NCBI GenBank assembly: GCA_032718475.1
Contig: JAUCBJ010003079.1
Span: forward strand, 4,278-68,277
Direction of reading: 5' to 3'
DNA: 64,000 bases
Source: Nemertoderma westbladi
Lineage: Eukaryota > Animalia > Xenacoelomorpha
The notes beneath the pieces are model-generated. The model was not told the DNA's origin. It saw nothing but the letters and a program-made list of their open reading frames with translations, and did not search any database. The position numbers were made by a program, and so were the translations under genes. Below are positions 1 through 64,000 of this stretch, in pieces; the stretch's first letter is position 1, and each line of letters begins with the position of its first letter.

Positions 1-1669
1 AAACAATTGTCAGAATGTTATGACAGCCACAAACAATAGTCGTAGTTTTGTGATACGCACAAACAATGGAGAAATTCTGTATCAGCCACGAACAACTGCT
101 GTGTTGCAGTATGCCGTGCAACCGGGACAGCTACAAACAATTTTCGTAATGTTGAGACAGCCACAAACAATTGTCGCAATTTTGTGACAGCTACAAACAA
201 TTTTCGTAATGTTGAGACAGCCACAAACAATTGTCGCAATGTTGTGACAGCTACAAACAATTTTCGTAATGTTTTGAATGCCACAAACAATTGTCGTAAT
301 GTTGTGACAGCCACAAACAATTGTCGTAATGTTGTGACAGCCACAAATAATTGTCTCAAAATTGTGACAGCCACAAACAATTGTCGCAATATTGTGACAG
401 CCACAAAAAATTGTCGTAATGTTGTGACAGCCACAAACAATTGTCGTAATGTTGTGACAGCCACAAATAATTGTCGTAATGTTGTGACAGCCACAAATAA
501 TTGTCTCAAAATTGTGACAGCCGCAAACAATTGTCAGAATGTTATGACAGCCACAAACAATAGACGTAGTTTTGTGATACGCACAAACAATGAAGAAATT
601 CTGTATCAGCCACCAACAACTGCTGTGTTGCAGTATGCCGTGCAACCGGGACAGCTACAAACAATTTTCGTAATGTTGAGACAGCCACAAACAATTGTCG
701 CAATGTTGTGACAGCTACAAACAATTTTCGTAATGTTGAGACAGCCACAAACAATTGTCGCAATGTTGTGACAGCTACAAACAATTTTCGTAATGTTTTG
801 AAAGCCACAAACAATTGTCTCAATATTGTGACAGCCACAAACAATTGTCGCAATATTGTGACAGCCACAAAAAATTGTCGTAATGTTGTGACAGTCACAA
901 ACAATAGTCGCAATATTGTGACAGCCACAAACAATTGTAGCAATATTGTGACAACCACAAACAATTGTCGTAATGTTGTGACAGCCACAAACAATTGTCC
1001 GAATGTTGTGACAGCCACAAACAATTGTCGTAATGTTGCGACAGTCACAAACAATTGTCGTAATATTGTGACAGCCACAAAAAATTGTCGTAATGTTGTG
1101 ACGGCCACAAACAATTGTCCGAATGTTGTGACAGCCACAAACAATTGTCGTAATGTTGCGACAGCCACAAACAATTGTCACAATATTCTGACAGCCACAA
1201 TCAATTGTCACAATGTTGTGACAGCCACAAACAATTGTCGCAATGTTGTGACAACCACAAACAATTGTAGCAATATTGTGACAACCTCAAACAATTGACG
1301 CAATGTAATGACAGCCACAAAGAATTGTCGTAATATTGTGACAGCTACAAACAATTGTCGTAATATTGTGACAGCCACAATCAATTGTCTCAATGTTGTG
1401 ACAGCCACAAACAATTGTCGTAATGTTGCGACAGCCACAAACAATTGTCGTAATATTGTGACAGCTACAAACAATTGTCGTAATATTGTGACAGCTACAA
1501 ACGATTGTCGTAATATTGTGACAGCTACAAACAATTGTCGTAATATTGTGACAGCCACAAAAATTGCAGGAATGTTGTAACAGCCACAAACAATTGCCGT
1601 AATATTAGAATTAATCTTCAAATAAACTTTTAAATTTATCATCAAAATAATATAAGTGTGTAAATTTAC

Positions 1670-1884
1670 CTCTTTATCAGCGGTGAGGTCATCGAGCAGA
1701 TCAACATCGCTTATGCAGATCGGTTGCTTATCAGGAGCAGCAGAGCCACCCAATATCAACGGAATATTATCCGTTATGTCGTCAATTTCTTCGTTAAACT
1801 AGAAAAAATATAGATACATTGGATTGTGTTAATAAACAATGCTTGCAGGTTTGCAAAAAGTAACTCTTGCAAACCTCTTACCAT
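1670..1884 (-). other. Putative exon cassette copy 1: ATG (1884-1882), 83-nt GT-AG intron (1881-1799), 129-nt exon (1798-1670); spliced peptide M-FNEEIDDITDNIPLILGGSAAPDKQPICISDVDLLDDLTADKE
   Basis: Minus strand ACCATG|GTAAGA donor; TATTAAC branch-like motif; TATTTTTTCTAG| acceptor; GAG|GTAAAT donor. Exon length is a multiple of 3 and only frame 0 is open (the other two frames hit TAA). Confidence 0.7.
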
Positions 1885-4430
1885 GGTAGTTTCACACACA
1901 AAATGTCACAGCTAAAACTAACTGTGTAGGGACACTAACAAAATTTTCCGAATATTATGACAGCCACAATCAATTGTAGTAATTTTGTGACAGCCACAAA
2001 CAATTGTCTGAATGTTGTGACAGCCACAAACATTTGTCGCAATGTTGGGACTGCCACAAACAATTGTCCGAATGTTGTGACAGCCACAAACAATTGTCGC
2101 AATGTTGTAACAGCCACAAACAATTGTCGTAATGTTGTGACAGCCACAAACAATTGTCCGAATGTTGTGACAGCCACAAACAATTGTCGTAATGTTGTGA
2201 CAGCCACAAACAATTGTAGTAATGTTGTGACAGCCACAAGCAATTGTCGCAATATTGTGACAGCCACAAACAATTGTCGCAATATTATGACAGCTACAAA
2301 TAATTGTCGTAATGTTGTGACAGTCACAAACAATTGCCAGAATGTTATGACAGCCACAAACAATAGTCGTAGTTTTGTGATACGCACAAACAATGGAGAA
2401 ATTCTTTATCAGCCACGAACAACTGCTGTGTTGCAGTATGCCGTGCAACCGGGACAGCTACAAACAATTTTCGTAATGTTGAGACAGCCACAAACAATTG
2501 TCGCAATGTTGTGACAGCTACAAACAATTTTCGTAATGTTGAGACAGCCACAAACAATTGTCGCAATGTTGTGACAGCTACAAACAATTTTCGTAATGTT
2601 TTGAAAGCCACAAACAATTGTCGTAATGTTGTGACAGCCACAAACAATTGTCGTAATGTTGTGACAGCCACAAACAATTGTCGTAATATTGTGACAGCTA
2701 CAAACAATTGTCGTAATGTTGTGACAGCAATAAACAATTGTCTCAATATTGTGACAGCCACAAACAATTGTCGCAATATTGTGACAGCCACAAAAAATTG
2801 TCGTAATGTTGTGACAGTCACGAACAATTGTCGCAATATTGTGACAGCCACAAACAATTGTAGGAATATTGTAACAGCTACAAAAATTGTCGTAATGTTG
2901 GGACTGCCACAAACAATTGTCCGAATGTTGTGACAGCCACAAACAATTGTCGCAATGTTGTAACAGCCACAAACAATTGTCGTAATGTTGTGACAGCCAC
3001 AAACAATTGTCCGAATGTTGTGACAGCCACAAACAATTGTCGTAATGTTGTGACAGCCACAAACAATGGTAGTAATGTTGTGACAGCCACAAGCAATTGT
3101 CGCAATATTGTGACAGCCACAAACAATTGTCGCAATATTATGACAGCCACAAATAATTGTCGCAATGTTGTGACAGCTACAAACAATTTTCGTAATGTTG
3201 AGACAGCCACAAACAATTGTCGCAATGTTGTGACAGCTACAAACAATTTTCGTAATGTTTTGAAAGCCACAAACAATTGTCGTAATGTTGTGACAGCCAC
3301 ATACAATTGTCGTAATGTTATGACAGCCACAAACAATTGTCTCAATATTGTGACAGCCACAAACAATTGTCGCAATATTGTGACAGCCACAAAAAATTGT
3401 CGTAATGTTGTGACAGTCACAAACAATTGTCGCAATATTGTGACAGCCACAAACAATTGTAGCAATATTGTGACAACCACAAACAATTGTCGTAATGTTG
3501 TGACGGCCACAAACAATTGTCCGAATGTTGTGACAGCCACAAACAATTGTCGTAATGTTGCGACAGTCGCAAACAATTGTCGTAATATTGTGACAGCCAC
3601 AAAAAATTGTCGTAACGTTGTGACGGCCACAAACAATTGTCCGAATGTTGTGACAGCCACAAACAATTGTCGTAATGTTGCGACAGCCACAAACAATTGT
3701 CGCAATATTCTGACAGCCACAATCAATTGTCACAATGTTGTGACAGCCACAAACAATTGTCGCAATGTTGTGACAACCACAAACAATTGTAGCAATATTG
3801 TGACAGCCTCAAACAATTGACGCAATGTAATGACAGCCACAAAGAATTGTCGTAATATTGTGACAGCTACAAACAATTGTCGTAATATTGTGACAGCCAC
3901 AATCAATTGTCACAATGTTGTGACAGCCACAAACAATTGTCGTAATGTTGCGACAGCCACAAACAATTGTCGTAATATTGTGACAGCTACAAACAATTGT
4001 CGTAATATTGTGACAGCTACAAACAATTGTCGTAATATTGTGACAGCCACAAAAATTGCAGGAATGTTGTAACAGCCACAAACAATTGCCGTAATATTGT
4101 GACAGCTACAAACAATTGTCGTAATATTGTGACAGCTACAATCAATTGTCGTAATATTGTGACAGCCAGAATCAATTGTCACAATGTTGTGACAGCCACA
4201 AACAATTGTCGTAATGTTGCGACAGCCACAAACAATTGTCGTAATATTGTGACAGCTACAAACAATTGTCGTAATATTGTGACAGATACAAACAATTGTC
4301 GTAATATTGTGACAGCCACAAAAATTGCAGGAATGTTGTAACAGCCACAAACAATTGCCGTAATATTAGAATTAATCTTCAAATAAACTTTTAAATTTAT
4401 CATCAAAATAATATAAGTGTGTAAATTTAC

Positions 4431-4645
4431 CTCTTTATCAGCGGTGAGGTCATCGAGCAGATCAACATCGCTTATGCAGATCGGTTGCTTATCAGGAGCA
4501 GCAGAGCCTCCCAATATCAACGGAATATTATCCGTTATGTCGTCAATTTCTTCGTTAAACTAGAAAAAATATAGATACATTGGATTGTGTTAATAAACAA
4601 TGCTTGCAGGTTTGCAAAAAGTAACTCTTGCAAACCTCTTACCAT
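4431..4645 (-). other. Putative exon cassette copy 2 (exon 4559-4431); same peptide as copy 1
   Basis: Same splice signals; synonymous GGT>GGA change. Confidence 0.7.
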
Positions 4646-5829
4646 GGTAGTTTCACACACAAAATCTCACAGCTAAAACTAACTGTGTTGGGACACTAAC
4701 AAAATTTTCCGAATATTGTGACAGCCACAATCAATTGTAGTAATTTTGTGACAGCCACAAACAATTGTCTGAATGTTGTGACAGCCACAAACATTTGTCG
4801 CAATGTTGGGACTGCCACAAACAATTGTCCGAATGTTGTGACAGCCACAAACAATTGTCGCAATGTTGTAACAGCCACAAACAATTGTCGTAATGTTGTG
4901 ACAGCCACAATCAATTGTAGTAATTTTGTGACAGCCACAAACAATTGTCTGAATGTTGTGACAGCCACAAACATTTGTCGCAATGTTGGGACTGCCACAA
5001 ACAATTGTCCGAATGTTGTGACAGCCACAAACAATTGTCGCAATGTTGTAACAGCCACAAACAATTGTCGTAATGTTGTGACAGTCACAAACAATAGTCG
5101 CAATATTGTGACAGCCACAAACAATTGTAGCAATATTGTGACAACCACAAACAATTGTCGTAATGTTGTGACAGCCACAAACAATTGTCCGAATGTTGTG
5201 ACAGCCACAAACAATTGTCGTAATGTTGCGACAGTCACAAACAATTGTCGTAATATTGTGACAGCCACGAAAAATTGTCGTAATGTTGTGACGGCCACAA
5301 ACAATTGTCCGAATGTTGTGACAGCCACAAATAATTGTCGTAATGTTGCGACAGCCACAAACAATTGTCACAATATTCTGACAGCCACAATCAATTGTCA
5401 CAATGTTGTGACAGCCACAAACAATTGTCGCAATGTTGTGACAACCACAAACAATTGTAGCAATATTGTGACAACCTCAAACAATTGACGCAATGTAATG
5501 ACAGCCACAAAGAATTGTCGTAATATTGTGACAGCTACAAACAATTGTCGTAATATTGTGACAGCCACAAACAATTGTCCGAATGTTGTGACAGCCACAA
5601 ACAATTGTCGTAATGTTGCGACAGCCACATACAATTGTCGTAATATTGTGACAGCTACAAACAATTGTCGTAATATTGTGACAGATACAAACAATTGTCG
5701 TAATATTGTGACAGCCACAAAAATTGCAGGAATGTTGTAACAGCCACAAACAATTGCCGTAATATTAGAATTAATCTTCAAATAAACTTTTAAATTTATC
5801 ATCAAAATAATATAAGTGTGTAAATTTAC

Positions 5830-6044
5830 CTCTTTATCAGCGGTGAGGTCATCGAGCAGATCAACATCGCTTATGCAGATCGGTTGCTTATCAGGAGCAG
5901 CAGAGCCACCCAATATCAACGGAATATTATCCGTTATGTCGTCAATTTCTTCGTTAAACTAGAAAAAATATAGATACATTGGATTGTGTTAATAAACAAT
6001 GCTTGCAGGTTTGCAAAAAGTAACTCTTGCAAACCTCTTACCAT
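5830..6044 (-). other. Putative exon cassette copy 3 (exon 5958-5830); same peptide as copy 1
   Basis: Same splice signals and open 129-nt exon. Confidence 0.7.
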
Positions 6045-9000
6045 GGTAGTTTCACACACAAAATCTCACAGCTAAAACTAACTGTGTTGGGACACTAACA
6101 AAATTTTCCGAATATTGTGACAGCCACAATCAATTGTAGTAATTTTGTGACAGCCACAAACAATTGTCTGAATGTTGTGACAGCCACAAACATTTGTCGC
6201 AATGTTGGGACTGCCACAAACAATTGTCCGAATGTTGTGACAGCCACAAACAATTGTCGCAATGTTGTAACAGCCACAAACAATTGTCGTAATGTTGTGA
6301 CAGCCACAAACAATTGTCCGAATGTTGTGACAGCCACAAACAATTGTCGTAATGTTGTGACAGCCACAAACAATTGTAGTAATGTTGTGACAGCCACAAG
6401 CAATTGTCGCAATATTGTGACAGCCACAAACAATTGTCGCAATATTATGACAGATACAAATAATTGTCGTAATGTTGTGACAGTCACAAACAATTGCCAG
6501 AATGTTATGACAGCCACAAACAATAGTCGTAGTTTTGTGATACGCACAAACAATGGAGAAATTCTTTATCAGCCACGAACAACTGCTGTGTTGCAGTATG
6601 CCGTGCAACCGGGACAGCTACAAACAATTTTCGTAATGTTGAGACAGCCACACACAATTGTCGCAATGTTGTGACAGCTACAAACAATTTTCGTAATGTT
6701 GAGACAGCCACAAACAATTGTCGCAATGTTGTGACAGCTACAAACAATTTTCGTAATGTTTTGAAAGCCACAAACAATTGTCGTAATGTTGTGACAGCCA
6801 CAAACAATTGTCGTAATGTTGTGACAGCCACAAACAATTGTCGTAATATTGTGACAGCTACAAACAATTGTCGTAATGTTGTGACAGCAATAAACAATTG
6901 TCTCAATATTGTGACAGCCACAAACAATTGTCGCAATATTGTGACAGCCACAAAAAATTGTCGTAATGTTGTGACAGTCACGAACAATTGTCGCAATATT
7001 GTGACAGCCACAAACAATTGTAGGAATATTGTAACAGCTACAAAAATTGTCGTAATGTTGGGACTGCCACAAACAATTGTCCGAATGTTGTGACAGCCAC
7101 AAACAATTGTCGCAATGTTGTAACAGCCACAAACAATTGTCGTAATGTTGTGACAGCCACAAACAATTGTCCGAATGTTGTGACAGCCACAAACAATTGT
7201 CGTAATGTTGTGACAGCCAAACAATGGTAGTAATGTTGTGACAGCCACAAGCAATTGTCGCAATATTGTGACAGCCACAAACAATTGTCGCAATATTATG
7301 ACAGCCACAAATAATTGTCGCAATGTTGTGACAGCTACAAACAATTTTCGTAATGTTGAGACAGCCACAAACAATTGTCGCAATGTTGTGACAGCTACAA
7401 ACAATTTTCGTAATGTTGAGACAGCCACAAACAATTGTCGCAATGTTGTGACAGCTACAAACAATTTTCGTAATGTTTTGAAAGCCACAAACAATTGTCG
7501 TAATGTTGTGACAGCCACAAACAATTGTCGTAATGTTGTGACAGCCACAAACAATTGTCGTAATATTGTGACAGCTACAAACAATTGTCGTAATGTTGTG
7601 ACAGCAATAAACAATTGTCTCAATATTGTGACAGCCACAAACAATTGTCGCAATATTGTGACAGCCACAAAAAATTGTCGTAATGTTGTGACAGTCACGA
7701 ACAATTGTCGCAATATTGTGACAGCCACAAACAATTGTAGGAATATTGTAACAGCTACAAAAATTGTCGTAATGTTGGGACTGCCACAAACAATTGTCCG
7801 AATGTTGTGACAGCCACAAACAATTGTCGCAATGTTGTAACAGCCACAAACAATTGTCGTAATGTTGTGACAGCCACAAACAATTGTCCGAATGTTGTGA
7901 CAGCCACAAACAATTGTCGTAATGTTGTGACAGCCACAAACAATGGTAGTAATGTTGTGACAGCCACAAGCAATTGTCGCAATATTGTGACAGCCACAAA
8001 CAATTGTCGCAATATTATGACAGCCACAAATAATTGTCGCAATGTTGTGACAGCTACAAACAATTTTCGTAATGTTGAGACAGCCACAAACAATTGTCGC
8101 AATGTTGTAACAGCCACAAACAATTGTCGTAATGTTGTGACAGCCACAAACAATTGTCCGAATGTTGTGACAGCCACAAACAATTGTCGTAATGTTGTGA
8201 CAGCCACAAACAATTGTAGTAATGTTGTGACAGCCACAAGCAATTGTCGCAATATTGTGACAGCCACAAACAATTGTCGCAATATTATGACAGATACAAA
8301 TAATTGTCGTAATGTTGTGACAGTCACAAACAATTGCCAGAATGTTATGACAGCCACAAACAATAGTCGTAGTTTTGTGATACGCACAAACAATGGAGAA
8401 ATTCTTTATCAGCCACGAACAACTGCTGTGTTGCAGTATGCCGTGCAACCGGGACAGCTACAAACAATTTTCGTAATGTTGAGACAGCCACACACAATTG
8501 TCGCAATGTTGTGACAGCTACAAACAATTTTCGTAATGTTGAGACAGCCACAAACAATTGTCGCAATGTTGTGACAGCTACAAACAATTTTCGTAATGTT
8601 TTGAAAGCCACAAACAATTGTCGTAATGTTGTGACAGCCACAAACAATTGTCGTAATGTTGTGACAGCCACAAACAATTGTCGTAATATTGTGACAGCTA
8701 CAAACAATTGTCGTAATGTTGTGACAGCAATAAACAATTGTCTCAATATTGTGACAGCCACAAACAATTGTCGCAATATTGTGACAGCCACAAAAAATTG
8801 TCGTAATGTTGTGACAGTCACGAACAATTGTCGCAATATTGTGACAGCCACAAACAATTGTAGGAATATTGTAACAGCTACAAAAATTGTCGTAATGTTG
8901 GGACTGCCACAAACAATTGTCCGAATGTTGTGACAGCCACAAACAATTGTCGCAATGTTGTAACAGCCACAAACAATTGTCGTAATGTTGTGACAGCCAC

Positions 9001-11147
9001 AAACAATTGTCCGAATGTTGTGACAGCCACAAACAATTGTCGTAATGTTGTGACAGCCAAACAATGGTAGTAATGTTGTGACAGCCACAAGCAATTGTCG
9101 CAATATTGTGACAGCCACAAACAATTGTCGCAATATTATGACAGCCACAAATAATTGTCGCAATGTTGTGACAGCTACAAACAATTTTCGTAATGTTGAG
9201 ACAGCCACAAACAATTGTCGCAATGTTGTGACAGCTACAAACAATTTTCGTAATGTTGAGACAGCCACAAACAATTGTCGCAATGTTGTGACAGCTACAA
9301 ACAATTTTCGTAATGTTTTGAAAGCCACAAACAATTGTCGTAATGTTGTGACAGCCACAAACAATTGTCGTAATGTTGTGACAGCCACAAACAATTGTCG
9401 TAATATTGTGACAGCTACAAACAATTGTCGTAATGTTGTGACAGCAATAAACAATTGTCTCAATATTGTGACAGCCACAAACAATTGTCGCAATATTGTG
9501 ACAGCCACAAAAAATTGTCGTAATGTTGTGACAGTCACGAACAATTGTCGCAATATTGTGACAGCCACAAACAATTGTAGGAATATTGTAACAGCTACAA
9601 AAATTGTCGTAATGTTGGGACTGCCACAAACAATTGTCCGAATGTTGTGACAGCCACAAACAATTGTCGCAATGTTGTAACAGCCACAAACAATTGTCGT
9701 AATGTTGTGACAGCCACAAACAATTGTCCGAATGTTGTGACAGCCACAAACAATTGTCGTAATGTTGTGACAGCCACAAACAATGGTAGTAATGTTGTGA
9801 CAGCCACAAGCAATTGTCGCAATATTGTGACAGCCACAAACAATTGTCGCAATATTATGACAGCCACAAATAATTGTCGCAATGTTGTGACAGCTACAAA
9901 CAATTTTCGTAATGTTGAGACAGCCACAAACAATTGTCGCAATGTTGTGACAGCTACAAACAATTTTCGTAATGTTTTGAAAGCCACAAACAATTGTCGT
10001 AATGTTGTGACAGCCACAAACAATTGTCGTAATGTTATGACAGCCACAAACAATTGTCTCAATATTGTGACAGCCACAAACAATTGTCGCAATATTGTGA
10101 CAGCCACAAAAAATTGTCGTAATGTTGTGACAGTCACAAACAATTGTCGCAATATTGTGACAGCCACAAACAATTGTAGCAATATTGTGACAACCACAAA
10201 CAATTGTCGTAATGTTGTGACGGCCACAAACAATTGTCCGAATGTTGTGACAGCCACAAACAATTGTCGTAATGTTGCGACAGTCGCAAACAATTGTCGT
10301 AATATTGTGACAGCCACAAAAAATTGTCGTAACGTTGTGACGGCCACAAACAATTGTCCGAATGTTGTGACAGCCACAAACAATTGTCGTAATGTTGCGA
10401 CAGCCACAAACAATTGTCGCAATATTCTGACAGCCACAATCAATTGTCACAATGTTGTGACAGCCACAAACAATTGTCGCAATGTTGTGACAACCACAAA
10501 CAATTGTAGCAATATTGTGACAGCCTCAAACAATTGACGCAATGTAATGACAGCCACAAAGAATTGTCGTAATATTGTGACAGCTACAAACAATTGTCGT
10601 AATATTGTGACAGCCACAATCAATTGTCACAATGTTGTGACAGCCACAAACAATTGTCGTAATGTTGCGACAGCCACAAACAATTGTCGTAATATTGTGA
10701 CAGCTACAAACAATTGTCGTAATATTGTGACAGCTACAAACAATTGTCGTAATATTGTGACAGCCACAAAAATTGCAGGAATGTTGTAACAGCCACAAAC
10801 AATTGCCGTAATATTGTGACAGCTACAAACAATTGTCGTAATATTGTGACATCTACAAACAATTGTCGTAATATTGTGACAGCCACAATCAATTGTCACA
10901 ATGTTGTGACAGCCACAAACAATTGTCGTAATGTTGCGACAGCCACAAACAATTGTCGTAATATTGTGACAGCTACAAACAATTGTCGTAATATTGTGAC
11001 AGATACAAACAATTGTCGTAATATTGTGACAGCCACAAAAATTGCAGGAATGTTGTAACAGCCACAAACAATTGCCGTAATATTAGAATTAATCTTCAAA
11101 TAAACTTTTAAATTTATCATCAAAATAATATAAGTGTGTAAATTTAC

Positions 11148-11362
11148 CTCTTTATCAGCGGTGAGGTCATCGAGCAGATCAACATCGCTTATGCAGATCG
11201 GTTGCTTATCAGGAGCAGCAGAGCCTCCCAATATCAACGGAATATTATCCGTTATGTCGTCAATTTCTTCGTTAAACTAGAAAAAATATAGATACATTGG
11301 ATTGTGTTAATAAACAATGCTTGCAGGTTTGCAAAAAGTAACTCTTGCAAACCTCTTACCAT
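11148..11362 (-). other. Putative exon cassette copy 4 (exon 11276-11148); same peptide as copy 1
   Basis: Same splice signals; GGA variant. Confidence 0.7.
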
Positions 11363-13833
11363 GGTAGTTTCACACACAAAATCTCACAGCTAAAACTAAC
11401 TGTGTTGGGACACTAACAAAATTTTCCGAATATTGTGACAGCCACAATCAATTGTAGTAATTTTGTGACAGCCACAAACAATTGTCTGAATGTTGTGACA
11501 GCCACAAACATTTGTCGCAATGTTGGGACTGCCACAAACAATTGTCCGAATGTTGTGACAGCCACAAACAATTGTCGCAATGTTGTAACAGCCACAAACA
11601 ATTGTCGTAATGTTGTGACAGCCACAAACAATTGTCCGAATGTTGTGACAGCCACAAACAATTGTCGTAATGTTGTGACAGCCACAAACAATTGTAGTAA
11701 TGTTGTGACAGCCACAAGCAATTGTCGCAATATTGTGACAGCCACAAACAATTGTCGCAATATTATGACAGCTACAAATAATTGTCGTAATGTTGTGACA
11801 GTCACAAACAATTGCCAGAATGTTATGACAGCCACAAACAATAGTCGTAGTTTTGTGATACGCACAAACAATGGAGAAATTCTGTATCAGCCACGAACAA
11901 CTGCTGTGTTGCAGTATGCCGTGCAACCGGGACAGCTACAAACAATTATCGTAATGTTGAGACAGCCACAAACAATTGTCGCAATGTTGTGACAGCTACA
12001 AACAATTTTCGTAATGTTGAGACAGCCACAAACAATTGTCGCAATGTTGTGACAGCTACAAACAATTTTCGTAATGTTTTGAAAGCCACAAACAATTGTC
12101 GTAATGTTGTGACAGCCACAAACAATTGTCGTAATGTTGTGACAGCCACAAACAATTGTCGTAATATTGTGACAGCTACAAACAATTGTCGTAATGTTGT
12201 GACAGCAATAAACAATTGTCTCAATATTGTGACAGCCACAAACAATTGTCGCAATATTGTGACAGCCACAAAAAATTGTCGTAATGTTGTGACAGTCACG
12301 AACAATTGTCGCAATATTGTGACAGCCACAAACAATTGTAGGAATATTGTAACAGCTACAAAAATTGTCGTAATGTTGTGACAGTCACAAAAAATTTCAG
12401 AATGTTGTAACAGTTGCAAACAAATGCCGGAATGTTGTGACAGCCACAAACAAATGTTGTAGTTTTGTGATACGCACAAACAATGGAGGAATTCTACATC
12501 AGCCACAAAGAACTGCAGTGTAGCAGTCTGCCGTGCAACCGGGACAGCTACAAACAATTGTCGGAATGTTGATACAGCCACAAACAATTGTCGCAGTATT
12601 GTGACAGCTACAAACAATTGTCGTAATGTTGTGACAGCCGCGTACAATTGCCGGAATGTTGTGACAGCCACAAAAAAATTGTCGAAATGTTGTTACAGCC
12701 ACAACAAATTGTCGCAATATTGTGACAGCCACAAACAATTATCGCTAGGTTGTGACAGCCACAAACAATTGTCGTAATGTTGTGACAGCCACAAACAATT
12801 GTCGTAATATTGTGACAGCCGCAAACAATGGTCGAAATGTTGTGATAGCCACAACAAATTGTCGCAATGTTGTGACAGCCACAAACAATTGTCGCAAGGT
12901 TGTGACAGCCACAAACAATTATCGCAAGGTTGTGACAGCCACAAACAATTGTCGTAATGTTGTGACAGCCACAAACAATTGTCGTAATATTGTGACAGCC
13001 GCAAACAATTGTCAGAATATTGTGACAGCAGAAAACAATTTTCGTAACGTTGTGACAGCCACACACAATTGTCGTAATATTGTAACAGCCGCAAACAATT
13101 GTCGGAATGTTGTGACAGCCACAAACAATTGTCGTAATGGTGTGACAGCCACAAATAATAGTCGTATTGTTGTGATAGCTACAAACAATTTCCGGAATGT
13201 TGTGACAGCCGCAAACAATTGCCGGATTGTTGTGACAGCCGCAAACAATTGTCGGAATATTGTGACAGCAGAAAACAATTTTCGTAACGTTGTGACAGCC
13301 ACACACAATTGTCGTAATATTGTAACAGCCGCAAACAATTGTCGGAATGTTGTGACAGCCACAAACAATTGTCCTAATGTTGCGACAGCCACAAACAATT
13401 GTCGTAATATTGTGACAGCCACAAAAAATTTTCGGAATATTGTGACAGCCACAAACAATTGTCGCAATGTTGTGACAACCACAAACAATTGTAGCAATAT
13501 TGTGACAGCCACAAACAATTGACGCAATGTAATGACAGCCACAAAGAATTGTCGTAATATTGTGACAGCTACAAACAATTGTCGTAATATTGTGACAGCC
13601 ACAATCAATTGTCACAATGTTGTGACAGCCACAAACAATTGTCGTAATATTGTGACAGCTACAAACAATTGTCGTAATATTGTGACTGCCACAATCAATT
13701 GTCACAATATTGTGACAGCCACAAAAATTGCAGGAATGTTGTAACAGCCACAAACAATTGCCGTAATATTAGAATTAATCTTCAAATAAACTTTTAAATT
13801 TATCATCAAAATAATATAAGTGTGTAAATTTAC

Positions 13834-14047
13834 CTCTATATCAGCGGTGAGGTCATCGAGCAGATCAAGATTGCCTATGCAGATCGGTTGCTTATCAGAG
13901 CAGAAGAGCCACCCAATATCAACGGAATATTATCCGTTATGTCGTCAATTTCTTCGTTAAACTAGAAAAAATATAGATACATTGGATTGTGTTAATAAAC
14001 AATGCTTGCAGGTTTGCAAAAAGTAACTCTTGCAAACCTCTTACCAT
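13834..14047 (-). pseudogene. Exon cassette copy 5, 128-nt frameshifted exon (13961-13834)
   Basis: Matches copy 7 except TCAGAGCAG versus TCAGGAGCAG near 13897 (1-nt deletion); could be a consensus error. Confidence 0.5.
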
Positions 14048-17000
14048 GGTAGTTTCACACACAAAATCTTACAGCTAAAACTAACTGTGTTGGGACACTA
14101 ACAAAATTTTCCGAATATTGGACAGCCACAATCAATTGTAGTAATTTTGTAACAGCCACAAACAATTGTCTGAATGTTGTGACAGCCACAAACATTTGTC
14201 GCAATGTTGGGACTGCCACAAACAATTGTCCGAATGTTGTGACAGCCACAAACAATTGTCGCAATGTTGTAACAGTCACAAACAATTGTCGTAATGTTGT
14301 GACAGCCACAAACAATTGTCCGAATGTTGTGACAGCCACAAACAATTGTCGTAATGTTGTGACAGCCAAACAATGGTAGTAATGTTGTGACAGCCACAAG
14401 CAATTGTCGCAATATTGTGACAGCCACAAACAATTGTCGCAATATTATGACAGCCACAAATAATTGTCGCAATGTTGTGACAGCTACAAACAATTTTCGT
14501 AATGTTGAGACAGCCACAAACAATTGTCGCAATGTTGTGACAGCTACAAACAATTTTCGTAATGTTTTGAAAGCCACAAACAATTGTCGTAATGTTGTGA
14601 CAGCCACAAACAATTGTCGTAATGTTGTGACAGCCACAAACAATTGTCGTAATATTGTGACAGCTACAAACAATTGTCGTAATGTTGTGACAGCAATAAA
14701 CAATTGTCTCAATATTGTGACAGCCACAAACAATTGTCGCAATATTGTGACAGCCACAAAAAATTGTCGTAATGTTGTGACAGTCACGAACAATTGTCGC
14801 AATATTGTGACAGCCACAAACAATTGTAGGAATATTGTAACAGCTACAAAAATTGTCGTAATGTTGGGACTGCCACAAACAATTGTCCGAATGTTGTGAC
14901 AGCCACAAACAATTGTCGCAATGTTGTAACAGCCACAAACAATTGTCGTAATGTTGTGACAGCCACAAACAATTGTCCGAATGTTGTGACAGCCACAAAC
15001 AATTGTCGTAATGTTGTGACAGCCAAACAATGGTAGTAATGTTGTGACAGCCACAAGCAATTGTCGCAATATTGTGACAGCCACAAACAATTGTCGCAAT
15101 ATTATGACAGCCACAAATAATTGTCGCAATGTTGTGACAGCTACAAACAATTTTCGTAATGTTGAGACAGCCACAAACAATTGTCGCAATGTTGTGACAG
15201 CTACAAACAATTTTCGTAATGTTGAGACAGCCACAAACAATTGTCGCAATGTTGTGACAGCTACAAACAATTTTCGTAATGTTTTGAAAGCCACAAACAA
15301 TTGTCGTAATGTTGTGACAGCCACAAACAATTGTCGTAATGTTGTGACAGCCACAAACAATTGTCGTAATATTGTGACAGCTACAAACAATTGTCGTAAT
15401 GTTGTGACAGCAATAAACAATTGTCTCAATATTGTGACAGCCACAAACAATTGTCGCAATATTGTGACAGCCACAAAAAATTGTCGTAATGTTGTGACAG
15501 TCACGAACAATTGTCGCAATATTGTGACAGCCACAAACAATTGTAGGAATATTGTAACAGCTACAAAAATTGTCGTAATGTTGGGACTGCCACAAACAAT
15601 TGTCCGAATGTTGTGACAGCCACAAACAATTGTCGCAATGTTGTAACAGCCACAAACAATTGTCGTAATGTTGTGACAGCCACAAACAATTGTCCGAATG
15701 TTGTGACAGCCACAAACAATTGTCGTAATGTTGTGACAGCCACAAACAATGGTAGTAATGTTGTGACAGCCACAAGCAATTGTCGCAATATTGTGACAGC
15801 CACAAACAATTGTCGCAATATTATGACAGCCACAAATAATTGTCGCAATGTTGTGACAGCTACAAACAATTTTCGTAATGTTGAGACAGCCACAAACAAT
15901 TGTCGCAATGTTGTAACAGCCACAAACAATTGTCGTAATGTTGTGACAGCCACAAACAATTGTCCGAATGTTGTGACAGCCACAAACAATTGTCGTAATG
16001 TTGTGACAGCCACAAACAATTGTAGTAATGTTGTGACAGCCACAAGCAATTGTCGCAATATTGTGACAGCCACAAACAATTGTCGCAATATTATGACAGA
16101 TACAAATAATTGTCGTAATGTTGTGACAGTCACAAACAATTGCCAGAATGTTATGACAGCCACAAACAATAGTCGTAGTTTTGTGATACGCACAAACAAT
16201 GGAGAAATTCTTTATCAGCCACGAACAACTGCTGTGTTGCAGTATGCCGTGCAACCGGGACAGCTACAAACAATTTTCGTAATGTTGAGACAGCCACACA
16301 CAATTGTCGCAATGTTGTGACAGCTACAAACAATTTTCGTAATGTTGAGACAGCCACAAACAATTGTCGCAATGTTGTGACAGCTACAAACAATTTTCGT
16401 AATGTTTTGAAAGCCACAAACAATTGTCGTAATGTTGTGACAGCCACAAACAATTGTCGTAATGTTGTGACAGCCACAAACAATTGTCGTAATATTGTGA
16501 CAGCTACAAACAATTGTCGTAATGTTGTGACAGCAATAAACAATTGTCTCAATATTGTGACAGCCACAAACAATTGTCGCAATATTGTGACAGCCACAAA
16601 AAATTGTCGTAATGTTGTGACAGTCACGAACAATTGTCGCAATATTGTGACAGCCACAAACAATTGTAGGAATATTGTAACAGCTACAAAAATTGTCGTA
16701 ATGTTGGGACTGCCACAAACAATTGTCCGAATGTTGTGACAGCCACAAACAATTGTCGCAATGTTGTAACAGCCACAAACAATTGTCGTAATGTTGTGAC
16801 AGCCACAAACAATTGTCCGAATGTTGTGACAGCCACAAACAATTGTCGTAATGTTGTGACAGCCAAACAATGGTAGTAATGTTGTGACAGCCACAAGCAA
16901 TTGTCGCAATATTGTGACAGCCACAAACAATTGTCGCAATATTATGACAGCCACAAATAATTGTCGCAATGTTGTGACAGCTACAAACAATTTTCGTAAT

Positions 17001-18954
17001 GTTGAGACAGCCACAAACAATTGTCGCAATGTTGTGACAGCTACAAACAATTTTCGTAATGTTGAGACAGCCACAAACAATTGTCGCAATGTTGTGACAG
17101 CTACAAACAATTTTCGTAATGTTTTGAAAGCCACAAACAATTGTCGTAATGTTGTGACAGCCACAAACAATTGTCGTAATGTTGTGACAGCCACAAACAA
17201 TTGTCGTAATATTGTGACAGCTACAAACAATTGTCGTAATGTTGTGACAGCAATAAACAATTGTCTCAATATTGTGACAGCCACAAACAATTGTCGCAAT
17301 ATTGTGACAGCCACAAAAAATTGTCGTAATGTTGTGACAGTCACGAACAATTGTCGCAATATTGTGACAGCCACAAACAATTGTAGGAATATTGTAACAG
17401 CTACAAAAATTGTCGTAATGTTGGGACTGCCACAAACAATTGTCCGAATGTTGTGACAGCCACAAACAATTGTCGCAATGTTGTAACAGCCACAAACAAT
17501 TGTCGTAATGTTGTGACAGCCACAAACAATTGTCCGAATGTTGTGACAGCCACAAACAATTGTCGTAATGTTGTGACAGCCACAAACAATGGTAGTAATG
17601 TTGTGACAGCCACAAGCAATTGTCGCAATATTGTGACAGCCACAAACAATTGTCGCAATATTATGACAGCCACAAATAATTGTCGCAATGTTGTGACAGC
17701 TACAAACAATTTTCGTAATGTTGAGACAGCCACAAACAATTGTCGCAATGTTGTGACAGCTACAAACAATTTTCGTAATGTTTTGAAAGCCACAAACAAT
17801 TGTCGTAATGTTGTGACAGCCACAAACAATTGTCGTAATGTTATGACAGCCACAAACAATTGTCTCAATATTGTGACAGCCACAAACAATTGTCGCAATA
17901 TTGTGACAGCCACAAAAAATTGTCGTAATGTTGTGACAGTCACAAACAATTGTCGCAATATTGTGACAGCCACAAACAATTGTAGCAATATTGTGACAAC
18001 CACAAACAATTGTCGTAATGTTGTGACGGCCACAAACAATTGTCCGAATGTTGTGACAGCCACAAACAATTGTCGTAATGTTGCGACAGTCTGCAAACAA
18101 TTGTCGTAATATTGTGACAGCCACAAAAAATTGTCGTAACGTTGTGACGGCCACAAACAATTGTCCGAATGTTGTGACAGCCACAAACAATTGTCGTAAT
18201 GTTGCGACAGCCACAAACAATTGTCGCAATATTCTGACAGCCACAATCAATTGTCACAATGTTGTGACAGCCACAAACAATTGTCGCAATGTTGTGACAA
18301 CCACAAACAATTGTAGCAATATTGTGACAGCCTCAAACAATTGACGCAATGTAATGACAGCCACAAAGAATTGTCGTAATATTGTGACAGCTACAAACAA
18401 TTGTCGTAATATTGTGACAGCCACAATCAATTGTCACAATGTTGTGACAGCCACAAACAATTGTCGTAATGTTGCGACAGCCACAAACAATTGTCGTAAT
18501 ATTGTGACAGCTACAAACAATTGTCGTAATATTGTGACAGCTACAAACAATTGTCGTAATATTGTGACAGCCACAAAAATTGCAGGAATGTTGTAACAGC
18601 CACAAACAATTGCCGTAATATTGTGACAGCTACAAACAATTGTCGTAATATTGTGACATCTACAAACAATTGTCGTAATATTGTGACAGCCACAATCAAT
18701 TGTCACAATGTTGTGACAGCCACAAACAATTGTCGTAATGTTGCGACAGCCACAAACAATTGTCGTAATATTGTGACAGCTACAAACAATTGTCGTAATA
18801 TTGTGACAGATACAAACAATTGTCGTAATATTGTGACAGCCACAAAAATTGCAGGAATGTTGTAACAGCCACAAACAATTGCCGTAATATTAGAATTAAT
18901 CTTCAAATAAACTTTTAAATTTATCATCAAAATAATATAAGTGTGTAAATTTAC

Positions 18955-19169
18955 CTCTTTATCAGCGGTGAGGTCATCGAGCAGATCAACATCGCTTATG
19001 CAGATCGGTTGCTTATCAGGAGCAGCAGAGCCTCCCAATATCAACGGAATATTATCCGTTATGTCGTCAATTTCTTCGTTAAACTAGAAAAAATATAGAT
19101 ACATTGGATTGTGTTAATAAACAATGCTTGCAGGTTTGCAAAAAGTAACTCTTGCAAACCTCTTACCAT
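18955..19169 (-). other. Putative exon cassette copy 6 (exon 19083-18955); same peptide as copy 1
   Basis: Same splice signals; GGA variant. Confidence 0.7.
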
Positions 19170-21356
19170 GGTAGTTTCACACACAAAATCTCACAGCTAA
19201 AACTAACTGTGTTGGGACACTAACAAAATTTTCCGAATATTGTGACAGCCACAATCAATTGTAGTAATTTTGTGACAGCCACAAACAATTGTCTGAATGT
19301 TGTGACAGCCACAAACATTTGTCGCAATGTTGGGACTGCCACAAACAATTGTCCGAATGTTGTGACAGCCACAAACAATTGTCGCAATGTTGTAACAGCC
19401 ACAAACAATTGTCGTAATGTTGTGACAGCCACAAACAATTGTCCGAATGTTGTGACAGCCACAAACAATTGTCGTAATGTTGTGACAGCCACAAACAATT
19501 GTAGTAATGTTGTGACAGCTACAAACAATTTTCGTAATGTTGAGACAGCCACAAACAATTGTCGCAATGTTGTGACAGCTACAAACAATTTTCGTAATGT
19601 TTTGAAAGCCACAAACAATTGTCGTAATGTTGTGACAGCCACAAACAATTGTCGTAATGTTGTGACAGCCACAAACAATTGTCGTAATATTGTGACAGCT
19701 ACAAACAATTGTCGTAATGTTGTGACAGCAATAAACAATTGTCTCAATATTGTGACAGCCACAAACAATTGTCGCAATATTGTGACAGCCACAAAAAATT
19801 GTCGTAATGTTGTGACAGTCACGAACAATTGTCGCAATATTGTGACAGCCACAAACAATTGTAGGAATATTGTAACAGCTACAAAAATTGTCGTAATGTT
19901 GTGACAGTCACAAAAAATTTCAGAATGTTGTAACAGTTGCAAACAAATGCCGGAATGTTGTGACAGCCACAAACAAATGTTGTAGTTTTGTGATACGCAC
20001 AAACAATGGAGGAATTCTACATCAGCCACAAAGAACTGCAGTGTAGCAGTCTGCCGTGCAACCGGGACAGCTACAAACAATTGTCGGAATGTTGATACAG
20101 CCACAAACAATTGTCGCAGTATTGTGACAGCTACAAACAATTGTCGTAATGTTGTGACAGCCGCGTACAATTGCCGGAATGTTGTGACAGCCACAAAAAA
20201 ATTGTCGAAATGTTGTTACAGCCACAACAAATTGTCGCAATATTGTGACAGCCACAAACAATTATCGCTAGGTTGTGACAGCCACAAACAATTGTCGTAA
20301 TGTTGTGACAGCCACAAACAATTGTCGTAATATTGTGACAGCCGCAAACAATGGTCGAAATGTTGTGATAGCCACAACAAATTGTCGCAATGTTGTGACA
20401 GCCACAAACAATTGTCGCAAGGTTGTGACAGCCACAAACAATTATCGCAAGGTTGTGACAGCCACAAACAATTGTCGTAATGTTGTGACAGCCACAAACA
20501 ATTGTCGTAATATTGTGACAGCCGCAAACAATTGTCAGAATATTGTGACAGCAGAAAACAATTTTCGTAACGTTGTGACAGCCACACACAATTGTCGTAA
20601 TATTGTAACAGCCGCAAACAATTGTCGGAATGTTGTGACAGCCACAAACAATTGTCGTAATGGTGTGACAGCCACAAATAATAGTCGTATTGTTGTGATA
20701 GCTACAAACAATTTCCGGAATGTTGTGACAGCCGCAAACAATTGCCGGATTGTTGTGACAGCCGCAAACAATTGTCGGAATATTGTGACAGCAGAAAACA
20801 ATTTTCGTAACGTTGTGACAGCCACACACAATTGTCGTAATATTGTAACAGCCGCAAACAATTGTCGGAATGTTGTGACAGCCACAAACAATTGTCCTAA
20901 TGTTGCGACAGCCACAAACAATTGTCGTAATATTGTGACAGCCACAAAAAATTTTCGGAATATTGTGACAGCCACAAACAATTGTCGCAATGTTGTGACA
21001 ACCACAAACAATTGTAGCAATATTGTGACAGCCACAAACAATTGACGCAATGTAATGACAGCCACAAAGAATTGTCGTAATATTGTGACAGCTACAAACA
21101 ATTGTCGTAATATTGTGACAGCCACAATCAATTGTCACAATGTTGTGACAGCCACAAACAATTGTCGTAATATTGTGACAGCTACAAACAATTGTCGTAA
21201 TATTGTGACTGCCACAATCAATTGTCACAATATTGTGACAGCCACAAAAATTGCAGGAATGTTGTAACAGCCACAAACAATTGCCGTAATATTAGAATTA
21301 ATCTTCAAATAAACTTTTAAATTTATCATCAAAATAATATAAGTGTGTAAATTTAC

Positions 21357-21571
21357 CTCTATATCAGCGGTGAGGTCATCGAGCAGATCAAGATTGCCTA
21401 TGCAGATCGGTTGCTTATCAGGAGCAGAAGAGCCACCCAATATCAACGGAATATTATCCGTTATGTCGTCAATTTCTTCGTTAAACTAGAAAAAATATAG
21501 ATACATTGGATTGTGTTAATAAACAATGCTTGCAGGTTTGCAAAAAGTAACTCTTGCAAACCTCTTACCAT
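21357..21571 (-). other. Putative exon cassette copy 7 (exon 21485-21357); variant ...GGSSAPDKQPICIGNLDLLDDLTADIE
   Basis: Splice signals intact, 129 nt, open frame. Confidence 0.68.
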
Positions 21572-23183
21572 GGTAGTTTCACACACAAAATCTTACAGCT
21601 AAAACTAACTGTGTTGGGACACTAACAAAATTTTCCGAATATTGGACAGCCACAATCAATTGTAGTAATTTTGTAACAGCCACAAACAATTGTCTGAATG
21701 TTGTGACAGCCACAAACATTTGTCGCAATGTTGGGACTGCCACAAACAATTGTCCGAATGTTGTGACAGCCACAAACAATTGTCGCAATGTTGTAACAGT
21801 CACAAACAATTGTCGTAATGTTGTGACAGCCACAAACAATTGTCCGAATGTTGTGACAGCCACAAACAATTGTCGTAATGTTGTGACAGCCAAAAACAAT
21901 TGTCGCAATATTATGACAACCACAAAAAATATCGTAATGTTGTGACAGTCACAAACAATTGTCGCAAGGTTGTGACAGCCACAAACAATTGTCGTAATGT
22001 TGTGACAGCCACAAACAATCGTCCGAATGTTGTGACAGCCACAAACATTTGTCGCAATGTTGTGACAGCCACAAACAATTGTCGCAATGTTGTAACAGTC
22101 ACAAACAATTGTCGTAATGTTGTGACAGCCACAAACAATTGTCCGAATGTTGTGACAGCCACAAACAATTGTCGTAATGTTGTGACAGCCAAAAACAATT
22201 GTCGCAATATTATGACAGCCACAAAAAATATCGTAATGTCGTGACAGTCACAAACAATTGTCGCAAGGTTGTGACAGCCACAAACAATTGTCGTAATGTT
22301 GTGACAGCCACAAACAATTGTCGCAATGTTGTTACAGCCACAAACAATTGTCGTAATGTTGTGACAGCAACAAAGAATTGTCGTAATGTTGTGACAGCTA
22401 CAAACAATTGTCGCAATATTGTGACAGCCACAAACAATTGTACGAATGTTGTGACAGCTACAAACAATTGTCGTAATGTTGTGACAACTACAAACAATTT
22501 TCGTAATGTTGTGATAGCTACAAACAATTTCCGGAATGTTGTGACAGCTACAAACAATTTTCGTAATGTTGTGATAGCTACAAACAATTTTCGTAATGTT
22601 GTGATAGCTACAAACAATTGTCGTAATGTTGTGACAGCCACAAACAATTGTCGCAATGTTGTTACAGCCACAAACAATTGTCGTAATGTTGTGACAGCAA
22701 CAAACAATTGTCGTAATGTTGTTACAGCTACAAACAATTGTCGCAATGTTGTGACAGCCACAAACAATTGTAGTAATTTTGTGACAGCCACAAACAATAG
22801 TAGTAATTTTGTGACAGCCACAAACAATTATTGTCGTAATGTTGTGAAAGCAAAAAACAATTATCGCAATCTTGTGACAGCTACAAACAATTGTAGTAAT
22901 GTTGTGACAGCCACAAACAATTATTGTCGTAATGTTGTGACAGCCACAAACAATTATTGTCGTAATGTTGTGACAGACACAAACAATTATTGTCGTAATG
23001 TTGTGACATTCACAAACAATTATTGTCGTAATGTTGTGACAGCCACAAACTAATACCAAAATGTTGTGGCAGCTGCTAACAATTGCAATAATTTTGTGAC
23101 TGACATACACAAACAATGCCACAATTAATCATCAACTAAATATTTAAATTTATCATCAAAATAATATAAGTATGTAAATTTAC

Positions 23184-23399
23184 CTCCTTATCAGCGGTGG
23201 GTTCATCGAGCTGATCAAGATCGCTTGTGCAGATCAGTTGCTTATCAGGAGCAGCAGAGCCACCCAATATCAACGGAATATTATCCGTTATGTCGTCAAT
23301 TTCTTCGTTAAACTAGAAAAAAATATAGATACATTGGATTGTGTTAATAAACAATGCTTGCAGGTTTGCAAAAAGTAACTCATGCAAACCTCTTACCAT
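23184..23399 (-). other. Putative exon cassette copy 8 (exon 23312-23184); variant ...GGSAAPDKQLICTSDLDQLDEPTADKE
   Basis: Splice signals intact; intron 84 nt (one extra T in the pyrimidine tract). Confidence 0.68.
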
Positions 23400-25406
23400 G
23401 GTAGTTTCACACACAAAATCTTACAGCTAAAACTAACTGTGTTGGGACAGTCACAAACAACTTCGGAATATTGTGACAGCCACAATCAATTGTAGTAATT
23501 TTGTAACAGCCACAAACAATTGTCTGAATGTTGTGACAGCCACAAACATTTGTCGCAATGTTGGGACTGCCACAAACAATTGTCCGAATGTTGTGACAGC
23601 CACAAACAATTGTCGCAATGTTGTAACAGTCACAAACAATTGTCGTAATGTTGTGACAGCCACAAACAATTGTCCGAATTTTGTGACAGCCACAAACAAT
23701 TGTCGTAATGTTGTAACAGCCAAAAACAATTGTCGCAATATTGTGACAGCCACAAACAATTGTCGCAATATTATGACAGCCACAAAAAATATCGTAATGT
23801 TGTGACAGTCACAAACAATTGTCGCAAGGTTGTGACAGCCACAAACAATTGTCGTAATGTTGTGACAGTCACGAACAATTGTCGCAATATTGTGACAGCC
23901 ACAAACAATTGTAGGAATATTGTAACAGCTACAAAAATTGTCGTAATGTTGTGACAGTCACAAAAAATTTCAGAATGTTGTAACAGTTGCATACAAATGC
24001 CGGAATGTTGTGACAGCCACAAACAAATGTTGTAGTTTTGTGATACGCACAAACAATGGAGGAATTCTACATCAGCCACAAAGAACTGCAGTGTAGCAGT
24101 CTGCCGTGCAACCGGGACAGCTACAAACAATTGTCGGAATGTTGATACAGCCACAAACAATTGTCGCAGTATTGTGACAGCTACAAACAATTGTCGTAAT
24201 GTTGTGACAGCCGCGTACAATTGCCGGAATGTTGTGACAGCCACAAAAAAATTGTCGAAATGTTGTTACAGCCACAACAAATTGTCGCAATGTTGTGACA
24301 GCCACAAACAATTATCGCTAGGTTGTGACAGCCACAAACAATTGTCGTAATGTTGTGACAGCCACAAACAATTGTCGTAATATTGTGACAGCCGCAAACA
24401 ATGGTCGAAATGTTGTGATAGCCACAACAAATTGTCGCAATGTTGTGACAGCCACAAACAATTGTCGCAAGGTTGTGACAGCCACAAACAATTATCGCAA
24501 GGTTGTGACAGCCACAAACAATTGTCGTAATGTTGTGACAGCCACAAACAATTGTCGTAATATTGTGACAGCCGCAAACAATTGTCGGAATATTGTGACA
24601 GCAGAAAACAATTTTCGTAACGTTGTGACAGCCACACACAATTGTCGTAATATTGTAACAGCCGCAAACAATTGTCGGAATGTTGTGACAGCCACAAACA
24701 ATTGTCGTAATGGTGTGACAGCCACAAATAATAGTCGTATTGTTGTGATAGCTACAAACAATTTCCGGAATGTTGTGACAGCCGCAAACAATTGCCGGAT
24801 TGTTGTGACAGCCGCAAACAATTGTCGGAATATTGTGACAGCAGAAAACAATTTTCGTAACGTTGTGACAGCCACACACAATTGTCGTAATATTGTAACA
24901 GCCGCAAACAATTGTCGGAATGTTGTGACAGCCACAAACAATTGTCCTAATGTTGCGACAGCCACAAACAATTGTCGTAATATTGTGACAGCCACAAAAA
25001 ATTTTCGGAATATTGTGACAACCACAAACAATTGTCGCAATGTTGTGACAACCACAAACAATTGTAGCAATATTGTGACAGCCACAAACAATTGACGCAA
25101 TGTAATGACAGCCACAAAGAATTGTCGTAATATTGTGACAGCTACAAACAATTGTCGTAATATTGTGACAGCCACAATCAATTGTCACAATGTTGTGACA
25201 GCCACAAACAATTGTCGTAATATTGTGACAGCTACAAACAATTGTCGTAATATTGTGACTGCCACAATCAATTGTCACAATATTGTGACAGCCACAAAAA
25301 TTGCAGGAATGTTGTAACAGCCACAAACAATTGCCGTAATATTAGAATTAATCTTCAAATAAACTTTTAAATTTCTCATCAAAATAATATAAGTGTGTAA
25401 ATTTAC

Positions 25407-25621
25407 CTCCTTATCAGCGGTGGGTTCATCGAACAGATCAAGATTGCTTATGCAGATCGGTTGCTTATCAGGAGCAGAAGAGCCACCCAATATCAACGGA
25501 ATGTTATCCGTTATGTCGTCAATTTCTTCGTTAAACTAGAAAAAATATAGATACATTGGATTGTGTTAATAAACAATGCTTGCAGGTTTGCAAAAAGTAA
25601 CTCTTGCAAACCTCTTACCAT
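25407..25621 (-). other. Putative exon cassette copy 9 (exon 25535-25407); variant ...GGSSAPDKQPICISNLDLFDEPTADKE
   Basis: Splice signals intact; synonymous AAT>AAC change. Confidence 0.68.
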
Positions 25622-27233
25622 GGTAGTTTCACACACAAAATCTTACAGCTAAAACTAACTGTGTTGGGACACTAACAAAATTTTCCGAATATTGGACAGC
25701 CACAATCAATTGTAGTAATTTTGTAACAGCCACAAACAATTGTCTGAATGTTGTGACAGCCACAAACATTTGTCGCAATGTTGGGACTGCCACAAACAAT
25801 TGTCCGAATGTTGTGACAGCCACAAACAATTGTCGCAATGTTGTAACAGTCACAAACAATTGACGTAATGTTGTGACAGCCACAAACAATTGTCCGAATG
25901 TTGTGACAGCCACAAACAATTGTCGTAATGTTGTGACAGCCAAAAACAATTGTCGCAATATTATGACAACCACAAAAAATATCGTAATGTTGTGACAGTC
26001 ACAAACAATTGTCGCAAGGTTGTGACAGCCACAAACAATTGTCGTAATGTTGTGACAGCCACAAACAATCGTCCGAATGTTGTGACAGCCACAAACATTT
26101 GTCGCAATGTTGTGACAGCCACAAACAATTGTCGCAATGTTGTAACAGTCACAAACAATTGTCGTAATGTTGTGACAGCCACAAACAATTGTCCGAATGT
26201 TGTGACAGCCACAAACAATTGTCGTAATGTTGTGACAGCCAAAAACAATTGTCGCAATATTATGACAGCCACAAAAAATATCGTAATGTCGTGACAGTCA
26301 CAAACAATTGTCGCAAGGTTGTGACAGCCACAAACAATTGTCGTAATGTTGTGACAGCCACAAACAATTGTCGCAATGTTGTTACAGCCACAAACTATTG
26401 TCGTAATGTTGTGACAGCAACAAACAATTGTCGTAATGTTGTGACAGCTACAAACAATTGTCGCAATATTGTGACAGCCACAAACAATTGTACGAATGTT
26501 GTGACAGCTACAAACAATTGTCGTAATGTTGTGAGAACTACAAACAATTTTCGTAATGTTGTGATAGCTACAAACAATTTCCGGAATGTTGTGACAGCTA
26601 CAAACAATTTTCGTAATGTTGTGATAGCTACAAACAATTTTCGTAATGTTGTGATAGCTACAAACAATTGTCGTAATGTTGTGACAGCCACAAACAATTG
26701 TCGCAATGTTGTTACAGCCACAAACAATTGTCGTAATGTTGTGACAGCAACAAACAATTGTCGTAATGTTGTTACAGCTACAAACAATTGTCGCAATGTT
26801 GTGACAGCCACAAACAATTGTAGTAATTTTGTGACAGCCACAAACAATAGTAGTAATTTTGTGACAGCCACAAACAATTATTGTCGTAATGTTGTGAAAG
26901 CAAAAAACAATTATCGCAATCTTGTGACAGCTACAAACAATTGTAGTAATGTTGTGACAGCCACAAACAATTATTGTCGTAATGTTGTGACAGCCACAAA
27001 CAATTATTGTCGTAATGTTGTGACAGACACAAACAATTATTGTCGTAATGTTGTGACATTCACAAACAATTATTGTCGTAATGTTGTGACAGCCACAAAC
27101 TAATACCAAAATGTTGTGGCAGCTGCTAACAATTGCAATAATTTTGTGACTGACATACACAAACAATGCCACAATTAATCATCAACTAAATATTTAAATT
27201 TATCATCAAAATAATATAAGTGTGTAAATTTAC

Positions 27234-27448
27234 CTCCTTATCAGCGGTGGGTTCATCGAACAGATCAAGATTGCTTATGCAGATCGGTTGCTTATCAGGA
27301 GCAGAAGAGCCACCCAATATCAACGGAATATTATCCGTTATGTCGTCAATTTCTTCGTTAAACTAGAAAAAATATAGATACATTGGATTGTGTTAATAAA
27401 CAATGCTTGCAGGTTTGTAAAAAGTAACTCTTGCAAACCTCTTACCAT
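27234..27448 (-). other. Putative exon cassette copy 10 (exon 27362-27234); same peptide as copy 9
   Basis: Splice signals intact, open frame. Confidence 0.68.
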
Positions 27449-29060
27449 GGTAGTTTCACACACAAAATCTTACAGCTAAAACTAACTGTGTTGGGACACT
27501 AACAAAATTTTACGAATATTGGACAGCCACAATCAATTGTAGTAATTTTGTAACAGCCACAAACAATTGTCTGAATGTTGTGACAGCCACAAACATTTGT
27601 CGCAATGTTGGGACTGCCACAAACAATTGTCCGAATGTTGTGACAGCCACAAACAATTGTCGCAATGTTGTAACAGTCACAAACAATTGACGTAATGTTG
27701 TGACAGCCACAAACAATTGTCCGAATGTTGTGACAGCCACAAACAATTGTCGTAATGTTGTGACAGCCAAAAACAATTGTCGCAATATTATGACAACCAC
27801 AAAAAATATCGTAATGTTGTGACAGTCACAAACAATTGTCGCAAGGTTGTGACAGCCACAAACAATTGTCGTAATGTTGTGACAGCCACAAACAATCGTC
27901 CGAATGTTGTGACAGCCACAAACATTTGTCGCAATGTTGTGACAGCCACAAACAATTGTCGCAATGTTGTAACAGTCACAAACAATTGTCGTAATGTTGT
28001 GACAGCCACAAACAATTGTCCGAATGTTGTGACAGCCACAAACAATTGTCGTAATGTTGTGACAGCCAAAAACAATTGTCGCAATATTATGACAGCCACA
28101 AAAAATATCGTAATGTCGTGACAGTCACAAACAATTGTCGCAAGGTTGTGACAGCCACAAACAATTGTCGTAATGTTGTGACAGCCACAAACAATTATCG
28201 CAATGTTGTTACAGCCACAAACAATTGTCGTAATGTTGTGACAGCAACAAACAATTGTCGTAATGTTGTGACAGCTACAAACAATTGTCGCAATATTGTG
28301 ACAGCCACAAACAATTGTACGAATGTTGTGACAGCTACAAACAATTGTCGTAATGTTGTGACAACTACAAACAATTTTCGTAATGTTGTGATAGCTACCA
28401 ACAATTTCCGGAATGTTGTGACAGCTACAAACAATTTTCGTAATGTTGTGATAGCTACAAACAATTTTCGTAATGTTGTGATAGCTACAAACAATTGTCG
28501 TAATGTTGTGACAGCCACAAACAATTGTCGCAATGTTGTTACAGCCACAAACAATTGTCGTAATGTTGTGACAGCAACAAACAATTGTCGTAATGTTGTT
28601 ACAGCTACAAACAATTGTCGCAATGTTGTGACAGCCACAAACAATTGTAGTAATTTTGTGACAGCCACAAACAATAGTAGTAATTTTGTGACAGCCACAA
28701 ACAATTATTGTCGTAATGTTGTGAAAGCAAAAAACAATTATCGCAATCTTGTGACAGCTACAAACAATTGTAGTAATGTTGTGACAGCCACAAACAATTA
28801 TTGTCGTAATGTTGTGACAGCCACAAACAATTATTGTCGTAATGTTGTGACAGACACAAACAATTATTGTCGTAATGTTGTGACATTCACAAACAATTAT
28901 TGTCGTAATGTTGTGACAGCCACAAACTAATACCAAAATGTTGTGGCAGCTGCTAACAATTGCAATAATTTTGTGACTGACATACACAAACAATGCCACA
29001 ATTAATCATCAACTAAATATTTAAATTTATCATCAAAATAATATAAGTATGTAAATTTAC

Positions 29061-29275
29061 CTCCTTATCAGCGGTGGGTTCATCGAGCAGATCAAGATCG
29101 CTTGTGCAGATCAGTTGCTTATCAGGAGCAGCAGAGCCAACCAATATCAACGGAATATTAACCGTTATGTCGTCAATTTCTTCGTTAAACTAGAAAAAAT
29201 ATAGATACATTGGATTGTGTTAATAAACAATGCTTGCAGGTTTGCAAAAAGTAACTCATGCAAACCTCTTACCAT
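29061..29275 (-). other. Putative exon cassette copy 11 (exon 29189-29061); FNEEIDDITVNIPLILVGSAAPDKQLICTSDLDLLDEPTADKE
   Basis: Splice signals intact, open frame. Confidence 0.68.
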
Positions 29276-31103
29276 GGTAGTTTCACACACAAAATCTTAC
29301 AGCTAAAACTAACTGTGTTGGGACAGTCACAAACAACTTCGGAATATTGTGACAGCCACAATCAATTGTAGTAATTTTGTAACAGCCACAAACAATTGTC
29401 TGAATGTTGTGACAGCCACAAACATTTGTCGCAATGTTGGGACTGCCACAAACAATTGTCCGAATGTTGTGACAGCCACAAACAATTGTCGCAATGTTGT
29501 AACAGTCACAAACAATTGTCGTAATGTTGTGACAGCCACAAACAATTGTCCGAATTTTGTGACAGCCACAAACAATTGTCGTAATGTTGTAACAGCCAAA
29601 AACAATTGTCGCAATATTGTGACAGCCACAAACAATTGTCGCAATATTATGACAGCCACAAAAAATATCGTAATGTTGTGACAGTCACAAACAATTGTCG
29701 CAAGGTTGTGACAGCCACAAACAATTGTCGTAATGTTGTGAAAGCCACAAACAATTGTCGCAATGTTGTTACAGCCACAAACAATTGTCGTAATGTTGTG
29801 ACAGCAACAAACAATTGTCGTAATGTTGTGACAGCTACAAACAATTGCCGCAATGTTGTGACAGCCACAAACAATTGTCCGAATGTTGTGACAGCCACAA
29901 ACAATTGTCGAAATGTTGTAACAGTCACAAACAATTGTCGTAATGTTGTGACAGCCACAAACAATTGTCCGAATGTTGTGACAGCCACAAACAATTGTCG
30001 TAATGTTGTGACAGCCAAAAACAATTGTCGCAATATTGTGACAGCCACAAACAATTGTCGCAATATTATGACAGCCACAAAAAATATCGTAATGTTGTGA
30101 CAGTCACAAACAATTGTCGCAAGGTTGTGATAGCCACAAACAATTGTCGTAATGTTGTGACAGCAACAAACAATTGTCGCAATGTTGTTACAGCTACAAA
30201 CAATTGTCGTAATGGTGTGACAGCAACAAACAATTGTCGAAATGTTGTGACAGCTACAAACAATTGTCGCAATGTTGTGACAGCCACAAACAATTGTCGT
30301 AATGTTGTGACAGCCACAAACAATTGTACGAATGTTGCGACAGCTACAAACAATTGTCGTAATGTTGTGACAGCCTCAAACAATCGATCGTACAAATGTT
30401 GTGACAGCAACAAACAATTGTATGAATGTTGTGACAGCTACAAACAATTGTCGTAATGTAGTGACAACTACAAACAATTGTCGCAATGTTGTGACAGCCA
30501 CAAACAATTGTAGTAATTTTGTGACAGCCACAAACAATTGTAGTAATTTTGTGACAGCCACAAACAATTATTGTCGTAATGTTGTGAAAGCAAAAAACAA
30601 TTATCGCAATCTTGTGACAGCTACAAACAATTGTAGTAATCTTGTGACAGCCACAAACAATTGTCGTAATGTAGTGACAACTACAAACAATTGTCGCAAT
30701 GTTGTGACAGCCACAAACAATTGTAGTAATTTTGTGACAGCCACAAACAATTGTAGTAATTTTGTGACAGCCACAAACAATTATTGTCGTAATGTTGTGA
30801 AAGCAAAAAACAATTATCGCAATCTTGTGACAGCTACAAACAATTGTAGAAATGTTGTGACAGCCACAAACAATTATTGTCGTAATGTTGTGACAGCCAC
30901 AAATAATTATTGTCGTAATGTTGTGACAGTCACAAACAATTATTGTCGTAATGTTGTGACAGCCACAAACTAATACCAAAATGTTGTGGCAGCTGCTAAC
31001 AATTGCAATAATTTTGTGACTGACATACACAAACAATGCCACAATTAATCATCAACTAAATATTTAAATTTATCATCAAAATAATATAAGTGTGTAAATT
31101 TAC

Positions 31104-31318
31104 CTCCTTATCAGCGGTGGGTTCATCGAGCAGATCAAGATCGCTTGTGCAGATCGGTTGCTTATCAGGAGCAGCAGAGCCTCCCAATATCAACGGAATA
31201 TTATCCGTTATGTCGTCACTTTCTTCGTTAAACTAGAAAAAATATAGATACATTGGATTGTGTTAATAAACAATGCTTGCAGGTTTGCAAAAATTAACTC
31301 TTGCAAACCTCTTACCAT
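31104..31318 (-). other. Putative exon cassette copy 12 (exon 31232-31104); FNEESDDITDNIPLILGGSAAPDKQPICTSDLDLLDEPTADKE
   Basis: Splice signals intact, open frame. Confidence 0.68.
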
Positions 31319-33384
31319 GGTAGTTTAACACACAAAATCTTACAGCTAAAACTAACTGTGTTGGGACAGTCACAAACAACTTCGGAATATTGTGACAGCC
31401 ACAATCAATTGTAGTAATTTTGTAACAGCCACAAACAATTGTCTGAATGTTGTGACAGCCACAAACATTTGTCGCAATGTTGGGACTGCCACAAACAATT
31501 GTCCGAATGTTGTGACAGCCACAAACAATTGTCGCAATGTTGTGACAGCCACAAACAATTGTCGTAATGTTGTGACAGCCAAAAACAATTGTCCGAATGT
31601 TGTGACAGCCACAAACAATTGTCGTAATGTTGTGACAGCCAAAAACAATTGTCGCAATATTGTGACAGCCACAAACAATTGTCGCAATATTATGACATCC
31701 ACAAAAAATATCGTAATGTTGTGACAGTCACAAACAATTGTCGCAAGGTTGTGACAGCCACAAACAATTGTCGTAATGTTGTGACAGCCACAAACAATTG
31801 TCGCAATGTTGTTACAGCCACAAACAATTGTCGTAATGTTGTGACAGCAACAAACAATTGTCGTAATATTGTGACAGCTACAAACAATGTCGCAATGTTG
31901 TGACAGCCACAAACAATTGTCTGTCCGAATGTTGTGACAGCCACAAACAATTGTCACAATGTTGTAACAGTCACAAACAATTGTCGCAATGTTGTAACAG
32001 TCACAAACAATTGTCGTAATGTTGTGACAGCCACAAACAATTGTCCGAATGTTGTGACAGCCACAAACAATTGTCGTAATGTTGTGACAGCCAAAAACAA
32101 TTGTCGCAATATTATGACAGCCACAAAAAATATCGTAATGTTGTGACAGTCACAAACAATTGTCGCAAGGTTGTGACAGCCACAAACAATTGTCGTAATG
32201 TTGTGACAGCCACAAACAATCGTCCGAATGTTGTGACAGCCACAAACATTTGTCGCAATGTTGTGACAGCCACAAACAATTGTCGCAATGTTGTAACAGT
32301 CACAAACAATTGTCGTAATGTTGTGACAGCCACAAACAATTGTCCGAATGTTGTGACAGCCACAAACAATTGTCGTAATGTTGTGACAGCCAAAAACAAT
32401 TGTCGCAATATTATGACAGCCACAAAAAATATCGTAATGTCGTGACAGTCACAAACAATTGTCGCAAGGTTGTGACAGCCACAAACAATTGTCGTAATGT
32501 TGTGACAGCCACAAACAATTGTCGCAATGTTGTTACAGCCACAAACAATTGTCGTAATGTTGTGACAGCAACAAACAATTGTCGTAATGTTGTGACAGTT
32601 ACAAACAATTGTCGCAATATTGTGACAGCCACAAACAATTGTACGAATGTTGTGACAGCTACAAACAATTGTCGTAATGTTGTGACAACTACAAACAATT
32701 TTCGTAATGTTGTGATAGCTACAAACAATTTCCGGAATGTTGTGACAGCTACAAACAATTTTCGTAATGTTGTGATAGCTACAAACAATTTTCGTAATGT
32801 TGTGATAGCTACAAACAATTGTCGTAATGTTGTGACAGCCACAAACAATTGTCGCAATGTTGTTACAGCCACAAACAATTGTCGTAATGTTGTGATAGCA
32901 ACAAACAATTGTCGTAATGTTGTTACAGCTATAAACAATTGTCGCAATGTTGTGACAGCCACAAACAATTGTAGTAATTTTGTGACAGCCACAAACAATA
33001 GTAGTAATTTTGTGACAGCCACAAACAATTATTGTCGTAATGTTGTGAAAGCAAAAAACAATTATCGCAATCTTGTGACAGCTACAAACAATTGTAGTAA
33101 TGTTGTGACAGCCACAAACAATTATTGTCGTAATGTTGTGACAGCCACAAACAATTATTGTCGTAATGTTGTGACAGACACAAACAATTATTGTCGTAAT
33201 GTTGTGACAGTCACAAACAATTATTGTCGTAATGTTGTGACAGCCACAAACTAATACCAAAATGTTGTGGCAGCTGCTAACAATTGCAATAATTTTGTGA
33301 CTGACATACACAAACAATGCCACAATTAATCATCAACTAAATATTTAAATTTATCATCAAAATAATATAAGTATGTAAATTTAC

Positions 33385-33599
33385 CTCCTTATCAGCGGTG
33401 GGTTCATCGAGCAGATCAAGATCGCTTGTGCAGATCAGTTGCTTATCAGGAGCAGCAGAGCCACCCAATATCAACGGAATATTATCCGTTATGTCGTCAA
33501 TTTCTTCGTTAAACTAGAAAAAATATAGATACATTGGATTGTGTTAATAAACAATGCTTGCAGGTTTGCAAAAATTAACTCTTGCAAACCTCTTACCAT
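33385..33599 (-). other. Putative exon cassette copy 13 (exon 33513-33385); FNEEIDDITDNIPLILGGSAAPDKQLICTSDLDLLDEPTADKE
   Basis: Splice signals intact, open frame. Confidence 0.68.
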
Positions 33600-35153
33600 G
33601 GTAGTTTCACACACAAAATCTTACAGCTAAAACTAACTGTGTTGGGACAGTCACAAACAACTTCGGAATATTGTGACAGCCACAATCAATTGTAGTAATT
33701 TTGTAACAGCCACAAACAATTGTCTGAATGTTGTGACAGCCACAAACATTTGTCGCAATGTTGTAACAGCCACAAACAATTGTCCGAATGTTGTGACAGC
33801 CACAAACAATTGTCGCAATGTTGTGACAGCCACAAACAATTGTCGCAATATTATGACGAGCCACAAAAAATATCGTAATGTTGTGACAGTCACAAACAAT
33901 TGTCGTAATGTTGTGACAGCCACAAACAATTGTCGCAATGTTGTTACAGCCACAAACAATTGTCGTAATGTTGTGACAGCATCAAACAATTGTCGTAATG
34001 TTGTGACAGCTACAAACAATTGTCCGAATGTTGTGACAGCCACAAACAATTGTCGTAATGTTGTGAAAGCCACAAACAATTGTCGCAATGTTGTTACAGC
34101 CACAAACAATTGTCGTAATATTATGACGAGCCACAAAAAATATCGTAATGTTGTGACAGTCACAAACAATTGTCGTAATGTTGTGACAGCCACAAACAAT
34201 TGTCGCAATGTTGTTACAGCCACAAACAATTGTCGTAATGTTGTGACAGCAACAAACAATTGTCGTAATGTTGTGACAGCTACAAACAATTGTCGCAATG
34301 TTGTGACAGCCACAAACAATTGTACGAATGTTGTGACAGCTACAAACAATTGTCGTAATGTTGTGACAGCTACAAACAATTGTCGTAATATTGTGACAGA
34401 TACAAACAATTGTCGTAATGTTGTGACAGCCACAAACAATCGTACAAATGTTGTGACAGCAACAAACAATTGTATGAATGTTGTGACAGCTACAAACAAT
34501 TGTCGTAATGTAGTGACAACTACAAACAATTGTCGTAATGTTGTGACAGCCACAAACAATTGTAGTAATTTTGTGACAGCCACAAACAATTGTCCGAATG
34601 TTGTGACAGCTACAAACAATTGTCGTAATGTAGTGACAACTACAAACAATTGTCGTAATGTTGTGACAGCCACAAACAATTGTAGTAATTTTGTGACAGC
34701 CACAAACAATTGTCCGAATGTTGTGATAGCTACAAACAATTGTCGTAATGTTGTGACAGCTACAAACAATTGTCGTAATTTTGTGACAGCCACAAACAAT
34801 TGTCGTAATGTTGTGACAGCAACAAACAATTATTGTCGTAATGTTGTGAAAGCAAAAAACAATTATCGCAATCTTGTGACAGCTACAAACAATTGTAGTA
34901 ATGTTGTGACAGCCACAAACAATTATTGTCGTAATGTTGTGACAGCCACAAACAATTATTGTCGTAATGTTGTGACAGTCACAAACAATTATTGGCGTAA
35001 TGTTGTGACATCCACAAACTAATACCAAAATGTTGTGGCAGCTGCTAACTATTGCAATAATTTTGTGACTGACATACACAAACAAATGTCACAATTAATC
35101 ATCAACTAAATATTTAAATTTATCATCAAAATAATATAAGTGTGTAAATTTAC

Positions 35154-35305
35154 CTCCTTATCAGCGGTGAGGTCATCGAGCAGATCAAGATCGCTTGTTC
35201 AAGAACGCAGATCGGTTGCTTATCAGGAGCAGCAGAGCCACCCAATTGAATATTATCCGTTATGTTGTCAATTTCTTCGTTAAACTCTTGCAACCCTCTT
35301 ACCAT
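35154..35305 (-). pseudogene. Degenerate terminal exon cassette copy 14
   Basis: 8-nt insertion (TCAAGAAC) plus a net 6-nt deletion give a 131-nt frameshifted exon; the intron is reduced to 18 nt by a deletion between AACT microhomologies. Confidence 0.7.
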
Positions 35306-36673
35306 TAGGTAAGATCTTACCAAATTAATTACAATAATTCAGAGTGAACAATAAATCCGTCTACAACTGCAACTTTACTATGTATGTGAGAGATATATTT
35401 CCAGCCTGCTTCCAATCGGAATGGCAGTACAATATTCTAGAATGCATATTAAGCATAGAATATATGCAAAGCATAGCCAGCTGGCTTTGGAGGACCTGGT
35501 ATTATTCACATGGGCGCTTATTGGCATTCGGAGCTCTGTATGCAACCTTTATGTATGTGCATTAAGTCAATATAATATCATGTGAAGAAAACCTTTGTAT
35601 TACTAAATTGAAACTAGGCTTATGGACTTTCTGTGGAAAACAACTATCAAAGTGTTTTGATCCGTTCTTGTGATATTTAGCATCGAAATTTTACGAATAA
35701 AGATAGAATGGTCTTTATTCCTACATATGTACATGTATGGAAGGAAGGTGAAACAAAGGCAACATAATATTTTCATAAAAATAGCGGATATTTACGGGCG
35801 GTGAAATAGGCAGTTTTTTTAGAACGAAATTTCTTAGGGATGGATGATAAGGGATAAAATATTATTTGTTTTAAAAGGTATTGTAATAAACGGTTCATAT
35901 TTTTATATTACAGGATCAAGCAACAATATCAAGCAATAAAGTAATTTAGTAAAAGTAGCCAATTTTATTTTATAAAAAGAATAAAATGGCGTATTGCTAA
36001 CAATGCAAAGTAAGACTACATTCTTTCACGTCTCGAGAATGTTGAAAGAAATTTATGCTTTTCTTGTTTAAAGTTCCCTAATACCTAAAAATAATGTCTA
36101 TTACCAAATATTTGAGGACATATGTATATGGAAAGTTGTGAGATATAAGATTTAAATGCATTTCATTTATTAAGTTCATTGCCAAGTCAGTACTTTACAA
36201 AAGTGTTTAAAAATTTCATATTTGAGATAGAGAAGCATTTCGCCTTGTTTTGACCATTTTAGGTTTATATAATATACTCCAAGCCATACTTACAAGTCTT
36301 CCTCATCTTACATACCTTGTGCGGTATTTCTGTTTTTTTACTTTATTTCCCTGATGATGCCCCTAGTGGGAGAAATTAATTGGATTGTATAATAAAACAG
36401 ATAGAGTCGGGCGTAAAGAAACTCCTTTATTTCTCAGTCAGTGCACGAAATGCATTGTCGCGCCCTGAAGTCGGCTTGCCGTTTGATTAATAACTTTAAT
36501 ATGATAGATGTCTGGCTATGAGTAAAATGCAATGACTTCACATATATATGTCTTAAGTCAAATGTGAATGAGCTACAAGTACGTTAAAGCACCAATATTA
36601 ACATTATGTGAAGAAAACCTTTGATGCCTAAAATGATCTATGGCTATGAGTAAAGGGTAACAGTATAACATAA

Positions 36674-39600
36674 GGGCTATCGTCCCCAACACCCCCACTT
36701 CGTTTCTTGGGGGCTATCGTCCCCAACACCCCCACTTCTTTTCTTGGGGGCTATCGTCCCCAACACCCCCACTTCTTTTCTTGGGGGCTATCGTCCCCAA
36801 CACCCCCACTTCTTTTCTTGGGGGCTATCGTCCCCAACACCCCACTTCTTTTCTTGGGGGCTATCGTCCCCAACACCCCCACTTCTTTTCTTGGGGGTTA
36901 TCGTCCCCAACACCCCCACTTCTTTTCTTGGGGGCTATCGTCCCCAACACCCCCACTTATTTTCTTGGGGGCTATCGTCCCCAACACCCCCACTTCTTTT
37001 CTTGGGGGCTATTGTCCCCAACACCCCCACTTCTTTTCTTGGGGGCTATCGTCCCCAACACCCCCACTTGTTTTCTTGGGGGCTATCGTCCCCAACACCC
37101 CCACTTCTTTTCTTGGGGGCTATCGTCCCCAACACCCCCACTTCTTTTCTTGTGGGCTATCGTCCCCAACACCTCCAACTTCTTTTCTTGGGGGCTATCG
37201 TCCCCATCACCCCCACTTCTCTTCTTGGGGGCTATCGTCCCCAACACCCCCACTTCTTTTCTTGGGGGCTATCGTCCCCAACACCCCCCACTTCTTTTCT
37301 TGGGGGCTATCGTGCCCAACACCCCCACTTCTTTTCTTGGGGGCTATCGTCCCCAACACCCCCACTTCTTTTCTTGGGGGCTATCGTCCCCAACACCCCC
37401 ACTTCTTTTCTTGGGGGCTATCGTCCCCAACACCCCCACTTCTTTTCTTGGGGTCTATCGTCCCCAACACCCCCACTTCTTTTCTTGGGGGCTATCGTCC
37501 CCAACACCCCCACTTCTTTTCTTGGGGGCTATCGTCCCCAACACCCCCACTTCTTTTCTTGGGGGCTATCGTCGCCAACACCCCCACTTCTTTTCTTGGG
37601 GGCTATCGTCCCCAACACCCCCACTTCTTTTCTTGGGGGCTATCGTCCCCAACACCCCCACTTCTTTTCTTGGGGGCTATCGTCCCCAACACCCCCCCTT
37701 CTTTTCTTGGGGGCTATCGTCCCCAACACCCCCACTTCTTTTCTTGGGGGCAATCGTCCCCAACACCCCCACTTCTTTTCTTGGGGGCTATCGTCCCCAA
37801 CACCCCCACTTCTTTTCTTGAGGGCAATCGTCCCCAACACCCCCACTTCTTTTCTTGGGGGCTATCGTCCCCAACACCCCCACTTCTTTTCTTGGGGGCT
37901 ATCGTCGCCAACACCCCCACTTCTTTTCTTGGGGGCAATCGTCCCCAACACCCCCACTTCTTTTCTTGGGGGCTATCGTCCCCAACACCCCCACTTCTTT
38001 TCTTGGGGGCTATCGTCGCCAACACCCCCACTTCTTTTCTTGGGGGCTATCGTCCCCAACACCCCCAATTCTTTTCTTGGGGGCTATCGTCCCCAACACC
38101 CCCACTTCTTTTCTTGGGGGCTATCGTCGCCAACACCCCCACTTCTTTTCTTGGGGGCTATCGTCCCCAACACCCCCACTTCTTTTCTTGGGGGCTATTG
38201 TCCCCAGCATCCCCACTTCTTTTCTTGGGGGCTATCGTCGCCAACACCCCCACTTCTTTTCTTGTGGCCTATCGTCCCCAACACCCCCACTTCTTTTCTT
38301 GGGGGCTATCGTCGCCAACACCCCCACTTCTTTTCTTGTGGCCTATCGTCCCCAACACCCCCACTTCTTTTCTTGGGGGCTATCGTCGCCAACACCCCCA
38401 CTTCTTTTCTTGGGGGCTATCGTCCCCAACACCCCCAATTCTTTTCTTGGGGGCTATCGTCCCCAACACCCCCACTTCTTTTCTTGGGGGCTATCGTCGC
38501 CAACACCCCCACTTCTTTTCTTGGGGGCTATCGTCCCCAACACCCCCACTTCTTTTCTTGGGGGCTATTGTCCCCAGCATCCCCACTTCTTTTCTTGGGG
38601 GCTATCGTCGCCAACACCCCCACTTCTTTTCTTGGGGGCTATCGTCCCCAACACCCCCACTTCTTTTCTTGGGGGCTATCGTCCCCAACACCCCCACTTC
38701 TTTTCTTGGGGGCTATCGTCGCCAACACCCCCACTTCTTTTCTTGGGGGCTATCGTCCCCAACACCCCCAATTCTTTTCTTGGGGGCTATCGTCCCCAAC
38801 ACCCCCACTTCTTTTCTTGGGGGCTATCGTCGCCAACACCCCCACTTCTTTTCTTGGGGGCTATCGTCCCCAACACCCCCACTTCTTTTCTTGGGGGCTA
38901 TTGTCCCCAGCATCCCCACTTCTTTTCTTGGGGGCTATCGTCGCCAACACCCCCACTTCTTTTCTTGGGGGCTATCGTCCCCAACACCCCCACTTCTTTT
39001 CTTGGGGCCTATCGTCCCCAACACCCCCACTTCTTTTCTTGGGGGCTATCGTCGCCAACACCCCCACTTCTTTTCTTGGGGGCTATCGTCCCCAACACCC
39101 CCACTTCTTTTCTTGGGGGCTATCGTCCCCAACACCCCCACTTCTTTTCTTGGGGGCTATCGTCCCCAACACCCCCACTTCTTTTCTTGGGGGCTATCGT
39201 CCCCAACACCCCCACTTCTTTTCTTGGGGGCTATCGTCGCCAACACCCCCACTTCTTTTCTTGGGGGCTATCGTCCCCAACACCCCCACTTCTTTTCTTG
39301 GGGGCTATCGTCCCCAACACCCCCACTTCTTTTCTTGGGGGCTATCGTCGCCAACACCCCCACTTCTTTTCTTGGGGGCTATCGTCCCCAACACCCCCAC
39401 TTCTTTTCTTGGGGGCTATTGTCCCCAGCATCCCCACTTCTTTTCTTGGGGGCTATCGTCGCCAACACCCCCACTTCTTTTCTTGTGGGCTATCGTCCCC
39501 AACACCCCCACTTCTTTTCTTGGGGGCTATCGTCGCCAACACCCCCACTTCTTTTCTTGTGGGCTATCGTCCCCAACACCCCCACTTCTTTTCTTGGGGG

Positions 39601-42600
39601 CTATCGTCCCCAACACCCCCACTTCTTTTCTTGGGGGCTATCGTCCCCAACACCCCCACTTCTTTTCTTGGGGGCTATCGTCCCCAACACCCCCACTTCT
39701 TTTCTTGGGGGCTATCGTCGCCAACACCCCCACTTCTTTTCTTGGGGGCTATCGTCCCCAACACCCCCACTTCTTTTCTTGGGGGCTATCGTCCCCAACA
39801 CCCCCACTTCTTTTCTTGGGGGCTATCGTCCCCAACACCCCCACTTCTTTTCTTGGGGGCTATCGTCCCCAACACCCCCACTTCTTTTCTTGGGGGCTAT
39901 CGTCCCCAACACCCCCACTTCTTTTCTTGGGGGCTATCGTCGCCAACACCCCCACTTCTTTTCTTGGGGGCTATCGTCCCCAACACCCCCAATTCTTTTC
40001 TTGGGGGCTATCGTCCCCAACACCCCCACTTCTTTTCTTGGGGGCTATCGTCGCCAACACCCCCACTTCTTTTCTTGGGGGCTATCGTCCCCAACACCCC
40101 CACTTCTTTTCTTGGGGGCTATTGTCCCCAGCATCCCCACTTCTTTTCTTGGGGGCTATCGTCGCCAACACCCCCACTTCTTTTCTTGGGGGCTATCGTC
40201 CCCAACACCCCCACTTCTTTTCTTGGGGGCTATCGTCCCCAACACCCCCACTTCTTTTCTTGGGGGCTATCGTCGCCAACACCCCCACTTCTTTTCTTGG
40301 GGGCTATCGTCCCCAACACCCCCACTTCTTTTCTTGGGGGCTATCGTCCCCAACACCCCCACTTCTTTTCTTGGGGGCTATCGTCGCCAACACCCCCACT
40401 TCTTTTCTTGGGGGCTATCGTCCCCAACACCCCCACTTCTTTTCTTGGGGGCTATTGTCCCCAGCATCCCCACTTCTTTTCTTGGGGGCTATCGTCGCCA
40501 ACACCCCCACTTCTTTTCTTGGGGGCTATCGTCCCCAACACCCCCACTTCTTTTCTTGGGGCCTATCGTCCCCAACACCCCCACTTCATTTCTTGGGGGC
40601 TATCGTCGCCAACACCCCCACTTCTTTTCTTGGGGGCTATCGTCCCCAACACCCCCACTTCTTTTCTTGGGGGCTATCGTCCCCAACACCCCCACTTCTT
40701 TTCTTGGGGGCTATCGTCCCCAACACCCCCACTTCTTTTCTTGGGGGCTATCGTCCCCAACACCCCCACTTCTTTTCTTGGGGGCTATCGTCGCCAACAC
40801 CCCCACTTCTTTTCTTGGGGGCTATCGTCCCCAACACCCCCACTTCTTTTCTTGGGGGCTATCGTCCCCAACACCCCCACTTCTTTTCTTGGGGGCTATC
40901 GTCGCCAACACCCCCACTTCTTTTCTTGGGGGCTATCGTCCCCAACACCCCCACTTCTTTTCTTGGGGGCTATCGTCCCCAACACCCCCACTTCTTTTCT
41001 TGGGGGCTATCGTCGCCAACACCCCCACTTCTTTTCTTGGGGGCTATCGTCCCCAACACCCCCACTTCTTTTCTTGGGGGCTATCGTCGCCAACACCCCC
41101 ACTTCTTTTCTTGGGGGCTATCGTCCCCAACACCCCCACTTCTTTTCTTGGGGGCTATCGTCGCCAACACCCCCACTTCTTTTCTTGGGGGCTATCGTCC
41201 CCAACACCCCCACTTCTTTTCTTGGGGGCTATCGTCCCCAACACCCCCACTTCTTTTCTTGGGGGCTATCGTCGCCAACACCCCCACTTCTTTTCTTGGG
41301 GGCTATCGTCCCCAACACCCCCACTTCTTTTCTTGGGGGCTATTGTCCCCAGCATCCCCACTTCTTTTCTTGGGGGCTATCGTCGCCAACACCCCCACTT
41401 CTTTTCTTGGGGGCTATCGTCCCCAACACCCCCACTTCTTTTCTTGGGGGCTATCGTCCCCAACACCCCCACTTCTTTTCTTGGGGGCTATCGTCGCCAA
41501 CACCCCCACTTCTTTTCTTGGGGGCTATCGTCCCCAACACCCCCAATTCTTTTCTTGGGGGCTATCGTCCCCAACACCCCCACTTCTTTTCTTGGGGGCT
41601 ATCGTCGCCAACACCCCCACTTCTTTTCTTGGGGGCTATCGTCCCCAACACCCCCACTTCTTTTCTTGGGGGCTATTGTCCCCAGCATCCCCACTTCTTT
41701 TCTTGGGGGCTATCGTCGCCAACACCCCCACTTCTTTTCTTGGGGGCTATCGTCCCCAACACCCCCACTTCTTTTCTTGTGGCCTATCGTCCCCAACACC
41801 CCCACTTCATTTCTTGGGGGCTATCGTCGCCAACACCCCCACTTCTTTTCTTGGGGGCTATCGTCCCCAACACCCCCACTTCTTTTCTTGGGGGCTATCG
41901 TCGCCAACACCCCCACTTCTTTTCTTGGGGGCTATCGTCCCCAACACCCCCACTTCTTTTCTTGGGGGCTATCGTCCCCAACACCCCCACTTCTTTTCTT
42001 GTGGCCTATCGTCCCCAACACCCCCACTTCTTTTCTTGGGGGCTATCGTCGCCAACACCCCCACTTCTTTTCTTGGGGGCTATCGTCCCCAACACCCCCA
42101 CTTCTTTTCTTGGGGGCTATTGTCCCCAGCATCCCCACTTCTTTTCTTGGGGGCTATCGTCCCCAACACCCCCACTTCTTTTCTTGGGGGCTATCGTCCC
42201 CAACACCCCCACTTCTTTTCTTGGGGGCTATCGTCCCCAACCCCCCACTTCTTTTCTTGTGGGCTATCGTCCCCAACACCCCCACTTCTTTTCTTGGGGG
42301 CTATCGTCCCCAACACCCCAACTTCTTTTCTTGGGGGCTATCGTCCCCAACACCCCCACTTCTTTTCTTGGGGGCTATCGTCCCCAACACCCCCACTTCT
42401 TTTCTTGGGGGCTATCGTCGCCAACACCCCCACTTCTTTTCTTGGGGGCAATCGTCCCCAACACCCCCACTTCTTTTCTTGGGGGCTATCGTCCCCAACA
42501 CCCCCACTTCTTTTCTTGGGGGCTATCGTCGCCAACACCCCCACTTCTTTTCTTGGGGGCTATCGTCCCCAACACCCCCAATTCTTTTCTTGGGGGCTAT

Positions 42601-44622
42601 CGTCCCCAACACCCCCACTTCTTTTCTTGGGGGCTATCGTCGCCAACACCCCCACTTCTTTTCTTGGGGGCTATCGTCCCCAACACCCCCACTTCTTTTC
42701 TTGGGGGCTATTGTCCCCAGCATCCCCACTTCTTTTCTTGGGGGCTATCGTCGCCAACACCCCCACTTCTTTTCTTGGGGGCTATCGTCCCCAACACCCC
42801 CACTTCTTTTCTTGTGGCCTATCGTCCCCAACACCCCCACTTCATTTCTTGGGGGCTATCGTCGCCAACACCCCCACTTCTTTTCTTGGGGGCTTATCGT
42901 CCCCAACACCCCCACTTCTTTTCTTGGGGACTATCGTCCCCAACACCCGCATTTCTTTTCTTGGGGGCTATCGTCCCCAACACCCCCACTTCTTTTCTTG
43001 GGGGCTATTGTCCCCAGCATCCCCACTTCTTTTCTTGGGGGCTATCGTCGCCAACACCCCCACTTCTTTTCTTGGGGGCTATCGTCCCCAACACCCCCAC
43101 TTCTTTTCTTGGGGGATATCGTCCCCAACACCCCCACTTCTTTTCTTGTGGGCTATCGTCCCCAACACCCCCACTTCTTTTCTTGGGGGCTATCGTCCCC
43201 AACACCCCCACTTCTTTTCTTGGGGGCTATCGTCCCCAACCCCCCACTTATTTTCTTGTGGGCTATCGTCCCCAACACCCCCACTTCTTTTCTTGGGGGC
43301 TATCGTCCCCAACACCCCAACTTCTTTTCTTGGGGGCTATCGTCCCCAACACCCCCACTTCTTTTCTTGGGGGCTATCGTCCCCAACACCCCCACTTCTT
43401 TTCTTGGGGGCTATCGTCCCCAACACCCCCACTTCTTTTCTTGTGGGCTATCGTCCCCAACACCCCCACTTCTTTTCTTGGGGGCTATCGTCCCCAACAC
43501 CCCCACTTCTTTTCTTGGGGGATATCGTCCCCAACACCCCCACTTCTTTTCTTGGGGGCTATCATCCCCAACACCCCCACTTCTTTTCTTGGGGGATATC
43601 GTCCCCAACACCCCAACTTCTTTTCTTGGGGGCTATCGTCCCCAACACCCCCACTTCTTTTCTTGGGGGCTATCGTCCCCAACACCCCCACTTCTTTTCT
43701 TGTGGGCTATCGTCCCCAACACCCCCACTTCTTTTCTTAGGGTCTATCGTCCCCAACACCCCCACTTCTTTTCTTGGGGGATATCGTCCCCAACACCCCC
43801 ACTTATTTTCTTGGAGGCTATCATCCCCAACACCCCCACTTCTTTTCTTGGGGGATATCGTCCCCAACACCCCAACTACTTTTCTTGGGGGCTATCGTCC
43901 CCAACACCCCCACTTCTTTTCTTGGGGTCTATCGTCGCCAACACCCCCACTTCTTTTCTTGGGGGCTATCGTCCCCAACACCCCCACTTCTTTTCTTGGG
44001 GGCTATCGTCCCCAACACCCCCACTTCTTTTCTTGGGGGCTATCGTCGCCAACACCCCCACTTCTTTTCTTGTGGGCTATCGTCCCCAACACCCCAACTT
44101 CTTTTCTTGGGGGCTATCGTCCCCAACACCCCCACTTCTTTTCTTGGGGGCTATCGTCCCCAACACCCCCACTTCTTTTCTTGTGGGCTATCGTCCCCAA
44201 CACCCCCACTTCTTTTCTTAGGGTCTATCGTCCCCAACACCCCCACTTCTTTTCTTGGGGGATATCGTCCCCAACACCCCCACTTATTTTCTTGGAGGCT
44301 ATCATCCCCAACACCCCCACTTCTTTTCTTGGGGGATATCGTCCCCAACACCCCAACTACTTTTCTTGGGGGCTATCGTCCCCAACACCCCCACTTCTTT
44401 TCTTGGGGTCTATCGTCGCCAACACCCCCACTTCTTTTCTTGGGGGCTATCGTCCCCAACACCCCCACTTCTTTTCTTGGGGGCTATCGTCCCCAACACC
44501 CCCACTTCTTTTCTTGGGGGCTATCGTCGCCAACACCCCCACTTCTTTTCTTGGGGGCTATCGTCCCCAACACCCCCACTTCTTTTCTTGGGGGCTATCG
44601 TCCCCAACACCCCCACTTCTTT
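36674..44622. repeat. 37-bp minisatellite (GGGCTATCGTCCCCAACACCCCCACTTCTTTTCTTGG), about 215 copies
   Basis: Direct periodicity with high homogeneity; explains the 1961-2626 aa plus-strand ORFs. Confidence 0.98.
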
Positions 44623-44875
44623 AATAAAAACAGTATATCATTCGGGAGATGGAATTTATAGGTCATCTAATTAATTGTTTAAAGATTAGCAAACGATACG
44701 ATGTAATTGCATTGATAAAATCCTTAAATAAAACTTGGATATAAAATGTAAAATCGGGATGCAAAAGATCACTTTCTGAGCTACGAAAGGAAAATTGGAT
44801 ACAACTTGTCTGGATACAAGCGGTCCGTTTACCTTAAAAAATAAAAAATACGAATGTGCGAAGTTAAGAACAGTC

Positions 44876-45090
44876 GTGGGGGGGAGGGGGGGAGTGTCCG
44901 GGGCGAAGTGTCTGGGGGGGGGGGGGGGAGTGTCCGGGGGGGAAGTGTCCTACTTTAACAGGGGAAACTGTCCGGGGGATAAGTGTCTGGAGGGGAAGTG
45001 TCTGGGGAGAAAGTGTCCGGGGGAAATGTCTTAGTTAAACGGGGGGGGGGGGGGGGGGGGGGATACTGTCCGGGGGAGGGGAGTGTTCGA
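44876..45090 (+). repeat. G-rich low-complexity tract of GGGGGAAGTGTCY-like units with poly-G runs (15 G at 44914-44928, 22 G at 45041-45062)
   Basis: Repeated AGTGTCCGGGG / AGTGTCTGGGG motifs read directly. Confidence 0.8.
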
Positions 45091-45434
45091 ACACCATAAT
45101 TTTCTGTTTAATGTCAAATGCACAGCAACATAAAAAGTTTTGAATCATATACAATGCGAGTGAATATACGTGTGAAGATAATGTGTGAACAAATAAATGT
45201 TATCCATGAAATAACCTTGGTCGTTAGGGGGCGTACTAATGTATAGATTGGAGTGTTTTTATGAGTGCAAACATCATGTATTCTTCACACGGCTGGATTT
45301 AGCTTTAAAATAACTTATAAGATTTTTACTTTCGTTTGACGGCCATGTGAAGAAAACGTGAGAAGAAACTTTTTTTGTGAACATAACAGGTATTATGACA
45401 CATATGATGTGATCAAAACATGCACCATCCCCGG

Positions 45435-45471
45435 ACACACACACACACACTAACACACACACACACACACA
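45435..45471. repeat. (CA)n microsatellite, interrupted
   Basis: Direct reading. Confidence 0.9.
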
Positions 45472-46165
45472 TTACGGTAATAATGGTCACCTATGTCAAG
45501 GACCGTGAACCAATAAAAGTGGCGCATATTATTGTACATTTACAACAACAATTATATAAATGCAATATGCCTGATCCCTATTAATGTACTTTGTACCGCC
45601 AATTCTGTAATTCAATAACGCAAAGCCGCGTTTACTGTACAGCAGCACGTAATATATTTGATACTTATTATACTAACTAAACTAACAAACCGCAAGGCCT
45701 ACTTACCGAAATAAATTAACTTTCAGTTAAATACAATATACTTGTTTGCTCTGTAAAAATTTTAATTAAAAACAATCCTGCCATTTAATATACCTAATTA
45801 GCATGGTTGCGTAAGCAGTATGAATTGGAATGAAATTGTGAAATAATTTATTTAAACTATTATGTACATTTAGATTAAATAATAATACAGTAAGTTGGCC
45901 TACAGAAATAAACATTGATATTCGGAACAGTAAAACAATTATTTATTTCATTCATTCAACTAACCAGAGAGACTCATAGCTCCAGTGAATATTAACATCC
46001 CGACGTTACTTTAGTAATAATATTAATGTCATTGAACCCGATACACACACACCTCCAATCAGCCAGTTCAATGGAGAGTGAGTGAATGGATGGCTACTAG
46101 CAGCAGCAGCAGTCTGCCTCTTACAAGCAAGGCTGACTGAATACCTCAAGTGTTGCTGGGAATCA

Positions 46166-46726
46166 AGCCAACTTGGATGTTAACCAATAAATGAGCAGTA
46201 TTTAATGAGAATACATTTTTTATGCCGGTTTAATTACTTTAGATCAATTAAAGACACGATTATTAAAGCAAATCACTTGAACTAATTAAAAACTATAATA
46301 GAATGGAGTATGCGGATTACATCTGTATATTTTTTAAGTATAATTATTGAAGTCTTATACTGTAAAACAATTAATTTCCTTTAAAAGGCAGGTTGAAAAT
46401 GGTGTTTTTACCGTAATCAACTTAATTAACTAATTAACTGCTATTATCTTAGCTTCTCGAAGGCCACACGGAAATTCTACTTGGAAAATTTCTAAACTTT
46501 TGCCATACAACATGTGTACCAAGTTTGGATAGATTTCATCAAAGATTGGCCGAGTTATTAACGTTTAAAATTGAACACGACAGAACGACAGAACGACAGA
46601 ACGACAGAACGACAGGTTGATTAATGGTACCACTACGCTAAGGCTCACTCACTTCGTGGCTCGCCCCACAGGTTGATTAATGGTACCACTACGCTAAGGC
46701 TCACTCACTTCGTGGCTCGCCCCACA
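46166..46726 (-). mobile_element. Non-autonomous interspersed element (HINE/DINE-1-like, Helentron-associated), copy A, with a 56-bp terminal tandem duplication
   Basis: About 505 bp is near-identical in inverted orientation to 56543-57046; has a (GACAGAAC)n microsatellite next to a GC-rich terminus with a CAC-GAA-GTG mini-hairpin. The family assignment is inferred from architecture. Confidence 0.7.
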
Positions 46727-47099
46727 TGATGCCACTTCGTCAGAAAGCGGGACACATCAATAGAATTACAGGAAAACAATTAATATGTGCCTGGATTGAA
46801 AATTATACAAGATATTCATTAATAAAAAGTACCTTCCCGCGTTAAATTTTAATGCGGTTTTAATGAACTATTATTTATTCAGTTTTTGTTGGGAGAACCA
46901 TGTGAACGAACCCCTAAATTTGTATAAAATTTTGGATAATAATTTAACAATTTAACAATCACATTTTTCGAATTTTTTTTGCTCCACTAGAAAATAGACA
47001 TGTTGAACATGTAATTATTACACTTCTTATGTATTTTTGAACTAATTTACAAGTGAAATTCTCGAACTCTCACATAATGATAGCAATCATAAATGTAAT

Positions 47100-48995
47100 G
47101 TGATAAAGTTAAAACGGCATTGAAAATTGATTTATCTGTTCTTTAGAGCGATTATAACTTTTGGTTATTGGTCTCCCTCACTCACCCTACCTATAAAATT
47201 ATCAATAATTGTTTTCAAAATAAAAATCTGATCTACTGTAGAACGACCACCTCGAAACCAAGCTTGAGCTGCAATTATTATCGCAAACCCCTCAGCCCAC
47301 CATTGGAGTCGTCCGTTTAATATAAGCGGCAATAATTTATCCCTTTTAATACCTCTATGGTTGTTAGAGTCTAACCTTGTACCTTTATTTTTGTAGATGG
47401 GTGTAATAATACCATCAGTAGTCCAACTGTCTGGGAAATAACCACAATGGAGGGCTGCATTAAATATGCTCGTAACAACTGGGATAAAGTTTCCGCTCCC
47501 ACTATGAAAAATTCGTTTAAAATACCATCAAAACCCGGTGTTTTATTACTACGTAACCTATTGATAGTCATGGCAACCTCCTCCTCCTCCAAAGGCATAC
47601 AGATATAATTTTCAAAAATATGTTTGGCTAAAGCAAAGTCGTTATTATTATTATTAGGGGGCAGCCCAACGTCCATATCCTCAAAGCTCGATCCTTCCTC
47701 GTTCAGCGCCCTGAAATGGGACGCAAATACCTCCGCACTTATTAGAGATTGCTGTGGGCTACTTGAACCGCACTTATTAGAGATTGCTGTGGGCTACTTG
47801 AACCGCACTTATTGGAGATTGCTGTGGACGGCTACTTGAACCCCGGCAACTCTGCCTTAATAGTTTCCAGAATTTTGTTGAGTCTACAATTTTAAATTTC
47901 CGCAACTTGTCCGACCTCCCACAATTAAAGTAGTCAAAACGAGCTTTACGAAGTACCCTCCAGTATTGGGTCCTCATTTTCATCATAACAGCGTTCGACG
48001 TTGCGTCACCCTTATCCTTAAAGCTTCCCAGTGCCTGCCTAAAGGCATCTCTAGCTACCGCACAGTTTTCATTAAACCAAGGGGCATTATTACTGGCACG
48101 GTAAACACCATTATTATCAACTTTAAAATAAATACGGCTACATTACTTAAAATATCGGTAAACCCCGTTACGGCTGCATCAACCTTACTTGATGCCTTAT
48201 AAGCGGTTCCATACATAAGACATTGTCCAACACCTTGTCAAATATAAGCTGTGTTGCATCCGAGTTTAATGCATCTCTAAAGTCCCCACTTTTTGTTTGC
48301 AGAAATTTTCGGCTATTGGCTAACTTACCAGCAGTAACATTGGTTCTATTACCATAAGATTCACTGCTACAGTAGTATTCACTGCCACTAATGTTAAAAA
48401 CGGCTGATACGGTACAATGAGGCGATAAACTGTTAGGGTCGCCTATACTAAAATATTTGCAGGCCGTGATCATTGAGATATTACCCAAAATGTAATCTAT
48501 TGTAGACTTACGAACCCCATGCCTCACTCAGTCACTATAATAATGTAAAGTTACCCACCCCCTTATCCGCTACCACACGACCATTTAATATCTTTAAGTT
48601 GCTAAACCGACAGAGAGAAATCAATTTCTCACCATGTATGTTAGTAATCGAATCAGGATCCGAATCGAATCCGAATCCGGATCCGATTGGAACGGATCTT
48701 AGTACCATTTGGCCAGTCATTATTATCATGAAAAACGTATTCATCGGGTAACAAATCATTAAAACCAGTAAACAAAGAATCATGACAGACATAATCCAAT
48801 AAAATTTAGATCTCCAACTATTATAAAATCAGTAGTATCAACATTCTGGTATAAAGAAACACCTTCTAGAATTTTATCAAACAAACAACCAGAATCATTA
48901 AAATAGCTAAGAGAATCATGAGGTGGAATATACGCAGCACAGATAATCGGTTTACCTACAAATTTAAGCCATAATAAATCTTCACTTGTCACGTA
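47100..48995 (-). mobile_element. Decayed non-LTR retrotransposon ORF2 fragment (APE endonuclease plus N-terminal reverse transcriptase; L2/CR1-group-like)
   Basis: Collinear motifs over frameshifted ORFs: AAYIPP...IIVGDLN, NIHGEKLISLC...LKILNGR...GNFT, STIDY, PWF, KFWKLL, EVAMTINRLRSNKTPGFDGILNEF, NHRGI, QAWFRGGRSTVDQIFIL. Confidence 0.88.
47733..47842. repeat. 35-bp tandem triplication inside the LINE remnant
   Basis: CCGCACTTATTAGAGATTGCTGTGGGCTACTTGAA starts at 47733, 47768 and (variant) 47803. Confidence 0.9.
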
Positions 48996-49636
48996 GGCCT
49001 GTTATCTTTGTCTTGTCCATATTAACTTCCATATTATTGGTTATATTGGTTATACACCAGGTGTGAGTCATTCACGACGATTCATTAATTGAATACGTAC
49101 AATAAAACGTAAAACACTAATGTATCAGGGGAAAATTTTCAGTTACCGAGTTTTATGGCACTATATTTTATGAATTTTAACGATAATTTAGAGAATAAAT
49201 AAAGATAAAAAAAAGAATTTTAAATTTAGCGAAATTTAAGTTTAAGGTTTCATAAGTAAATACTTTATGTAGTTAATCGTTTTTTAGTAGTTAAGTTTGT
49301 TTTATTTCCGTTTTATGGGCACTATAAGCTTAGCTTCCTCGCCCTGTAATATATAAATATTTTTTATTTTTATTTTTTATTAATACATAAACATAAAAGC
49401 AATTCAGATGGTATATCACCTACAAATAAGTTATGTTGTGTTACATGGGATAAGTCGTTCTCTCCAGTTACTATGCTGTCTCGTCAGACGTCAGCACTCA
49501 TCGGGGTCTCCTTAGATACCCAAATCAAATATATGAATATTTGAAATAAAATTACCAAGAAAATAATGTCCTGTCAGGAATTAAGTTTCAAGAATATAAT
49601 ATAATAATATGTTTTATGCAAACAGGAAGGAACAAT

Positions 49637-50804
49637 TGGCCACGAGAAAAGGGACCTTATGTCGCAAAACCTGATTCTGAGATAATCGCGTTTAATGTTT
49701 CCCTCTATTTTTGAACAAATTTAATTGGATTATCGATTATTTAGAAATGTATAAAACGATGAGGGAAATTCAAATTGGTTCTGATATTCAATATACCTAG
49801 GAAATAACTGATTACGGGAAGCAATATAACATGTTGCAGTGTTGTATATCCCACTGTTTTAGGGTTTTCATGTCTGAATTTAGGTCTGTAATAAAATTGT
49901 ACTAACTGTAATATGTAGGTACTGTAGGCCTACAGTTATTTTTTAAATGCAATATGGCTGTCATTTTGTTAATTTCTGTTCGTTGGTTCTGAAAATTTGT
50001 AAGCACCTACTGCGATATTAATTGACACTGAAGAATGAATCCCAGACTGTAATTTTCAATAGTCTTCCGCTAGGGGGCGATAATGTTCGAGAATGTAAAT
50101 TGCTTGTCATTTTCTTAATTCCTGTCCGTTTGTTTTGAAATTTTGTAGAAACCTTCTACAATATAAAATTATACTGGAGAATTAATCCTAGACTGTAATA
50201 TTCAATTGTCTGCCGATAGGGCACGATAATGTTCTAAAATGTAAATTGCTTGTCATTTTGTTAATTTCTGTCCGTTTGTTTTGAAATTTTCTAGACACCT
50301 TCTACGATATGGGTGGGACAAGGTGGACAAACATCTACAACATTCCCAATAAAGAATTAAAAATACGAATAATTTTAAATTTTGTAAAAAAAAAATTTTT
50401 TGAAAAAAAATTATCTTTTTTGGAAAAAATTTTAAATTAAAAAAAATTTTTTTTGGATAAATGTTTTTTTGAAAATTTTGAAATTTTTTTTTTAAAGAGT
50501 TCATTAACAATATTAATAGTTTCAAAGTGTTAAAAGTTGTATAAAAAGCCGAATAACATTGAGCTGCCTAGCTATATAGTAAGAATTGCTATGATATTAT
50601 TAATATTTTCCATTTTTTTTAATAAAAAAATTATTTTGAAAAGAGCTACCCGATTCACCTTCACATAAATCGCTATAACTTTTTTTTGGAAATAGATATT
50701 GAGACACAGTTTTTTTGTTAAAATCTCTGGAAAATTCTGCATCTCATAGGCCTAATAACTCAAAATCGACCTCCGGTGACATAAGGTCCCTTTTCTCGTG
50801 GCCA
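49637..50804. mobile_element. Non-autonomous DNA transposon / MITE-like element (~1.17 kb), superfamily unassigned
   Basis: Perfect 27-bp inverted repeats TGGCCACGAGAAAAGGGACCTTATGTC (49637-49663) and its reverse complement (50778-50804); no coding capacity; no clear TSD. Confidence 0.8.
49959..50310. repeat. 146-bp diverged tandem repeat, about 2.4 copies
   Basis: TGTCATTTT anchor at 49959, 50105 and 50251 with collinear downstream sequence. Confidence 0.85.
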
Positions 50805-52141
50805 GCCACATATAGCCTTTATTCCTCTTTTAATAATTCACATCCTTTGTCAGAATATTATTTATATAATATAATAAATTAGGTAATGTAGATGGGGAAG
50901 ATTATCACTTTTAGTAGGCCTAATGACTCTTCAGTTTATAGTTCCGAAAAGGCTTACCGGTAACGTTTTTATAACGACTCGCAATATAGGCCTAACGTAA
51001 GCTAATAAAGTGCTACTGTGCTGTAGATTGAAGTAAAATCAAGTATAAAATAGTTATAACTTTAATTTTACAATTATATATTATATTTTTTAATGCAGCA
51101 GCCAAATAAGATAATAAATTATTAAACACACTTAAGGGGGGGTGTACCCCCTCTTAAGTCGCGTAACAGTTTATAAATCGGGAGAAAATATCCACTCGAT
51201 AAAAAATGAAAAATTTGTCAAATCCGAATACACAGAACGAATAAAGAGTAATGAATCGAGCACAATTAGTAATTATTACTGTGTATGCGATGATCAATAA
51301 CATTAAATTGTAAATCTGTTATTTTTACATATAATCAATAATACTTTATATATTTATTGAGTTACCGTAGTTAATTGAGTAGGCCAAGTCCTATTAGACT
51401 ACTGTACCATATATGTATTTTATCAAAATATCTTGGAAAATTGTAACACAGGATAATATTTAATATATGTAGGTTATGACGAAAATAAAAATATATTGAA
51501 CAGTAACTTACCCATTCAGATGCACTGTAATATACTGCATATTAAGCAGATATGACGCAATCGCACATCTGATAAAATAAAAATGGTACCGGTAGCCTAC
51601 CTACACCCTTACTGGGGAACAATAATTACTCCGAACGGATAATAATGCACATTGGGTATAATATAGTACAATAATCAGATGACCCCAGACCCAATCGAAT
51701 TATTAGATTTCGCTAGGTTATTACTGTATTACTCATTAAAGTTACACATTTGAAGTTAACCAACTTGCAGATATAATGTTATGCATCAAAATGTACAATT
51801 ATTGGTGACAACGCATAACAAGTAAGGTAAAGTAAGTATTGTATATGCACAATCGGCAAATATATCAAACACCCAACCTTTATACTCAATTTTGGTGATA
51901 AGTATATTTAGGTAATCTCAATACTTAGGCAGTATTTTAGGACAATTAACTATTTGCTCACTTTTAGAACGTTTTAGCACGTTTAGAAGTTGTTCATAAA
52001 TTGATCAATTGATCATTGCGGTTCGAATGAGGCTAGTAAAATAAACCTCGCTTATTATCATCCCATAAACTACTTATTGTTGCTTCATCATCAATATGGA
52101 AAAGTTTAACAATAATCTATAAAATACTGTTATATTGTTTA

Positions 52142-55100
52142 CCCACATACTACTGTATATATCACACAAACTACTGTATATATCACACAAACTACTGTAT
52201 ATATCACACATACTACTGTATATATCACACAAACTATTGTATATATCACACAAACTACTGTATATATCACACAAACTATTGTATATATCACACAAACTAC
52301 TGTATATATCACACATACTACTGTATATATCACACATACTATTGTATATATCACACAAACTACTGTATATATCACACAAACTACTGTATATATCACACAA
52401 ACTATTGTATATATCACACATACTACTGTGTATATCACACATACTACTGTATATATCACACATACTACCGTATATATCACACATACTACTGTATATATCA
52501 CACATACTACTGTATATATCACACATACTACTGTATATATCACACAAACTACTGTATATATCACACAAACTATTGTATATATCACACATACTACTGTATA
52601 TATCACACATACTATTGTATATATCACACAAACTACTGTATATATCACACAAACTACTGTATATATCACACAAACTATTGTATATATCACACATACTACT
52701 GTATATATCACACATACTGCTATATATATCACACATACTACTGTATATATCACATATACTACTGTATATATCACACATACTACTGTATATATCACACATA
52801 CTACTGTATATATCACACAAACTACTGTATATATCACACAAACTATTGTATATATCACACATACTACTGTATATATCACACATACTACTGTATATATCAC
52901 ACATACTACTGTATATATCACACATACTACTGTATATATCACACATACTACTGTATATATCACACATACTACTGTATATATCACACATACTACTGTATAT
53001 ATCACACATACTACTGTATATATCACACAAACTACTGTATATATCACACAAACTATTGTATATATCACACATACTACTGTATATAGCACACATACTATTG
53101 TATATATCACACAAACTACTGTATATATCACACAAACTACTGTATATATCACACAAACTATTGTATATATCACACATACTACTGTATATATCACACATAC
53201 TGCTATATATATCACACATACTACTGTATATATCACACATACTACTGTATATATCACACATACTACTGTATATATCACACATTCTACTGTATAATCACAC
53301 ATACTATTGTATATATCACACATACTACTGTATATATCACACATACTACTATATATATCACACATACTACTGTATATATCACACATACTACTGTATATAT
53401 CACACATACTACTGTATATATCACACAAACTATTGTATATATCACACATACTACTGTATATATCACACATACTATTGTATATATCACACATACTATTGTA
53501 TATATCACACATACTGTACTACTGTATATATCACACATACTATTGTATATATCACACAAACTATTGTATATATCACACATACTACTGTATATATCACACA
53601 TACTACCTACTGTATATATCACACATACTACCGGTACTGTATATATCACACATACTACTGTATATATCACACAAACTATTGTATATATCACACATACTAC
53701 TGTATATATCACACAAACTATTGTATATATCACACATACTACTGTATATATCACACAAACTATTGTATATATCACACATACTACTGTATATATAGCACAA
53801 ACTATTGTATATATCACACATACTACTGTATATATCACACAAACTATTGTATATATCACACAAACTATTGTATATATCACACATACTACTGTATATATCA
53901 CACAAACTATTGTATATATCACACATACTACTGTATATATCACACAAACTATTGTATATATCACACAAACTACTGTATATATCACACATACTACTGTATA
54001 TATCACACAAACTACTGTATATATCACACATACTACTGTATATCACACATACTACTGTATATATCACACAAACTACTGTATATATCACACATACTACTGT
54101 ATATATCACACAAACTACTGTATATATCACACAAACTACTGTATATATCACACAAACTATTGTATATATCACACAAACTACTGTATATATCACACATACT
54201 ACTGTATATATCACACATACTACTGTATATATCACACAAACTACTGTATATAGCACACATACTACTGTATATATCACACAAACTACTGTATATATCACAC
54301 ATACTACTGTATATATCACACAAACTACTGTATATATCACACATACTACTGTATATATCACACATACTACTGTATATATCACACATACTATTGTATATAT
54401 CACACATACGGTACTACTGTATATATCACACATACTGTACTACTGTATATATCACACATACTACTGTATATATCACACATACTATTGTATATATCACACA
54501 TACTGTACTCTGTATATATCACACATACTGTACTACTGTATATATCACACATACTGTACTACTGTATATATCACACATACTACTGTATATATCACACATA
54601 CTATTGTATATATCACACATACTACTGTATATATCACACATACTACTGTATATATCACACATACTACTATATATATATCACACATAGTACTGTATATATC
54701 ACACATACTATTGTATATATCACACATACTGTACTACTGTATATATCACACATACTATTGTATATATCACACATACTATTGTATATATCACACATACTAC
54801 TGTATATATCACACATACTACTGTATATATCACACATACTACTATATATATCACACATAGTACTGTATATATCACACATACTATTGTATATATCACACAT
54901 ACTACTGTATATATCACACATACTACTGTATATATCACACATAGTACTGTATATATCACACATACTATTGTATATATCACACATACTACTGTATATATCA
55001 CACATACTACTGTATATATCACACATAGTACTGTATATATCACACATACTGTACTACTGTATATATCACACATACTGTACTACTGTATATATCACACATA

Positions 55101-56421
55101 CTACTGTATATATCACACATACTATTGTATATATCACACATACTACTGTATATATCACACATAGTACTGTATATATCACACATACTGTACTACTGTATAT
55201 ATCACACATACTACTGTATATATCACACATACTATTGTATATATCACACATACTACTGTATATATCACACATACTACTGTATATATCACACATACTACTA
55301 TATATATCACACATAGTACTGTATATATCACACATACTATTGTATATATCACACATACTGTACTACTGTATATATCACACATACTATTGTATATATCACA
55401 CATACTATTGTATATATCACACATACTACTGTATATATCACACAAACTACTGTATATATCACACATACTACTATATATATCACACATAGTACTGTATATA
55501 TCACACATACTATTGTATATATCACACATACTACTATATATATCACACATAGTACTGTATATATCACACATACTATTGTATATATCACACATACTGTACT
55601 ACTGTATATATCACACATACTATTGTATATATCACACATACTATTGTATATATCACACATACTATTGTATATATCACACCTACTACTGTATATATCACAC
55701 ATACTACTATATATATCACACATAGTACTGTATATATCACACATACTATTGTATATATCACACATACTGTACTACTGTATATATCACACATACTATTGTA
55801 TATATCACACATACTATTGTATATATCACACATACTATTGTATATATCACACATACTACTGTATATATCACACAAACTACTATATATATCACACATAGTA
55901 CTGTATATATCACACATACTATTGTATATATCACACATACTGTACTACTGTATATATCACACATACTATTATATATATCACACATACTATTGTATATATC
56001 ACACATACTATTGTATATATCACACATACTATTGTATATATCACACATACTACTGTATATATCACACAAACTACTGTATATATCACACATACTACTATAT
56101 ATATCACACATACTACTGTATATATCACACATACTACTGTATATATCACACATACTACTATATATATCACACATAGTACTGTATATATCACACATACTAT
56201 TGTATATATCACACATACTGTACTACTGTATATATCACACATACTATTGTATATATCACACATACTATTGTATATATCACACATACTATTGTATATATCA
56301 CACATACTACTGTATATATCACACAAACTACTGTATATATCACACAAACTACTGTATATATCACACAAACTACTGTATATATCACACAAACTATTGTATA
56401 TATCACACATACTACTGTATA
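52142..56421. repeat. 21-bp minisatellite (CACACATACTACTGTATATAT), about 200 copies
   Basis: Direct periodicity; explains the ISHILLY / CDIYSSM / YITHTTV ORFs. Confidence 0.98.
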
Positions 56422-56542
56422 TAACAACATTCACATGGCTATTACAAGTTAACTTAGAAAAATAACTTTTATTTCAAAAAAAACAGCGCCTTTTTCCTGT
56501 GAACCCCTAGGTGTATAATTTCACAAGAGGGGCCCTGAATAG

Positions 56543-57046
56543 TGTGGGGCGAGCCACGAAGTGAGTGAGCCTTAGCGTAGTGGTACCATTAATCAACCTG
56601 TCGTTCTGTCGTTCTGTCGTTCTGTCGTTCTGTCGCGTTCAATTTTAAACGTTAATAACTCGGCCAATCTTTGATGAAATCTATCCAAACTTGGTACACA
56701 TGTTGTTTGGCAAAAGTTTAGAAATTTTCCAAGTAGAATTTCCGTGTGGCCTTCGAGAAGCTAAGATAATAGCAGTTAATTAGTTAATTAAGTTATTACG
56801 GTAAAAAGACCATTTTCAACCTGCCTTTTAAAGGAAATTAATTGTTTTACAGTATAAGATTTAAATAATTATAATTAAAAATTATACAGATGTAATCCAC
56901 ATACCCCATTCTATTATAGTTTTTAATTAGTTCAAGTGATTTGCTTTAATAATTGTGTCTTTAATTGATCTAAAGTAATTAAAACGGCAAAAAAAATTGA
57001 TTCTCATTAAATACTGCTCATTTATTGGTTAACATCCAAGTTGGCT
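56543..57046 (+). mobile_element. Non-autonomous interspersed element (HINE-like), copy B; may extend to about 57900
   Basis: Reverse-complement match to 46166-46670, including (CTGTCGTT)n. Confidence 0.7.
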
Positions 57047-58251
57047 CGGTGCTGGTACATAAGATAGGAAGGATGTTTGGTGTGTGTAGAACAGCCAGTG
57101 CTCTTCAATGGGAATGCGAATGTAAGTAACCACATGTGTACAGGCCGGTAGACAGATTGGCCATAGCTAGCTAACGAGATGGAAATCTGAATTCCCTACT
57201 CTTCAGTCTATTATTGTGTTATTGTGTGTTAGACAGATCTCATTTAATAAATGTCAGTCAATAACATTTTACCACTGCAGAAGGCTTATTTATATCCATA
57301 CTTGTTTTTTCCTCATAAATATTGGGCTTATTATTTTTTGATGGGATTTCTTTGTAGTTGAATTGTCTAAGTTTTTACACTGAGGCATTAACAGAGGGTA
57401 CTGGTATTAAATTAATTATTTGAATATCATTACTGCATCGACTGCATTTAGTACTGCGTTCTGCATTGATTATATTCCTATAAACCATTCCTGGTTTCGC
57501 ATATTGCACGTATCCATAGTTATAAAGATTGCCAGTCTGCGTTTAGGAAATATATTTAAATACAAAACAGGACGAGCGCAACGACGCTTATAATAATTAA
57601 GACGAGTACGGCGTTGATTATATTCCTATACACCACCTGGCTTTGCATATTGAACGTGCGATTGGAAATAAGTTCGTTCTATCCTTCCGTGGGTGGTAGA
57701 TGTCGCGGTTATGTATTGGTGGTTGGGAAGGGTGGGGGGGGGGGGTGGAGAGATTAAAAGGGGTGAACACGTACTGTCCCCCTTTCTTGGATTGATTGGT
57801 GGTGTGGGTAAATTTCTCAAAACCTGATTTTGTGATACAGTCGCTCAATTGTAATTTGTATCTCATAACTGGGCCTCGTGCTGCGCGAAGGCCCCACGAA
57901 CGTGTTAATTATTCAAAGGACATTTTCCTTCAATCATTTTTTCTATCCTTATTAATTAGTGACAATGATTAGTTTATATATGTTTTTTTGTTTGATATTG
58001 TATAAGCTACTCCCCTATTTCACACTTTAAATAATGACCTAAATGCCGTTGTTGGTACATATTGAACTACAGTAATATTATTACATCGAGCTGTCAATGA
58101 ATGATATTCGCGAATTAAGAAATAAATATAGAAAGTTTGTAATAACATTTTCCAAATTATTTCAGATTACATAAAAATCCATTTCTTTGCCGGTATGAAA
58201 GTAAAAGTATGTAATGTTTGCCGGAATTAGCACGCAATTTTGATTGCTTTG

Positions 58252-61200
58252 CTACAATATTGTTGCCTCTCTAATGGCTTCTACCCAATCGGCTTTGAGT
58301 TCAGGTGTATCGCATCTGAATATCAGTACACCAATTCCACTGTGTGATATCTTGAATACTAAGGGCGCCAGGCTTGAGTCAACTTCAGGAACACTATTTT
58401 CCACTGTATATCCAAGCAACGGTCTGTTTTCCTGCGCCCTGGGGTCTCCACGATTCTTAAACTGGAACAATACCTTGTCCTTCAGAACACACCAGTACTC
58501 TTTCCATACTCCTCTCGCTTTTTGTTGCTGCAGTAAGCCGCTCTTGTCCCCTTTATCCATGGCAGATACCAATGTTTTTGCACCGGTGGCTACCTGCACT
58601 TTTTTGAATTTTTTGCTAAAAAGTTCTTGGAGACATTCTATTTCGTTACTAATACTGTCAGCAAGCATTGGCCGATACTCTGCAGGGAATTCTCCCTTTC
58701 CGATGACATCATACAGTTTTGTGTGGCAGTAACCACAAACACGGCCAATTTTCCAGGATTTATAGAGAAGAGGCGCTTTGAAATTTGAGCAAGTACCGCA
58801 GACCACCAATCCACAAGTACGGCAGTGATGGCGCCGGACTGTAAAATTGAACTCCGCGGTTTTGCAGAGCATGCACATACAGACTCTTGAGTCTGGTATC
58901 CAAATGGGAGCCACAGCTCCAGGGAAGTTGCTACTACCACTCTCTTTCAGGGCCATATCTGAGCTGTATGCATTAAAAGATTCTATGTTCTCCAATAATT
59001 TATCTTTTGCACCTTCAATGGCAGATATCCAGGCATCCCTTTTTTCAGCAGAAGCAGCAGATAAAGTAAATGATTTCTTCAACCCAAAGATTCCAAACTC
59101 ATTTTCATTGTCGATATCTTGTTCTGGTTTTACAACTCTAATGGATACAAGAGGTATTTCGTTGCTAATTACATAATTCGTTGCAACCTGTTTTACGCTT
59201 ATAAGTTTATCAGAAAGAAGATATAAATGTCGAGGTTGGAGTTGTTTACGGGATACTTTCATAACTGGTCCATCTTTAATATACCATCTTCCTGGTTCAA
59301 CTATTTTATACTCACCTCCTAGTTTTAGCTGCAGTTTTATGAGTTTTTGTGTATTGAGTTCTTCTAGGATTTTCTTGTCAGCATGATCAGCAACTTCACA
59401 GACAATGAATAAAGCAGCTTTGGCATCCTCAAATTCCTTTTCATCCTCAGACAAATGTTTTATGTAACTCTCAAGAAGCATTTTATATTGGGGCATCCTC
59501 TGCACTGGTTTTAACATAAAATGTTTCAGCTTTAGATTTTGGCATTCTGGCATGCTTTCAAACTCCTCAACAACGGTTTTAAACTGTTGATTCCGTCGCA
59601 ATGCATCATCCAACACATCACAACCTTGTTTAAAGCCCTTGACATAAATTGAGTACATTTTTAGAAACATGGCCTTCTTTCTATAAACATCAGCTATCTT
59701 AGGGAATGATTGCCAGTTATCGACCCTCTCCTGGAGATCTGCTAATAATGTCTCACTTAGAGGTAACAGTTGGGAGAGCTGATTCAGTATTATGTCCAAT
59801 TGACTTTTTTCAATAATCGGCTTTCCATTGAGAATGCTGGCATCACCAAGTTTATGTCGGAATGTTACTTCCATTAAGCGCAATACCCTCACAAATTCTA
59901 ATTCAGAGCTTGCCATTTCTTTGGCAACATTAAATAATTTGTTTAACCTTTTAGCTTCTTTTTCTTCTGGCGTGGATACATTATTTGATAAATGTACTTC
60001 TTCTTCAAAATCAGCATTCACTGATGTTCCAATATTATCAGCATATAAAGCTTCTGATAAGTCTTCAAGGAACTTTTCATCCCCGTCATTAATGGTTGAG
60101 CGATCACCATAATCTTCTTCCTCACTGCTTTGTAGACTCCTTATACTCCCAAATTCGCAATTACGGAGTTTTCGATATTCCGAATTTTCTTCAATGTTGT
60201 CATTAAAGCTAATAGGGGGCTTATCAATGAATTCTGTTTCTTTGAATTCTGGGTCTATACCAGTGACATCAGTTGCAGTGGCAACTTTTTTGCTAACATC
60301 AGCATTAATATCTGGGGGTGTAATCTCTTCATTATCAGTGACAGCTTTGATAATAATATTGTGAGTCTTATCAGTTGCATTTGTGGATGACTCGTTGATG
60401 ACATCCTCATTCCTTGCAGCAGAGTCTGTACTTCGTTCTAAAACATCAGGGATAGATAAATCTGTGTTAATATCAGAAAATACATTGATATTTAAGTTAC
60501 ATTCTAGGGAGATTCTTTTTACTACTGAGTTTGTGTTAGTAGTTGTGTTAATAGTATTAGTAATTTGCGGTTTAAAAGAAATAGAGCTTGTCATATCTAC
60601 ATACTCCATTTCATCAGGAGAGTCATTATTCAGAAATACATTTTCAGTTGATAGATGAGTTGTATTAAGGTACGTATTGTTGTCTTCGTGGTAGCTCTCT
60701 GTTTTGCATGTTCGTTCTGATGTACATGCTCTTGACCTTGAAATTATTTCATTAGGTATAGCCTTATCTTCATCTAATTCTCTAGATGACATACAAACAT
60801 ATGCAGATGATTTGACTTTATGTACTTTATGTAACACTTTGGTAGGGCGTGGTGGCACTGGAGGTGCTTGTTTGGATTTTAGTGCTCTTTTTTGATTATC
60901 TAATGAATCAGAGTTGGGGTTTCTCAGACTATTAGACAAATGTAAATTACTTTCTTTCTTATCAAACTGACTTATTATGTCTCTGGGATCTGCCAATGAT
61001 TTTGAAGGAATGAATTTGTTTGGCATAATAAAATCGTTATTAACAATCTGTTGCCTTGTTGGTAAAGCGGGTTTTGCTGCATGTGGGGACAATTCAGTGG
61101 CATCCTCATTATTTAAGGAGTCTTCTGCTTTTTCACAACTTTGATGCAGCACACCGAATTTCACATAGCCAGCACTATCATCCTCTGATTGTGACAGATG

Positions 61201-62274
61201 TGCCGAATGTAGAGAACCCATGTCACCATATGTCGAGGATAATGGCCTGCAATTGATCATGGAACCGCCCACATTATCTTTAACTGGAGAAGGTAAAGAC
61301 AAAAATCTCATTTCCGGTGCAAATTCTAATGTTTCAGGAATTTGTGATCCAGATATTTTTTTATGTAGTACTGCAGCCAAGTCGCTTGCGAGAGCTTCAG
61401 CAGGGTTGTAAATATTCGATTCTGTTTCATTTGATGTGTTCTCAATAATTCCTTCCCTTTTAATGTGGCATTCAATATCATAATCATTACCTGAGAACGT
61501 TTTTTTAAGTGATCGCAACTCGTTTTTATTTTCGGATTCCTTATTGGATTCCGTTTTCAACACTTTTTTCTTTGTTGACGATTTTCGAAAAAAATTCCGT
61601 GGAAAGGTGCGAGATTTATCTTCTTGAGTTATTTCAGGTGCGTTTTCTGTTTGTTGAAATGATACATTATCCACGGGTAAGGGACTCATTGGTTTGTCAA
61701 AGGTTTTTGACCTCCTCTTTATCTTTTCTTTCTTCCTAAATGACGGCGTTCTAAAACTGTTTTTCTCCTTTTCTTCCAATATTGTAGGAGAATCGTTTAA
61801 AATGTTTTCACAGCTTTTCCATTTGCTTTTGAAACTGATACTAAATCTTTTATTCTTAGGACTTGGGGAAGAAGATACAGAAATGTTATAATCAACAGGT
61901 GGTGATAAATCTTCACAGCTCTTCCATTTGCTTTTACTGATGACACTATATCTTTTGTCTTTAGGGCTGTAATAAGGTGATTGAGATTCATCCGTAGAAA
62001 CTTGAGGGTTAGTTGTTAGTAATTGGGTCGGTTGTGTTAGTTGTATGGGTAAAATATTCGTCTCACCAAATAATCGAATTCTGTTCTTCACACTCGATTC
62101 CTCTGTAGCTGGTGTGGATGCAGCTACACTAGTTCTGTTTGGTCTAACCGGCACTGGTGGTTTTGTTTTGTTGTTTACATTGGGCTTTGTTGGTTTAAGA
62201 GGAAGTTGTGGAGGAGGGTGATGTTTTCTATGTGTTGATCCTCTTGTCGGGGGACTATTGATTTCATTTTCCAT
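58252..62274 (-). CDS. FGD6: FYVE, RhoGEF and PH domain-containing protein, FGD5/6 subfamily (Cdc42-type GEF), 1340 aa, uninterrupted CDS
   Basis: Long low-complexity N-terminus; DH domain (VAKEMASSELEFVRVL...LKHFMLKPVQRMPQYKMLL); PH (GRWYIKDGPVMKVSRKQLQPR); FYVE (APIWIPD...RRHHCRTCGLVVCGTCS...RVCGYC); C-terminal PH (WKEYWCVLKDKVLF...WVEAIREA). APIWIPD and the K.SRK..QPR motif resemble FGD6 more than FGD1-4. Confidence 0.93.
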   Translation of the reverse strand: MENEINSPPTRGSTHRKHHPPPQLPLKPTKPNVNNKTKPPVPVRPNRTSVAASTPATEESSVKNRIRLFGETNILPIQLTQPTQLLTTNPQVSTDESQSPYYSPKDKRYSVISKSKWKSCEDLSPPVDYNISVSSSPSPKNKRFSISFKSKWKSCENILNDSPTILEEKEKNSFRTPSFRKKEKIKRRSKTFDKPMSPLPVDNVSFQQTENAPEITQEDKSRTFPRNFFRKSSTKKKVLKTESNKESENKNELRSLKKTFSGNDYDIECHIKREGIIENTSNETESNIYNPAEALASDLAAVLHKKISGSQIPETLEFAPEMRFLSLPSPVKDNVGGSMINCRPLSSTYGDMGSLHSAHLSQSEDDSAGYVKFGVLHQSCEKAEDSLNNEDATELSPHAAKPALPTRQQIVNNDFIMPNKFIPSKSLADPRDIISQFDKKESNLHLSNSLRNPNSDSLDNQKRALKSKQAPPVPPRPTKVLHKVHKVKSSAYVCMSSRELDEDKAIPNEIISRSRACTSERTCKTESYHEDNNTYLNTTHLSTENVFLNNDSPDEMEYVDMTSSISFKPQITNTINTTTNTNSVVKRISLECNLNINVFSDINTDLSIPDVLERSTDSAARNEDVINESSTNATDKTHNIIIKAVTDNEEITPPDINADVSKKVATATDVTGIDPEFKETEFIDKPPISFNDNIEENSEYRKLRNCEFGSIRSLQSSEEEDYGDRSTINDGDEKFLEDLSEALYADNIGTSVNADFEEEVHLSNNVSTPEEKEAKRLNKLFNVAKEMASSELEFVRVLRLMEVTFRHKLGDASILNGKPIIEKSQLDIILNQLSQLLPLSETLLADLQERVDNWQSFPKIADVYRKKAMFLKMYSIYVKGFKQGCDVLDDALRRNQQFKTVVEEFESMPECQNLKLKHFMLKPVQRMPQYKMLLESYIKHLSEDEKEFEDAKAALFIVCEVADHADKKILEELNTQKLIKLQLKLGGEYKIVEPGRWYIKDGPVMKVSRKQLQPRHLYLLSDKLISVKQVATNYVISNEIPLVSIRVVKPEQDIDNENEFGIFGLKKSFTLSAASAEKRDAWISAIEGAKDKLLENIESFNAYSSDMALKESGSSNFPGAVAPIWIPDSRVCMCMLCKTAEFNFTVRRHHCRTCGLVVCGTCSNFKAPLLYKSWKIGRVCGYCHTKLYDVIGKGEFPAEYRPMLADSISNEIECLQELFSKKFKKVQVATGAKTLVSAMDKGDKSGLLQQQKARGVWKEYWCVLKDKVLFQFKNRGDPRAQENRPLLGYTVENSVPEVDSSLAPLVFKISHSGIGVLIFRCDTPELKADWVEAIREATIL

Positions 62275-62300
62275 TTCTATAGTAACCTAAAAGAACATGA
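62275..62300 (-). promoter_or_regulatory. Putative 3' splice acceptor 12 nt upstream of the FGD start codon
   Basis: Minus strand GTTCTTTTAG|GTTACTATAGAAATG (AG at 62288-62287); implies an upstream 5'UTR exon. Confidence 0.6.
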
Positions 62301-62549
62301 GAGCATTGGAAATATCCTATTTAATGACTTCTCTTCGAATAAAATCTAATAATTCGAAATTAAAAAAAATTAAATTTTATTCCACAGAATTTATATAGAG
62401 TGTCAGTTTCTTAACGTTTTTGTATCTCTAACTTGGTGATAGTATAATTAGCACTAAATTAAATGAGTACTTGTAATTGTTAAATATATTTTAATATTTT
62501 ATTAAATTCAGACAATTTACTATAATATTATTGAAAGATTTCAAATAAG

Positions 62550-63225
62550 TGTCCGAGCATGTTGTTGTAAGGTGTCTGAATATGGCGAGTAAAGTGTCTG
62601 AGTATGGTTGATAGGGTATTTGAGTATGGAGAGTAAGGTGCCTGAGTATGGTGAGTAAGGTGCCTGAGTATGGTGAGTAAGGTGCCTGAGTATGGTGAAT
62701 AAGGTGTCTGAGTATGGAGAGTAAGGTGCCTGAGTATGGTGAGTAAGGTGCCTGAGTATGGTGAGTAAGGTGTCTGAGTATGGTGAGTAGGGTGTTTGAG
62801 TATGGTGTGTAGGGTGTTTGAGTATGGTGAGTAGGGTGTTTGAGTATGGTGCGTAGGGTGTTTGAGTATGGTGAGTAGGGTGTTTGAGTATGGTGAGTAG
62901 GGTGTTTGAGTATGGTGAGTAAGGTGCCTGAGTATGGTGAGTAAGGTGTCTGAGTATGGTGAGTAGGGTGTTTGAGCATGGTGCGTAGGGTGTTTGAGTA
63001 TGGTGAGTAGGGTGTTTGAGTATGGTGCGTAGGGTGTTTGAGTATGGTGAGTCGGGTGTTTGAGTATGGTGAGTAAGGTGTCTAGTATGGTGAGTAGGGT
63101 GTTTGAGTATGGTGCGTAGGGTGTTTGAGTATGGTGAGTAGGGTGTTTGAGTATGGTGCGTAGGGTGTTTGAGTATGGTGAGTAGGGTGTTTGAGTATGG
63201 TGAGTAGGGTGTTTGAGTATGGTGA
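62550..63225. repeat. 22-bp minisatellite (GAGTATGGTGAGTAGGGTGTTT), about 30 copies, probably in the FGD 5'UTR intron
   Basis: Direct periodicity; explains the HHTQTPYSPYS ORFs. Confidence 0.95.
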
Positions 63226-64000
63226 TATCTTTGTAAGCGTTGGTGATATTTTATAAAGTTTGATAGTAACAAAATTTATAGGTTTATAAACTTTGGGATA
63301 AACATGGTAAACTATCAAAGGCAAGCGGAAAATCATAAAATTAATTTATTAGACAAACACGTTGTATGTGGTTGGTACATTGTTGTTTAAATTCAATGCA
63401 ATCAATTATCATATAATATATTGTGTATAATTACGTACCTGTCATTGGTAATAGGAATTATGATACCCGTTTATGAAGAACGAAATTCATTAATGAACAT
63501 CGAATAATTGTCGAAAAAGTACAAATTGCTTCTTGTAAGTGGTGCAAAGTATTGTTAGCCGCTTAAATACTGTAATATTGGGCGAATAGATGTATATAGG
63601 CCATAATAGATTGCGGAATATTAAATTAATTTACTCAAGAAAATGGAATAAGACAAATAATTATCTATCGATATCTAATATTACATACAGCAATATCAGT
63701 ATAGCAGTAAGATATTACTCGCTGTGTCATTTGGTACTGATATCTATTGGATATTGGAATGAGTCTGTAAATAAACTCTACACTTCCGGGTTCATAATGC
63801 CAATACTTAAATGGTATCCTAGCAACCTAGATAAGTAGATAAAAGAAATTGAGTTGTTGGCCTAAAGTTGTCGTTTGTCGGTTTGTCCATTCGAAGTCGT
63901 GACTGTGAGGAGGGCAATAGGACGGTAGTTTTCCGGATTGTGTCTAGGGGGTTTCTTAAGTAGAGGATTAATAATTGCAACATGCCAATCATCAGGCACC

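What the first reader, a model, noticed from the sequence alone, without database searches (positions are those of the whole stretch)
1670..35305. Hidden 14-copy array of a start-codon plus symmetric-exon cassette embedded in a 30-bp minisatellite
Seen: every unique spacer in the satellite reads on the minus strand as ACCATG|GTAAG, an 83-nt intron with branch-like TATTAAC and TTTTTTCTAG, a 129-nt exon, then GAG|GTAAAT. Only one frame is open, an in-frame stop lies 8 codons upstream of the ATG, and 12 of 14 copies are intact, encoding seven variants of an acidic 43-aa peptide. Inference: the first two coding exons of an unidentified gene, whose body would lie left of the window, have been amplified together with the minisatellite. 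Because the exon is phase 0-0, three models are open: (a) alternative variable N-termini spliced to a common body, as in protocadherin or UGT1 loci, (b) a concatenated 43-aa repeat protein of variable length, (c) a dead passenger fragment in a macrosatellite.
Basis: partly seen in the sequence, partly recalled or inferred. Interest (0 to 1): 0.88.

Follow-up and report, generated by a model that had tools for sequence, protein, structure and literature searches.

The report
Exon copied 14 times by minisatellite
In an invertebrate animal, a small piece that looks like the front end of a gene (a splice donor, a short intron and one 43-codon exon) is repeated at least 14 times inside a 35-kb repeat array, and because the copies change their protein sequence as freely as unselected DNA and lack their own first exon, they are likely passengers of repeat expansion rather than a menu of alternative protein starts.

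Summary
The array is real: 14 cassettes at 1.4-5.3 kb spacing in a 30-bp minisatellite, 12 intact exons, 7 peptides. The exon is coding-derived: its codon score beats 3000 of 3000 shuffles. The extra copies show no sign of selected protein function: 14 nonsynonymous against 3 synonymous alleles (dN/dS about 1.25), and 12 of 14 intact is what drift gives. In copies 1-13 decayed satellite lies directly before the ATG, and the Kozak-like ACC is an inverted copy of the donor, so separate first exons (model a) are unlikely. Copy 14, the only one with unique upstream DNA, has lost its acceptor and frame. Best reading (0.6): one non-homologous duplication starting at a splice donor, then unequal crossing-over, with the copies riding passively. 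A live gene splicing a variable number of acidic modules (0.2) is not excluded: no RNA, parent gene or left flank was available. The scan earlier noted many short splice-junction ('mirage') arrays elsewhere in this genome; no whole-exon array was among the notes shown. Closest known: schistosome SmPoMuc exon-2 arrays and lancelet mirages.

The parts
1..35322 (.). Higher-order array: 30-bp minisatellite blocks (34-162 monomers between cassettes) alternating with a ~310-bp cassette; open at the left window edge
1670..1798 (-). Copy 1 exon, 129 nt, phase 0-0, acidic 43-aa peptide (12 D/E, 2 K, no Met)
1799..1881 (-). Copy 1 intron, 83 nt, GTAAGA...TTTTTTCTAG; 1799-1863 is the part missing in copy 14
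1847..1876 (.). Perfect 10-bp inverted repeat in the intron (1 of 106 background 83-nt windows has one)
1879..1888 (.). 10-bp palindrome centred in the ATG (1884-1882); likely junction of the duplicated unit; same in 13 of 13 copies
1889..1945 (-). Decayed satellite edge directly upstream of the ATG (tested on the copy 4 equivalent, 55 nt, shuffle p = 0.003)
4431..4559 (-). Copy 2 exon, intact (core identical to copies 4 and 6)
5830..5958 (-). Copy 3 exon, intact
11148..11276 (-). Copy 4 exon, intact
13834..13961 (-). Copy 5 exon, 128 nt, 1-nt deletion (frameshift); otherwise identical to copy 7
18955..19083 (-). Copy 6 exon, intact
21357..21485 (-). Copy 7 exon, intact
23184..23312 (-). Copy 8 exon, intact; 84-nt intron
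25407..25535 (-). Copy 9 exon, intact
27234..27362 (-). Copy 10 exon, intact
29061..29189 (-). Copy 11 exon, intact
31104..31232 (-). Copy 12 exon, intact
33385..33513 (-). Copy 13 exon, intact; first intact acceptor downstream of the unique flank
35154..35305 (-). Copy 14 (edge copy): ATG and donor kept; 65-nt deletion removes the acceptor; 6-nt deletion and 8-nt insertion shift the exon frame
35297..35322 (.). Direct-inverted-direct micro-triplication of the donor sequence at the array edge; adds a second donor-like GT at 35320 upstream of the ATG
   Evidence: (0 of 8810 background sites)
35323..36660 (.). Unique AT-rich flank; the only non-satellite DNA upstream of any copy; candidate promoter and 5' UTR (inferred); no coding-like exon found

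Best explanation
The array is 14 or more tandem copies of a coding-derived exon with its upstream donor and short intron, and the extra copies are likely neutral passengers of minisatellite expansion, not a selected set of alternative exons. Shown: one junction type joins decayed satellite to a palindrome at the ATG in all of copies 1-13; only copy 14 has unique upstream DNA; neighbouring copies are most alike and are recombinant mosaics; amino-acid changes accumulate at the neutral rate. Inferred: the original locus was the 5' coding end of a minus-strand gene (donor, 83-nt intron, 129-nt exon, then an intron holding the 30-bp satellite). A single non-homologous, template-switch-type duplication ran from that first donor to just past the far edge of the satellite. 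With satellite now on both sides of the exon, unequal crossing-over multiplied the unit. Copies 1-13 carry only the last few bases of the first exon and so would have no promoter or 5' UTR of their own. Whether the host gene is dead, or survives by using one or a few copies, cannot be told here.
For: Exon origin: 20.7 bits under a codon model from the neighbouring FGD gene; 0 of 3000 best-of-six-frame dinucleotide shuffles reach it (1 of 3000 with either half of FGD as model). Single origin: same palindromic junction in 13 of 13 copies; the 55 nt upstream align to the satellite (p = 0.003) while copy 14's flank does not (p = 0.89). Junction scars: direct-inverted-direct triplication at copy 14, 0 of 8810 background sites. 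Recombination: 31 of 190 informative site pairs fail the four-gamete test; cores differ by 0-17 substitutions; duplications of 1.5-3.6 kb at 99-100% identity; the tree separates left from right copies, though no branch has strong support. No protein constraint: 14 nonsynonymous and 3 synonymous alleles over 101.7 and 27.3 sites; P(14 or more of 17) = 0.001 at omega 0.2 and 0.012 at 0.3. Frameshifts in 2 of 14, one in the only copy next to unique DNA. Read-through of all copies goes out of frame at copy 5. Context, from unreviewed notes only: this genome often seeds tandem arrays at splice junctions.
Against: A 69-nt stretch covering the branch/acceptor half of the intron and the first 13 exon bases has no substitution allele in 13 copies (P = 0.013 for so long a gap among 30 alleles in 315 nt). 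That could be selection on the acceptor, though a homogenised tract gives the same picture. All donors and acceptors of copies 1-13 are intact (weak, as few hits are expected at this divergence). omega = 0.5 is not rejected (P = 0.10), and a disordered acidic linker can be functional at omega near 1 (general knowledge). The counts are alleles, not events, in recombining copies. The exon is more variable than the intron (17/129 against 3/83, Fisher p = 0.028; against all non-exon sites p = 0.08), which diversifying selection could also give. Copy 5's deletion sits in an otherwise perfect duplicate of copy 7 and could be an assembly error. No parent gene, left flank or RNA was seen.
Confidence: 0.6

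Rival explanations
1. Live exon accordion (model b): one promoter right of copy 14 supplies the ATG exon, copy 14's exon is skipped (no acceptor), and several of the symmetric exons 13 to 1 are spliced in series onto a gene body left of the window. The 13 internal ATG-donors would be ignored. The protein would carry a variable number of acidic 43-aa modules, as with SmPoMuc exon 2.
For: Phase 0-0 exons with intact splice sites in 13 of 13; invariant acceptor half of the intron (P = 0.013); copy 14 keeps ATG and donor; precedent in S. mansoni (PMC2576457); lancelet mirages carry extra splice signals without disturbing splicing (PMC3087553).
Against: dN/dS about 1.25; copy 5 breaks the frame for anything downstream if it is included; each acceptor has a strong competing donor 83 nt upstream, and copy 14 has a second donor that would leave the ATG out (score 2.9 against 4.2).
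Confidence: 0.2
2. Alternative N-termini (model a): each copy is a separately promoted two-exon cassette spliced to common downstream exons, as in clustered protocadherins, UGT1 or chelicerate sDscam.
For: ATG, donor, intron, exon, donor in every intact copy, with an upstream in-frame stop; seven peptide variants.
Against: Upstream of the ATG in copies 1-13 is decayed satellite; ACC is the inverted donor; variants are 84-100% identical, three cores are identical, no domain was found and there is no purifying selection. In sDscam the duplicated unit includes the promoter (PMC4835542).
Confidence: 0.07
3. The cassette is a fragment of a transposon gene, or a host fragment moved here by a transposon or by break repair, so that no parent gene exists at this locus.
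For: Inverted and templated pieces at the junction and a hairpin in the intron; no host homologue found.
Against: No second copy in the rest of the window; no Pfam match; both ends of the satellite fade gradually into the cassette flanks, as expected for an intron-born satellite. The lineage is poorly covered (best FGD relative 41% over the full region), so absent homologues mean little. No transposon library could be searched.
Confidence: 0.07
4. Polycistronic micro-ORF mRNA: a weak AG 30 nt upstream of each donor is used, giving alternating 30-nt and 129-nt exons. Each unit would then read start, 43 codons, one codon, stop, and the next start 8 codons on.
For: Both exons would be phase 0-0; the codon 8 before the ATG is a stop in both alleles, TGA and TAA.
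Against: That acceptor scores -4.4 (40% of background AGs score as well or better); the same AG motif occurs 138 times in ordinary monomers; such an mRNA would be a nonsense-mediated decay target (general knowledge); no protein constraint.
Confidence: 0.03
5. Separate question, on the origin of the short intron: copy 14 may be ancestral here, the ATG running in frame through 18 nt into the exon, and the 65 nt in copies 1-13 an insertion with templated inverted sequence that created an intron.
For: The 18 nt are in frame, stop-free, 44% GC like the exon (the other 65 nt are 28%) and 4.9 times likelier under the coding model; the 65 nt are bounded by a 4-nt direct repeat and hold a 10-nt inverted copy of the flank.
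Against: It needs a top-1% donor and a top-2% acceptor with an AG-free zone to arise by chance; copy 14 has other derived indels; a deletion between 4-nt microhomologies at a hairpin is ordinary.
Confidence: 0.1
6. The array is largely an assembly artefact.
For: Blocks up to 3630 bp are 100% identical; three cores are identical.
Against: 12 distinct cores among 14 with ordered, position-related variation; run X1 holds two alleles and two flank types at the junction (low depth, may be the same sample). A few near-identical copies could still be over- or under-counted.
Confidence: 0.03

Closest known systems
Schistosoma mansoni SmPoMuc exon-2 arrays (PMC2576457; passages and section 20 read)
   Same: An early symmetric exon with flanking intron repeated in tandem (about 1 kb units, up to about 20 copies, over 93% identical), units separated by simple repeats.
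   Different: There the 27-bp exon repeats are shown in mRNA and protein. Here the unit is 1.4-5.3 kb, mostly a 30-bp minisatellite, carries an extra ATG-donor and a whole short intron, and expression is unknown.
Lancelet 'mirage' minisatellites: globins BflGb6/BflGb9, Adh3, troponin C, PGBD5 (PMC3087553 abstract and section 16; PMC3902484 passages)
   Same: The tandem unit begins at an exon end plus donor; concerted evolution with a divergent edge copy; extra splice signals present.
   Different: Reported units are 10-160 bp and span a boundary; this unit holds three splice sites, a complete exon and kilobases of a second-level minisatellite. The 30-bp monomer itself does not match the junctions (p = 0.17-0.81).
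Tandem exon duplication of cichlid agrp2 exon 3 (PMC6916709; passages)
   Same: kb-scale tandem exon copies, with copy-number change ascribed to unequal crossing-over; mostly one copy expressed there.
   Different: Terminal exon, about 2-3 copies, no satellite.
Chelicerate sDscam 5' cassettes and clustered protocadherins (PMC4835542; passages); UGT1 (recalled)
   Same: Tandem multi-exon 5' cassettes in front of a presumed common body.
   Different: Those cassettes are each preceded by a promoter and encode Ig or cadherin domains; here satellite abuts the ATG, no domain is found and no constraint is seen.
Gene-bearing macrosatellites such as D4Z4/DUX4 (search listing only; details recalled)
   Same: kb-scale tandem unit with coding sequence.
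   Different: D4Z4 units hold a whole ORF; these hold a fragment without a terminal exon.

Membership tests
Mirage minisatellite | Tandem unit spans an exon-intron boundary of a gene | tested here: met
   The large unit starts a few nt before a top-1% donor and includes an acceptor and a second donor; that the gene is native here is inferred
Mirage minisatellite | Short head-to-tail unit (10-160 bp in PMC3087553) | tested here: not met
   Units are 1399-5318 bp
Mirage minisatellite | The 30-bp monomer itself derives from a splice junction of the cassette | tested here: not met
   Alignment to exon, intron and donor flank no better than shuffles, p = 0.81, 0.39, 0.17; the junction left of the window could not be tested
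Mirage minisatellite | Normal splicing is unaffected | not testable with these tools
   No RNA holder listed
SmPoMuc-type exon VNTR | Symmetric exon plus flanking intron in tandem, separated by simple repeats | tested here: met
SmPoMuc-type exon VNTR | Repeated exons appear in series in mRNA and protein | not testable with these tools
   No usable RNA run
Pcdh/UGT1/sDscam variable 5' cassettes | Each cassette has its own promoter and first exon | tested here: inconclusive
   Sequence upstream of the ATG is satellite-derived in copies 1-13, which argues against; promoter activity itself cannot be tested
Pcdh/UGT1/sDscam variable 5' cassettes | Cassettes encode a recognisable domain kept by purifying selection | tested here: not met
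   No Pfam, PDB or Atlas hit; 14 nonsynonymous to 3 synonymous alleles
Pcdh/UGT1/sDscam variable 5' cassettes | Common constant exons downstream | not testable with these tools
   They would lie left of the window; no genome is held
Gene-bearing macrosatellite (D4Z4-type) | Complete ORF in each unit | tested here: not met
   No convincing terminal exon; the only candidate acceptor is weak and satellite-like
Transposon internal sequence | Similarity to a known element or dispersed copies | tested here: inconclusive
   No Pfam or Rfam match, no copy elsewhere in the window; no transposon library or genome available

The most novel reading that the evidence does not exclude
A live gene whose N-terminus is an accordion run by an intronic minisatellite: recombination in the satellite adds or removes whole symmetric exons, the spliceosome strings the exons together while ignoring 13 perfect ATG-donor decoys 83 nt before each acceptor, and individuals differ in the number of acidic 43-aa modules. 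It would be a whole-exon, two-level form of the splice-junction repeats of this genome and a natural test of exon against intron definition.
Probability: 0.2. Interest if true: 0.65.

Novelty: new variant of a known kind. Interest (0 to 1): 0.3.

Why it matters
As a passenger it is a clear, recent snapshot of how an intronic minisatellite can capture and multiply a whole exon after one junction event, the raw material for exon arrays such as SmPoMuc or mutually exclusive exon clusters; that is of modest interest. If RNA shows the exons joined in series or started separately, it would be a protein whose length or N-terminus is set by satellite recombination. Copy-specific SNPs make exon and donor choice directly readable in either case.

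Tried and rejected
Expression: no RNA holder was listed; one run (X1, kind only guessed, 0.10 of the words) came up. Its contigs cover 1817-1945 (3 contigs, depth 2-3.5) and not the exon. On a control stretch, 41 contigs lay only on 56.4-57.9 kb and none on the 4-kb FGD ORF. It therefore says nothing about expression either way. Parent protein: none at E <= 10 among longer proteins for the minus-strand peptide (25 candidates) or the plus-strand mirror peptide (3 candidates); none at E <= 0.001 among 1.84 billion representatives; no Pfam, PDB or Atlas hit (for copy 14's N-terminal frame). These blanks are weak, as the lineage is barely represented. Related loci: 1 of 69 metagenome candidates passed, a 10-residue match followed at once by a stop in a 53% GC contig, rejected as chance; 0 of 103 in viral contigs. 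Rfam: none. No whole genome is held. Plus-strand terminal-exon reading (good acceptor at 1680, open mirror frame, AATAAA downstream): rejected on codon score, 1.8 against 20.7 bits. Satellite as coding repeat: several frames are open for hundreds of codons, but 29-, 31- and 34-nt monomers break them repeatedly; not pursued. Helitron head-to-tail junction (hairpin plus CTAG; features recalled): the hairpin lies about 45 nt from the CTAG and homology with the unique flank ends at the ATG, not at CTAG; rejected. The bacterial promoter scan is irrelevant to an animal. The megablast part printed nothing and was replaced by a diagonal scan; the TATA/ATG position lists at the end were not used (coordinate error in the ATG list). 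Literature: searches listed no paper on a whole exon nested in a minisatellite higher-order repeat; the library is open-access only. (templated insertions) was seen as a listing only; PMC10565955 passages gave no usable short-intron size.

Full report
Setting. The window is from an invertebrate animal. It holds an FGD5/6-type RhoGEF ORF on the minus strand at 58252-62286 (RhoGEF, PH, FYVE, PH) whose best relatives are about 41% identical over the conserved region, so the lineage is poorly represented in protein collections. One unreviewed scan note calls it a likely acoel; I did not test that. No whole genome is held. Positions 126-35019 are one 30-bp tandem array, and the window starts inside it.

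Observation. BLAST of one cassette finds 14 copies, 13 at 94-100% identity over nearly the full 346 nt and one partial at 35085-35286. Spacing is 1399-5318 bp. On the minus strand all 14 have ATG|GTAAGA and GAG|GTAAAT; 13 have an 83-84-nt intron ending TTTTTTCTAG with no other AG in its last 40 nt. Twelve exons are 129 nt and open and give 7 peptides; copy 5 lacks one base; copy 14 lacks 65 nt of the intron including the acceptor and has a 6-nt deletion and an 8-nt insertion in the exon. With generic splice matrices (recalled), the donors rank in the top 1.1% and 1.4% of 951 background GTs and the acceptor in the top 2.3% of 800 AGs. The whole layout occurs 0 times in 17.6 kb of background and in 30 simulations.

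It is coding-derived. GC rises from 31% in the intron and 16% downstream to 44% in the exon. Under a codon model trained on FGD the minus frame scores 20.7 bits, above the mean of FGD's own windows (13.5, sd 5.9). No background window and 0 of 5000 base shuffles reach it, nor any of 3000 dinucleotide shuffles allowed the best of six frames (1 of 3000 with either half of FGD as model). The two open plus-strand frames score 1.8 and 5.1. No homologue or domain was found, which is weak evidence given the lineage.

Anatomy of the unit. Downstream of the exon, about 70 nt of AT-rich intron fade into the satellite (positions 70-130 past the donor align to it, p < 0.001). Two versions of this join exist: a long decayed edge in copies 8 and 10-14 and a shortened one in copies 1-7 and 9. 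Upstream of the ATG, copies 1-13 all have the same decayed satellite edge (55 nt, p = 0.003; nearest 40 nt, p = 0.04), while copy 14 has unique DNA (p = 0.89). Homology between copy 14 and the others ends at the ATG. There, copies 1-13 have a 10-bp palindrome centred in the ATG (chance 0.003 given the ATG, under background composition). Copy 14 has a direct-inverted-direct triplication of the donor sequence at 35297-35322, a pattern found at 0 of 8810 background sites. So the Kozak-like ACC is an inverted copy of the donor and not independent evidence of initiation. Whether the A of the ATG is native is open. The exon has no Met, an in-frame stop lies 12 codons upstream in copy 14 with no AG between it and the upstream donor, and no other coding-like exon was found in the non-satellite DNA up to FGD apart from LINE-like remnants (best other candidate 16.2 against 28.1; this scan misses short or non-coding exons). 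These points favour a native start codon at the end of a first exon. The palindrome allows that it is a junction by-product.

How it grew. One shared junction implies one founding duplication (inferred: a template-switch or end-joining event; the mechanism is from general knowledge, and one search was seen as a listing only). After that the data show ordinary repeat turnover: monomer strings recur in long blocks; duplications of 1.5-3.6 kb are 99-100% identical; cores differ by 0-17 substitutions, with 11 distinct among copies 1-13; 31 of 190 informative site pairs are incompatible; the tree groups left and right copies, with no strongly supported branch; and the edge copy is the most damaged, as described for lancelet mirage clusters (PMC3087553).

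Selection. Among copies 1-13 the exon has 17 substitution alleles, 14 nonsynonymous and 3 synonymous, over 101.7 and 27.3 sites: dN/dS about 1.25, binomial p = 1.0 against neutrality. omega 0.2 and 0.3 are rejected (P = 0.001 and 0.012), 0.5 is not (P = 0.10). The lack of nonsense changes is expected (P = 0.67). Against pure drift: a 69-nt stretch over the acceptor half of the intron has no substitution allele (P = 0.013), and the exon is more variable than the intron (p = 0.028; p = 0.08 against all non-exon sites). Recombination makes these tests rough, since a homogenised tract would give both signals.

The models. (a) Alternative starts need a promoter per copy. In sDscam the duplicated unit includes it (PMC4835542); here only a few bases of the first exon were copied behind satellite, the peptides are 84-100% identical and unconstrained: 0.07. 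(b) Serial splicing is structurally possible and has a precedent in SmPoMuc (PMC2576457). It must ignore a strong donor 83 nt before every acceptor, choose the ATG donor over the duplicate at 35320, and skip copy 5 or have its deletion be an assembly error (the copy 5 and copy 7 blocks are otherwise identical): 0.2. (c) Passenger copies without selected function, the host being dead or using one or a few, as with agrp2 where mainly one copy is expressed (PMC6916709): 0.6. Minor rivals are a transposon or moved fragment (0.07), a polycistronic micro-ORF mRNA through a weak satellite-edge acceptor (0.03) and assembly artefact (0.03). A separate question is whether the 83-nt intron is itself a recent insertion with copy 14 ancestral (0.1).

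Expression could not be tested: the single run offered covered repeats and not the FGD ORF.

Comparison and novelty. It works like a tandem exon duplication expanded by unequal crossing-over, and it begins at a donor like a mirage repeat, but it fails the short-unit feature of mirages and its 30-bp monomer is not junction-derived. Unreviewed scan notes report many short splice-junction arrays in this genome; the 8 notes shown in each (of 67, 73 and 74 that fit) include no whole-exon array, and no look-alike sequence was indexed. Four literature searches listed no paper on a whole exon nested in a minisatellite higher-order repeat, within an open-access library. Papers seen: PMC3087553 abstract and section 16; PMC2576457 passages and section 20; passages of PMC3902484, PMC6916709, PMC4835542 and PMC10565955; no supplements were opened. 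Verdict: real, a new variant of a known kind, probably neutral; interest 0.3, or about 0.65 if serial splicing is shown.

Noticed in passing
window 58252-62286 (-): FGD5/6-type RhoGEF whose whole DH-PH-FYVE-PH region and long N-terminal part lie in one 1344-codon exon behind an acceptor at 62287; best relative about 41% identical. Possibly a retrogene or lineage-wide intron loss.
   Followed up: partly
window 62567-63225: 22-bp array (30 copies) with 18 perfect donor-like GGTGAGT motifs on the plus strand, antisense to the presumed FGD intron; no plus-strand exon was identified before it.
   Followed up: partly
window 47165-48900 (-): Frameshifted ORF fragments with motifs that I recall as non-LTR retrotransposon endonuclease and reverse transcriptase; no Pfam hit and no relevant PDB hit, so the label is recalled, not confirmed.
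   Followed up: partly
window about 46200-46730 (+) and 56545-57050 (-): Two inverted copies of an interspersed element with an 8-bp microsatellite; covered by run X1 at depth 10-18 on the right-hand copy.
   Followed up: no
window 36674-44622 and 52144-56430: Further long arrays: 37 bp x 215 (95% matches) and 21 bp x 200; more than three quarters of the window is tandem repeat.
   Followed up: no
window 35568-35611 and 36593-36636: 44-bp imperfect direct repeat (84%) in the unique flank right of copy 14.
   Followed up: no
window 35154-35322: Copy 14 has four indels and a micro-triplication within 170 bp but only about five substitutions against copies 12-13; its 8-nt insertion resembles an 8-mer six bases downstream. 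Unexplained clustering of repair-like scars.
   Followed up: partly
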